Part shown: piece by piece, positions 1-64,000 of the stretch
Layout of the letters: each line of letters starts with the position of its first letter
Numbering within the stretch: position 1 is the stretch's first letter
DNA from: Chiloscyllium plagiosum
Taxonomy: Eukaryota
Assembly: GCF_004010195.1 (NCBI RefSeq)
Contig: NC_057719.1
Coordinates: 25,680,663-25,744,662, forward strand
Direction of reading: 5' to 3'
DNA: 64,000 nt
Notes under the pieces: generated by a model
The model's database searches: none
The model's input: only the letters and a program-made list of their open reading frames with translations
Told to the model about the DNA's origin: nothing
Position numbers and translations under genes: made by a program

Positions 1-170
1 AGGTCAGGCAGCATCAAAGGAACAGGAGAATCGACGTTTCGGGCATAAGCCCTTCCTATGCCCGAAACGTCGATTCTCCTGTTCCTTTGATGCTGCCTGA
101 CCTGCTGCGCTTTTCCAGCAACACATTTTTAAGTTCTGATCTCCAGCATCTGCAGTCCTCACTTTCTCCT
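1..170. mobile_element. Penelope-derived fold-back element, family 1 (left part outside window), interrupting CR1 ORF1
   Basis: Perfect 47-bp inverted arms at 1-47 and 57-103. Carries hammerhead stem II and GAAACGTC but lacks CTGATGA. Ends in the family tail ctgatctccagcatctgcagtcctcactttctcct. Confidence 0.75.
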
Positions 171-3100
171 AGTTGTTTCCCTGGTGCCAGGATCAAGATG
201 TCTCAGAGAGGATGCAGTATGTTCTCAAGGGGGAGAGGGGTCAGCAGGAGGTCATTGTACACATTGGAACCAATGACATAGGAAGGGAAAAGTTTGAGAT
301 TGTGAAGAGAGATTACAGAGAGTTAGGCAGGAATTTACAAAAGAGATTCGTGAGAGTAGTAATATCTGGATTACTCCCAGCGCTACAAGCTAGTGAGGGC
401 AGGGATAGGAGGATAGAGCAGATGAATGTATGGCTGAGGAGCTGGTGTATGGGAGAAGGGTTCACATTTTTGGATCATGGGAAGCTCTTCTGGGGTAGAA
501 GTGACCTGTACAAGAAGGACAGATTGCACCTGAATTGGAAGGGGACTAATATACCGGCAGGGAGATTTGCTTGAGCTGCTCGGGAGGATTCAAACTAGTA
601 AGGTGGAGGGTTGGGACCCAGAGAGATAGTGAGGAAAGAGATCAATCTGAGACTGGTACAGTTGAGAAAACAAGCGAGTCAAACAGTCAGGGCAGGCAGG
701 GACAAAGTAGAGAGCAAGGTAGGATTGATAAATGAAACTGCATTTATTTCAATGCAAGGGGCCGAAGAGGGAAGGCAGATGAACTCAGGGCATGGTTAGG
801 AACATGCGACTGGGATATCATAGTTATTCTTTTTTATTCCTGATGAAGGGCTTTTGCTCGAAACGTCGATTTCGCTGCTCCTTGGATGCTGCCTGAACTG
901 CTGTGCTCTTCCAGCACCACTAATCCAGTATCATAGTAATTACAGAAACATGGCTCAGGGATGGACAGGACTGGCAGCTTAATGTTCCAGGATACAAACG
1001 CTACAGGAAAGGAGGCAAGAGAGGACAGGGAGTGGTGTTTTTGATAAGGGATAGCATTACAGCTGTGCTGAGGGAGGATATTCCTGGAAATACATCCAGG
1101 GAAGTTATTTGGGTGGAACTGAGAAATAAGAAAGGGATGATCACCTTATTGGGGTTGTATTATAGACCCCCTAATAGTCAGAGAGAAATTGAGAAACAAA
1201 TTTGTAAGAAGATCTCAGCTATCTGTAAGAATAATAGAGTGGGGGATTTTAACTTTCCAAACATAGACTGGGACTGCCATAGTGTTAAAGGTTTAGATGG
1301 AGAGGAATTTTGTAAGTGCGTACAATAATAATATCTGATTCATTATGTGGATGTACCTATTAGAGAAGGTGCAAAACTTGACCTACTGTTGGGAAATAAG
1401 GCAGGGCAGGTGACTGAGGTGTCAGTGGGGGAGTACTTTGGGGCCAGCAACCATAATTCTATTAGTTTTAAAATAGTGATGGAAAAGGATAGACCAGATC
1501 TAAAAGTTGAAGTTCTAAATTGGAGAAAGGCCATTTTTGACTGTATTAGGCAAAACTTACAAAAGCTGACTGGGGACAGATTTTCACAGGTAAAGGGACG
1601 GCTGGAAAATGGGAAACCTTCAGAAATGAGGTATCAAGAGTCCAGACACCGTATGTTCCTATTAGGGTGAAAGGAAAGGCTGGTAGGTGTAGGGAATGCT
1701 GGATGACTGAAGAAATTGAGGGTTTGGTTTGGTTAAGAAAAAGAAGGAAGCATATGTCAGGTATAGACAGGATAGATCGAGTGAGTCCTTTGAAAAGTAT
1801 AAAGGCAGTAGGAGTATACTTAAGAAAGAAATCAGGAGGGCAAAACTGAGACATGAGTTAGCTTTGGCAAATAGAGTTAAGGAGAATTCAAAGGGTTTTT
1901 ATAAATACATTAGGGACAAAAGGGTAATTCGGGAGAGAATATGGCCCCTCAAAGATCAGCAAGGCAGCCTTTGTGTGGAGCTGCAGGAGATACTAAACGA
2001 GTATTTTGCATCAGTGTTTGCTGTGGAGAAGGACATGGAAGGTATATAATGTAGGGAAATAGTTGGTGACATCTTGAAAAATGTCCATATTACAGAGGAG
2101 GAAGTTTGGATGTCTTGAAATGCATAAAAGTGCAAAATTCCCCAGGACCTGACCTGATCAGGAATACCCTAGAACTCTGTGGGAAGCTAGGGAAGTAATT
2201 GCTGGGCCTCTTGCTGAGATATTTATATCATCGATAGTCACAGGTGAGGTGCTGGAAGACTGGAGATTGGCTAAGGTGTGCCAATATTTAAGAAAGGTAG
2301 TAAGGACAAATCCAGGAACTATAGAGCCTGACATCAGTGGTGGGCAAGTTGTTGGAGAGAATCCTGAGGGACAGGACATACATGTATTTGGAAAGGCAAG
2401 GACTGATTAGGGATAGTCAACATTGCTTTGTGCATGGGAAATCATGACTCACAAACTTGATTGAGTTTTTTTGAAGAAGTAACAAAGAGGATTGATGAAG
2501 GCGGAGCGGTAGATGTGATCTTGATGGTCTTCAGTAAGGCATTCGATAAGGTTCCCCATGGGAGACTGGTTAGCAAGGTTAGATCTCATGGAATACAGGG
2601 AGAACTAGCCATTTGGATACAGAACTGGCTCCAAGGTAGAAGACAGAAACTGGTGGTGGAGGGTTGTTTTTCAGTTTGGGGGCCTGTCACCAGTGGACCC
2701 CACAAGGATCGGTGCTGGTCCACTACTATTCATCATTTATATAAATGATTTGGATGTGAGTATAAGAGGTACAGTTAGTAAGTTTGCAGGTGACATCAAA
2801 ATTGGAGGTATAGTGGACTGCAAAGAAGGTTACCTCAGATTACAATGAGATCTTGATCAGATAGACCAATGGGCTGAGGAGTGGCAGTTGGATTTTAATT
2901 TAGATAAATGCGAGGTGCTGCATTTTGGGAAAGCAAACCTGAGCAGGATTTATACATTTAATGGTAAGGTCCTAGGGAGTAATGATGAACAGAGGGACCT
3001 TGGAGTGCAGCTTCATAGCTCCTTGAAAGTAGAGACACAGGTAGATAGGATAGTGAAGAAAGCATTTGGTATGCTTTCTTTTATTGGTCAGAGTATTGAG

Positions 3101-3236
3101 TACAGGAGTTGGGACATCATGTTGTGGCTGTACAGGACATTGGTTAGGCCACTGTTGGAATATTGCATGCAATTCTGGTCTCTTTCTTATCGGAAGGATT
3201 TCGTGAAACTTGAAAGCGTTCAGAAAAGATTTACAA
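171..3236 (+). mobile_element. Decayed CR1 LINE (ORF1 SGNH/esterase-like domain, APE endonuclease, reverse transcriptase)
   Basis: Colinear broken ORFs: VHIGTNDI...LHLN, YYRPP, GDFNFPNIDW, LDLLL, FSKAFDKVPH, FNLDKCEVLHFG, YRTLVRPLLEYC. Many stops and frameshifts, 3' truncated. Confidence 0.92.
825..928 (+). mobile_element. Short PLE-derived insertion with hammerhead motif, nested in CR1
   Basis: TSD TATCATAGT at 816-824 and 929-937. CTGATGA-A-GGGC-TTTT-GCTC-GAAAC-GTC at 840-867. Confidence 0.75.
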
Positions 3237-3239
3237 TCA

Positions 3240-4570
3240 CCCTTTGTTTCTTGCTACTAAGCAAATTTTATATACAAATTGGCATACTTCCCTGGATCCC
3301 ATGGGCTCTTCGGTTCTTAACCAGACCTTCATATGAGACCTTGTCAAAAATCTTATTTACTTCCACGTGGACTATATCAACAGCACTGCTGTTATCTACA
3401 TACCTATTCTGATCCACAAAAATTGTATTTTTTATAGACATGGTCTCTTCTGAAAAAGCCATGCTGACTATCCTTGATTAATCTTTGTCTTTCCAAGTGA
3501 TGATTAATTCTGTACCTAAGATTTCTTTCCAATACAGTTCCTCCTACAGATGTTAGATTTCCTCATTTATTCCTGCCACATCTTGAATAATCGTACCACA
3601 TCTATTACCTCCGGTCCTCTGGACACCTCCTGTGGCCAGATGAGATTTGAAAATTAATGTCAGAGCCCCATGTACTCTCCTCCTTTGCCTCCCAAAGCAG
3701 CTGGGATACATCTCATTTGGGGTTTATCCACTGTCGGATCTGCTAAAAACATGAATGCCTCCTCCCTCTCAGTGATAATTTGTTCAAGTTAATTATAGTC
3801 CCTTTCCGGATTTCTAGACCTACATCATCCCTTTCTATTGAGAACGCAGATGCAAAGTACTCATTCAAAATCTCAGCTATGTCTTTGAGCTCTACACACA
3901 GATTACCACTTTGGTCCCTACTCTTTTCCTGGTATTGCCTCTGATATATTTCCAAAATGCTTTTGAATGATCATTAATGTTACCCACCAGTGTTTTCTTG
4001 TGTCCCTTCTTTGCTTTTCTGGTTTCGTTTGTATGTAACACTTTGCACTTCTATACTCCTCTAGTGCACCCACTGTTTTGATACCCACTTTGGTATCTGC
4101 CTTAAGTTCTTTTTTCCTTCCGTATCCAATCCTGTTCACTCCTTGACATCCAGGGTTCTCTGGACTTGTTGATCCCACCTTTCACCTTTACTGGAATATG
4201 TTGACTTTGCAAGCTCACAATTACCATTTTGAATATCTTTCACTGCTCTGTTGTATATTTTCATGCAAATAGATGTTCCCAGTCCACTTTGGTCAGATCC
4301 TGTCTCATCTTATTAATATCAGCTTTCCCCCAATTCAGAATCTTTACTGCAAGTCCATTATCCATAATTATCTTGAACCTTACTGAATTATGGTCAATAT
4401 CACCGATATAGTCCCCAATATCTCTCACTTGCATGGCTTTTTTCCCTAAATTTAGGTCCAGTGCTACCCTTCCTGCTTCCTAGTTTTAAAAAATCTCCTG
4501 GACACATTTTAAGAATTCTGCAGCCCATGCCTCTCACACTTTGTCAATCCCACTGAACATTGAGGAAGTT
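3240..4570 (-). mobile_element. Older CR1 fragment, opposite orientation
   Basis: Minus-strand ORFs AVDIVHVEVNKIFDKVSYEGLV and AEILNEYFASAF are CR1 ORF2 motifs. Confidence 0.8.
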
Positions 4571-4629
4571 GAAATCCCTGACTGGGATGATTGTTAGTTT
4601 TTACATTTTCCAAAGAATGTTGTTTTTGA

Positions 4630-5700
4630 TATCACGTACAGTGAATTGAATTGGCTAAAGCCTGGCATCTGGGATGCTGGGGACAGCTGGAAGAGGCCGA
4701 GATGGATCATCCACTGATGTGATGGTCAGCCCCTACATTGAGAATGGGGATGCTTGTGGCACCTTCTCCTCCTATGAGTTATTCCATTTTCCACCACCAT
4801 TCATGACTGGATGTGGCAGAACTGCACAGTTGTTTATGAGATCTCACAGCTCCTGCCTATCGCATGCTGCTTGCACTGCTTGGCACGCAGCACAGTGATG
4901 TACAGTTAGGAGGGAGTTGCCCCGCGAGTCCTGTTTTGGAGCTTCTGCAGGTTGACACCTCATACTCAGAAATGCCTGGTGTTGCTCCGGGCTCGCCTTT
5001 CTGCCCTCTCTATTGAATCAGGGTTGATCCCCTGGCTTGATTGTAATGGTAGAGTGGGGTATATGCTGGGCCATGAGGTTACAGATTGTGGTTGAATACA
5101 ATTCTGTTGCTCATGGATTTAAGTTGCTAGATCTGTTCAAAACCTATCCCTTTTGGAATGGTGGTAAAGTCACACAATGTGATGGAGGGTATCCTCAGTG
5201 TGAAGGGAGAACTTTTATCTCTGAAAGGACTGTCCAGTTGCTAGTCCTACTGATACTGTCATGGACGGATTATAGCCACTGGACAGATTAATGTACAACA
5301 ACTCATTTGGTGATGTCAAGATGGAGTAGGTTTTTCCATCACGTTGGTTCCCTCAACACCTTCTGCAGACCCAGTCTTATATCTATAACTTTTGGGACTT
5401 GGTAATGTATTTTGTATTGAAGTCCCTCACCTAAAATAAATTCTGTGCCTTCGCCCCGAGTCATGTTCAAAATGGAGGAGCACTCAGGGAGAGGAACGAT
5501 TGTTGGTAATTAGCACTTTGTTTCCTTGTCCATGTTTGACCTGGTGCAAGAGATTTCATGTGGTCCAGAGTCAATGTTGAGGGGTCCCAGGGCAACTCCC
5601 TCCTAACTGTACATCACTGTGCTGCAATCTATGATAGATTTGTCATGTGGGTAGAACAGGACAAATCCAGGGATGTCTTGAATATTGAATGGCAAGTTCT
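4630..5700 (-). mobile_element. Fragment of a second, old LINE family (CR1/L2 superclade)
   Basis: Similar by eye to 26120-26487, 27135-27440 and 35420-36410 (shared gatggatcatccact and ccaccaccattcatgactggatgtggcag). Confidence 0.65.
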
Positions 5701-5721
5701 GTGAGAATGTGTGTGATGGGC

Positions 5722-5900
5722 TGTTGGAGAAACTCAGCAGGTCTGGCAGCATCTTTGGAGAGAGAAAACAGAGTTAGCATTTCGAGTCTGTTTAGAAGAA
5801 GTCGGTTTCTTTCTCCACACTTGCTGCCAGACCCCTGATGAGTTTATTCAGCACTTTCTCTTTTCATTTCAGATTTCCAGCATCTGTAGTATTTCACTTT
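5722..5900. mobile_element. PLE-derived fold-back element, family 2, degenerate
   Basis: Arm aactcagcaggtctggcagcatct is inverted against gctgccagacccctgatgagttt. Tail atttcagatttccagcatctgtagt. Confidence 0.6.
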
Positions 5901-6734
5901 TATATATTAGCCTATTGCTTGATTAGTCTGTAGGGCAGCTCTCCCAATTTTGTTAATAATAAGCTCTGTGTGTCATTGAATTTAAGGACTTTTTGAAAGA
6001 TCTTGTCAGACTATAACTCACAACAATTAACCTTCTCTGCCATTCAACAGGATCATGACTGATCTGACATTCCTCAAATCCACCTTTCTGCGTTATCTTC
6101 ATAATCCTTGATTCCCCTAATGATCGAAACTTAAACTGCCCCACAGCTCTCTATTATAAGGAATTCCAAAGACTCACAATCCTCAGAGAAGAAATTCCTC
6201 CTCAACTCAGTCTTAAATTGGTGCTCCTGAATTCTGAGACTATGCCCTCTGGTCTTAGGTTCTCCCATGAGAGGAAACCTCCTTAACATTTACCTTGTCG
6301 TGCCCTTAACAATCCTGTACGTTCCAATGAGATCACTTCTCATTCTTCTAAACTCCAGTGTTTCGGACTGGGCTACTGAATGTCATAGAGATGAAGACTA
6401 ACAAATGGTCAGTCAGAAAAAGCAAGCGTCATGTTCCGAGCAGAGGTGGGGCCAATCATTTTCAATATGGCTAATCAGCAATAATGTGATGGAGCAGAAC
6501 TCCGCACCTCAGACCGTGCATCCCACATCTCCCCTGCCTCCAAACTGTTAGACAACCAATCTAAATTTCATCATACTGGAGTAAATGAAATAAAATGAAA
6601 TCAGTATTATAATGGATGTAAAATTAGATGGCTAAGTTGAAACCTCCCTTGCAGAATTTCTATTTACATGTACAAAACAGTCCAAAGGTACTAAAACATA
6701 TTTTCCATAAATGAGAAATTTTAAAAATGATTAC

Positions 6735-7043
6735 CAGTATTTCCAACTGACATCGAATCATAAATCAGCTTGCAGGACTTGAGCAGATAGGTGACCTTCT
6801 TGTCTGGTGAATAAGCTTGGTGCATGGTACTGAGTTTCTGCTGTATTTTCTCCAAGACGCTAACTTCAGGTACACTGGTAGTTACACCCAAGTCGGTGGT
6901 AGTTGTGTTTTGCATAATCTGTTGGTTCTCTTTCAAAAGCTTCAGATTGCCATTTTTGGAATGAATTTCCTTTAGTTGCATGTTGATATGGTCTTTTAAT
7001 GGTTTGAGAACACATTTACACAATGCTGATTCCACAACAGCTT
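6735..7043 (-). CDS. RIN3: RIN3 coding exon (VPS9 Rab5-GEF region, first part), 309 nt
   Basis: attttAG|AAGCTGTT...AATACTG|GTaat. Translates (E)AVVESALCKCVLKPLK...TTTTDLGVTTSVPE...MHQAYSPDKKVTYLLKSCKLIYDSMSVGNT(G). I found no downstream VPS9 or RA exons in the window. Confidence 0.94.
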
Positions 7044-8062
7044 CTAAAATAGATAAGAAGTTAGTTAAGCAACACACATTGCAAATAAAAATTGACAGAA
7101 GGATTAGAATTAATTGGTGTAATACATAAATTATATGAATTTTATTAAACTGCAACTAATCTCTCTGGCTCCATGTAGTGAACTTACTGAATGCCTCATA
7201 ATTTGCTTTAAGTCCAATGGCTGTGAATTTAGGAAATCTGAGGCAATGTTTTTCCTGCTTTTCTGTTTTTGCATTGAGACTTCTTTCCTGTTTACTTTTC
7301 CTTTCTTATTAAATCCACCCTCTAGAAGATAACTTCTGTCTCTAGTCTAATTTTCACAAGGTACTGATTTACATTTGTGTATTTATAAGACATTCATTAC
7401 AAAACTTCTTACTCCTTACAAGACTTTAATTAAGCCTCTGCTGTCATGTTGTGTTCAATTTTGTCTCCTCACATGGTCAAGATATTGAGACTTTGGAAAG
7501 AGTGCAGAGGAACATCAATAGATTAATCCTACTTTAAAAAAGCACAGATTCAGAGATGATTTGATTGATGATTATTAGATCACAGAGGACCAGATGGTGT
7601 CTGTATAACCAGATTATTTTTAAAGCATATATTAGAGTGGACCGGAAGGTAACCCCACAAATTACATGAGGGTTGAATTAGATATGATGCTAAAAGGGTT
7701 TTCTGTTCTCTTGAATAGCATGCAAGCTCATAAAACAAAGACTGAAATTGATTCCTTCAGCTGAGAGATAGACTTGCTTTTAATTGACACCGAGATCACT
7801 TCATACAACTTACATGTACTTTGTAACATTAATTAGGTTCAGTGTGGTCTCTGGACCAGAACTGATCACCTAAGGGTCAAATGATTTGTCCTGAAATTGT
7901 TTTCTTAATTGTTTTGGTTTTTAATCTATCTTTTGCTTTTTGCCTTTATCAGGAGAGTATCTAGCTCTGAGTGGGTTAAGGACTGGATGTATTGTGAAGC
8001 GCTGTCACAATGGTCAAAGTTCCCCTGGCTTCTGGAACTGTTGCATGCTTATCAAACACAAT

Positions 8063-8342
8063 AGAATAATAGAATCCCTACATTGTGGAAAGACACCATT
8101 CAGCTCATCGAGTCCACAATGACCCTCCGAAGAGCATCACACCCAGACCCAGCCCTCCACTCTATCCTCAAAACCCCACATTTCCCATGGCTAATCCACC
8201 CAGCCTGCACATGCCCGGACACTATGGGAAATTTAGTATGGCCAATCCACCTAACCTACATGTCTTTGGACTGTAGGAGGTAAGTTGTGGGAGGGTCCCA
8301 GCCACTTTAAGGCAGCAGTGTTAACTGCTGAGCCCCTGTGAA
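8063..8342 (-). mobile_element. HE1/V-SINE, internally deleted
   Basis: V-domain atggccaatccacctaacct...tctttggactgt, head aggcagcagtgttaact, and (ATAGA)n tail. Confidence 0.75.
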
Positions 8343-8532
8343 ATAGGTTTCAGCAAGCTTATGTCTCTTTAGTGGCCTAAATGGAGGTGAAGTGTGGTCT
8401 AATGTTGATCTGAAGTGTTTGCTGATCACCTCTCATCACCACAATCTCTAGGGATTTAATGTCACTCTAAATGCCCACATTCTCTGAATGCTAGTTGGTC
8501 TTTGGACATCTGCCTAGAAAAATGATCGAATA

Positions 8533-8632
8533 CAAAAACAGGAATTACTGGAGAAACTCGGCAGGTCTGGCAGCATCTGTGGAGGGAAAAACAGAGTCAA
8601 TGTTTCGGGTCCAGTGACCCTTCTTCAGAACT
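8533..8632 (-). mobile_element. PLE terminal fragment, family 2, with hammerhead motif
   Basis: Minus strand AGTT-CTGAAGA-A-GGGTC-ACTG-GACCC-GAAAC-ATT-GACT at 8632-8595. Confidence 0.75.
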
Positions 8633-9329
8633 AAGAGTTGTGTTGACATTATTAACACACAAACCTCCTGCCTGCTTCTGACGGTGATTGTTTCAGGAAA
8701 GACATGGCAAGCACAAACAACCCAGAACCCAATGTTGCAAATCTTAATATCTAAGACCTGGTACTCAGAGGGCATTAGGCAGGTTTGTATTTACTACAAA
8801 ACGGATTCCTGTTTCACTATCAACCAGATTTACTGCAAAGTCTTGACTGTACAATGTTAAAGGATGGATTTCCTACTCAAAAGTCAGAGGAGAGTCAAAA
8901 ATAAAACATTGTCAATTCAGGTGCAAAGCTTCCTATTCGATAGCATTGTTCAATTCTTTGGAGGCAAGGCCTTTACCTCAGTTATCATTGAGCAAGAATT
9001 TCTTCCAGTAAGTAATGATAAATTCACAGACTGTACAGAAATATGATTTTCAGATCATAACATTTGTGCCATACTTTTTCACCATCTACAGTATTAATAA
9101 TCTCACTCTCATGGACATTCCCTGCTGCAGCCTCCACCCCCACAGCTAGGAAAATCTCTTTTAAGAAACTTTGTCAACATGGTTTCAACAACTGTTCATG
9201 GTGCAGAATCCAATGTTATGACCATTACTGTGTAAAGAATCACTTTTCTAACCCCTCCTTAAATTCTTACAGTGGTCATCTTAACCTTGTGCCTCACAAA
9301 TTAGAAATACAGCAAAAATCAATCTTTAC

Positions 9330-10775
9330 CCAGTTTTTCTTCAGATTGGTAAGATGAATCCACCATTTGGGTCAACTCTGTACTTTGTAGTAAATAGCTC
9401 TTGAGCTGTGTCATCATCTGCCGAATCTCCTGCAACATTTCTGTGCTAGAGGTATGATTCTGCATCACTTCCATTGTGTATGCTTTGTAATCCTGAACCA
9501 GGTGACCAAAATATGACTCCTTCTCTTGAGCCAGTTCTGTTATTTTCTTCTGAATTTTTCTGTCTGTTGAACGGAAAGCATTCAAAACATTGCTTAATGT
9601 CACAATTGACAGTCTGTTTCTTGCTTTGTCCAACATCATAGAGTGCCGTTGCTTCCTAGTTCGTGAATGAGTGTGCACTGGATCTTGCTCTTCCTCTGTG
9701 CTGCTGGTGGAGTAAGAATCTGCTTCGGAAATGGGATTGGATATGTTCCCTTCAGGTGAGTACAACGACCCATCAGCTAGTTTCAAATCCGTGGAGTTAC
9801 ATGATTGCACACAATCGCTCTGCATTGAGGAGTCAGAGACATCTTCTGACTGATCCTTTATTGTAACTAACTTAACTATCTTTGACGCTTTGTTTTCCTG
9901 ACCTCTGGTAGTGTGTTCTTGGTGGGTGTCTTTGCTGGCAATTTGGTTGGATAATTTTTTTCTTCTTGGAGGAGCAATAGGTGTAGACTGACCTAACTGT
10001 TTCCATTGCACAGTATTGGACATGCCTGAAGTGCTGTTATTCAAACCATCAATACTTTGCGATTTGTCACTCATCAATTCCTGCTGTTCATTTGCAGCCG
10101 ATTTAATGGAGTCTTCAACCGGCAGCTTATCATTCCCTGTATTATCAATGCTTTGTTCAACTTCCTTAGCCTCCTTCCTTCTCTCCTCACTCTGGCTGCT
10201 GTCAATGTCTGCAGGTTGCTTTTCTGATGGCCGTCGTCTTGGTGGAACTGGTGGGAACTTATCGCGAATTGGAGTTCCTATATAGTCCACATTGTTTTCA
10301 ATTTCTTTTCTGCCCTGTGGCAAGGCCTGAACCTGCTTGATTAAATTGTCATGCTCCCTTCCAATTTTAATTTCATCATCATTTTTCTTGAGCACTTTGT
10401 CGCACAGTGACTGGTTTCTATTTCCACAGCTATCAGACAGCACAGCAGTCAGTTCTGATGGCTTTGGTCGGGGAGGGAGTGGTGGGGGTCTCTTCACTTT
10501 CAGATCCATGTTATTTGTAGAGCTTGGGCGTTGGTCTGCTGATGGTTCTGTTGAAGGGCCAGTGCTGCAGCATTCTTTTATAAACACAGGATTGACAAAC
10601 CACAATTTGTCATTTCCTGCTGACAACTCAACTTCGCATGAACATTGCCTTTTATCAGCAGATATGTTTGGAGTCATTTGATGGCCTTGAATCTGGTTGT
10701 TAATGGTATTCAAGTCTTTCAAAACTGAACGAGTTTCTTCCTGACTTGGTTTATTTAAATATGAACTCCAGAAAT
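9330..10775 (-). CDS. RIN3: RIN3 large coding exon (proline-rich region and start of RIN-homology/VPS9 helical region), 1446 nt
   Basis: Lies within the 494-aa ORF 9319..10803. Acceptor gtcctctgtgatAG at 10777-10776, donor G|GTaaag at 9329. Contains DFWSS, LWFVNPVFI, PPPLPPRP, PPVPPRRR, PIAPPRRKK, DSYSTSSTEEE, YFGHLVQDYK and SSTEMLQEIRQMMTQLKSYL. Confidence 0.95.
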
Positions 10776-11164
10776 CTATCACAGAGGACACAATAAGCAG
10801 CAAAACATTTCAGTCAAAGAAGTACAACATAAATTGCAGAATAATAGCCAAAAGTAATCATGTGCTATACATTTTAAGTATTTTACATGTGATTATATGT
10901 GAGTCTAAATAGACACCTTCTATATGAAACTTTGCATTATATGCTTCATCATTTACATCTACGCAAACTGCAATATATCTCTTTGCTGAATTTGCAGCAT
11001 ACCATTTTGAAAGTGTTAAATCTAATTTGGTGGGCCTACTAATTGAATAAGTCCTGGTTGGGACCATTAGTTTGTGATGTTTCCAATTTCCCATCTTGTT
11101 AATGGCAAGGAAATGGGCTACACCCTGCACAGGGTGTACTAACCTTTGCGTGCCATTCCTCTTT

Positions 11165-11480
11165 CTTTAATAATATGCCCCCTAGTGCTTAACTCCCCCA
11201 TTCTAGGAAAATGACCTTTGTTATTCCCCTCATGATTTTATAAACCACTGTAAGGTCACCCCTCATCCTCCTATGCTCCAGTGAAAACGTCTCAGCCTAT
11301 TTTTATAACTCAAACCCTCCATTTCCGGCAACATCCTGATAAATCTTTTCTGAACTCTCTCCAATTTATTTATATCTTTCCTATAACAGGGTGGCGTGAA
11401 CTGATTATGGTATTCCAGGCAGAGGCCTCACCAACGTACTGTACAAACACAACATGACGTCCCAACTCCTACTCTCCATG
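11165..11480 (-). mobile_element. CR1 3' fragment
   Basis: taaggtcacccctc, ggcaacatcct and caacatgacgtcccaactcct are shared with other CR1 3' ends in the window. Confidence 0.75.
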
Positions 11481-12182
11481 TTTCCCCAAATTTGATGCTG
11501 ATGTCAGGGCTTCCCAAAGGGAATGGATCACAAACAGAAATTTGAGGGTTGCGAGGTCCAAGGCAATAATGGCTACCATTGAGCTCTGACTGAGTGAACC
11601 TCTGCTGTGAGACAGTTTAAGCCCTTGTATTTTTCACATGTAGAAATAGCTTAAATATCGTGAACCTCGTGTTCTGGCTCCTGAAGCTGTAAACATTGTG
11701 TACTTCAAAAACATTGAAATATCCTGATAACTCTCTGTATTCCACCTCACTACCTGCCCTCCTCGTCGTTCTCTCTCAGGGGGGTCATGCTAATTTTCCA
11801 GCCTTGAAAAAAAGAGAGAAATTTTGGGAACCACTGCATTACATGTCTTGGGGACCATTTGAAAGGTGTTTTTACTGAATCATTAACATCAAATAATTGC
11901 AAAGAATTTGAAATTAAATGGAATATTATTTTGTCTATTTCTCTTCACTGTGCGTTCTGAAAGAAATATATTTGTTCTGACACAAAGCCAATGATGTAAT
12001 GGGGAGGAAATGGTTTGTGTATGTTGCTGGAAACAATAATGTGAAGGAGCCAGTGAAAATGTAATACTTCTGGATTGTGGAATGTTGTGCACATCCGTTG
12101 TAACAATACAGTCAGCTATCATTATTATTCAAGATGTCAAACACAGATTCTACAAAAGACAAAACTTTCCATCAGTGCATAC

Positions 12183-12274
12183 CTATCCCCAGATGTGAAA
12201 CAACTTGTAATTCTTCAGAATTTGTTGCTTCTGCTATTGCTTGTGGTAAAACCAGTGTCGATGGCAATATATCT
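12183..12274 (-). CDS. RIN3: RIN3 coding exon (end of SH2), 92 nt
   Basis: ttttttttgtgtacAG|AGATATATTG...GGGATAG|GTatgc. Translates (R)DILPSTLVLPQAIAEATNSEELQVVSHLGI(D), matching the RIN-family RDxLPxTLxLPxAI motif. Phases are consistent on both sides. Confidence 0.92.
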
Positions 12275-13659
12275 CTGTACACAAAAAAAAGAATACAAGT
12301 AAGATCTTAAAAAAGTATACTCAAGATGAATGCCAGTCTGTTGAAAGATATTGTCATAATTGTCATAACTTTAAAATCTATATTATATTAGACATGCACC
12401 ATTTTAATTTAAAAACTGCTCTCATTCTCACTGGTGAAGAGAATGTTAAGTGATGATTATATTTTCTCGATTATGAAGGGGAACATATCATTTAGATTAA
12501 GGCGAAATGAAGTAGGTAGGATGGTGTGGGACCAGAACTTTCACCACCCATCCCCTTCCTTCCTTTGCCTGAATTTGGTTTTGGGTGTGAAGGACCAGAC
12601 TTTGCCTTTTTGTTGAGATCTTTAAGTGGTAACTGAATAAAATTTAAGGATTGTTTGCCTGTGAGATGCAATAATTTCCACTCCAGGCAGAATTGGAAAA
12701 CATTGGCCTAATTGACTGGTAAAACAGCACAGGCAGGATGTCAGTTGAGGTGCACTTGGGTCTCTCAAATTACAGCTGAAGGACTGTTTATAGAGGATTG
12801 GCCACGAGGATTCCCATTACCCTTCTATCCCACCCCCTTGGCCCCTTTTTCCATGCCACCAGCACCCTGCACGATTCTCCCCTCACACCCTCAAAACAAC
12901 ATTTACCCTCTATTTTGGCAAGAGTGATCCCAATTCTGAGAGTTCCGATGGTGTTGTCCCAGCAGCAGCCATGACTCTGACAAGTTTCGGAGTTCTCAGC
13001 CTCCCACAGGCCAGCAGTGCTTTGTGGCCAGTATAACCTCATAGTATTGGCTAAAAGCCCATTGAAGCCAATCAGTGGACTCATTGCAGTAAGATCCAGC
13101 AAGCTTTCAAATCCTGCTATCCCGAAGGAAACACCAACAAAACTTACGAATGATCCATACCGGTCCAAACTTGTCTTATTTACTTCAAATACAGAGCTCC
13201 AGTATGGCCGGTAAGTTTAGTTACAGCTATTACGTTTATCGAAAGAAATTGTTTTTTTCACTTCTTGGGAGACTCTGAGTTTGGCTTGTGTAAAGTGCTG
13301 AGGGGAAAGCATTGTGTGGTCTCTTTAAGAGCTGTCAGGAGAATATGAAGAAGTAAAAAAAGGCTATTTTGAGTGCTCACGGATAGGTACCAGAAGCATA
13401 TAGACAATGGTTCAGAAATGTAAGAAAGGAACCAGATCAGACCTATACTAAGTTTGAAAGAATTAAACAGAGCAATTTCGATAGCTGGATGACAGCATTC
13501 AAGATAGAAAATACATATGAGGCTCTTAGAGATATTTTCTGCTGGAGGAGTTGAAAAACTCACTTCCAGAAGTGATAAAAACTCGTGGCGAGGAAAAGAG
13601 AGTTTCAACAGTGAGAAGACTTACCAGGGGAAAGCAGTGGAGCACAGGACTCTGGCACA

Positions 13660-15775
13660 GAGTCTGTCCCTGCTACTCAGAAGGGAAGGGTGAAGAGAAG
13701 CAGAGCAGGACTCATTGGGGACTCCATAGTTAGGGGGACAGATAGGAGGTGCGGTGGGGACGAGAGAGACTCACGGTTGGTGTGTTGCCTCCCAGCTGCC
13801 AGGGTTCGTGATGTCTCTGATCATGTTTTTGGGATCCTTAAGGGGGAGCGGGAGCAGCCCCAAGTCGTGGTCCACATAGGCACCAACGACATAGGTATGA
13901 AGAGAGATGGGGATTTAAGGCAGAAATTCAGGGAGCTCAGATGGAAGCTTAGAGCTAGGACGAACAGAGTTGTTGTCTCTGGTTTGTTGCCTGTGCCACG
14001 TGCTAGTGAGGTGAGGAATAGGGAGAGAGAGGAGTTGAACATGTGGATTCTTGAATAATTGGGGCTCTTTCTGGGGTAGGTGGGACCTCTACAAGCAGGA
14101 TGATCTTCATCTGAACCAGAGGGGTACCAATATCCAGGGGGGGAAATTTGCTAAGGCTATTGGGGTGGGTTTAAACTAATCCAGCAGGGGAATGGGAACC
14201 AAAATTGTAGTTTGAGTATAGAAAAGGTTGAGAGTAGGGAGGTCCGAAATCAAGTTTCAGGGACCGGCAAGCAAGAAGTTGGTTTGAAGTGTCAGGGGCA
14301 ATGCCAGGAGCATCCGGAATAAAGTGGGTGAACTTGCAACATGGGTTGGTACCTGGGACTTTGATGTTCTGGCCATTTCGGAGACATGAATAGAGCAGGG
14401 ACAGGAATGGTTGTTGCAGGTTCCAGGATTTAGATGTTTCAGCAAGAACAGAGAAGATGTAAAAGAGGGGGAGGTGTGGCATTGTTGGTCAAAAACAGTA
14501 TTACAGTTGCAGAAAGGATGTTTGGGGACTCGTCAACTGAGGTAGTATGGGCTGCGGTTAGAAACAGGAAAGGAGAGGTCACCCTGTTGGGAGTCTTCTC
14601 CGAATAGCTCCAGAGATGTAGAGGAAAGGATAGCATAGATGATCCGCAATAGGAGTGAGAGAGACAGGGTAGTTGTCATGGGGGACTTCAAATTTCCAAA
14701 TATTGACTGGGAACACTATAGTACGAGTACTATAGATGGGTCAGTTTTTGTCCAGTGTGTGCAGGAGGGCTTCCTGACACAGTATGTAGACAGGCCAACA
14801 AGGGGCGAAGACACATTAGATTTGGTACTGGGTAATGAGCCCGGTCAGGTGTTAGACTTGGAAGTAGGTGAGCACTTTAGTGATAGTGATCACAATTCTG
14901 ATGTTTACTTTAGTGATAGAAAGGGATAGGTGTACCACTGGGCAAGAGTTACAGCTGGGGGAAAGGCATCTGAGAGGTGGCAAATGGAGTTTAATGCGGA
15001 CAAGTGTGAGGTGATTCACTTTGGTCGGAGTAAATGCAAAGTACTGGGCTAATGGTAAGATTCTTGGTAGTGTAGATGAGCAGAGAGATCTTGGTGTAAA
15101 CACAGATCCTTGAAAGTTGCCACCCAGGTTGACAGGGTTGTTAAGAAGGCATACAGTGTTTTAGCTTTTATTAATAGAGGAATCAAGTTCCGGAACCATG
15201 AGGTTATGCTACAGCTATACAAAACTCTGGTGCGGCCACACTTGGAGTATTGTGTACAGTTCTGGTCACTGCATTATGAGAAGAATGTGGAAGCTTTGGA
15301 AAGGGTGCAGAGGAGATTTACTAGCATGTTACCTGGTATGGAGGGAAGGTCTTACGAGGAAAGGCTGAGGGACTTGAGGCTGTTTTCGTTGGAGAGAAGA
15401 AGGTTGAGAGGTGACTTAATAGAGACATATAAGATAATCAGAGGATTAGATAGGGTGGACAGGGAGAGCCTTTTTCCAAGTATGTTGACAGCGAGCATGA
15501 AGGGGCATAGCTTTAAATCGAGGGGTGATAGATATAGGACAGATGTCAGAGGTAGTTACTTTACTCAGAGCGTAGTAAAGGTATGGAATGCTTTGCCTGC
15601 AACAGTAGTAGATTCGCCAACTTTAAGTACATTTAAGTCGTCATTGGACAAGCATATCGACGTGCATGAAATAGTGTAGGTTAGATGGGTTTCAGATTGG
15701 TATGACAGGTTGGCGCAACATCGAGGGCCAAAGGGCCTGTACTGCGCTGTAATGTTCTATGTTCTGTGTTCTATG
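13660..15775 (+). mobile_element. CR1 LINE with large internal deletion and intact 3' tail
   Basis: ORF1 GDSIVRG...VHIGTNDI, then APE GDFKFPNIDW...LDLVLG. Jumps at about 14968 to the RT C-terminus (KTLVRPHLEYCVQFW...RGHSFK). (GTTCTAT)n tail near 15754-15774. Confidence 0.92.
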
Positions 15776-15784
15776 ACTCTGTGA

Positions 15785-16184
15785 CCAGTTTTAGCCATGC
15801 CAAATTTCTTGAAACCCTTCAAAGCCATCATCAACGCAAGTGATGTTGGTGTTGGAGCTGTGTTGTTACAAGAGAATGAGTGTGGAATTGAAAGGTCAAT
15901 CAATTATTTTTCAAAATAACTGAATATCCATGAGAAAAAATATTCAACCACTAAAACAGTGTTATTGAGTTTGGTACTGGCCTTACAACATTTGAATGTT
16001 TACATTGCAAACAATGCATCAGTGATGGTTGTGTATACTGATCACAATCCTTTGACATTTCTGGAAAGATTTAAGGACAAGAACACCAGATTAGTTTGTT
16101 GGAGTCTCAAGTAACAAACCTTTAATTTAACAGATTGTAACAGGTTGCCAAAATATTATTGTGGATGGTTTATTGCAAGTTTAA
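15785..16184 (+). pseudogene. Ty3/Gypsy RNase H relic (pol C-terminus)
   Basis: My translation: PVLAMPNFLKPFKAIINASDVGVGAVLLQ...YFSK*LNIHEKKYST...VYTDHNPLTFL...RLVCWSL...NIIVDGLLQV*. These are degenerate DAS/GAVL/TDH/ADALSR motifs with in-frame stops. Confidence 0.88.
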
Positions 16185-16347
16185 AAGGAAAATGCTTATG
16201 TAAGATAGAAACAGTAGTGTTCAATTTTATATATAGTATAAAATGTGTAACTCTAGATTCATGGATTTAGTAATATAATGGAGTTACGGTTTTAAAAGAA
16301 GAGTTTTTAAAAAAAAATTATGGTTCATTCTTTTCTTAAGGGGGAGG

Positions 16348-17341
16348 TGTTGCACATTTGGGTAGAGTATTTGTAGATTGGGATGCAGGAAGTTAGAATT
16401 TGGTGTTAGTAAAGTGCTGGTGGGAAATCATTGTGTGGCATTTTCTTTGTATGTAGAGATTTACAAAGGATGTCTTTGAGCAGTAGATCGCAAGACACAG
16501 AGAACCTGAATTGAATCATTTGTATTGAAAGTCTGTATAGTTAGCAGACCAAGCAACAGTTTTTACCAAGACAACAGTCTTTTGAATTTAGCCAATCAAT
16601 TTGAACCAAATACTTAGATATCAAAAAACTATTAAATTTAAATCTGATTTGATAACATAGGGATAATCCTATTGTACAAAATATTGATATGTCATCATGG
16701 GTAAAAAAGAAGGGGACCATTGGACAAAGACCACAGAGCTAACTGCCATCCACCAGAGCTAACGGCCTTCAGCTCTTAAGAGAGAATCGCTGTCTCTCAC
16801 AGCCTCCTCTCTGTCTTAAAGAAAGCACTATCTAAATAATAACAATACTGACAACATGACTAGTGAATATTCCTGACAGAAAAAATGATGGATTAGGCAT
16901 TCCTGACAGAAGGATCACAGGCGAAGGTATTCCTGATAGAAGAATCGATAGAGAAGGCACAGAACATTCTGGAAGACACGTAACCTGGCTGTAATTTTGA
17001 GAGTCAAAATTCTATCTTTTTGTTATATGAGTGGGACTTGTATTTATTGGAACAGCATACCATTAGAATCTTGTTTGGTTTGGGAATAGTTAGTAGTTAG
17101 AAGAGATTTATTTTGTTTGTTATAATTCAATTAATTTGTTCACTGTTAGAGTTAGATAAATAGATTGTTACTTGTTGATTTTCAAGCGAGTGTCAGGGAT
17201 TTATTTTACTTAACCATGAGAAGTTGCTGAAAAGCAGGTTACACCACTTTTCACACTCTTTACAGATTATAAGGTGAGGTACTTCTCTTTGGGTGTTTCA
17301 GTTTTAGTGCTCGGGGGAGGGTCAACCTCCGCTTTATAACA
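16348..17341 (+). mobile_element. 3' LTR of the Gypsy relic
   Basis: Polypurine tract AAGGGGGAGG at 16338-16347 immediately precedes TGTT. Likely end TAACA at 17341. Contains three internal ATTCCTGAYAGAA repeats at about 16869-16945. Confidence 0.7.
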
Positions 17342-17454
17342 ACAACAATAAGAGGACAGGGATGATGAGATTTTTGTTTCTCTTAGACATTCTCTTCCAG
17401 GTCAACAGTTAAGGCTGGGTCAGTGAATTTACTTAAGGCTGAGTTGGATAGGGA

Positions 17455-17670
17455 CAACAGCAGAAATTACTGGAAATGCTCAGCACGTCTGGCAGCATCT
17501 ATGAAGAGAAAGCAGAGTTAACATTTTGAGCCCAGCACCCCTTTTTCCAAACATTATGGCCAGTGGACTTGAAATGTTAACTCTGCTTTCCCTCCACAGA
17601 TGTTGCCAGACCTGCTGAAAGTCTCCAGCAGTTTCTGTTTTGTTTCAGATCTGCAGTTCCTTGTTTTAAT
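17455..17670. mobile_element. PLE-derived fold-back element, family 2
   Basis: Arm cagaaattactgg...gcagagttaacattt is inverted against aaatgttaactctgc...ccagcagtttctg. The hammerhead core at the centre has decayed. Confidence 0.7.
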
Positions 17671-20576
17671 TTATTTGAGTTAGTTAGAGCTTTAATAGAA
17701 AAGGAACTCTAGGATTATGGAGGCAAACAGGAAAGTCTTGTTGAGACCACAATCGGACTCGCCATGATTTTATTGAATGGTGGAGCTGGCCTGAAGGGTG
17801 GAATGGCCTTCTTCTCCTCTTAATTCCTCTGTATCTGTATTTTCAGGTCCCCTGAGAGGTTAGAATGCCAGCACTGTATCAAGATGAATGCTAAAGTTAA
17901 TCAAATTTATCTGACAGGAAGGGCTTCAATGTTTATTAGTAATGTTATAAGATGATTGGTAATAATGTCGTTTCCAAGATGAACTAAAAGTTGAGGCTAT
18001 TACTTTACTCCTGTTATAACTCATTTCTGGTTATCCATCATACATATTGTGGCTTTGCATTATTTCTGCCGATTCATGTGGCCTTTCACAATTGGAACCG
18101 CTTAACCCATTGGTATCAATTGGGCTATTGTTGCAAGCATGCTTGTTTCAACAAGTGAGTGACATAAGTTGTACATGTCAAGTGCGAGTCTTAAGATCAT
18201 TTATCAGAGGTTGAATTTCTTGAGTTGGAACAGTGTGTGACAACAAATGAATATGGGTTCTCATCCTGAGAAAACATGACAATAAAGCTTAAATAAAATC
18301 AAAATTTACTGAAAAATGCAGAGCAATAAACAGTGACGCAAACTAAATACATTTTGTGCATTATCTTGCCAATATGCCCCAATATAGAGTCCATAATTAT
18401 TTTAAAATAGAGATAGTTGAATGAAAAAGAAGAATTTGAGAGAGATCAGGAGAAGGATGTTAGCCTGGGTGTATGACATGGATGAAAGCATCATTTTGGA
18501 CTCAAATGGCTGTTTCAATGTCTGATATGACATGACCCTATCAGGTCAATGTTTAGTTTACGGCCACAACAGGCAGTGAGCAAGGGAATTCTATGATTCT
18601 ATGAAGGTGGGAATGGGGAACGGGGGTAGTTTGGGGAATGAGAGGCAAGAAAATATGATTTGTTTTTGTGTTCCTATTCCAAGAAAGTTTTCAGAGAGTC
18701 ACTTAAGGAATCCTGGTTAGGTTGCTGAAAATTAGTGCAAAAGGAACAGAGCTGTACAACCCATTTATAACTAAGGCTTATAACCAGGATCGTAGCTACA
18801 TGACTGGACCCTGATTACATGCAATCCAATCCCTCATTTGAAACTGGAGTGGATTCGAATGCCCTTTTTCAAATAATATGCAACAGGGTCATAAATATCA
18901 TAACTATAGTAATAGCTACTTACCCATCTGCACAGTGGCAGTACTTAAAATTGTTTTGTGTTGCTCTTGCACTAGAGTTGGTGCCTGGAACCAAACCTTT
19001 TGGCAGCAGAAATTCAAAGTGCAGAGAACAAATGCGACTTTGTACTGACCATCAAATGGAGTACAGCAGTACACATATTCATTAATGAGAGCAGTATCAT
19101 TGTTCTTGAAGCCTGAGCACTCAGTGCTGAAGAAGTGCCTTAGTAGATAGCCCTTTACATTGGTTTTGTGCGGGGTGGTTTATGGTAAATTTCTAAACGC
19201 AGATTGTGAAATATCATGCTTGCAATGCAATTTGTGCATACTGATTCTCAAGTAAAGTCTAAGCAGTATTTTGCACAGGGCACATTATGATGTTAACAGG
19301 TTGGTTATATTCCTTCAATCAGTTTTTAGTCTCCCTGAATTTTCTTGCTCAGGGAATTTTCTTGAAGTGGACGCTGAAGAGATCTCTATATTTAGGCATC
19401 ATTTGAATGGCAGGCCACATTGGACTAGATTTGTCCTGGCTCCAGTTCTAAGGAGGCAGTTTCCAACATTTGTTTAAAATGGGTTCAATGGAGTATCAAC
19501 ACTTCCTGCCCAATGCCATGGAACAGACTCAAACCAATTTCAGATTCAGAATTCAATTTGTTGGACCTAAATGGGTATGGTCACATGATTCTTCTTGTAA
19601 AATTGTTCACTCAGGGGATATGTGTGCTATTGACAAGGCCAATAGTTATTGCCCATCCCTAACTGGGCTGAAAAGGACTGGCTTGCTGGGCCATTTCAAA
19701 GGACAGTTAAGATCGAACCACATTACAGTGGGTCAGGAGTCACATATAGGCCAGACCAGGCAAGGATGGCAGATTTCCTTCCCTAAAGGGCTTTAATGAA
19801 TGAGCTGGGTTCTTACAACAATAGGTAATGGTTATATGGCCAGCATTAGGTTAGTTCTTAATTCCAGATTGTTATTAAATTTAAAAGAAACTGAAAACAT
19901 TATTTTCAAGAAAAGGGCTACATCTAATTGCTAGGAAAATTGCAGCCTTCCATTAATCTGTGCAGTGCAATTAATTTGGAGATTCCAAATCCAAAGAAAA
20001 GCCAATGCAGCAGCAGTGGTGGCATCAAATATAGAATGGGTCCTATTTGGGTTATGATGCATTTAGAAAGAGGAACTCTCTGTTTACTATACAGTGATAC
20101 TAACGAATCATGGTTTCTGCTGTAACATAGTTATTCGTCATTATTACAAGAAATACTCACTCACTTAGAATCCTGATGATAGGCACATGGCTCCTACTAA
20201 ACTCATAGCAGAAATATTGTGCAACCAACCTCTAACTGTGAAGAGTTAGATGATGTCAATCCATAGCTTTCTCATACAATTCCTAAAGCCTCCATGTTGA
20301 AAATTATTGCTGTGAAGTCTCACTTGAAAATGGGCTCATACTGTTTACTTAAGGATAACAATGGACAAACGGCTGGTCCACCCAACTGAGAAACAGCAGC
20401 ATAAGCATAAGCAACATATCAAGGCAGCAGATTTTGTTAAGAAGTGGAAAAAATAATCACATTAAACACACAACATAGTTTTTATTATGACATAGCACTG
20501 AGCACATTGGGATTCTGGGAACAGATAGTAAAAACTTGCATTGCACACCATATGGATCAGTCAAACATTAACTTAC

Positions 20577-20649
20577 CTGCTCACACAATAGAATGCCACC
20601 ATTTTGAAGATATCTTCAAAAACCAATAAAGAGCCATCCAAATACATAA
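20577..20649 (-). CDS. RIN3: RIN3 coding exon (SH2 domain), 73 nt
   Basis: tttcctttcAG|TTATGTATT...GTGAGCAG|GTaagt. Translates (I)MYLDGSLLVFEDIFKMVAFYCVS(R), close to RIN3 ILYLEGSALVFEDIFRLIAFYCVSR as recalled. Confidence 0.93.
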
Positions 20650-21199
20650 CTGAAAGGAAAGAATAAAATAATTGAGAGCTTCAGTAACCCTGAATTAATG
20701 GTGTTATATTTGTAAACAGCCAGGAACTATTTGTTTTGTGAATATATTTCCAAGATTGCCACATGTTAAACAGACGTCATGTGATGAGCACAAATGTCTA
20801 TCAGTCCGCCAACCACAGAGACACTGCAAGAAATACATCCTTCCCTTTGCTGAAATCAGGTACTGACTGCCTTTCGCCAAGGGCTCCCCTCCATCCAGTA
20901 GCTCTTGAATGACCCCATTGAGTGAACCACCCTCCTGCTGCTGACTCAATATTAGTGGTTGAACAATTAACTATTTTTCTAGCTGATTAAATGACACCTG
21001 CCATCAAACTTGTCACAAGGGAGGACACAAGATTTGATCTGATGAGAGCACTGTGGGCATAGAAACCCCAACACTGCATGCAATGGCTGGGTGTGTCAGC
21101 TTCACAGAACCATTCAGATCAGCAAGAGGCTGCTTTATAAACCTGCAATCATAAATCTGAAGCTGCAGCTTCATGAATTGAACAGATAGTTTGCATTGG

Positions 21200-22190
21200 T
21201 CTTCACTATTGGAGGATACAAGTAATATTCTGGAAATAACTGTAATTCAGGAAATGGAAGGGAGAGACAAATGCAGGAGAATTACAATCACCAGGGAAGT
21301 AGTACAGATTCCATCTGAGCACATTGCTGGAGCTATGGCCTGTGAAGTCCCTGAGTCCTGATGAACTTCAGCTTTGGTTCTTAAAGTAGTGACTGGTGAG
21401 ACAGTTGATACGTGACCTTAATTTTCCACACTTGCCCACTTTTGGGAAAGGTTCAATTAGACTGGGACATAGTGAATAATGATTTAATTTGCAAAGAGAG
21501 GGAGCCATCAAACAGGAAACTACAGGTCAGTCAGCTTAACATCTGTCACATTGAAAATGTTAGAAGCTTATATTGCAGAAACTATAGCAGAGCCACTGAG
21601 AAAAGTTCAAGGTAATCACACAGAGTTACATTAAAGTCAAAGAGTGGGGTGCTGGAAAAGCACAGCCGGTCAGGTGGCATCCAAGCAGCAGGAGATCAAG
21701 ATTCCTGATGAAGCGTTTATGTTGGAAATGTCGACTCTCCTGCTCCTTGATGTTGCCTGACCTGCTGTGCTTTTCCAGCACCACACTCTTTTACTCTGAT
21801 CTCCAGCATCTGCAGTCCTCACTTTTTCCTAGATGGTTATATTAAAGGATAATTATGTTGAACCAATTTATTGGAGATCTTTTTGGAATTAAAATATGCT
21901 GTGGATTATGGAGAATTGCATTGTATTTAGATTTCCAAAAAGCATGGAGTGATAAGGTGGCTTATTAAAGATTATAATGGAGAATGAACTGTGAAACATT
22001 TGGCATTTGGATAGAACTCTGCCTAGCTAACAGGAAACAAAACAGTCATAAAATGGTCATTTTCAGGTTGGCAAGATGTAATGAATAGCGTCATAGGGAT
22101 CATTGTTAGGAGCTCAACAGTTTACAATCTCTATGTAAAATGAGATAGTAATTTTCATTATGGTTGCTAATTTTGCTAATGACAAGAGGA
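21200..22190 (+). mobile_element. Old, highly decayed CR1 ORF2 fragment
   Basis: ggaaactacaggtcagtcagc (NYRxVS), ttagatttccaaaaagca (LDFQKA) and ttttgctaatgaca (FAxD). Confidence 0.65.
21633..21831. mobile_element. PLE-derived fold-back element, family 1, with degenerate hammerhead
   Basis: Inverted arms gtgctggaaaagcacagc and gctgtgcttttccagcac. CTGATGAAGCGTTTATGTTGGAAATGTC at about 21705-21732. Family tail present. Confidence 0.7.
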
Positions 22191-22615
22191 GAAAGACTTT
22201 AACACTAATTCATTATAAACCTACTTCATATGGGGTTATTACACAAAGTATGAGGCTACCTGACAGAAACATTATTGCTCTTCTCTCTCTGGAAAAACCC
22301 ATATAAAGTCTCTAAAAATGTTAAAGTCTCCTAGTTTCGACTTCTATAATGATATTCCGGAGTTGACTTATACTCTGTCATCTACACAAGTGTCTCATAA
22401 AGGCTAACAAATAACTCCAAGCTTGAGGTAAACTAAAAGTGATGGATAGCGGAAGTAGTCACATTTTGGGTACCTGACCTGTGGCCGTGAACCAGAAGTA
22501 TTTGAATAAGTGACTGATACAGGGAAAACAGCTCCTAGAAATGAAGTTTACCAACAGATGCAAGGAGGCAGGGGACAGTCCTCACCAGGCAGCTGCCATT
22601 TTCTGATTGAGGAAG

Positions 22616-22782
22616 CTGAAAATGTGTTGCTGGAAAAGCGCAGCAGGTCAGGCAGCATCCAAGGAACAGGAGAATCGACGTTTCGGGCATAAGCCCTTCC
22701 TGGATGCTGCCTGACCTGCTGCGCTTTTCCAGCAACACATTTTCAGCTCTGATCTCCAACATCTGCAGACCTCACTTTCTCC
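22616..22782. mobile_element. PLE-derived fold-back element, family 1
   Basis: TSD TCTGATTGAGGAAG at 22602-22615 and 22783-22796. Near-perfect inverted arms. Confidence 0.8.
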
Positions 22783-23071
22783 TCTGATTGAGGAAGACCT
22801 GGGAATGTAGAGGAAGACTGGACAAAACATTTGTTAACATTTTGGCTACAGAACAGAAGGCTGCTTCACTCTGCGCTATGTGTCCTTTTGTCCTCCGGCT
22901 TGTAACTATTATATGCTTTTCCTATTTATACAGCTTATGCCTTATGTCTGACTGAGCCTTTACGAGACTTACTTGAAATGACTAATGAGTTCTGTACTGA
23001 AGTTCTGTACTTATAATGGAGAACGAAGCATGCAGTGTATTGTGAAACATTTGGCATTTTGATAGAACTCT

Positions 23072-23669
23072 GCATTGAAAGCTAGGCTTTCAGAATGATA
23101 ACAGTTTACAGCCACTGTTTTGTCATATAGTTACCACCATCTACCCACCATTCATATTCAACAGATGCCATCACCAAACACGTCTTCACAGCATGTCCCA
23201 AAACCCCTTCGCCATTTGGGTGATGTGTGACTCCCAAATCTTACCAACAATCCTTACCTACAACTCCAGTCTAAAAAGAAGAAGTGGTGAGTTAATGTCT
23301 GATATTGTTGAACTCAATGTAAAGTAGGTTGGATTGTGAGTTTACGAAATTAAAAGGATTGCAAGCAAATCACTGTTTCACTTTGAGGGAGTCAATGGGA
23401 AGAAAGAATCTAAAAAAGCAGGTGCTGTATCTCTTGTACTTGCAGAGGAAAATGTCGTGAGATGAGAATGGAAAATTGAGGTTTTCCGAGTTGTCAGAGT
23501 TTTAGGGAGGGAATAATCCATTTGGAATGACGAAGGGGTTTTGGGACATGCTGTGAAGATGCGTTTGGTGATGGCATCTGTTGAATACGAATGGTGGGTA
23601 GATGGTGGTAACTATATAACAAAACAGTGGCTGTAAACTGTATCATTCTGAAAGTTTAGCTTTCAATGC
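23072..23669. repeat. About 145-bp inverted repeat flanking a decayed PLE relic
   Basis: 23072-23216 is the reverse complement of 23526-23669 with few mismatches. Confidence 0.85.
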
Positions 23670-23869
23670 TTTTTAACAACAGAGGCATAGAGTACAAAAG
23701 CAAAGCAAGTTTGCTGAACTTATACAGAACAGTTGCTGTCACATCTGATCTTAATTCTGGCAACTCTTGGAGAGGAAAGCTCTGTAGTGGGTTAAGAAGA
23801 CTTACTAGAATAGCTCTGGACTTGATGGACTACAGAGAATCTGGAGTTGTTGACATGAGACCAAAAGAC

Positions 23870-24945
23870 AAAGAGAAATAGGATTTGGCATTTGGTCCCT
23901 TGAGCCTGATCCACCACCCAACAGGATCATGACTGATCCAATGCTCATCATGTCTGCTTTCCTGCCCTTTCCCCATAACCCTTGATTCCCAACTGACCAA
24001 AAATCTATCTCAGTCTCAATTATACACAAGGACTCTATCCCACAGCTCCGTGAGGCAAGGAATTGCAAAGACTCACAACCATTTGAGAGAAGAAATTCCT
24101 CATCACCTCCATCTTAAATTGCCGCCCCTTTATTCTGTGACTATGCCTGTTGGTCCTAAACTCACCCATGAGAGGAAATATCCTCTCAGCATTTAGCCTG
24201 TCAAGCCCCTTAAGAATCAAATATGTTTTAATTGATCACCTCTCATTCTTCTAAAGTCCAATGAGTAGAGTTCCCAAACTTTAACCTTTGATCAGAAGAC
24301 AATCCCTCCATACCAAGGACTGTCCTAGGAAACTTTCTCTGAGCTGCCTCCATTGAAATAATATTTTTTTTTTAATAAAGTTACCAAAACTCACCAGCAC
24401 TTTCTACAATTGCAGTAAGACTTCTCTAATCTTATACTCTAACCCCCTAGAGATAATGGCCAACATTCCATGAGGCTTTCTGATTACTTGATGCACCTGT
24501 GTGCTCACTTTCTGCGCTTCATGTACAAATAAGTGGAAGTCCCTTTATGTGGTCATTTCCTGCAGCTTTCTCTATTTAAATAATACTGTTCTTTTGGTCT
24601 CCCTTCCCAAATGATCAACTTCGCATTTTCCCACTTTATATTCCATTTGCCAACTTCTTACACACTTACTTAACCTATCAATGTCTCTCTGTAAACTTTC
24701 TGTATCCCTCTCTCTACCTACCTTTCCACCTCAATATTTTCTGCAAATGTGGCTACAGTTTATTTGCTTCCTTCATTGAAGTCATTAAAATATATTAAAA
24801 GCAGTAACAGTTCCAGCACTGATCACTGTGGAACTCCACCAGTTACAGACAGAAAATTACTTCCTGCCCATTCATCAATTCTTAATCCATGCCAATATAC
24901 CATCTCCAACACCATGGGCTCTCATCTCAGCCAAGAAGCCTGAAG
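23870..24945 (-). mobile_element. CR1 3' fragment
   Basis: Minus ORF ILKGLDRLNAERIFPLMGEFRTNRHS...RNFFSQ is a CR1 ORF2 C-terminus. Confidence 0.8.
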
Positions 24946-25195
24946 AATTTGATGGAGGTGTACAACTTTAGGAAGGATCCGATAGAATAAATAGAAACTG
25001 CTTCTAATGGCTGAAGGTTCAATTAATCAGATGACTCATTTAATTTTATTAAATTTGATTGGCAAAAGAACTAAAGGCAACTTGAGGAAAAGCCCTTCCC
25101 CAAACAGTGGTCAGGATTTGGATTGTACCTCACCTCCAGATATTGTTATGGATATGGATTAAATTAGGGTTTGAAAGAAAATTGGTCTAACGTTT

Positions 25196-25308
25196 GGAGA
25201 AAGCGAGGACTGCAGATGCTGGAGATCAGAGTCGAGAGTGTGTTGCTGGAAAAGCACAGCAGGTCAGGCAGCATCCGAGGAGCAGGAGAATCGACGTTTT
25301 GGGCAGAA
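25196..25308 (-). mobile_element. PLE terminal fragment, family 1, single arm
   Basis: Reverse complement of the family 1 tail and arm, ending at gacgttttgggc. Confidence 0.7.
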
Positions 25309-25354
25309 GAGCGTCATAGGCTGCGGGGTGACCTTATAGAGGTTTATTAAATCA

Positions 25355-25466
25355 TGGGAAATCTGAAATAAGAACAGAAATTGCTGAAAACACTCTAAGT
25401 CTGGCTGCATTTGTGGCGAGCGAAACAGGATTCACCTTTGAGACTGATGACCTTTTCATCAGAACA
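25355..25466 (-). mobile_element. PLE terminal fragment, family 2-like, degenerate hammerhead
   Basis: Minus strand GTTCTGATGAAAAGGTCATCAGTCTCAAAGG followed by the family arm. Confidence 0.55.
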
Positions 25467-25741
25467 GGAAGAAAGTGGAGACGGAGATTTAATAGAGGTG
25501 GGATCACAATGGAAGCACAACAGGAATATCTGTAGAGGGCAGGAGAAGCAAAAAGAAGAAAAGAGATAATGGTGCAAGGCAAAAAAAGATAGTAATGAGA
25601 CAAGTAAAGAAACAAAGACTGGATCCAGAAGAGAGGTAAACAGGACAGGAGAAACTGACTAGCGAAAGCGCAGTCAAATAGAACAAAGAACTGCAGATAC
25701 TGGAGATCTGAATATAAACAGAAATAGAAGGCGAAACTCAG

Positions 25742-26123
25742 CAGCAGCTCAGATTTGGTTTGGACACCCAACAGCCTTTAGGACTCAACATTGAGCTCAA
25801 TAACTGTTTCTGTCCTTCCATGATTTTTCACCAACGCCCAAACCCTGGTCCTTAATGACGTGGATTGCTTTCAGGACAGCCTGATGGTTCTCTCCTTCTC
25901 TCAGCTCAATCGGCTTCACTTCTGTCCTGTCTTATTATCAACAATGTCCTTTCATATCTCTCTGTCTGGGTTCTGTCTCCACCTATCCACTCACCTCATC
26001 AGGCCATGACACCTCCCGCCCAGCTTCGACATAAATACTACTTTTCCTAGCTGATATCAGTTCTGATGAAGAGTCACTAGACTAAAAGTATTAACTCTAC
26101 TTCTTCCCCACAGATACTGCCTG
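25742..26123 (+). mobile_element. Penelope-like element 3' fragment (ORF C-terminus, UTR, hammerhead motif)
   Basis: 25742-25804 translates QQLRFGLDTQQPLGLNIELNN, like the PLE GIY-YIG C-terminal LxTxxPxGLN motif. Followed by AGTT-CTGATGA-A-GAGTC-ACTA-GACT... from 26059. Confidence 0.7.
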
Positions 26124-26487
26124 GAATGTTGTCAATGCCCATAGCTGTTGCACTACCCAGTGCCTCCAACCGTTTCTTGATACCACGTGGAGTAAACCGA
26201 ATTGGTTTCAGACTGGTATCTGTGATGCTGAGGAGTACAGGAGGAGGCTGAGATAGATCATCCACTTGGCACTTCTAGCTGAAGATTGCTGCGAAAGCTT
26301 CAGCCTTATCTTTTGCACTGATGTGCTAGGCTCTTCCATTATTGAGACTTGGGATATTTGTGGAGCCTCCTCCTCCAGTGAGATTTTTAATTGCCTACCA
26401 TGATTCATGACTGGGCGTGGCAGTACTGCAGAGTTTGGATCTGATCCGATCACTCAGCTCTGTCTATCATGTGCGGCTGATGGTGGT

Positions 26488-26766
26488 TGTATTAAAAAGC
26501 TGATTCCTTTTTTCCACAAGCTGTTCCTTGATATTTTTTTTCAGAGGGGTCATAAATGGGCTAGGCTCTAATTAAACTAGCTTGGTACAGGGATGAAGAG
26601 GATTTTGAAAGGGTTTTTGTTTATATGTAAACTGATGAGATTTCAGGTCAAAGTGGTCATGTTTTAAATGTGACCTGTATAATGAAGGGGAGCAGTCAGC
26701 TCTCTCGCTGAGCAGTTCTGTCCAGACCTAGTTGGGAGTTCAACAGTAAGCTGTGTGGAAATAGTC

Positions 26767-26802
<36 letters not shown>

Positions 26803-27134
26803 TCTGCCCTTCTAACTTCAACCTGTAAGCATCTGTTCCATTTTTTAAATTGTGTTTCAACAGGGTTTGCTTAGTGGGTCTGTTGTGTCTATTTGGAGCA
26901 GCATAATTAAGTCTAGTTTGGATAGACAGGGTTCTGTAGAGATTCTTTATTCTGTTCTTTTGTTTCATTGTGTAATTTTGTTAATAAATTTTTGTCTGTT
27001 TTAAACCCTGGTAGCCAACTTTGCTAACTTAATCCGGGTAATTTTCACTGTGCACTTTGTGAAACAAATTGCAAAGTTATGGTCTGAGTTACCTGCCTAA
27101 GAGTGTCTTGAGTGGTCCGGCCTAGATCATTACA
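26488..27134 (+). mobile_element. Probable solo LTR
   Basis: TGTATT...ATTACA termini. Internal TATAA, (CT)n and AATAAA (about 26983). Interrupts a LINE, but no clean TSD is visible. Confidence 0.6.
26771..26799. repeat. (CT)n microsatellite
   Basis: Direct reading. Confidence 0.95.
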
Positions 27135-27453
27135 GTTGGCGTGCAAGTAGTACTGTTTGATAGTTTCAACAGGTTGAGACCTCACTTTCAGGTATGCCTA
27201 GTGCTGTTCCTGGCACGGTCTCCTGCACTCTGCATTGAACCAGGATTATTCCCCTGGCTTGACAGTTATGGTTGAGTGGAAGACATGCTGGGCCATGTAG
27301 CTACAGATTGTGCTGGAGTACATTCTGCTGCTGATGGCCCAAAGCACCTCATGGATGCCCAGTCTTGATTTGCTACATCTGTTTGAAGTCTGTCCTATTT
27401 AATATGGTGATCGTGCAACACAACATAATGGAGGACACAATGCTGCAGTCCCA

Positions 27454-28490
27454 GTCATAGAGTCATAGAGATATACAGCATGGAAACAGACCCTTCGGTC
27501 CAACCTGTCCATGCCGACCAGATACCCCAACCCAATCTAGTCCCACCTGCCAGCAGCTGGCCCATATCCCTCCAAACCCTTCTTATTCATATACCCAACC
27601 AAATGCCTCTTAAATGTTGCAATTGTACCAGGCTCCACCACTTCATCTGGCAGCTCATTACATACACGTACCACCCTGTATGAAAAAGTTGCCCTGTAGG
27701 TCTCTTTTATATCTTTCCCATCTCACCCTAAACCTATGCCCTCTAATTCTGGACTCCCCCACCCCAGGGAAAAGACTTTACCTAATTATCCTATCCATGC
27801 CCCTCATAATTTTGTAAACCTCTATAAGGTCACCCCTCAGCCTCTGACGCTCCAGGGAAAACAGCCCCAGCCTGTTCAGCCTCTCCCTATAGCTCAAATT
27901 CTCCATCCTTGTAAATCTTTTCTGAGCCCTTTCAAGTTTCACAACATCTTTCCGACTGGAAGGAGACCAGAAATGCACGCAATATTCCAACAGTGGCCTA
28001 ACCAATGTCCTGTACTGCCGCAACATGACCTCCAATGTCCTGTACTGCCGCAACATGACCTCCCAACTCCTGTACTCAATACACTGACCAATAAACGAAA
28101 GCATACCAAATGCCTTCTTTACTATCCTATCTACTTGCGACTCTACTCTCAAGGAGCTATGTACCTGCACTCCAAGGTCTCTTTGTTCAGCAACACTCCC
28201 TAGGATCTTATCATTAAGAGTATAAGTCCTGCTAAGATTTGCTTTCCCAAAATGCAGCACCTCGCATTTATCCGAATTAAACTCCATCTGCCACTTCTCA
28301 GCCCATTGGCCCATCTGGTCAAGATCCTGTTGTAATCTGAGGTAACCCTCTTCACTGTCCACTACATCTCCAATTTTGGTGTCATCTACAAACTTAATAA
28401 CTGTATCTTTTATGCTCGCATCCAAATCATTTATGTAAATGACAAAAAGTAGAGGACCCAGCACCGATCCTTGTGGCACTCCACTGGTCA
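27454..28490 (-). mobile_element. 5'-truncated CR1 (RT C-terminal half plus tail)
   Basis: 233-aa ORF PQGSVLGPLLFVIYINDLD...KFVDDTK...RGDLIEVYKIM. Tail reads agtcatagagtcatagag on the plus strand. Confidence 0.93.
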
Positions 28491-29319
28491 GCTACTTTAT
28501 CTACTTTACTAACTTCTTGTTACACCTTCAGGTTGACCCCTCATTATGATTCATGTTTCATTAAAAAAAATTTCCTGAAAGCGAGTTTGCCATTATAGCA
28601 TCCATTGGTGGCATATAGAGAATGGAACATACAGTTTCTTTTTTTGCACACCGTTTGGCACAATCATTGGCATAAAACAAGTATTTTACCTTCATTGAAA
28701 CCCAACACAGTACTCAGAATAATAGTTCAGCCTTTATCCTTAGGCACTAACAGTAAGAGAGGAATAATATCTGACCTTTTCACTTCACCCTTGAATGACT
28801 TCACTGTGCAATTTTATTATGGCTATGTGGGCACCATCTAGTCAAAGAGCAGCAGATCATAATGCCAATCCAGTGAAGAAGAATCAGCCCTTCTGAATGA
28901 AATGAGAGACAAAAAACACAGATTTGGCTGTGCAAGATCCTTCCAGACTGTTACGCTTGCCTGAAGGGAGCTGTCACTCATCAACAAGGTACTAGCCCAG
29001 TGCAGAAAATAATCAATTAAATTCAAAATGGCTGGCAAGGTCATGTTAAGACCTAGAGAACTGATACGTTGTTATTGCTGTAGGTTGGTAGCAGATTGAA
29101 TGAATGTCGCCATTTGCACACGGGGGAGAAGGAGATCAAGGTGAGGTATCAACATTAAACTGAGTTCTGCAAAACCATTAATGCAACACTCAGTGGAGAT
29201 TCCTCTGAGTGTACATCACTCTGATGGTCTGCCTCCAGTATCTTCGATTCACCTGGGAAATGATATCTGCATCAATCAGATCAAAGTGCAGTACCTCCTG
29301 AATTATGAAGTTCAGAAAG

Positions 29320-29517
29320 TTAAAAATCACACAACACCAGGTTATAGTCAAACAGGTTTAATTGGAAGCACACTAGCTTTCGGAGCGACGCTCCTTCATC
29401 AGGTGAGCGTCGCTCCGAAAGCTAGTGTGCTTCCAATGAAACCTGTTGGACTATAACCTGGTGTTGTGTGATTTTTAACTTTGTACACCCCAGTCCAACA
29501 CCGGCATCTCCGAATCA
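29320..29517. mobile_element. PLE-derived fold-back element, family 3
   Basis: 78-bp inverted arms at 29316-29393 and 29405-29482 with 2 mismatches. TSD GAAGTTCAGAAAG at 29307-29319 and 29518-29530. Confidence 0.8.
29371..29405 (-). ncRNA. Minimal type I hammerhead ribozyme motif
   Basis: CAC-CUGAUGA-A-GGAGC-GUC-GCUCC-GAAA-G-C-U-A-GUG. Stem I is CAC/GUG, stem II is 5 bp, stem III is a loopless palindromic AGCU, and the predicted cleavage triplet is CUA. Activity is not shown. Confidence 0.75.
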
Positions 29518-29849
29518 GAAGTTCAGAAAGGAACTGTAAGGTATTGTTATTTCTCTGAAGGCTGAATGCAGATTCTTGATTTGAGCAATAATATGCTTTG
29601 ATCGCACTCATTGTTCATCTCTTCTACAGTTACTGCAGCTTCTATATTTTGGGTCACTAAGTGTGCAGACGGAAGGCTTTGAATAGCTTTGTCTCTATCA
29701 AGAGGTCAGGGAGGGGCCATTGCCAAGGGATGAAGCCTCATCGGCCACTTTTTGATTGCTGCTACATGCTTGCTCTTCACATTGCCTGAGAGAACACTTC
29801 ATGTTACACATCAATTCGACCTTGGAGTTTAGAGAAAGCAGCAATTCCA

Positions 29850-31215
29850 TAAGATAGAGCTATAGAGTCCTTTCTCACAAAGACAGGCCTCTTGGTCCAA
29901 ACTGGTCCATGCTAACCAAAATGTCCATCTATGCTAACAGCATTTCCTTGCATTTAGCCCATATCCTACTAAACTTTTCTATCCATGTATTTGGCCAAAT
30001 GCCTTTTAAATGTTGTTAATGTAGCCGCCTCAACCAATTCCACTGGCAGCTTATTCCATATGCATACCAGCCTCTGTGTAAAAAGGTTGCCCCTCAGGTT
30101 CCCTTTTATTCTTTCCCCTCTCACCTTAAAATGATGCCCTCCAGTCCTTGATTCCCCATCCTTGGGAAAAAGACTTGAGTGCATTCACCCTATCCATGCC
30201 TCTCATGATCTTACACACTTCTATAAGATACCCCTTCAGTCACCTATGCTCTAAAGAAAAAAGTCCTAGCTTGTCCAGCCTCTCCCAATAACTCAGTCCC
30301 TTGAGTCCTGGCAACATCCTTGTAAATATCTTCTGCACTCTTTCCAGTTTAATAACAGCCTTCCTATAGCAAGATGACCAAAAATGAACACAATACTTCA
30401 AATGCAACCCCATCAATGTTCTGTACAACTGCAACATTACTTCCCAACTTCTTTATTCAATAAAGGTCAGTGTGCCAAAGGACTTCTTCACTGCCCTGTC
30501 TACCTGTGACTCACTTTCAGAGAACTGTGCACCTGAACTCCCAGGTCCCTCTGTTCCACTAAACTCCTTAAGGCCCTACCATTCACCATGAAACTCCTAC
30601 CTTGATTTGACTTTCCACAAGGTAACACCTCACACTTACCTATATTAAACTCCATTTGCCATTTCTTAGCCCATTTCCCCAGCTGATCAAGATCCTGCTG
30701 TAATTCCTGACAACCTTCCTCCCTGTCCACAAGACCACCGATTTTAGTGTCATCAGTAAATTTACTAATCATGCCTTGTGCATTTTCATCTAAATCATTG
30801 ATAGAGATAGCAAACAGCAATGTACCCAGCATTAACCCCTGAGGCACTCCAGTCCAACAAGCATCCTTCCACTATCACCCTCTGCTTCCTCCCATCAAAA
30901 CCAATTATGTATGCAATTTTCAGCTTCCCCTGGATTCCATACAATCTAACCTTCCACAGCAGCCTAACATGTGGAACCTTATCAAATGCCCTCCTGAAAT
31001 CCATATAGACTATGTCTACTGCCCTGCCTTCATCTACCCTCCTGGTCACTTCATCAAAGAATCCTAACAAATCTGTGAGGCATGATACGCAACGCACAAA
31101 GCCATGCTGACGACTCCTAATCAAACCCTGTCTTTCCAAATGGAAATACTTCAGAATCTCCTCAAGTAACTTACCCACCACAGATATTAGGCTTACTGGT
31201 CTTTAGTTCCAAGGT
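29850..31215 (-). mobile_element. 5'-truncated CR1 (RT to 3' end)
   Basis: ORFs QHGFVRCVSCLTDLL...MDFRRAFDKVPH, PQG..LG.LLF..INDLD..KFTDDTK, and HLKYCVHFWS. Confidence 0.92.
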
Positions 31216-31332
31216 TGCCAAGATCCTGTGGCTCTAGTGTTCTACTATCTAGGTCCAATTTCTAAACTTGTAAACTGGGTTAGCCTTGTGCAAAACAGCA
31301 TGACAAATTTATGCTTGAATTCTGTCCGGTTA

Positions 31333-34300
31333 ATAGAACATAGAATACAGAACAATACAGCGCAGAAAAGGCCCTTCGTCCCTTGATGTTGCACTGACCT
31401 GTGAACTAATCTAAGCCCATCCCCCTACACTATCCCATCATCATCCATGTGCTTATCCAGGGTTGTTTAAATGCCCCTAATGTGGCTGAGTTAACTACAT
31501 TGGCAGCAGGGCATTCCACGCCCTTACCAGTCTCTGAATAAAGAACCTGTTTTTGACATCTATCTTAAATCTATCACCCCTCAACTTGTAGCTATGACCC
31601 CTCATACAAGCTGACATCATCATCCAAGGAAAAAGACTCTCACTGTCCACCCTATCTAATCCTCTGATCATCTTGTATGTCTCTATCAAATCCCCTCTTA
31701 GCTGTCTTCTCTCCAATGAGAACAGACCCAAGTTCCTCAGCCTTTCCTCATAAGACTTTCTCTCCAGACCAGGCAACATCCTGGTAAATCTCCTCGGCAC
31801 CCTTTTCCAATCCTTCCTGTAATGGTGCGACCAGAACTGCACACAATACTCCAAGTGAGGCCACACTGGCATTTTGTACAGATGTAGCATGACATCGTGG
31901 CTCCGGAACTCAATCCCTCTACCAATAAAACTTAACACACCGTATGCCTTCTTAACAGCACTATGAACCTGGGTGGCAACTTTCAGGGATCTATGTACAT
32001 GAACACGAAGATCCCTCTGCACATCCGTATTACCAAGTATTTTCCCATTGACCAAGTATTCTGTCTTCCTGTTATTCCTCCCAAGAATAAATGAATCACC
32101 TCACATTTATCTGCATTGAACTCCATTTGCCACCTTTCAGCTCAATTCTGCAGTTTATCAAAGTCTCCCTGCAACCCATAACATTCGACCACACTGTCCA
32201 CTACTCCACTGACTTTGGTATCATCTGCAAACTTACTAACCCATCCACCTATGCCTGCGTCCAAGTCATTTATAGAAATGACAAACAGCTATGGTCCCAA
32301 AACAGATTCTTGAGGCATACCACCAGTAACCGGACTCCAGGCTGAATACTTTCCTTCAACCACAACTCGTTGCCTTCTTACAGAAAGCCAGTTTCTAATC
32401 CAAACTGCTAAGTCACCTTCAATCCCATGACTCCGCATTTTCTCCAAAAGCCTACCATGTGGAATCTTGTCAAAGGCTTTACTGGAGTCCATGTACACTA
32501 TGAGGAGAAAGTGAGGACTGCAGATGCTAGAGATCAGAGCTGAAAATGTGTTGCTGGTAAAGTGCAGCAGGTCAGGCAGCATCCAAGGAGCAGGGGAATC
32601 GACGTTTCGGGCAAGGGCTCATGCCCGAAACGTCGATTCTCCTGCTCCTTGGATGCTGCCTGACCTGCTGCGCTTTTCCAGCAATACATTTTCAGCTCCA
32701 TGTACACTACGTCAACTGCCCTACCCTCATCCACATGTTTGGTTTGTGAGATAGGACCTGCTCTTGATGAATCTATGTTGACTATTTTCAATCAAATTGT
32801 TGCTTGCTAGATGATTATAAATCCTATCTCTTATAATCCTTTCCAAAACGTTTCCAACAATAGGCTCACTGGTCGATAATTACCTGGGTCATCTCTGCTG
32901 TCCTTTTTGAACAAGGGCACAATATTTGCAATCCTCCAGTCCTCAGAGACTAAACCTGTACACAATGATGACTCAAAGGTCAAGGCCAAAGGCTCAGCCA
33001 TCTCCTCCTTCCCAGAGAATTCTTGGAAAAATCCCAACTGGCTCAGGGGACTTATCTACTTTCACTCCTTCTCCTCCTTACTAACCTCAATCCTTTCAAG
33101 TCTAATAGCCCGTATCTCAGTCTTCTCCTCAACAATGTTTTCCTTTTCCTGAGTGAAAACAGCTGAGAAATAGTCGTTCAGCACATCTCCGATCTCCACA
33201 GGGTCCACACACAACTTCCCACTTTGGTCTTTGACTGACCCTATACCTACCCTAGTCATCCTTTTATTCCTCACATACCTATAGAAAGCTTTAGGGTTCT
33301 CCTTTATTCTACCTGCTAAAGACTGCTCATGTCCCCTCCTTGCTTTTCTTAATTTTTTCTTTAAATCCTTCCTCGCTACTCTTTAACTCTCCATCACCTC
33401 ATTTGAACCACCTCATCTCAAAGTAATAAGCCTCCCACTTCCGCTTAACAAGAGATACAATTTGTTTTGTAAACCACGGTTCCCTTACCTTATCACTTGC
33501 TCCCTGCCTGCGAGGAACATACCTATCAAAGACACACAATATCTGTTCCTTAAACCAGCTCCACATTTCGATTGACCCCATCCCCTGCATTTTGCTGCCC
33601 CATTCTATGCCTCTAAAATCTTACCTCATCGCATATTAATTGCCCTTCCCCCATTTATAACTCTTGCCTTGTGGCATGTATGTATTCCTTTCCATCATTA
33701 AACTAAACAGAACTGAATTATGGTCACTCTCTCCAAAGTGCTCACCTACCACTAAATTCATTACCAAGCACCAGATCCAGTGTGGCCTCTCCTCTTGTCT
33801 GTCCTTTGACATACTGTGTCAGGAAACCCTCCTGCACACATTGGACAAAAACTGATCCATCCAACGTACTTGAGTTATAACATTTCCAGTCAATGTTGGG
33901 GAAGTTAAAGTCCCCCATAATGACCACGCTGTTCCTTTCACTCCTACCCAGAATCGATTTGCCAATCCTCTCCTCCACATCCCTGGAACTTTGCGGAGGC
34001 GTATAAAAACCTCCCAGCAATTTGACCTCTCCTCTCTTGTTTCTAACCTCAGCCCATACCACCTCAGTAGACGAGTCCTCTTCAAATGTTCTTTCAGCCA
34101 CTGTTATACCGTCCTTGACTAACAAAGCCACATCTCCCCCTCTTTTACCACCTTCCCTGATCTTAATGAAATATCTCAACCCTGGAACATGCAACATCCA
34201 TTCCTGACCTTCCTCCACTCATGTCTCAGAAATGGCCACAACATCAAAGTCCCAGGTACCTATCCATGCTGTGAGCTCACCTACGTTATTCCGGATATTC

Positions 34301-35185
34301 CTGGCGTTGAAGCAGACACACTTCAAACCAGCTTGCTGTCTGCCAACACACTCCTGTGACCGTGAAATCCTGTCTATGTCCTCCCTACTCTCATCGCCCT
34401 GCATACTGGAACTACCACAACTTCCCATCCCCCTGCTGAGCTAGTTTAAACCCACCCGAACAGCACCAGCAAATTTCCAACCCAGGATATTAGAGCCGCC
34501 CTGGTTCAAGTGATGGCCACTTGTTTGTAGAGGTCCCATCTTCCCCAGAATGAGCCCCAATTATCCACAAACCTGAAACCCTTCCTCCTGCACCATCCCT
34601 GCAGCCACATGTTCAGCTGATATTGCTCCCTGTTCCTCACGTTGTTATCATGTGGCACGGGTAACAAATCAGAGATAACAACTTTCTTTGTTCTCGCTTT
34701 TAGCTTCTACCCTGGCTCCCTGAAATCCTGCCTTACATCCTATCCCTCTTTATACCTCGGTAGTTTTTAACCTATGTGGACTACAACTTGGAGCTGGTCA
34801 CGGGGCACACCTTAATACTAAACAGAACTGAATTATGGTCACTCTCTCCAAAGTGCTCACCTACCACTAAATTCATTACCAAGCACCAGATCCAGTGTGG
34901 CCTCTCCTCTTGTCTGTCCTTTGACATACTGTGTCAGGAAACCCTCCTGCAAACATTGGACAAAAACTGATCCATCCATCCATTTCCAGTTATAACTTAA
35001 TACTAGCGACGCTATGAAAGCACAGGTCCAGAGGTTCCTCTGAGAGGTTCCCTTCAGGACCCCAAAGACATGATCTGAGACATCACAGACCCTGGCACCT
35101 GGGAGGCAACACACCAACTTCTGAGTCTCTTTTGTTCCCAACAAGCCTTCTACCTGACCCTCTAACTATTGAGTCCCCAATGAAT
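31333..35185 (-). mobile_element. Near full-length decayed CR1 (ORF1 esterase, APE, RT, tail)
   Basis: Colinear minus ORFs: LVCCLPGARV, CFNARNIRN...VAISET, GDFNFPNIDW, PGNYRPVSL, KAFDKIPH, HLEYCVQFW. agaacatagaa tail at about 31334. Same subfamily by eye as 13660-15775. Confidence 0.93.
32501..32696. mobile_element. PLE-derived fold-back element, family 1, nested in CR1 RT
   Basis: TSD TCCATGTACACTA at 32488-32500 and 32697-32709. Arms at about 32537-32613 and 32622-32698. Confidence 0.85.
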
Positions 35186-35419
35186 AACGTTGCAAATGCT
35201 GCAAACATCTACCTGTGGTTACGCAAATGTATCCTGTTCAGTAGATGTTTTAAGCCGTGGTCAATTCAATAGCATTTGAAGGCATAGCACAGGCAGACTA
35301 GTGTGGTTACATGTCATATGTAAAAGATCACGTAGATATCTAATTGTCTCTGTGGTATATAAACTCTTCTTTCACCATGCTGACACATCCTACTGGTGTA
35401 GGGAGGAAGGGAGTTGAGG

Positions 35420-36410
35420 CTTTTTTTATTCATTCATAAGATGTGGGCATTGCTGGCTGAATCGACATTTATTACCCATCAACCATTATCTTTGTCCACC
35501 CAAGTTTGGATATTCTCCAGATCTTGCTGCATTTGAACATGGACTGCTTCAGCATCTGAGGTGTTGTGAATGGTGCAGATCATTACGCAATCATTGGCAA
35601 CCTTCCCCACTTCTGCCCTAATAGAGGGAAGGTCATTGATGAAGCAGCTGTAGATGGTTGGACGTAGGACACTACAAGAGGTACTCCTGCAGAGAAGAAC
35701 TGAGATGACTGACCTCCAAAAACCATAACCATTTTCCTTTGTGCCAGGTATGACTCTAACCAACAGAGAGGTTTTCCTTGATTTCCAGTGACACCATTGA
35801 TGGGAATGACTGAACAGATTGGATTTGACCTGCTTTAGGTGTATAGGACACACCTGCGCAATTTCCCACATTGTTGGGTAGATCCAGTGTTGTAGCTGTA
35901 CTGGAACAACTTGGCAAGGGGAGATACAAGTTCTGGAGCACAAATCTTCTGTACTATTGCCAGAATGTTGTCAGTGCCCTTTGCAGTATTCAGTGTCTCC
36001 AACTGCTTCTTGCTATCATATGGAGTGAATTGAATTGGCCAAAGATTGGTATCTGTGATGCTGGGGCCCACTGGAAGAGGCCAAGATGGATCATCCACTC
36101 AGCACTTCTGAATGAAGATTGCTGTGAATGCTTCAGCCTTATCATTTACACTGATGTGCTGGGCTCTTCCCTCATAGAGGATTGGGATATTTGTGGAGCT
36201 TTCTCCTCCAATGAGTTGTTTAATTGTCCACCACCATTCACTATGAGATGTGGCAGGAATAAAGAACTTAGATTTGACCCAATGATTGTAGGATCACCCA
36301 GGTTTGTCTATCATTTGTTTCTTATGCTGCTTGGCACGCAAGTAGTCTTATTTTGTAGCTTGACAGGTTGATGCCCCATTTTTCGGTATGCCTGCCGCTG
36401 TATCTGGTTT
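35420..36410 (-). mobile_element. Second-family LINE, RT region and 3' tail
   Basis: ORFs KICAPELVSPLAKLFQYSYNTG, PTMWEIAQVCPIH and FINDLPS...ANDC...QQDLENIQTW. Tail gatgtgggcattgctggc. Confidence 0.8.
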
Positions 36411-36414
36411 GCAC

Positions 36415-36770
36415 AACGAAAAATGCTGGAAACCACAGCAGGTCAGGCATCATCTGTGGAGAGGGTACAAGCTAATGTTTTGAGTCTAGATGACTCTTCA
36501 TCGGACCTGACATGATGTGTGGAGGGGGCTGCATTGATTTTGTGTGTGCGTGTGTGCAGAATGTTCATGGTTCAGAGTAAGTGATAGGAATGTGAGAATG
36601 GCAGAACACAACTGCCAGACTGGAAGGTACAGATGGTCTTTCTGTGGGGAGAGGGAAGAGAGAACATGGTAACAGACATTGCATCAAGTTAAGCTAAAAT
36701 AAATGGAAGGAATGGGAGTGAGTTTACAATCTGAATGTGTTGAACTCAATCTGAAGTCCATAAGGTTATA
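36415..36770 (-). mobile_element. Penelope-like element 3' fragment with degenerate hammerhead
   Basis: Minus 36765-36724 translates PYGLQIEFNTFRL*. Downstream is CCGATGA-A-GAGTC-ATCTA-GACTC-AAAAC-ATT at about 36505-36475, then the family arm. Confidence 0.65.
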
Positions 36771-37450
36771 TAGTATATTCTGGCTACTGCATTATTAATT
36801 TAAGATAATGCCTGACTCTCAATAATTCCACCCTTTCCCACTACTGTTTTTCTATGATAATAACCATCTGAAAATCTTTCCTGGCTCCTGTGATGCCATG
36901 ACTCTGCATGTCTGAGAAGAGTGAATGGACTGGCAGTGAAAAAAAAAATCCTGATATATCCAGGAAAACAGACTGAAAAGCTCTTCCAAATTATAAGCTT
37001 AAACTCTCAAATCCCTTCAACTTCACAAAGCCCTGCCTTGATCAGATGATTGTAGCAGCAGCTTGGCTTGACGTAACTTACCCTGGAAAATTTAACAGCA
37101 AGAATTTAACTAAAAACTGAACAAAGTCTATTAAATCTCCCAAGCAAAGAAACAAACATCTACTAATCTAAAAAAATTGAAGTAAAACAATTGCCAAATT
37201 CAGATTAAGACTCCTAAATTAAAATGCCGATTACCTACTGGAGCTGTCTTCTGAGTATATGTTTAGCTTGCAACCAAAGGTTGGGAGGTACTTTCAAAAG
37301 ACTGAAGCTGTTCATTTGCATGCACAAAAAAGTAATAATTTTCAAATGTATTTACAAACCCTCTTCAATTAAATGTGAGAGAAGTGAATTTAGAGAATTC
37401 AACTTTGACAGACATGTGTTAACACAGGTAAAGTTGTCATCATCTGAGAG

Positions 37451-37658
37451 GAGTCAAGAGTGAATACTGACTGAAGTCAGAGTGAAGTCAGGAATCGAGA
37501 GTGATTCCTGACTGAATCAGGAATGCTGTTCCTGATGAAGGGCTTTTGCCCAAAACATCGATTCTCCTGCTCCTTGGATGCTGCCTGACCTGCTGTGCTT
37601 TTCCAGCACCCCATTCTCGACTCTAATCTCCACTATCTGCAGTCCTCACTTTCGCTCC
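37451..37658 (+). mobile_element. PLE-derived insertion, family 1, with scrambled 5' filler
   Basis: TSD TCATCTGAGAG at 37440-37450 and 37659-37669. CTGATGA-A-GGGC-TTTT-GCCC-AAAAC-ATC from 37532. Confidence 0.75.
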
Positions 37659-40334
37659 TCATCTGAGAGAGCCATAGGGCTATTCTCTCATTGATTTGTA
37701 AGTTTAAATTGAGGGTTACTATGCCTCAGGCAAGGGCTAAAGTTGAGAAGGTTGGTCCTTCAGGGTGACCTTAGCCAGTCCAGGATGCTGGTATCACTCT
37801 TCTTGAACCAGCCTGCCAGCCAGCCAACTGAACTAAACTGGCATCATTGGTCTTAACAGCAGATTTACAATGTAATTCTGGCTTGTGTTCGGTGGCTGCA
37901 AGTTTGTATTGCAGCAAGGTTGAAGTGTGCTTGTATGCTGTCTGACTGAAACTTTGCAAAGCATTAGGAATCAAAGTCATACCTGTGTGGTTAATAAGAT
38001 TTATGTAAATCATAATGCCATAATTGATCATATAACTCTGATGCCTGTAAGAGAGAAGGCCCAATTTGAGAGTGAGCATGTAAAGAAATAGGTCTTAGAC
38101 AAGAGAGATATATTTGATAAACTATTATGTACAGAAGGAAATATTAGGAGTGTTACAGTACAAAAAGAGTTAAGAACCTTTGTGATCAGGAGCAAGCAGC
38201 CTCAGAATCAGGTACGTGCTTGCACCAACAGCCCAGAGATGCTTTGGACCAGTATTTCAATGTGCAGTTAGCAGTGCTGGCTTAAAGCACAAGATACAAC
38301 AGCTGTAGTCTTCATTGACTGTACTCCTATTCTTGGTGGTGGCTGGGTGGTGACAGGAAGGATATTGAATCTCTCCAACGTCACTTAAATGCAGTGGACA
38401 CCTCTTAAAAGGAATGTGCCCACCCCTTTGATTATAGAAGAACAGCTACATTTGAATGGAGCAGAAAATTTGCCAGAACTGCAGATTTTGCCCATGGTTT
38501 CAGGAATGCTACCTTTGGGTTGCTATCCAGATGTTGCTAAGGATGGGGACAGGAATCCCTTCACATTTTAACTCTGCTGGCAGTGGGAAAAGATGGAACA
38601 GGGAGTGAATGTCAGGAGCTTAGGCTGAAATGCCAGTTCATTGTCAGCAGAATTGTCAAGGTAATAGTGCTCTCTTACCCTATGCATAGCTCCACTACTT
38701 CTAGCCTCACTACTCAATAGATTCCCCTAACTGCTTGCATTCACTCACCCACTAGATGCCTTATTCTCTTTTTTCCCTTTGTTCTATTTGACCCTACTCA
38801 GTCAATGAGCTGAGCAGAGCATGGATTGTTCTGTGCAACATGGACCAAGTGGTCCAATCCATGAATGCAGCAGTGGCCCCCTGAATACTGGAGCCTTGGC
38901 TGACAGTTCTGAAAGCTTCTAGGCCTATCGTCATTGGAGTTGTCTCTGACAATTACTGTGGCAGCTCACATCTGCTACTGAACCATAGACAACTACCATC
39001 TTGGCTCTGGGTGCCAGTATTGACAGGGGTCTGCAAGGAACAGAGGGCACTAATTTATTTCAGACATTTATTCCTTTCAATATGATTACCGTGTGCTTCT
39101 AATGCCATGTGCAAAGTTTGAATCAACATGACAGGCAGGAGAGTGTTCCAGCTAGAAATGAACATGCAATTTCAGACAGCCTTATTACAAACCTAAGAAG
39201 TCAATTAACACCCAAAATGGGCAGTACGTAACCTAACTTTTGGAAAATACATTTATGTTGAGGTAGAGTAGGTTTAAAAGTTCCCAATGTCTCCAATACT
39301 TCAAAATACCTGAATAATTTGTAACTCAGCTTTGACCTCACTCTGGACTTAAATGTTGCAATGCTAACTGAAGTGAAACTGACCCTACTCGAGTAAGTCT
39401 CACATTAGTCTGCTGCAGAATCAGGCCAAACGTTAAGTAGTGTTATAATTGATGGCCATGTCTCTCTATTTTAGTGTCCTCCTAGTCTCAACATTATGTG
39501 AATCAGTTGTTCCCAAAAGAGAGCCCATTCTATTCTATATCTATTATTTTGCTGAACTCACGAAAGCTCAGTCCATGTGAAACTATTTGTCAGCAAATGT
39601 GTTGGCATGTGGTTTACAGATGTCACAGTTTGGCGACTAATTTACAGGATATATGCTGACACAGCCTGGAAAAAGTCAGTTCTCATGCAAGACCATTTCC
39701 CAGGGATGTAGTGAAGAATAAATAGAAAGGAGAAATAAAACTGTTGGTGGCATCAGCGGAACTCACACAGAAAAGAAACTTCTAGTGCGCGTAATCTACA
39801 TTTTGTAAAACACAACTTTCTGAACAATTTGCTTCTGTAAGACCTGCCCCCACATCACTGTGTCGTACTGTGGTTTTCACACTGTTAGAACATCCGTATT
39901 TGTCGTCATGGTAACTCAGCAGTGGTCACTGAGAGCCGAACTAATTATAAGTTTTATTTTTTAAGGAAGTTAACGGAGTTATTTGTTTGCACTTTTGTTC
40001 TGTTTTTTTCAGTGATTTGTCATTTTATATAATAGCTTTTATAATTCTTGACTTGGCAGCAACAGAATCAAGACCAATTAGCTGATAATTCCTATTGCAA
40101 AATGTGAATTACGCCCGCATTGCGATTTTGTTAATAGACTGGAAATACCTCCGAACACATGGAGCTCACTTGGCTGACTGTACTAACCCATTCTTGTGAC
40201 TTGATTCATTATACTACTCTTATCTAGTTGATAGATCATCACAACACTGAAGTATTAACAGTGCTTTTCTTTGGTTGAGATATCCACTCAACTCCTCCCT
40301 CTCTGAACACTTTATTAGATGGAATAATAGCATT

Positions 40335-40665
40335 ATGGGGAGGCAATGACCTAGTGGTATTATCACTAGACTGTTAATCCAAGAGATCCAGGTAATGTTC
40401 TGGGGCCTGAGTTTGAATCCTGCCATAGGAAATGATGGGATTTGAATTCACTAAAACGAAAATCTGGAATTACACCTCTAATGAGGACCACTGTCAGGTA
40501 AAACCCATCTGGTTCATGAATGGCCTTGAGAGAAGGAAACTCCATGCGGTCTCGTCTGGCCTACATGTGACTCCAGACCCACAGCAATGTAGTTGACTCC
40601 TAACTGTCAATGGGCATTTAGGGATGGGCTGGCCTAGTCAGCGATGCCCACAATGTTTAAAAAAA
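40335..40665 (+). mobile_element. tRNA-derived SINE with tail shared with the second LINE family
   Basis: A-box-like tgacctagtgg and B-box-like gagtttgaatcc. 3' end agcgatgcccaca plus A-run, as at about 57250-57270. Confidence 0.7.
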
Positions 40666-40943
40666 GAGAAGTTTTTCCAACACCAACATTTATTTAACAA
40701 CCTAACACCACCAAAAAAAAGAGAATGATCCAAACATTACCATTTTGCTATTGGTTAATCATGTTGTGTACATACTGGCTGCAGGAAGAAACAACTTTGA
40801 AAGAAATTTTGGACAATTTTCCAGGTTAGCTGAAGCTTTTTATTTCCAACTTGTGGGAGGAGGAGCCACAAACAGGCAGGGCATTAGGCATGGAGCAACA
40901 GTGTGATACATCAGGATTCAGTTCAGGACCTTCAAGAGTTAGA

Positions 40944-41263
40944 TGGGAGGCACGGTGACTCAGTGGTAAGCACTGCTGCCTCACAGCGCCAGAGACCTAG
41001 GATCAATTCCCGCCTCGGGTGACTGTCAGTGTGGAGTTTGCACATTCTCCCCGTGTCTGCGTGGGTTTCCTTTGGGTGCTCCGGTTTTCTCCCACAGTCC
41101 AAAAATGTGCAGGTTAGGTGAATTGGCCATGCTAAAATGCCCGTAGTGTTAGGTGAAGGGGTAAATGTAGGAGAATGGGTCGAGGTGGTTGCACTTCGGC
41201 GGGTTGGTGTGGACTTGTTGGGCCGAAGGGCCTGTTTCCACAATGTAACTAATCTAAAAAAAG
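40944..41263 (+). mobile_element. HE1/V-SINE
   Basis: tRNA-like head, V-domain gtggagtttgcacattctccccgtgtctgcgtgggtttcc, and CR1-type tail ggccgaagggcctgtttcc. Confidence 0.92.
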
Positions 41264-42259
41264 TAGCAAAGGTTCTCTCTATCAGTAACACGTGCAATAC
41301 AACCATGTCTCTCCTGAACATCCACCGCCTTCCTGCATCTTTAACCAATCCTTTCCCTTTATCACCAAGCACAGGGACACTTTAGGCCACTTCTCATTCC
41401 CATTACATTCAACACTTTATTCCTAATTCAGCAATGGGTGATGTCTCAGAATTAATGCTTTGTGACTGCTGCCAGCAAAATCTGCTGCAGATACCTGTGA
41501 TGATCACACATCAGTTGAACATTGTGGGGTAAGAGCAATCTTTACTGCTGGAACCTAACTGTTTACAATAGAATCAATAAATTCAGTAATGCTAGCGCAC
41601 GTTATGGAAAACTGGAACCAAATAATAAATAAAAGACACATGCTACATCGTGCAGTTCAGTTTGATCTATTTCTGTATATTTGAATGTGATGGGGAACAG
41701 GGCATAAATTCAACAGATTATTGATGTGTAACCACAACTCCAATGCCAACATCAAGCAACATACAGATGTGGTGTGAAATCTGGAACCGTGGATTAGCAC
41801 ATGGTTGTGTTTCATGCCAGCACTATCGAGGAAAATGTTCCAAATCCTCTCATCCCTGCACTTAGCCAAGGCCCCTCACATCAAGTCGAGCTATTTTCAT
41901 ACTATCTTACTTTCTGCCTCTTGACTCAGCTGAAATTGAAATAATTCCACAGGGGCCATTTCCCAGGGGCACTCCACGGATAGAAAAATATCTATGCCCA
42001 CTGGGGCTTTAATTGCCAATTCCATCGTGGAGGCAGCAATTCTGAATCAGCTGCCCCACAATTTTCCTGGACCCCTGCCAACATCCCTGCCCCCATGGAG
42101 CTGGAAAGATCCATCACACAGATTCTGTATTAATTAGTATCACCAAAAATTGGCACACTTGTTGCTGAGATGCAGCATGTGCTTGGGAAATTGGAGGGGA
42201 TTCAAGGACATGTCCTTTTCCTGATGGAAAAAATGTAGATGGAGAAGTTATTGCAACTG

Positions 42260-42780
42260 ATTCTCTGGTTATGATTCCATACATACAAATGGACCAAGTG
42301 AGAGCACATTCACCCAGTTGGACAACAGTGAACAGGTATTGTAGGAGGATGTTGTAGTTAACTGTGACAAAAAATGTAGTGAGTTAGTGAAGAATGTGGA
42401 AAGACAATTAACTTTGTCTTTGGTGCATAGGATTCCATTCATGACTTTGATAAGAGCTGTTTTTATTTTGAGGCAGATAATAAAATCTGGAGAGATACAA
42501 ACCAGAAAGATGGGCACTGATATGGTAGCTAAGAAAACTTCTGAGGATTTGGAGAGAAAAGGGAGTTTGGAGTTGGGTGGTATTTGCAAAGACAATGGCA
42601 TCATGGAAATGTTTTGGAGAAGGTGATGACAATCTCAAATGTGAAGGATAGAGGGACAGTGCCTACGCAGGGAGGATCATCATTAATATTGGTTAACAAT
42701 ATTGGTGAAATGGAGAGGATGTTGGGTGGAAGTCAGCAATTTATTGTGAATAGAGTCACAGGAATGGGAAACTAGAGCAA
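42260..42780 (-). mobile_element. L2 LINE RT fragment
   Basis: KTALIKVMNGIL resembles the L2 TETALxKVxNDIL motif. Decayed. Confidence 0.6.
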
Positions 42781-42947
42781 GAACAAGAATATAATAAATA
42801 AGAACAATGGGAGAACACATGGGCCCCAAAGCCACCTATACCATTTAATATAATCATCACCCCTTTTGGGCTTTGACTGTCCTGACTACTCTGCATATCA
42901 CTTGATTCACTAAGCGACCAAAACTCCATCTCTCTCAGTCTTGAATA

Positions 42948-43135
42948 TAAAGTAAGATGCCATAGGCCCAGAGGGCTGTTCTCTCATTAGAGAGAGATGA
43001 CTGGTGGTGAGTTTAGTCTAAGGGTCATCACACCTCAGGTGAAGGGCAAGATTGAGAAGGCAGGACCTCCACTATTGTAGGAAGTATACCATGGCACCGC
43101 TCTGCATTTTAAATCAGTCAATTCAGTGAACCTAT
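42948..43135 (-). mobile_element. Short interspersed repeat, also at about 37670-37835 and 45635-45810
   Basis: Shared ctctcattagagag...agggtcaNcacacctcagg...gttgagaagg. The 45635 copy ends in a reverse tRNA-like head (ggaattgaaccc...caactgagcta). Confidence 0.55.
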
Positions 43136-43350
43136 CCTCCACTGTGTATGGGCAGGAGCAGAGCACCCACAAACCACTAGGGTGGAAATTCCAAAGATTT
43201 GCAATCCTTTGACTGAAGTCATTTCTCCTCATCTCTGTCCTAAATGATTGGTTTCTTATTCTAAAAATGTGCCTCCATTGTTTTAGATTCCCTGGTCAGA
43301 ATAAACAATTCCCCACAATCTACACAACCAAATATCTTCAAAATCTTATA

Positions 43351-43697
43351 CAGGTAGACAACCCTTTATCCAAAATCCCAAAATCTGAAAAGCTCCGAAA
43401 TCCGTGGGACTTTTCGTGAAGTTTTTTTCTCATCAGCAATGCTGTTTGGCATGCAAACAGTTAGCCCAACTCCATACCCACTCGATGCGTGTCACTCCGA
43501 TGCGACGTGTGGATCCATGGCCCAGCACTGGCAGGCCTCAATCCTGTGTTAGGGCCTGTAGTACTCACAGTGCATCTGCTGGTGGTAAGATTTTTAAAAA
43601 TTTCCCCATTAAGTGACACTTATTCTGAAATTTGAAAAATTCTGAATTCCGAAAACCAGTTACTCCCGAGCATTTTGGATAAAGAATTGTGCACCTG
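43351..43697. mobile_element. Tc1/mariner pogo/Tigger-type MITE
   Basis: TA|CAGGTAGACAACCCTTTATCCAAAAT...ATTTTGGATAAAGAATTGTGCACCTG|TA: imperfect 26-bp TIRs and a TA TSD. Subterminal (AAATCYG)n resembles Tigger4/MER46 as recalled. Confidence 0.8.
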
Positions 43698-43754
43698 TAC
43701 TTTTTTAATAATCACTTCTCATTCCTCGAAACTCCAGAGAATATAGATGTAATT

Positions 43755-44063
43755 TAGATAAGATTACTTACCGTGTGGAAACAGGCCCTTCGGCCCATGA
43801 AGTCCACACCAACACGCAACCCACCCAGACCTATTCCCCTACATTTACCCTTCGCCTAACACTACGGGCAATTTAGCATGGCCAATTCACCTAACTTGCA
43901 CGTTTTTGGACTGTGGAAGGAAACTGGAGCACCCGGAGGAAACCCACGCAGACACGGGGAGAATGTGTGAACTCCACACAGTCAGTCGCCTGAGGTGGGA
44001 ATTGAACCCAGAATCCCACTGCTGTGAGGCAGCAGTGCTAACCACTGTGCCACCGTGCCACCC
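43755..44063 (-). mobile_element. HE1/V-SINE nested in an old CR1 3' fragment
   Basis: Head, V-domain and tail all present in reverse complement. Confidence 0.92.
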
Positions 44064-44139
44064 ATAGGACTCTCATAGGACAGCCCTGTCATTCCAGGGA
44101 CCAAGTTAGTGAACCTTTCCTGTACTGTTTCCAATGCAA

Positions 44140-44625
44140 GAGGAATGTTGTGAAACTTTAAAGGATTCAGAAAAGATTTAGAAGGATGTTGCCAGGTTTG
44201 GAGGATTTGAGCTACATGGAGAAGCTGAATAGGCTGGGGCTGTTTTCCATGGGGCATTAGAGGCTGAGAAAATCATGAGGGGGATGGATGTGGTAAATCG
44301 ATGAGGTATTTTCCCTGGAGTGGGGGATTCCAGATCTAGAGGGCATAGGTTTAGGGTGAGAGGGGAAAAATTTAAAAGGGACCCAAGTGGCAACTTTTTC
44401 ACACAGAGCATGGTGCTCGTATGGAATGAATTACCAGAGGAAGTGGTGCAGGCTTGTACAATTACAACATTTAAAAGGTATCTAGATGGGTATATGAATA
44501 GGAAGGGTTTGGAGGGATATGGGCCTAGTGATGGCAAATGAGACTAGATTAAGTTAGGATAACTGGTCGGCATGGATGAGTTGGACCGAAGTGTCTGTTT
44601 CTGTGCTGTACTTCTCTGACTCTAT
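44140..44625 (+). mobile_element. CR1 3' fragment
   Basis: SRSRGHRFRVRGEKF...FFTQSMVLVWNELPEEVV plus tail. Confidence 0.88.
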
Positions 44626-45829
44626 GCAAGACAAGCTCAGAGAGGGCATGATGGCAGACTGGACAGGAACTAAGGCAGATCAGAGTTCAGGACAACGGCA
44701 GAGGGAAGACTTACAGGAGGCGTGGCATAGTGGAAGTGAGAAAACAGCAAAGGCCACTGAGCAGTTAGTCTCAAACAGGCCTAACCACAACTCCAGGCCC
44801 CACCCTGCCTCCTGGTTACAGACATCCCTTCCATCTCTTGCCATGGGTTGCCCCACTTGCCTCATAACCTGGCCTCCAATGCCAATTCCTGGGGCCAGGC
44901 AATTCTTGGAAGTGGAACATCCTCCCAAATGGGGACAACCTTAGTCAATTAATTCTTCGACAACCATCAAATACAATCATGGCTTCCTGACCTGGTGGAG
45001 ACAAGCTCAGCCCTGAATTATCAGCCATTGGGACCAGTGTCGCTGCAGAAAAGCTATGGCCACCAGTTCAAATCCCATAATGGTAGCTAAGGAAGCTACC
45101 ATATGTACCTAAGAAATGGTTTATCACTATGAAAGTCAACTTCTGGCTTTTGGCTAAATATCTTTAATGTTTTGTACACCATAGTTTAGGGCAAAGAGCT
45201 ATCTGTATGATATTTAAAATGGCATGACCCTTCCCTTTCCTACCCTTACCCTGACCCATGGGCTGCCCTGAAACTGCAAGCCCAGTCAATGCCACCTGTT
45301 GTCCTGTGGGGGTTAGGAGAGACTTGTGTTTCAGAAATTGGACTTTTGCGCAAGTAAATATAGTAAGTTCAATTTTAAACTTTGAATAAAAATCTCGTAG
45401 TCATGAAAGTACTGGATGTTCGTAAAAACCCATCTGGTTGCCTATTCTGCTTTGCAGAACGAAATCTGGTATTCTTACTCATTCTGGCCTCTGTGCGACT
45501 CTAGACCCACAGTCATGTCACAGACTTTTAACTTCCCTCTTAAATAGATTACTTAACCAGTTACATCAAAACTCTGTGGAAAGATGAAGTGGGAGTAAAA
45601 CTGGATCAACCAGCTAGCAAGGGTAAAGTTACCAGAGTCTTATTAGAGAATGATGACTAGTAATTTAGCCTAAGTGTCACCATGTCTCAGGCAAGATGTT
45701 ACGAATGAGAATCTGTCATGCTAACCTCCAATAGACATAGGAATTGAACCCCTGCTGTTGGCTTCACTCAGTGTTAGAACCTGTGCTATCCAGCCAACTG
45801 AGCTAAACCAACACCTTTCCAGCTTGTAT

Positions 45830-46665
45830 CAGCACAGGCAATGTTGAAGACACACTCTCCCTAGTTAACCCCACAAAGGCTTATTCACCAACTTCTTGGG
45901 ACTTGTGCCAAATTTGGAACTGCTCCCTAGATGAGTCATGCAGCAACAACCTGGCACTTTCATGAATCGTTCCTTACAGCCAATGTCCCAGGCTAATCCA
46001 TATGGGATAAATCACACATTAACATTTCAGTCATGACAGAATTTCCCCACTATCAACATCCTGGGAGTTAAAATTGACTAGTAACTTAACTAGTCCAGTC
46101 ACAGGTCAAGAGACTAAGTCACCAGTAGTGAGTAACTCACCTCCTGAATCTTAAATTCTATCCAACACCTACAAGGCACAAGTCAGGAATGTGATGGGAT
46201 ATTCTACATTAGCCTGTATGAATACAGCTGCAATAAATTCAAAAAAGCCTGACATCTACCTAAGACAAAACAGCCTACTTGATCAGCAGTCAAACCTTAA
46301 GCATTAATTTCTTCCACAAGCAACAAACTGTGCATTCAATGTGTATCACCCACAAGATGCATTGCGGAAGCTCACCAAGACTCCATCAACAGCACCTTCC
46401 AAGTCTGTGATCTATATCACATGGAGGGACAAGATCAGCAAGTGCATGGGAACACTAATACTACAAGTTATCCTCCAAGTTACTTCAACTTTGAAATATA
46501 TCACTGTTACTTCATGTCATTATATCATGGTATTCTCTGCCTGACCCGCTGTGGGAATACCTACATAGATGGAACACAGATGTTCAAGGTTTTCTGCCAC
46601 ACATGCAAGGGCAATTAGAGATTGGGAACAATTATTGGTCATTTACTTCATTCCCATATCCCAGG
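45830..46665 (+). mobile_element. Second-family LINE, decayed 3' portion
   Basis: acaaggcacaagtcaggaatgtgatgg and cagcaccttcca are shared with 56785-57290. Confidence 0.6.
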
Positions 46666-47319
46666 AACAAACAAAAAACAAAAAAAAAGCATGACATCAA
46701 TGTTGCTCTCTCTCTACTTCTCCTAAATGTTCTTCTGATGCTGGCTTTCTCATTGAGCAAACAGTCTGCTTTTCAAAGCATGCTCAATGTCAGGCAGGAA
46801 TTCGATAGGAAAATATTTAAAAGACATCCTGTTGTTAAAAGGTACAGGATATTCAGAACATCTGAACTTCTAGGTATCCCATCTGTAATCCCTCTTCTTC
46901 TGGACCTATCACTCCTCAGTGATCATTTTGTTTCCCACTGTTTTAAAAAAAGATTTGGAACTGTGTGGAACTCGTACTGTGTGTGACCTTAGTTAAGAGG
47001 TCAATGAAACCCAGCTTTTGTTACATTGAGGACATGGGGAATCATTGTTAAGCCAACATCTCCTCAGGGCAGCTAGAGTACCAGATGATTAGAAGGTTTC
47101 CCAGTAAAAGCTTGATATTTCATTAAATCAATTGAAATGAACAATGCATTAAATATGGCTTTGTATATTTCCAAATGTGACCTAAATCACCGAGCTTTCT
47201 CAAGCTTTAATTTTTCTACTTCCCAACAATTTCCTCAGGATACCTTAGGTTACTAAGCATTAACCTCAACTGCTGAAAAATCACATACTACTTTGTATGT
47301 TTTGATAATCATAAAGCAA

Positions 47320-47679
47320 CCTATTGTAGATCCCCTATTCCAGTGTGGAAGTAGGCCATTTGGCCCATCGAGTCCACATCGACCCTCTGAAGAACATCCC
47401 ATCCAGACCCACTCCCATACTGTATCACCTTGCCTTTCACATGCTTAGTCCACCTAGCCTGTACATCCCTGGACACTATGGATAATTTAGCACAGCCAGA
47501 CAACCTAACCTGCATGTCTTAGGACTGTGGGAGGAAACTGGAGCACCCTGGAGGAACTCCATGCAGACACAGGGAGAACATGCAAACTCCACATGGACAG
47601 TTGCCCAAGGATGGAATCAAATCTAGGTCCCTGGCACTGTGAGGCAGCAGTGCTCACCACTGTGTCTCCATGCCACCCA
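47320..47679 (-). mobile_element. HE1/V-SINE (older)
   Basis: V-domain and tRNA-like head in reverse complement. Confidence 0.85.
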
Positions 47680-47859
47680 GCTGACTTATTGTAAGTAATG
47701 CAAGAGGATGTCTACCAGTAAGTATAAAACAAGGAACATTAATGTGAAGGTGGAGGTGGGGGGGGGGGGGGGAAGTATATTAAAAAATATTATCATGATA
47801 AGAGATTGATAGAATAGGGAATATTAAATTAATATGGAATTACAATAAAGGAAGGAAGA

Positions 47860-50390
47860 CATAGATTTTATTTCAGAGCTACCTTGCATGTAGTGAATCC
47901 AAATTGTAGGCACAAATTTCCAAGCGGAATTATGATGTTGTGGCAATAGTAGAGAAATGGCTCAATGAAGAACAGGAGTGAGTATTAAAAATTGTTACAT
48001 GGTGTTCACAGAAAATAGGAAAGGAAACAAAAAGGTGCGTGGCAGATTAGTTAAAGAGAAACGTATAGTGCTACAAAAAAAGAGAATGCCCCGGGGGATT
48101 CAAAGACAGAGTGGATTTGGTGACCTACAGACACAATGGGTGTAATTACACCACTCAGGGTGGTCTAGAGAGCACCAGCAGGGATGTAAAACATCATCGA
48201 TTAGTAATAACCAGGACTTAAATTACATTGGAATATATACTCAAAGTGATAGCCAAAAAGGCAGAAGGAAAGTTGTGTTCACAAGAATTTTGGACATTCA
48301 GAAGAATGTTTCTGGTCCAACACAAAAAATAGGCACTGCTAGAACAGCATCTTGGGAATTAGGATAGGACAAACAGAGCAAGTATCAATGGGGAGCATTT
48401 ACGGCACAGTGATCATTGTATTGAGGAAAAAGGTGGAAAAGGACAAAGGATGATGCAGAATAAGAATAATTAAATGGGGGAAGAGCTTACTTCAATGGAG
48501 CAAGAGCAGAGCTGGGCCACATAGACTGGCTCCATAGGTTGGTGGAAAAAGAGTAGAAAATGCAGTTTGTGAAAAAATCTAGCAGCGCACATAAAGGGAA
48601 ATCCTTAAGTTTTCTATAGGCATATTAGATTAGATTACTTACTGTGTGGAAACAGGCCCTTCGGCCAATTTAGCATGGCCAATTCACCTGACCTGCACAT
48701 CTTTGGACTGTGGGAGGAAACCGAAGCACCCGGAGGAAACCCACGCAGACACGGGGAGAACGTGCAAACTCCACACAGTCAGTCGCCTGAGGCGGGAATT
48801 GAACCCGGGTCTCTGGCGCTGTGAGGCAGCAGTGCTAACCACTGTGCCACCGTGCCACCCACATATAAACTGCACAAATCTGGTAATAGGCCAATTAGTG
48901 ACCAAAAAAGAGGATTTAACACAAGGAGATAAGAGTGTTACGGAAGTCTTACATGCCTACTTTGCATTTGTCTTTCTGAAGGAAGGAGATGTTACCCAGG
49001 CCATGATGTCAAAGGAGGAAACACAGTCACAAGAAAGATTTAAAATTGATAAAAAGAAAGTATTGAATAAACTGTCAGTATTTAATTTGAAAAGACAGTG
49101 TAACCAGACGCAATACTTCCAAGGAAGGATATGATAATTTCAATTGAAGGAAGGGAGAGTGGAAAATGCAGAAGCAATGGTAATTTCTTTTCAATCTTCC
49201 TTCGACTTAGGGTAGTTTCAGAGGACTGGAAAAATACAAAGTAACACTTTTGTCCAAAAACACTAAGGATAAGCCCAGCAAATGCAGATCAGACAGTTTA
49301 ACTTATAATGGTGGGGAAACTTCTTGAAACAACTACTCTGGTAACATTAATGGTCAAAATGGAAAAATATGGGTTAATTAGGGAAAGCCAGCATGGAATT
49401 CTAAGGAGAAAATTAAATTTAACTAATTTGTTGGAGTATTTTGAAGAAGTAACAGAGAAACCTGATGAGGGAAGGCTGTTGATGTGTTGGATATGGATTT
49501 CCAAAAGGTATTCAACATATTGCCATACAACAGATATTTAGGAAAGTTATTGGTCATGGAATGAAGGAGACAGTAGCAACAAAGATACAAAATTGGCTGA
49601 GAGATATGAAACAAAGAGTATTGTTTAATAAATATCTTTCAGACTGCAGGAAGGCTTATGGTGGAGTTCCCCAGGAAAAAGACCTTGGTGTGCTGGAGAC
49701 ACAAGTTTACAGATGATACAAAACTCAGAAGCATTGTCAACAATGAGGAAGACAATGTAAACATTTAAAAGGATATTGACAAATTGCTGAAATGGTTGGA
49801 TAGGTGGCAGATGAATTTCGTTACAGACAGTGTGAAATAATGTCAGCTGGAGTATTCTGCACAGTTCTAGGTGCCATATTTTAGTAAAAATGTACATGCT
49901 CTGTAGAGAGTACAGAAGAGATTTACAAAATGGATTCAGGGATGAGAAACTTCAGTTATGATAGATTGGAGAGGTTGCAACTGTTTTCCGTGAAGGAGAA
50001 AAGGTGAAGAGAAGATTTGACAGAAGTTTTCAAAATTATGACGGTCTAGTCAGATTAGATCAGGAGAAACCATTCCCACTCACAAAAGAATTGTGATTGA
50101 GAGGGTGCAAGTATAAGGTAATTTGCAAAAGAAGCAAATGTGACCTGTGAAAATTTTTTTCACAGAGCACGTAGTTAGGGTTCAGAATGCACAGCTTGGA
50201 ATTATGGTGAAGATAGGTTCAACTGAAGTATGCAAGAGGACATTAAACAGTTATTTAAATGGAAAGAACATTCACAGAATTGTGAAAAGGCATCAGAATG
50301 GCACAGAGTCACAATGCTCCTTCAGATGGTCAATGCAGACAAAAAGGCTCAATGGCTTCCTTCTGTACCATAACAATTATGTGTGAACTT
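47860..50390 (+). mobile_element. Old decayed CR1 ORF2 (APE to 3' end)
   Basis: EVLHAYFAFVF, LIRESQHG...LTNLLEYFEEVT and FFTEHVVRV. Confidence 0.8.
48626..48860 (-). mobile_element. Young HE1/V-SINE with internal deletion, nested in CR1
   Basis: CpG-rich, near-consensus head and V-domain. The tail joins directly (cttcggcc|aatttagc). Flanked by CATAT on both sides. Confidence 0.9.
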
Positions 50391-50542
50391 GTATCCTACA
50401 TTGCTATTATGGGAAGTAGATGATGATCCTGGAAGTCAATGCTTCCCAAAAAGGACAAGGAGCATGCAGCATGCAAGATAGCAAATCAATTGCATTTGGA
50501 TCCAATAGTCTATTGCAAACACAATCCTATTCTTTCAACGTA

Positions 50543-50903
50543 TCATGAGGGGCATGGACAGGACAAATAGACAAAGTCTTTTCCCTGGGCTGGTGGGAGT
50601 CCAGAACTAGAGGGCATAGGCTTAGGATGAGAGGGGAATGATATAAAAGAGACCCAAGGGGTAACGGTTTCACATAGAGAGTGGTGCATATATGGAATGA
50701 GCTGCCAGAAAAAGTGGTGGAGGCTGGTACAATTGCAACATTTACAAGGCATCTGGATAGATATATGAATAGGAAGGGTTTGGAGGAATATGGGCCGGAT
50801 GCTGGCAGGTGGGACTAGGTTAGATTGGGATATCTGATTGGCATGGAGGAGTTGGACTGGAGGGTCTGTTTCCATGCTGTACATCTCTACGACTATGACT
50901 CTA
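50543..50903 (+). mobile_element. CR1 3' end
   Basis: agaactagagggcatagg...tggaatgagctgcc, with gactatgactcta tail. Confidence 0.88.
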
Positions 50904-52142
50904 GAATCTGAAACATTGCTCTAGTATTCAGTGTCACAAGATTCAATATACGTTCAGTAGACAGATCACATGGAAGCAGATCACAAATCACTAGAACTGA
51001 TTCAGCACAAACCACTGACAAGTGCATGTCCAGCCTGCACAAATTCTAGAAAAAGTGCAGGGACATGATTTGATGCCTGCTACTTAACTGGTTCTAAAAT
51101 AGCTACACAACAGCACAGGGACTAATTGTCACTAGCAGAGATTGTGTTTGAAAGACAAGTTAGACAGACACAGCCAAGTCATCACCTTACCATATTTTCA
51201 GGCTTATTTAAAAACAAGAGGAAATTAAGATGGTGCATGACCGATGTGCAGTTCTGCCCAATCTGTGCATAGGACAGCACATAGTCATAGTGGTATACAA
51301 CACATATAAAAGCCCTTTGGCCCATCAAGGTCAGAGATTCACATCCCACACAGAGAGCATGGCCACATGCAGAGTTACCCAAAGTTTGAACAACAATGAA
51401 GCAACATTGCAAACATAGGAAAACCAACTCAGTGAATTGTACAATGTTCCACTTCTGCATAAATCACACAAAAAGTGCTTGGATAATGAAGGTGAGGAAG
51501 ACCCATGAAGACAACAATTAACACATTAATAACATGCACGATTCCGACATATCTACAAAATGAGAACATCAAAGTGTGCAGTTTCAATCTCTGGAAGGTT
51601 ATACAATCACAAGATCCAGAATGATTGTAAAATTGATTCCTTATTCTTCAATGTTTCAATTATTACTTCTGTTTTGAAAATACTCCAATGTCCACATTTT
51701 TCATTCTTAGTTTTATCTTGTGGAAAAAAAGGGTGATAATGTTATTGATTTCAGAGTTGTGTTACTTTAAGAGCTAGATATGTGAATGAGTCAAGGAGCA
51801 AGATGAAACCACATGACCAAGTACTATGTGCGGTCCAGCAGCATCAAGATAGAGGTGGATACATACACAGTTATCCATAACTGCAACTTGCAGTCTGAGC
51901 TCTTAAGTAGATCAGTAAAACAATCCGTGCTCCATAATCTGTTACTTACTGATAACACAAGAAATACAACAAGTAGAGTACTATTTCTTGAATGTACTAT
52001 AATTAGTTCACTATGCTGAAATGTAAAGTGTTTGTGGTTATTTAGCTGTTCCAGTGACCAGATCTTGCAACATGATAAAAAGATCTAGTTATTTGTCATT
52101 ATCATAGCAAGCAACCTGAACAGATAGAGAAAGGATACTCAC

Positions 52143-52257
52143 TCGTTTTATCTTCTTTTATTGAGTAATCTTGAATATTAGGCATTCCACCAAGTCCAGG
52201 AAAATTGACTGAAAGTACCATATTTGAGAGGGAGCAATCTTTCCTCACCATGAATCT
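52143..52257 (-). CDS. RIN3: RIN3 coding exon (SH2 domain), 115 nt
   Basis: Minus strand ttcctatttccAG|AGATTCATGG...AAAACGA|GTgagt. Translates RFMVRKDCSLSNMVLSVNFPGLGGMPNIQDYSIKEDKT, resembling the vertebrate RIN3 SH2 segment as I recall it (FLVR..S...LVL.V.FP......Y.IKEEK). The phase-1 end joins the next exon in frame. Not in the ORF track. Confidence 0.9.
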
Positions 52258-54857
52258 CTGGAAATAGGAATGAATTATGCTAAATTGTAGTAATTGGGTG
52301 ATAGGAAATAAGGCACAAATAGAATAATCAGTCAGTACTTAAGTCAAGCTGAACTGGTTAAAAAAACCCAGAAAGCTAAGTTTTGGAAAATCTGCCCAAG
52401 TCACCATCCATTTCATGTGTATATTGATGTGTAGTATCAGTGAACATAATTCCAAAAAGGTCAGATGTACAGCATAATTACGAAAAAACAATATCCATCT
52501 GTCAAGTGCTGAGTTGTGCATGAGTGGTTCCATTTGAAAGAGCTCTGCATCACTGGATTAGAAATGGAGCATGACAATTGCAGCTAACACCTATTTTTCT
52601 GTAAACTGAAACAGATCGCTCAGTGTTGCTTTCCAAGAAGAATTTGCAGGTATAACAAAGTGGGGAATACAATTTGGTCTATTTAAACTAAGGGGAGAAT
52701 TCAAGAAGTGGAATAGGGTTTAAACACAAGGCATGGACTTTGATGTAGGAGTATTTTGTGTCCATTGGTATAACACCTGGTAGTACATGATTATGTGCCA
52801 CCTGCTGATTTCAATATTTTAGTGTCTAGCCAATCCCATAATTACTTGGATGAGTGCATGGCAGGCAAAATTGTGAATGATTCGCACAACTTAAAGGATA
52901 GGCATATTGAGGCTGCAGCATGCACTAACAGTTGTGTAAGAATGTGTGCTGGAAACCTTTCAAAAATACTACAACACAGGAGAAGAGTGGGTTTCAAATG
53001 TTTTGGACGCTGCACTGAATGAGATGACAGGAGGGAATGAAGGGAGAGAAATGCTTGTATTCATCAGAAACCGCAGAGTCGAAGGTTATTGAGGGTAGGC
53101 AGGTAGGGAAGTTGAGGCCACAGTCAGATCAGGCATTTACTTATTGAAATCCCAGCAGACTTGTGGGGATGAATGGCCTACTCCTGCTCCTAATTTATAA
53201 CTCAATCAAATTTGTCAAAATTTGGCTTTATCAAATCTGTGCTTTCATTTATTGACCCATCCATTTCCTCGTGCCAATTCATTTCATCCTCGATCATTAT
53301 CTCTACATATTTCCTCATCACCAACATTAGGCTAATTGTGTGGTCTGTCAATTCCATGTCCAGCATTTTTCAAACAGGGGTGTGTAATTCTCCATAGCTG
53401 ATGATACCAACCCCATATCCACTGAGAGGATTGTGGCCAGAGACTCTCCAGAGGCCTCCGTACTTCCTCTGGGAACCTAGAATCTGGATTTAAGTGATCA
53501 TTCTATTTTTGAGTACTGCCAACCTTTCAAGTACCATGGCAGTGACCAAACTACATTGCAGCATCCTCTTCTCTAATGGAGCCAACTGCTAATTAATTAC
53601 TTAGTGCCTTAGCCATGCCTACATTAAAAAAATCTCTTCAGTCCATAATCAGCTAAACCCTCCCTTTGACTCCTCATTCACTATATATGTTTATAAAAGG
53701 CTTTTGTGTTTTCTTTTATAATCTATTTTCATAATCTCTTTGGCTTCTGACTCCTTTTTGTTTTAGACGTCCTCTGTACTTCATTCTCCAATCATCTTGG
53801 CCTTTTCCTACTATGCATTTACACATGTTTTCTCTGCCCCATTTCAACCTTTGTAACTTTTGTCATTTGGCAGCATTAACTTTGCAAGTCTTTCCTTCTC
53901 ATGGGAGTATATCTACTCTGTACCCATTCAGTCTCCTGTTTGAAGGCATTCCAATGTCCAATTACTGCTTGTCTACCAAATTCAGGAGTAAGAGTCAAAA
54001 TCTATGATTAAGCTGCATTCAAAGTAATGCAGACAGAAAGCAAACTTCCTGCTGCCTGCTAATTATCTGGATGATGCTGATGAATGGCGCCAGATCTCAG
54101 CAGGAGACGCAAGGCTGTCTGAGGTCAGCATCACTTAAAGCTAGCCTGCATCATTAAACTGCACCTTTTAAGAATTTAGCATAGTCTAGCTGTAGCTGGG
54201 ATCAGAAATCATGAAAGAGGAGCTGGAGATTAGGGAGAAATAGTTCAACAAGTTAACAAATCTGCACCTTGGTTTTCCAAGACAATGCCAGAAATGCATG
54301 AAGAAGACAGTAGAAGCGGGTGATTGTCATTATCGACATCAACAGAAGAACCACATGGAACTGGAGGAAGTGCCACAGGTTTAGTGACCTTATCGGAGTT
54401 GTCTAGTTCAACCCAGCAACTGTAGAGAGTGAATCAGATTGGAACCTTCCACTTCCCTTGAAGGCTTCAGCCTTAATTACAGGCACGCAACAGACAGACC
54501 AATGACAGACACAGTGCCTCAGTGTTTAGTACTGCTACCTCCCAGCACTAGGCATCCTGGTTCAATTCCTACCTTGGGCTGATGCATTGCTTACTGTATG
54601 CTGTTCACCAGTCTATCAATAATCTTGATCAAACACAACTCATACCTCAGTCCTATTCTTATTTAACTTTTACCAATTTAGCATAGATATCTCACAGCTA
54701 TTTGATCATGGCATGCACTTCACCAAACCACACTGCACAAAACTCACTGACACACTTCCCTTTCTTTTGCAGGACAAGTTGAAGGCAGTGGAATTTCACT
54801 AACGGAGGACTGATACTGTTGCATGTCTCTGCCTCTGTGGAGGAAACACTGCTGGGA

Positions 54858-55212
54858 ATCATTAGAATCCCTCCATGTAGAATCAGACCATTTGGTCCAT
54901 TGAGTCCACACTGACCCTCCAAACCGTATCCCACCCAGACCCACACGCTCCTACTCTACAATCATGCATTGCCCATGGCTAATCCAACTAGCCTGCACAC
55001 TCCTGGACACAATGGGCAATTTAGCATGACCAATCCACCTAACATGCACATCTTTGGGCTGTGGGAGGAAACTGAATCTCCTGGAGGAAGCCCACGTAGA
55101 TATGGGGAGAATGTTCAAACTCCACACAGACAGTCACTCCAAGGGTGGATTGAACAAGGGTCCCTAGCACTGTGAGGCAGCAGTGCTAACCACTGAGCAA
55201 CCATGCCGCCCA
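54858..55212 (-). mobile_element. HE1/V-SINE (older)
   Basis: V-domain and head in reverse complement. Confidence 0.85.
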
Positions 55213-55809
55213 TTGGTGTATCTGTGTTTGCCTGTGACTAAGGCTGAAGCCATCAAGGGCAATGAAAAGTTCTTATCTGATCCACCCTCTTATGTCCTAC
55301 TCCCCACCTCTGCCCACAATCTCTATTAGCTACAAGCTGGAGGTGGTGTACCTGTGGACTGCTTACAATTTTCTACTTCCCCTCAGAGTCTGACCCTGTG
55401 CCTTCCTTTCTGATTTGGAACTGGGTCAGGCAGTGGCAGGGAGGTGTGAAGTCTCAGAGAGCAGGAGGTTGGTCACAACAAAACATGGCCAGTTGGTCTC
55501 ACACCGACAACCATCGGCTCAGACACTTCCTGTTGTTTGCAGAGGAACAGAACTGGGATTATGGCGTTCAGTGGGCTGCAGCTACAATGTGGGAAGAGGT
55601 ATCAGTCCCCTCAGATGGCAAGATCATATGCTGCAGAGGGCTTTGATGGGACTAGCCTGAGAGCGAAAGCCCAGTAGGTCATTGTTAAGGAGAATGGAAG
55701 ATTCTGGCATCAACCTGAAACAGGGTTTTGCACAGAGTCTGGAGTGCATCCTTTATGCATGAGAATGCATGCGGGATCAATCATGATACAATGACTCACT
55801 GTGTGTTTC

Positions 55810-56240
55810 AGCAATAGCTCAGTTGCTTGTTCTCCTGCCTCTGAGTCAGAAGGTCCCACTCACGGAGCCCACAACCTGAGGCTGACATTTCAATGCTGTA
55901 CTGTGGAACCACTGCTCAGTCAGCGGGGCTGCCTTTTGGATAAGACCCCAGCTGCCTGCTGGGGGAGATGGAAAACATTCCATGGCACTCCTTCAAAGAA
56001 AAGCAGGCAAGATGTCCCCAAAACCTAGCCAATATCTATCCCTCAATCAACATCGCAACAAATTGATTATCTCGCCATCACCACACTGCTGGTGTGCTAG
56101 TCTGCAAAATGGGTCTCGCATTTCCTGCATCACAACTGTGATTACACTTAGGTGACACAAGAAAACCCATTCAATGTAAAGTATTTTGAGATATTTTTTG
56201 GTCACTAAAGGTGCTACACAAATAAGAGCTGTTCTTTCTC
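55810..56240 (+). mobile_element. Deu-domain SINE (SacSINE1-like)
   Basis: tRNA-like head tagctcagt...ctctgagtcagaagg, central ccaatatctatccctcaatcaacatc...gattatct, and L2-type tail aaaggtgctacacaaat. Family assignment is from memory. Confidence 0.65.
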
Positions 56241-56464
56241 CATCATTATGTTTCAGCTTCCATTGCAGCACACCCAGACTTAATGCCTTATTGCCACAAT
56301 GAGAGATCAGGCTTCCACAAACTTGCCTGAAAGCACTCAGGCAGCTGTCTTCCTGGCTACGAGCATCGAAATTCCTACCGAACAACATCTATAATTCATT
56401 CATGGCCTCTTTTACTTTGTGTTTAAAGCTATTATTATATTACTAGAAATAACTCTTCAGAGGC

Positions 56465-56784
56465 TGGCATCCCTCACAGTTCCAGGTACCCGGGTTCGAT
56501 TCTAGTATCAGGCGACTGTCTTTGTGCAGTTTACACATTCTCCCTGTGTCTGCCTGGGTTTCCTCCGGGTGCTCTTGTTTCCTCCCACAGTCCAAAGATG
56601 TGCAGATTAGGTAAACTGGTCATGCTAAATTGCCCATAGTGTTCAGGGATGTGTAGGTTAACTAATTAGTCAGGGGAAATGTAAATAGTAGTGGAATGGG
56701 TCTGGGTGGGTTATGCTTCAGAGGGTTGATGTGAAGTTCGTTGAGCCAAATGGCCTGTTTCCACACTGTCGGGATTCTATGATT
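56465..56784 (+). mobile_element. HE1/V-SINE
   Basis: B-box gggttcgattct, V-domain and attctatgatt tail. Confidence 0.85.
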
Positions 56785-57290
56785 CACCAACAACAAGACG
56801 CAAGTCAGGAGTGTGATGGAATACTCCCCACTTGCCTGGATGGGTGCAGCTCCAACAACTCTCGAGAAGCTTGACACCATCCAAGACACTGAATCCACAA
56901 GCATCCACTCCCTCCGCCATCAACACTGAGTGGGAGCAGTGTGTACTATCTATACAGTGCGCTGCAAAAACTTACTTAGATCCTCAGACAGCACCTTTCA
57001 AACCCACGACAACTTCGGTCTATAAGCACAAAGGTAGCAGACATATGGGAATGCCACCACCTTCAAGGTCCCCTCCAAGCCACTCACCATCTTGACTTGG
57101 AAATATATCACCATTCCTTCACGGTGACTGGGTCAAAATCCTGGAATTCCCTCCTTAATAGCATTGTGAATCAATCCACAGCAGTTCAAGAAGGCAGCTC
57201 ACCACCACTTTCTCGATGGCAGCTAGGGACGGGTGATAAATGCCGGCCAGCCAGCGATGCCCACATCCCAAAAATGATTTTTTTAAAAAA
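56785..57290 (+). mobile_element. Second-family LINE 3' end
   Basis: caagtcaggagtgtgatggaatactcc (QVRSVMEYS) through to tail ccagcgatgcccacatccc. Confidence 0.75.
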
Positions 57291-58472
57291 CCAATCACCC
57301 TTCATTTACAAATGCATAGCCTTTGGCAACAGCACTGTCTTTCACTGAGTCAAGCATTCAGGGGGTCCAATATACCTGACAGTCACCATTTTATGTCAGC
57401 CAGATTGGACTAGATTAACAGCCCCAATAGGAGAACTCATACTCTACGATTAGTATATTGCTTCCAATACAAGTGAATAGTTGACTTTTGTATCCAAGAC
57501 TGTTTTTAAGAGGGGATGAGAGGGGATGAGAGCAGTTGCATCCTTCTTCCACCCCCACCTCTGAAGGAAAGTAGGCTGGAATGCATGTTCCAGGGACAGG
57601 GTTTTGAATCACACAATAGCAGATGGTGACATTTTATTTCAATAAAAACCTGGAATAAAAAGCTAGCCTAATATGACACAGTCAATTGTTGTAAAAACCC
57701 ATATCCTCATTCCATGAACAACCTTTTAAAAAGCTTGCTACCAAATTTAAATATCATATAATTACTTACTTCAGTAGGGTATGTGGGCTGCTAATTTCAG
57801 AGTGCTCCCATCTACCATTTGCAAGGGATGCTTAGGGACAGGTAAGATGATGGTGGGCATGTCTCTCACCCAACTGATGATCATGACCATGCCAAAAATA
57901 TACCTGGTTGAGGTACACAGAATCAGACACCTTCTGGAAATAAAGAGTGCTTTCAAAGCCCTTGCCTTCCTACGTGCAACTCCAGACCCTGTACAGACAT
58001 TTCTAACTGTAGCCAACATCTTAGAACACCTATACCATAGCATAAACCTAAGTTGAGATTAATACAAGTTGCTGATCACCCCTTTCAATAGCTCTGTTAG
58101 TGGGAGGCTCCTTCATGCAGTTGAATGGTTGTTTGGCTGTACATGCCTAAGCAAAGGTGTTAACTACAGCAGTGAGGTACGAAATGGAAATGTTCATCTC
58201 ACATTCACATTAGACACTGATAGATGTTGGGATCGGCCTACCCTGCATACTTTCATTGCATGCTCACATCTTTCGCACTATACCTTCATTGAGATGGCAT
58301 TTGACATAGGATGCCAGAGGACAGCAGATTTAGCACAGACACCATTTTCATAACACACAAAGCATTGACACTACTGGTGCTATAGAGCGGAATTGCTCCC
58401 ATTGAAAGTAATCTTCCGTCAGTTAAGTATCTTTATGCTTTATTGTTCCTGTTCTTTCAGAGCCTGCGTTGT

Positions 58473-58972
58473 AGAGTCATATAGTCATACAGCAAGAAAA
58501 CAAATCCATCGGTCCAAACAGTTCATGTTGATCATGCACCGAAACTAAATTAGTCCCACTTGCCTGGGCTTGGCCCATACCCTTCTCAACATTTCTTATT
58601 TGTGTACATATCCAAATGTCTTTTAAACATCGTAACTGTATCCATATCCACCACGTTGAAAGTTCATTCCGCACATGAACCATTCTCCATGTAAAAAGGT
58701 TACCCCTCATAACTTTTTAAAAATCTTTCTCCTCTAACCTTAAAATATGCTGCCTGTCTTAAAATCCCCAACCCTAGAAAAAACACATTTGCTATTCACC
58801 TTACCTATACCCTTCATGATTTTATAAACTCCTATAAGGTCATCCCTAACCTCCTACGCTGCAGTGAAAAGAGCTCCAGTCTCTCCATTATCTCCTTATA
58901 ACTCAAACCATCCATTCCTGGCAACATCCTGTTAAATCTTTTCTGAACCTTCTCTAGCTTAGTAATATCCTA
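58473..58972 (-). mobile_element. CR1 3' fragment
   Basis: RGNLFTWRMVHVRNEL, with agagtcatatagtcata tail. Confidence 0.85.
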
Positions 58973-59384
58973 GTTATTATCCTTATTTCTAAACCCAGTT
59001 TGAACCTCAGCTGAAAATAAACTTTTAAATCCCAATCGCTTATCATTGTTGTATTTTGGAAACGGTCTGCCAGCCATCTTCAGTTCCTGTTAGACTCAAG
59101 AGAAAACTGTGAAACAATCACTGCTTCCTCTTTATAACCATTCACAAGCATGACTGTGTGCTCTAAAAATAACAGTAGTGTTATGTTAATAGGAACAGGG
59201 TGGTGTTTATTGTAGTATTTACAAAATGTTAGCTGAACAAAGGAATATTAAAATCAATAGCAATTGCCTTCATCTGTTCATGTATGTCTGATCTTGGGTT
59301 TGAATTATTTCAGATTTGTTTTGTGTTTTTCGGTAAATTAGTGGGTGTGTGTTTTCCTGTGTATGCATGAGTGCACGTGGCTTC

Positions 59385-60050
59385 TTTTAAAACTCATTCA
59401 TGGGAGATAGGGATTGCGGGCTGGGCCAGGGCTAGGTACTACTGCCTATCCCTAGTTACTCTTGAGAAAGTGGTGGTGAGATGCCTTCTACAACCACTGC
59501 AGGCTATTTCATGTAGGTAGCCCCATGAAACTCCCCATGAGGGAGTTCCATGACAATGAAGAATGAAAGATAAGTCTGCATCGTGAATGGCTTGCAGTGG
59601 AAGTTAGAGGGGGTGGTGTTCCTATGTGTTGCTGTCTTTGTCCTTATGTATTTGGAAAGTGCTTTCTAAGGAGCCTTAGTGAATTCTGCAGTGCACTTGG
59701 ATACAATGCACACTGTTGTATTGAGCATGGTGGGGTTTATGTTTGTGGATATGGGGCTAATCAAACAGACTGCTTTGTCCTGGATGGTGCCGAGCCTCAT
59801 GATGCAGTTGGAGCTGCAAGTGTTTAGTTTTCCATCACACTCCTGACTTGTGCTTGTAGACAGTGGGCAAGCTTTGGAGAGTCAGGAGGGGACTTATTTA
59901 CTGCCAGATTCTTAGCCTCTGATGTGCTCTTGTAGCCGTTGTATTAATATAAAACCAGTTCAATTTCTGGTCAATGGTGATTCGCATCGAATGTCAAAGG
60001 GTAATGGTTAGATTCTCTCTTTTTGAAGATAGTAATTGCCCGGCATGAAC
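59385..60050 (-). mobile_element. Second-family LINE 3' end, decayed
   Basis: ttccatcacactcctgacttgtgc is the reverse complement of the motif at about 56800. Confidence 0.65.
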
Positions 60051-60572
60051 CTGCTTGTGTGTCTTTTTGATCCTATGTTTGTTTGCAATTGTCTGCTTAC
60101 CTCGCACTGTGTATATCTATCCCAAATTATCAGACCAAATGTTATGTAGCTGCATTCACAAATCATTACAGCTACCTATGTCGAATGGCATAGGCTGACT
60201 TGTCTAACTGTCGTGATTTGATGCTACACAATTTCTTAAATGTATCATGCTCCAGCAGTTACAATGAAAATAACACAAAATAACTCTTTGTGTCATGAGA
60301 GAATCCCCACTAATGAAGCTATTAGATTTTAGCAAAGGTTTGTAGTTTATCACGGTTGATAGAAGGAATTTCCTCAGTCAAGTGAAATGGAAATTAGAGC
60401 TGTCTATAAAAGGGCAATTTTTTGATAAGAAGCAGTCACGTAAACTGTTTAGATAATGCTACTTTTTTAATACTGAAGTGCTAGTAAAAACTGTAAGATA
60501 AATTGGCTGGTTGTGGTTATTTTTAGTACTAGGGCCAACTATTTTAATAGATTTACTTTTTAACTATTTTGT

Positions 60573-60887
60573 GGGCGGCACGGTGGCACAGTGGTTAGCA
60601 CTGCTGCCTCACAGCGCCATGAGACCCGGGTTCAATTCCTGACTCAGGCGACTGACTGTGTGGAGTTTGCACATTCTCCCCGTGTCTGCGTGGGTTTCCT
60701 CCGGGTGCTCCGGTTTCCTCCCACAGTCCAAAGATGTGCAGGTCAGGTGAATTGGCCATGCTAAATTGCCAGTAGTGTTAGGTAAGGGGTAAATGTCGGG
60801 GTATGGGTGGGTTTCGCTTCGGCGGGTCAGTGTGGACTTGTTGGGCCGAAGGGCCTGTTTCCACACTGTAAGTAATCTAAAAAAAAA
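60573..60887 (+). mobile_element. Young full-length HE1/V-SINE
   Basis: A box tggcacagtgg, B box gggttcaattcc, V-domain, tail and A-run. CpGs retained. Confidence 0.93.
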
Positions 60888-61329
60888 CTATGAAGAGTCT
60901 CATGACACTGGTACTGGTCAGATTAAAATGTAATGGAAAGTAGCATTTGTGAAATAGTAAATAACTAACGCACATGCTAAAATAACCAATAAACTAGATT
61001 CAAGATACAATATTTAACAATATGCAATAGCATTATTTTGAACAAATTTGTGCTTCATTTCTTCTATTCATTAAAGAACACATGCAACTCTACTTATAGT
61101 GTAAAATGCAATCAACATCCTGGGGCTTACCATGGACCAGAAAATGAAGTGGGTCAACCACATAAATAGTCTGGCTACAAGAGCAGGTCAAAGGCTGACA
61201 AGTTTGTGGCAAGTAACTCATCTCTTGTTTCCCTAATGCCTACAAGGAATAAATTAGGAACATGATGGAACGCTCTTCACTTCCCTGGATTGCTGCATCT
61301 CCAACAACAGTTAAAAAGCCTAGCAGCAC

Positions 61330-63700
61330 ACAAACATACAAGATACAGAAATATGAAAGAAGAGATGCAACTGAACATTTCACCCCTCAAACCTGCTCCA
61401 CCATTCAATTGAATCATGGCTGACCTGTTTGTGTTTCAAATTCCACATTCTGATCTAAGCCGGATAACCGTTTGATTCCCTGCCCAACTAGAACCTATCT
61501 AACTCTATCTTAAAATTATTCAATGACTATAGTAGGCAATAGACGAAATGCAGGTATATGGGGTTAGTTTAATTTGGGGTTTGATGACTCTGTGATTCTG
61601 TGATCCCACTTCCTTTACTTTCTGAGGCAGAGTTCCAGAGTCACACAACCCTCTCACAGAAAACAGGTGTCCTTATCTCTGTCCTAAAAGGGTGACCCCT
61701 AATTTTAAAACCATGTCCCCTACATTTAGAATGACCCACCAAAGCAAACATCCTTAAATTGTCCTTCTTGTCAAGAGTATTCTTATACACTTTAATTAGA
61801 TTGCTCCTGCTCTTCTAAACTCCAGAAAAACAAGCTTGGACTATCACTTCATATCAGGTGTCAGTCTAGTAATCACCCTCTGAATCACCTCCAATGGCAC
61901 TTACATCCTTTCTTGAATAACCGAACCAGTATTTGAGATGTGGCCTTATCATAGCCTGCTTAAAGCATAACATATTTACTTTGGTATTTCAATTTTAACA
62001 CCTTCTCCATGACAGATGTCAAGCTAACTTATCTGTCATTTCTTGTTTTCTGCCTCCCTCCCTTCTTGAATAGAGGGATTATATTTGCTGCTTTCCAGTC
62101 TGATGGAAATGAATCTAGGGAATTTTGGAAAATTAACACCAATGCATCTGCTACTTTATTAGCAATCTCTTCTAAGACACTTGGATGAAGTTCTTCTGGT
62201 CCCAGAGACTTGTCAGCTGCAGTTCCATCAGTTTGCTTACTACCACTTATCTTGTGATTACAATTTCACATAGGTCCACTCTCCCTTCTATCTCCTGATT
62301 CACAGTTATTACTAGAACATTTTTTGTATTTACGTAGTGAAAATAATAGTAAAATATTTGTTCATCTCATCTGTAATTTTGTTATTATCTACAAATAATC
62401 CCATTCTCTTTCTCTAGATGACCAACACTAACTTAACTTACTCTTTTTCCTTTTGAATAACAGTAGAAATTGCTGCTATCCATTTTTTTTTTGCAATCGT
62501 AGCTGTCTTCCTTTCATATTCAAATGTAATCTCCTGATTAATCTTTTAGTGATGCCCTATTGTTCTTCATATTCTGACCAATCATCTATCTGTCACCCAT
62601 CTTTGTAAAGTTATATAGTTTTTCTTTGTAAAGTTATATAGTTTTTCTTTGGTATGATGCTTTTGCTAACTTCTTTAGTAAACCATGGATGGTGGATTCT
62701 TCATTTAGAATTTTTGCTTTTGGTAGGAATGTTAACTATCTGTATACTTATTCTGAAATGGTCCCTTAAACATGTGCCGCTACATCTTTACTGCTTTATC
62801 CCCTAGCCAAGTATACCAGTTCATTTCAGCTATCAAAATGTTCATGCCTACATTATTGCTCTTAGAGTCATAGAAATGTACAGCATGGAAACAGACCCTT
62901 CGGTCCAACCCGTCCATGCCGACCAGATATCCCAACCCAATCTAGGCCCACCTGCCAGTCCTAGGTCCAATCTTCCCTGTCAAGAAAAATGTAAAATTCA
63001 ATCATGTCGTGGTTGCTACTACCTGCTAGTGCTTTACTCTGAATTAATGAATTATTCCTGTCACACTGTATGATGTAATCTGTCCTTTGGTTGGTTCCAT
63101 GATGTGCTGCTTTAAGGAACTATCCTGAAAGCATTTTAGGACCTCCTCATCAAGGCTACCATGACCAATCAGACTTTTCCAGTTTATCTGCAGTTGTGGT
63201 AGCACAGTGGTTTGCACTACTGCCTCAAAGCACCAGGGACTTGGGTTCAATTCCAGTCTTGGGAGACTGGCTGTGTGGAGTCTGAATGTTTTCCGTATGT
63301 CCGTGGTGGGGGGGATTCCGCTAGGTACCCTGGTTTCCTTCCACATTCCAAAGATATGTGGATTGGCCATGATAAATTGTCTTGTAGATTCCAGGGATTA
63401 GCCATGGTAAATGCAGGGTAGGGTGGGTGGTGTTGGTTTGGGTGGGATACCTTTCCTGCAGACTCGATGGGCTGAATGGCCTCTGCCTGCACTTTAGAAA
63501 TTCTATGATTAAAGTTGCCCATGATTATTGGTGTCCCTTTAGCACAAGCATCCAATATTTCTCCGTATGTACTTTGTTTCCATTGAGGTTCTGTTAAGAG
63601 TATCAGTAGACCACTTTCATAAATGACAAAAACTGATCATACATCCTGATCTTCTGAATAAAAGTGACCTCTAACAACTGGACAAATACTGTCCTTGATT
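61330..63700 (-). mobile_element. Old decayed CR1, with a nested younger CR1 tail (62862-62960) and V-SINE
   Basis: 3' tail-like sequence at about 61330-61520. Minus ORFs LKCFQDSSLKQHIMEPTKG and IIMGNFN are APE motifs. Confidence 0.65.
63195..63510 (+). mobile_element. HE1/V-SINE (older)
   Basis: Head gcacagtggtttgcact...gggttcaattcc, V-domain and attctatgatt tail. Confidence 0.82.
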
Positions 63701-64000
63701 ATCAGTGCCACTACTCTTCTTTTGCTCAGCTTTCTAATCTTCTTGAATATGATATGCCCCTCATTATGTAAGAAGTAATTCTTGCTATCCTGTAGCTACT
63801 TCTCTGTAATGGCTGTTGAATCATATCTATTTACCTGAAAGAGAGTTAATAAATGTGTTTACATTGTTATGTATGCTACATACATTCAGATACAGACACT
63901 TTAATGTTGTCACTTTTTATCTTTGTTACATTCCCCAAAGCTTGAACGTTGGTGTAATCCTCGATTTTTCTTCATCCCTTACTGCCATTCTCTGAATCTC

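Follow-up and report, generated by a model that had tools for sequence, protein, structure and literature searches.

Short hammerhead-bearing inserts in Chiloscyllium plagiosum DNA as probable stubs of Penelope-like retrotransposons built at insertion

Results

Short inserts in the window

The window analyzed here, a 64-kb stretch of Chiloscyllium plagiosum DNA, contains 15 short inserts that are very probably stubs of Penelope-like elements (PLEs), built at insertion. Their module of 85-130 nt comprises a minimal hammerhead, a body and an optional tail, which measures 34-39 nt in well-kept copies. Seven inserts are palindromes shaped as lopsided hairpins (1, 5722, 17455, 21637, 22616, 29320 and 32501), while seven further loci and a patched copy at 37440..37669 are single-armed; together the insert loci make up 3.5% of the window. 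All 12 inserts of an earlier note on this DNA were recovered where it had placed them and in its groups, and three additional family-2-like copies were found (25687-25788, 26057-~26140 and 36413-36510), the first of which is very decayed and was excluded from the arm counts. The division into three families was retained as a grouping, although families 1 and 2 are related, with cross-matches down to E ~1e-8, and only family 3 (29320-29517) stands alone, with no second match anywhere in the window. The loci are as follows (TSD, target site duplication; signed positions are relative to C3).

1..170, family 1 palindrome, truncated by the window edge; left arm to +5, right arm from +13 and bearing the tail; CTGA box lost
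816..937, plus strand, family 1 tail-less monomer (825-928); complete minimal hammerhead core at 840; 9 bp TSD
5722..5900, old family 2 palindrome; the right arm bears the tail; no TSD; CTGA box lost
8533..8632, minus strand, family 2 tail-less monomer; hammerhead core at 8628; no TSD; flanked by two RIN-family exons
17455..17670, old family 2 palindrome; tail-less left arm to -3, tailed right arm from near +9; possible decayed TSD (10/12)
21625..21847, family 1 palindrome (21637-21835; 21633-21831 in the earlier note); tailed right arm to -4, tail-less left arm ending at +28 to +31; 12 bp TSD with one mismatch
22602..22796, young family 1 palindrome (22616-22782); tail-less left arm to +5, tailed right arm from +41 to +43; 14 bp TSD; CTGA box lost
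25196..25308, minus strand, family 1 tailed monomer; start near +12; no TSD
25355..25466, minus strand, decayed family 2 monomer; start near -3; no TSD
25687..25788, minus strand, very decayed family-2-like copy, tailed; absent from the earlier list
26057..26140, plus strand, family 2 monomer; TCAGTT precedes the CTGATGA box; 3' end approximate; absent from the earlier list
29307..29530, family 3 palindrome (29320-29517); tail-less left arm with a complete hammerhead core (29402, minus strand), tailed right arm from +9; 39 nt tail; 13 bp TSD
32488..32709, family 1 palindrome (32501-32696); tailed left arm ending at +14, tail-less right arm from +7; 13 bp TSD; CTGA box lost
36413..36510, minus strand, family 2 monomer; stem II GAGTC/GACTC; absent from the earlier list
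37440..37669, plus strand, family 1 tailed copy (37529-37658) after a patchwork; 11 bp TSD

Target site duplications of variable length

Exact TSDs bound five inserts: 816-824/929-937 (9 bp), 37440-37450/37659-37669 (11 bp), 29307-29319/29518-29530 and 32488-32500/32697-32709 (13 bp each) and 22602-22615/22783-22796 (14 bp). This bears out the earlier claim of five copies with TSDs of 9-14 bp, and a sixth TSD, matching at 11 of 12 positions, lies at 21625-21636/21836-21847. A seventh at 17440-17451/17676-17687 (10/12) is decayed and doubtful, being equaled at 1.3% of 300 random sites. Among random site pairs, an exact repeat of at least 11 bp arose in 1 of 1000 trials and one of at least 9 bp in 20 of 1000. 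Six of the 14 loci having both flanks thus carry a TSD, plus the doubtful one; none was found at the seven other insert loci where one was looked for. The six TSDs have five different lengths, and their AT content is 55-78% compared to a window background of 58%, so that no preference for AT-rich targets is evident. Furthermore, excision of the insert together with one TSD yielded 49 codons of LINE frame without a stop both at 825, where the monomer sits within a LINE endonuclease frame, and at 32501, where the palindrome sits within a LINE reverse transcriptase frame; the same excision at 21637 gave a LINE frame with one stop.

Hammerhead core and stem II

A motif scan found four hammerhead cores in the 64 kb, three of them within inserts (840+, 8628- and 29402-), against 0.14-0.56 expected in shuffles, and the insert motif of three sequence families fits the minimal hammerhead consensus published for PLEs. 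Convergence of every copy on CTGAWGA-stem-GAAA, as first described, did not hold up: the core is complete in three inserts only, and the CTGA box has been lost from both arms in four of the seven palindromes (1, 5722, 22616 and 32501) and is complete in one (29320). The covariation reported for stem II was found in the listed copies for GGGC/GCCC, GGGTC/GACCC and GGAGC/GCTCC, but GAGTC/GACTC is complete only in a previously unlisted copy, at 36504. There were no Rfam matches at gathering thresholds, and the z-scores from folding of eight arms (-1.05 to +0.89) were not significant. The motif pattern had no match in viral contigs or prokaryotic genomes, and its 17 matches in metagenomes were all chance matches of 20-26 nt. 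Published minimal hammerhead forms cleave weakly or require protein.

Arm ends and polarity of the palindromes

All seven palindromes are joined at their hammerhead ends, each has a different centre, and the two arms overlap by 45-78 nt. As the earlier note had claimed, the palindromes are asymmetric: in all six complete ones a tailed arm is paired with a tail-less arm, leaving a one-sided outer overhang of 36, 38, 39, 28, 44 and 47 nt (the last two including ragged ends). The tail measures 28-39 nt in five of these six, and roughly 80 and 115 nt separate the two 3' ends from stem II. At the opposite end, 17-18 of 21 arms terminate between -6 and +15 relative to C3, and six of seven monomers start at -3 to -6. 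The proposed tie between insert length and ribozyme therefore stands insofar as the 5' boundary lies near the hammerhead, but arm ends are mostly upstream of the cut site, close to the front edge of the motif. Likewise, a junction at the ribozyme core describes the four palindromes whose arms both terminate within or next to the core, but not the other three, where the shorter arm begins no earlier than the cut site (+28 to +43 from C3).

The tail was found on the more truncated arm in four of the five TSD-bounded palindromes, and in five of six when 5722 is counted; in this small sample palindrome 21633 (21637-21835) is the exception and runs in the opposite sense. Simple cDNA fold-back cannot give a tail on the more truncated arm, whereas priming from both target nicks can. 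Moreover, the symmetric product of self-priming at stem II was sought and found in none of the seven palindromes, and the view of the inserts as cDNA simply folded at the ribozyme core is not supported. We therefore lean towards two-nick priming over fold-back.

The single-copy patchwork of 78 nt upstream of the 37529-37658 copy (37451-37528) bears on the same choice. Its first 12 nt match the tail-less antisense start at 11 positions, and it also contains short bits of the hammerhead front edge and of the local flank. The patch fits target-side priming, because the piece adjoining the TSD is the tail-less start and the middle is missing.

The strongest competitor is self-priming with later trimming, in which a hairpin forms by folding of a cDNA near the hammerhead (for rotifer PLEs an antisense RNA has been proposed in this role) and an endonuclease strips the tail from one side during resolution; we judge it unlikely, though deserving of weight. 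Trimming of the first arm would likewise make the tailed arm the more truncated one, but a first strand primed at a target nick could hardly lose its outer end and yet keep the TSD, and the patch at 37451 retains the outer 12 nt rather than the middle. Centre offsets of 7-12 nt in four of the seven palindromes resemble hairpin loops, although the symmetric stem II hairpin is not among the centres. Partner arms share subfamily variants, the partner being nearest or tied in six of eight arm comparisons, as fold-back predicts too. Head-to-head PLE junctions have been interpreted in print as self-priming on an antisense template, and the tail has been suggested to be a product of endonuclease resolution (PMC8557442); against trimming, the tail-less end has been shown in vitro to be a start site of reverse transcription.

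Copies in contigs of three organisms and in RNA

In a comparison with public contigs of three organisms, more than 100,000 contigs matched per run. The two 3' ends recurred genome-wide, with loose ends at 37608/37610 (430+1442 contigs) and 37653 (748) in one organism, and the two others were alike. The 5' ends piled up at 37529 (2191, 2228 and 2276 contigs), a pile that lumps every copy reaching -3 or beyond and whose upstream agreement was only 0.34. RNA reads showed more common upstream sequence (agreement 0.41) and some copies continue upstream of 37529 with shared sequence; the 5' wall at this position is thus not absolute. A splice acceptor as the cause of the wall was rejected: it fits family 2 (CAG) but does not lie at the same position in family 1.

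Among the 15 of 128 joints listed, from a comparison that cannot tie a junction to a tail, the best single joint was head-to-tail, 37653 to 37529 (43, 36 and 44 contigs in the three organisms), and the best opposite-strand joint accounted for 21/71, 11/58 and 16/75 of the contigs listed. A cluster of joints slightly beyond the cut site (37561-37565) was dismissed as a sign of cleaved template, since private changes of the query copy upstream of 37558 bias detection towards that interval. As to whether an identical junction recurs at many loci, none of the joints listed was dominant in the three organisms. Because of this, and because all seven centres in the window differ, the palindrome appears not to be a replicating unit. 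The earlier note had left a choice between PLE-mobilized replicating RNAs and insertion by-products; the latter are favored over a palindromic RNA that replicates as a unit, since most palindromes lack the catalytic box and centres and joints differ.

A dedicated non-autonomous RNA of ~130 nt, SINE- or retrozyme-like, that starts just before the hammerhead and is mobilized by a PLE in trans, with monomers and palindromes as its products, seems improbable to us. The monomer starts at -3 to -6 and the number of matched contigs would suit such an RNA, as would the 5' boundary in families 1 and 2, which we take to resemble an initiator motif, but the upstream sequence shared by some copies would not. 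The leading head-to-tail joint also agrees with it, although such joints are normal for PLEs. PLE-end-derived retrozymes have been reported in one cartilaginous fish, yet none of the six tandem repeats in the window is a head-to-tail array of the insert unit, and elsewhere head-to-tail joints are a minority. Finally, 3527 of 12.96 million reads matched in one polyA single-cell RNA run, on both strands and with no start or end peak, and 98% of them continue into unrelated flanks, which counts weakly against a dedicated RNA in a polyA library that has small and circular RNA outside its scope. Among the runs listed, none contained RNA matching the segment 22300-23100.

Discussion

Class of the inserts and known relatives

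No PLE reverse transcriptase or GIY-YIG frame was found in 32 of the 33 ORFs of at least 110 aa in the window, and a weak protein search with an arm's open frame returned seven candidates, none of which scored, with no match to a longer protein. The PLE parent is therefore deduced from anatomy: the variable long TSDs, the one-sided tail and the 5' boundary near the hammerhead uphold the earlier assignment to PLEs rather than MITEs. An origin as MITEs of a DNA transposon, their inverted repeats resembling a hammerhead by chance, would match short, hairpin-shaped, non-coding and very abundant inserts, but it is refuted for practical purposes by TSDs of 9, 11, 12, 13, 13 and 14 bp where a fixed length is expected, by one-sided ends, by seven different centres and by the single-armed loci, and two MITE-like elements of the same window have symmetric CAG...CTG ends beside TA.

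Two-nick priming resembles L1 twin priming, in which both target nicks prime cDNA and an inversion arises within the TSD. There, however, the two segments barely overlap, whereas the 45-78 nt overlap of the arms here means that two RNAs or strand displacement would be needed. We found no report of twin priming in the PLE literature.

The layout described in print for PLEs combines a minimal hammerhead, a tail, a head-to-head inverted copy and TSDs of 8-10 bp (PMC3846280, PMC8557442). Insertion units of EN+ PLEs, with an inverted pLTR and a tail (PMC3846280, PMC8557442, PMC2377424), share with the inserts the head-to-head inverted 5'-truncated copy, a tail of 30-40 nt at one end, a variable TSD and head-to-tail partial tandems. 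In contrast, the insert here is nothing more than a pair of short arms that enclose no ORF, its 5' ends pile up at the hammerhead front edge, and TSDs reach 14 bp compared to 8-10 bp in the rotifer examples. The solo minimal hammerheads of metazoan PLEs share the CUGANGA-A-stem II-GAAA-2 nt palindrome-UH motif and a short stem I; the available text of that report (PMC4209133) describes thousands of dispersed single motifs and opposite-strand pairs 100-700 bp apart, has no cartilaginous fish in its alignment and gives no TSDs, tails or junction positions of solo copies. Non-LTR retrozymes (PMC7229834; bioRxiv 10.64898/2026.07.22.740005) are likewise short, non-coding, hammerhead-bearing and PLE-related, and occur in a cartilaginous fish, but they form tandem arrays with a complete hammerhead per unit and circular RNAs, whereas the inserts are dispersed monomers or inverted pairs, mostly without a complete core. 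In vitro work on an Anolis Poseidon PLE (PMC11167929) showed nicking and extension of both strands, no need for hammerhead cleavage, and two internal start sites that bound the tail, one of them 111-118 nt from stem II, compared to 3' ends at ~80 and 115 nt here; that study leaves inverted products unexplained.

Proposed insertion mechanism

The end modules were likely copied from PLE RNA, and each palindrome was likely made at insertion from two short cDNAs joined head to head. The PLE protein would cut both target strands 9-14 nt apart, and cDNA synthesis would begin at the inner (tail-less) start site from one nick and at the outer (tail) site from the other. The two cDNAs would each extend for ~80-120 nt, to the RNA 5' end or to a stall at the hammerhead fold, and their 3' ends would then be linked, with microhomology or filler of 0-5 nt at the joint. 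Survival of only one cDNA would give a monomer. Self-cleavage would not be required, nor would the palindrome be replicated as a unit. A more specific version is possible but tentative: the stubs would record a PLE dimer priming two cDNAs on one staggered cut, always at the tail site plus the inner site, on an RNA that starts at an initiator immediately upstream of the hammerhead. Of the two cDNAs, the one primed at the inner site would reach the RNA start and the tail-primed one would stall earlier, and strong-stop-like products of this kind would number roughly 100,000 in the genome.

Since the basic layout of PLE insertions has been described before, the gain is a mechanistic test, not a new system. 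The PLE literature treats the making of inverted insertions as an open question, and the position of the tail, on the more truncated arm, discriminates between two-nick priming and plain fold-back and is cheap to count in any assembly of the group. For annotation, insert loci of this kind would pass as MITEs or unknown repeats. If the more specific version is true, strong-stop-like products would be numerous enough for PLE integration to be read from sequence alone.

Results

All 12 short hammerhead-bearing inserts that the earlier note had placed in the window were confirmed in its sequence, and profile searches of the window added family-2-like copies at 25687, 26057 and 36413. The resulting 15 loci, named here by insert start and either single-armed or palindromic, cover 2246 bases (3.5% of the window). 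Profile comparison within the window related family 1 to family 2 and set family 3 apart. At least two of these stubs lie within LINE fragments, and the RIN-family exons (6724-10809, minus strand) include a 496-codon open frame.

Genes and LINE fragments in the window
6724-7155 and 9322-10809, minus strand: exons of a RIN-family gene (RIN1, VPS9 domain), from domain matches; overlaps the window
173-3412, 13615-14058, 27781-28491 and 30503-34218: LINE fragments, from matches to GDSL-like ORF1, endonuclease and reverse transcriptase

Five exact target site duplications (TSDs) in the claimed range of 9-14 bp were found (9, 11, 13, 13 and 14 bp), where an exact repeat of at least 11 bp arises at 1 in 1000 random site pairs. 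Two more were added, one of 12 bp at 21637 that differs at a single position and a doubtful, decayed one at 17455; a search of seven other loci in the window found none. Removing the insert and one TSD at 825 and at 32501 left a LINE frame without stops, and the boundaries of those inserts are therefore right.

A scan of the window for hammerhead cores gave four matches, three of them in the elements, versus 0.14-0.56 in 50 shuffles. All three families match the published minimal hammerhead consensus of Penelope-like retroelements (PLEs), including its additional base ahead of stem II and, replacing helix III, a palindrome of two bases; an Rfam search of the window gave no match. The copies do not all converge on CTGAWGA-stem-GAAA, as had been proposed, most being incomplete ribozymes: the CTGA box is gone from both arms in four of seven palindromes and complete in only one. 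Spread by self-cleavage would require the core to be kept, and most copies lack a complete one.

Arm ends of the palindromes, in nt from C3, the hammerhead base counted as 0
1: +5/+13
21633: +28-31/-4
22616: +5/+41-43
32501: +14/+7
5722: about +16/+29-42
17455: -3/+9
29320: -3/+9

Of the seven single-armed copies, six begin between -3 and -6. Arm limits, taken from profile alignment (5722 left being +16 or +17 on separate measurement), fall within -6 to +15 in 18 of 21 arms, a count that omits the too-decayed copy 25687; p is about 1e-6 if ends were spread evenly from -6 to +60, with both arms of a locus non-independent and the interval picked post hoc. This places the arm boundary at the motif's front edge; the cut site, at +27/+28 in family 1, lies downstream of it. 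The left arms of two young family 1 palindromes (49-56 and 22693-22700) end at the same base, +5, and have in common an extra C after it; their right arms differ. At 21700-21704 and 37503-37511 a G, mostly C in public contigs, directly precedes ATTC, one strand of stem I. A copied cap is a possible source of this G, although the copy at 836 has none.

We compared the copy at window positions 37430-37690, the reference copy, with contigs from three DNA runs (three organisms) and with one RNA run. Each DNA run held 102,610-112,980 matching contigs, which are contig tallies and not copy numbers. Loose 5' ends heap at 37529 (2191-2276 contigs per DNA run), a heap that pools every copy reaching -3 or beyond and is not an exact end; upstream of it only about 10 letters are in common, with an agreement of 0.34. 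The 3' ends heap at two sites, corresponding to arms without and with the tail, a 34-39 nt extra 3' segment. The notion of one replicating junction gained no support: among the 15 of 128 joints listed, nine opposite-strand joints from 37529 scatter over 37561-37591, and the largest of them accounts for 21/71, 11/58 and 16/75 contigs in the three runs. Of the listed joints in any orientation, a head-to-tail one ranks first (43, 36 and 44 contigs). Joints within the core are under-detected because the reference copy carries private changes there. In each of the three organisms, head-to-tail joints link the front edge of the hammerhead to an end with or without the tail. Pairing of two minimal hammerheads could occur in short tandem arrays elsewhere. 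The RNA run carries the element on both strands inside longer host transcripts, with no peak of starts or ends over 37430-37690.

Among the five TSD-bounded palindromes, the tail lies on the arm starting further 3' in four (22616, 32501, 29320 and 17455), 21633 being the exception; 5722 also follows the pattern. We searched the palindrome centres for the symmetric product of stem II self-priming and found none. Positions 37451-37528 form a 78 nt patchwork that occupies this locus, at single-copy depth, in each of the three organisms. Of the 12 letters adjoining its TSD, 11 agree with the antisense start of a tail-less arm, the middle of the antisense arm is absent, and the gap holds short hammerhead-edge and local-flank pieces; it looks like the product of repeated template switching in end joining.

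Discussion

Tail polarity, the lack of symmetric centres and the patchwork at 37451 fit two cDNAs, one primed at each target nick. The main rival, self-priming followed by endonuclease trimming, also accounts for variants common to partner arms and for centre offsets of 7-12 nt, and on the evidence of five palindromes it is less probable yet still plausible. Twin priming is known for L1. Simple cDNA fold-back at the ribozyme core, among the readings of the earlier note, is disfavoured by the absent symmetric product and by tail placement, since a folded-back first strand copies only its own content and an arm starting further 3' cannot bear a tail missing from the other.

For the two-nick reading, a study of a lizard PLE protein describes nicking and extension of both strands, two internal start sites that bound the tail, shorter products from 5'-shortened templates and tolerance of a dead hammerhead (PMC11167929). 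Should the RNA begin immediately ahead of the hammerhead, or the enzyme stall at that point, copying from the tail-bounding sites to this front wall would yield stubs of 85-130 nt with no need for a separate short element. In families 1 and 2 the boundary is similar to an initiator motif. In the fly element the start lies 46 nt ahead of an intron running up to the hammerhead, an arrangement unlike the start just before the hammerhead proposed here.

The tail can fold back and pair with the body. In family 1 (54-171 and 25196-25290) the helix has 7 bp, a length attained by 8 and 17 of 1000 shuffled tails; in family 3 (29424-29517) it has 9 bp and an unrelated sequence (9 of 1000). The pairing was not significant in two of five copies tested. 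This helix may be the stem-loop where reverse transcription starts.

Such inserts could be taken for MITEs, as the earlier note warned, yet unlike MITEs they have TSDs of varying length and asymmetric ends. The window also holds a pair of MITE-like elements, at 23101-23641 (116 nt arms, 96% alike) and 43351-43697, whose CAG...CTG ends are symmetric and adjoin TA, the target of Tc1/mariner elements. Retrozymes are tandem with complete cores, unlike these stubs (PMC7229834; bioRxiv 10.64898/2026.07.22.740005); the second of these reports also lists families from cartilaginous fish, which may bear on a retrozyme reading. Inverted 5'-truncated copies, a one-sided 30-40 nt tail and 8-10 bp TSDs are on record for PLEs (PMC3846280, PMC8557442 and PMC2377424), and PMC4209133 reports solo minimal hammerheads by the thousands and opposite-strand pairs in fish, coelacanth and frog. 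Neither window ORFs nor a protein search gave a coding link to a PLE, and PLE membership thus rests on anatomy. A search of mostly open-access papers found no account of shark stubs of such form, their 5' wall or their tail polarity, and a prior description, for instance in Repbase or Dfam, is quite possible. The feature is real and abundant, best read as end stubs of PLEs that acquire their mirror arm when they insert, and tail polarity is the single point that merits a genome-wide count.

Follow-up and report, generated by a model that had tools for sequence, protein, structure and literature searches.

A 198-bp insertion in a long intron of RIN3 very probably arose by recent, two-ended integration of a Penelope-like element (PLE), and the hammerhead ribozyme motif it carries would be a passenger, locked in a 78-bp hairpin and likely never cutting. 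Two head-to-head 3' ends, a one-sided tail and a 13-bp duplication together point to the insertion unit of endonuclease-bearing PLEs. The window, by which we mean the whole 64-kb stretch of DNA that was analysed, includes the host intron and the exons on either side of it.

Host intron, hammerhead motif and insertion

Protein matches identify the host gene as RIN3: the top match, 97% identical, is a Chiloscyllium punctatum VPS9-domain protein, and the 14 next are named chondrichthyan RIN3, save one unnamed protein. The exons either side of the intron are on the minus strand, at 52257-52144 and 20653-20576. The hammerhead lies in RIN3 sense orientation within this intron, in agreement with the initial annotation, which had put the intron's length at ~31.5 kb.

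That annotation had also claimed a complete set of core residues for a minimal hammerhead on the minus strand, and base-by-base numbering bears this out (Table 1). C3 U4 G5 A6 N7 G8 A9, G12 A13 A14, A15.1-U16.1 and H17 are all found, as are an additional residue that lies between 9 and 10.1, a G10.1-C11.1 pair and a palindromic 15.2-16.2, and these motif features support the proposed assignment to Penelope-type minimal hammerheads. A strict minimal-hammerhead descriptor finds one site in the 64 kb (29371-29405) and none in 300/300 dinucleotide shuffles; a relaxed descriptor finds two sites, against a shuffle mean of 0.003. The Rfam comparison suggested as a check turned out negative, with no hammerhead model matched at E<=10 on 5 kb and 109 nt or at gathering score on the whole window. 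Matches to the Rfam families MIR845_1 and mir-3045 score below gathering and were rejected as due to the long hairpin only. In a MAFFT alignment with seven distinct, misregistered and partly decayed rows, no measure of covariation exceeds shuffles (166-380/500). When seven sites are anchored by eye, stem II is retained with different sequence in four of them (three families), and two stem III palindromes, AGCU and ACGU, are seen. A hammerhead pattern scan of viral contigs gave no match, the first hammerhead pattern gave none in metagenome contigs or in genome contigs, and a 24-nt pattern match lying in bacterial sequence (L003) was set aside as chance.

The motif forms part of one arm of the insertion, which spans 29320-29517 and has an exact 13-bp direct repeat on both sides. 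Its two copies of the element's 3' end are reduced to about 90 and 113 nt, lack any ORF, and include an inverted repeat of 78 nt with 97% identity (29316-29393 and 29405-29482). Continuing the left copy, 4 nt of the left target duplication (29316-29319) still match the element, and an inverted 5'-truncated copy adjoins at the 5' end. On the RIN3 transcript, the right copy is antisense and forms the arm with which the hammerhead pairs. Neither another copy of the motif's own repeat family nor a PLE ORF occurs within the 64-kb window.

Table 1. Features of the RIN3-intron insertion and its hammerhead motif (positions in the window)
Feature	Position	Strand	Remarks
RIN3 intron hosting the insertion, 31,493 nt	20650..52142	-	GT-AG boundaries at 52142 and 20650
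Left 13-bp target-site duplication	29307..29319	+	Single copy at the empty site, organisms B and C
Left (tail-less) copy of element 3' end, with whole hammerhead core	29320..29405	-	RIN3 sense
ATTAAA hexamer	29357..29362	-	12-15 nt upstream of family poly(A) sites 29345, 29342
Minimal type I hammerhead motif	29371..29405	-	Base-by-base numbering and descriptor scan
Stem I, 5' strand	29405-29403	-	3-bp stem I
C3-A9 core, CUGAUGA	29402-29396	-	
Extra A after A9	29395	-	
Stem II	29394-29390 with 29386-29382	-	5 Watson-Crick pairs, 3-nt loop
G12 A13 A14	29381-29379	-	
Stem III, loopless palindromic AGCU	29378-29375	-	
H17 = A	29374	-	
Stem I, 3' strand	29373-29371	-	
Inversion pivot	29394..29406	.	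11 nt from left copy only (29394-29404); 29405-29406 fit either copy
Right copy of element 3' end	29405..29482	+	5'-truncated inside stem II; lacks CUGAUGA core
One-sided tail extension, 35 nt	29483..29517	+	Family ends at both tail borders
Right 13-bp target-site duplication	29518..29530	+	Exact repeat of the left one

The site is empty in both of the related organisms examined. One contig joins 29306 to 29518 in organism B (run X10), and the same arrangement is found in organism C (run X14); these contigs lack 211 bp, corresponding to the 198-bp insertion and 13 bp more, and the 13-mer is single there. In a second sample of organism A (X4), contigs carry both outer junctions with 0 differences, which rules out an assembly artefact at those positions. 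The central pivot is bridged by no X4 contig among those listed, and the central junction rests on the window's assembly. Divergence between the arms (2/78, or 2.6%) is comparable to or below the divergence of the flanks between species (3.4-3.6%). The simplest reading is that the insertion occurred after the species split and is decaying neutrally. Since it is missing from the two close relatives, the hammerhead is not conserved there. Youth explains the intact core, but function would explain it likewise.

Repeat family, coding fragments and RNA reads

The repeat family is very large. In three contig runs, 70,218, 80,095 and 78,522 contigs matched, nearly all on the element, although these counts do not correspond to copy number. 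Family sequences have loose ends, with a low-agreement AT-rich continuation, at 29479-29484 (420-499 contigs per listed place), and further loose ends at 29517 (1,183-1,339 contigs per listed place), where the pile is partly forced by the end of the reference but even so consensus is lost some 5 nt into the continuation. The left copy ends at the first of these family borders and the right copy at the second, and the two pile-ups constitute a two-end tail signature.

Two marine metagenome contigs (L001 and L002) contain a hammerhead that matches at 34 of 36 nt, with differences in loop II only, and that adjoins RT-like and endonuclease-like coding fragments. The RT-like fragment of L001 matches Pfam RVT_1 with an E-value of 1.5e-5, under the curated cut-off, and Pfam gives no match for the L002 fragment. 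Also beside the hammerhead, an endonuclease-like fragment matches the C-terminal end of an RT-bearing protein at 47% identity. Its YIGET motif, read by eye, may represent GIY-YIG; searches of NCBIfam and PDB sequences did not identify the endonuclease. Because the sequence downstream in L001 and L002 differs from that of the RIN3-intron element, the near-identical hammerhead supports the element class, not the exact family. Within the regions concerned (L001 1-1050, L002 1-1470), the hammerhead has a 5-bp stem I and the RT-like and endonuclease-like fragments are rearranged, and L002 contains an internal inverted repeat of 109 nt.

Five other hammerhead-like remnants, from two other repeat families, were found in the window by scan and by eye. 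Those at 840, 21705 and 37532 on the plus strand are copies of a second short repeat family that has a minimal hammerhead at its start. The copy at 840, alone of the five, keeps both core and palindrome (ACGU), and those at 21705 and 37532 are decayed. The remnants at 8628 and 25462 on the minus strand are also decayed, belong to a third family and lie in RIN3 sense within introns. Decayed LINE-like remnants, recognised by eye from RT- and endonuclease-like fragments in the ORF list, occupy 173-3412, 13615-15679 and 27553-35165. A perfect, in-frame tandem duplication of 30 nt (28002-28061) lies within a LINE-like RT remnant.

About 2% of one RNA run (X21) was read, and 2,707 of 12,955,460 records matched. 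Depth is zero in 23/23 unique-flank bins (of 30 bins), so no X21 reads can be assigned to the RIN3-intron locus. Among element reads, poly(A) is attached at 29342/29345 (438 and 346 reads), and past 29405/29406 the reads run on into two upstream sequences other than that of the RIN3-intron locus (452 and 572 reads). The element reads therefore come from other loci, and they span the cleavage site uncut. No pile-up of read ends is listed in X21. The library is blind to the 30-nt 3' product, and the reads therefore show abundant uncut family RNA, not an absence of cleavage. The family poly(A) sites are located some 30 nt downstream of the cleavage site. As they are also upstream of both proposed starts of reverse transcription, RNAs ending there would not include the tail region. 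A>G plus T>C changes make up 23/73 changed places in X21 RNA versus 1/33 in X4 DNA (29308-29545; Fisher p 0.0008), a comparison in which the X4 differences are incompletely counted. This excess is possibly due to A-to-I editing of family hairpins, or else to private alleles of a few expressed loci.

Folding, cleavage prospects and integration

Folded in isolation, the motif has a pair probability of about 0.85 for stem I and about 0.99 for stem II, and its folding energy is not unusual (z -1.3). In an equilibrium model without kinetics, where local hairpins, editing or helicases could alter the fold, the penalty for a hammerhead-open structure is 1.4-1.5 kcal/mol for the motif alone versus 43.4 kcal/mol with both arms. 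The penalty is 32.7 kcal/mol at the earliest point tested, which is nascent RNA just past completion of the motif. The energy of the two-arm hairpin is -135 kcal/mol. The complementary arm described in the initial annotation is real (78 nt, 97%) and, as stated there, is transcribed first on the minus strand; the folding check with and without this arm (predicted penalty 33-43 kcal/mol) supports the sequestration anticipated from it. Of the suggested auto-inhibition, this sequestration is supported, but a designed inhibitory pairing is not, since an inverted arm is a standard integration product of the element class. For the inhibitory arm, the best interpretation is a by-product left by integration, not a switch.

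The further suggestion that nascent RIN3 RNA could be cleaved after 29374 is not supported. Folding predicts full pairing of stems I-III and the cleavage site once they are made, and the window has no second hammerhead of the same family with which the motif could dimerise. A loopless stem III means that a partner copy is needed, and the right arm is unsuitable as a partner because it lacks the core and is antisense on the RIN3 transcript. The energy model gives a modest gain (-4.5 kcal/mol) for a 4-bp AGCU duplex between two copies; when two motifs are cofolded, the structure of lowest energy is a different one in which stem II is swapped. Single minimal hammerheads showed no cleavage, and dimers low cleavage, in the available text of PMC4209133, as also in a review. 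The hammerhead in RIN3 pre-mRNA is likely inert on this folding model.

We propose that staggered cuts, 13 bp apart, were made by the element's endonuclease, and that uncleaved element RNA was reverse-transcribed with both target 3' ends as primers. Both new strands, read from the target 3' ends, would be antisense to the element. One start of reverse transcription would have been at the tail end, producing the right junction, at which no microhomology is seen, and the other about 35 nt upstream, producing the left junction, at which target and element match over 4 nt. Synthesis would have stopped at the hammerhead, and the ends would have been joined via 1-2 nt. Both arms extend 5' of the cleavage site, which implies that the template RNA was uncut. 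A second cDNA could have supplied the duplicated arm, or the left cDNA could have folded back to meet a short tail cDNA; both routes fit the locus. Two simpler schemes were rejected: the right (tailed) cDNA folding back on its own does not agree with a pivot that comes from the left copy, and a lone left cDNA folding back leaves the tail unexplained. In the RIN3 transcript, the antisense arm would be made first and would capture stems I-III and the cleavage site. With no dimer partner near in cis, the intron would then be spliced out with the motif uncut.

Parts of this scheme have precedents in the portions of the literature available to us. Self-priming was proposed for such junctions by Arkhipova et al. 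2013 (PMC3846280), and in vitro work on the lizard element Poseidon_Ac (PAc; Frangieh et al. 2024, PMC11167929) describes two start sites of reverse transcription, extension of both target strands and dispensability of hammerhead cleavage. Our literature search returned no paper that ties the Penelope head-to-head shape, the tail and both-strand reverse transcription together.

Known elements and alternative readings

The minimal hammerheads of metazoan PLEs, as far as presented in the accessible part of Cervera and De la Pena 2014 (PMC4209133), resemble the RIN3 motif in being type I with a full core, and they share the extra nucleotide 9/10.1, the G10.1-C11.1 pair, the palindromic 15.2-16.2 and the absence of loop 3. 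A solitary motif in a truncated copy is likewise common to both, and pairs of minimal hammerheads close together on opposite strands also occur among those in that paper. The RIN3 stem I has 3 bp, followed by a mismatch and 2 pairs (partly from the pivot), whereas that of Schistosoma has 4-5 bp, and the RIN3 stem II has 5 bp versus 7-8. Sharks are not named among the hosts in the same part of that paper.

In the available text of PMC8557442 and PMC3846280, the insertion unit of endonuclease-bearing (EN+) PLEs comprises an inverted 5'-truncated copy, a one-sided tail of 30-40 bp and a target-site duplication. The unit in Craig et al. 2021 (PMC8557442) and the RIN3 insertion both exhibit head-to-head copies, a tail at one end, a target-site duplication and an empty site. 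However, the duplication is 13 bp at RIN3 versus 8-10 bp in the rotifer EN+ examples (PMC8557442, PMC3846280), and the RIN3 insertion has no ORF whatever. PAc (PMC11167929) is similar in its two starts of reverse transcription bounding the tail, its use of both strands and its uncleaved template. Its ORF begins at stem II and reverse transcription starts 111-118 nt into that ORF, whereas, in the RIN3-intron copy, the ATG within the hammerhead core opens a frame of 8 codons before a stop. Non-LTR retrozymes (Li, Clavereau and Pollet 2026, 10.64898/2026.07.22.740005), which the accessible part of that report places in one chondrichthyan, are like the RIN3 element non-coding and PLE-derived, with a type I hammerhead. 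In retrozymes, however, units are repeated directly in tandem and two or more complete hammerheads are present, while the RIN3 insertion is an inverted pair with one hammerhead and so lacks the tandem arrangement by which they are recognised. By its testable features, the RIN3 insertion belongs with the PLE minimal hammerheads found in truncated inverted insertions.

Other readings of the locus give the hairpin or the insertion a role of its own. The hairpin could be an off-switch, released by editing, by a helicase or by the PLE protein, after which the motif would dimerise via AGCU with family RNA and cut RIN3 pre-mRNA. If true, this would couple RIN3 output to retroelement expression. The hammerhead core residues are all intact, abundant polyadenylated family transcripts could serve as partners in trans, the AGCU duplex is favourable, and the hammerhead of a lizard PLE is protein-assisted (PMC11167929, in the part available). 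We nevertheless consider this reading very improbable, given the size of the sequestration penalty, the stem-II-swapped structure of the best cofold, the absence of the insertion, and hence of conservation, in two close relatives, and the poor cutting of even true dimers in the available text of PMC4209133.

It is improbable, in our estimation, that the insertion acts on RIN3 as a 78-bp dsRNA editing substrate or as an ATTAAA intronic poly(A) site, with the ribozyme irrelevant. The hairpin energy, the polyadenylation of family transcripts at 29342/29345 and the A>G plus T>C excess in X21 are in keeping with such a role. But X21 has zero depth in the unique flanks and no reads assignable to the locus, the hexamer is itself within the hairpin, about 40 ATTAAA hexamers are already present on the intron's sense strand, and the RNA changes could be private alleles. 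We find it hardly credible that the 198-bp unit is a self-propagating palindromic mini-element, MITE-like or retrozyme-like. It has inverted arms and a clean target duplication, and contigs from other loci (X10 records 2-3, X14 records 9-10) span a similar pivot, but those pivots differ, with 5-7 gaps in 3/4 records, and arm joints are scattered over many positions (15 listed and 626 more). In addition, the one-sided tail makes the arms asymmetric, unlike terminal inverted repeats, and the tandem arrangement of retrozymes, as given in the accessible part of 10.64898/2026.07.22.740005, is lacking.

As a PLE insertion with a passenger hammerhead, the locus is nothing unusual: its kind was described in 2013-2014, and it is one among very many hammerhead-bearing Penelope stubs in the shark genome. 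Cleavage of RIN3 RNA, if shown, would matter because cutting of a host transcript by a Penelope minimal hammerhead is unreported in the literature as available to us. The locus is of modest value as a clean integration record, with filled and empty sites, a 13-bp duplication, a one-sided tail and short junction matches, and this record fits the two-start, both-strand priming of the lizard element in vitro, as set out in the accessible part of PMC11167929.
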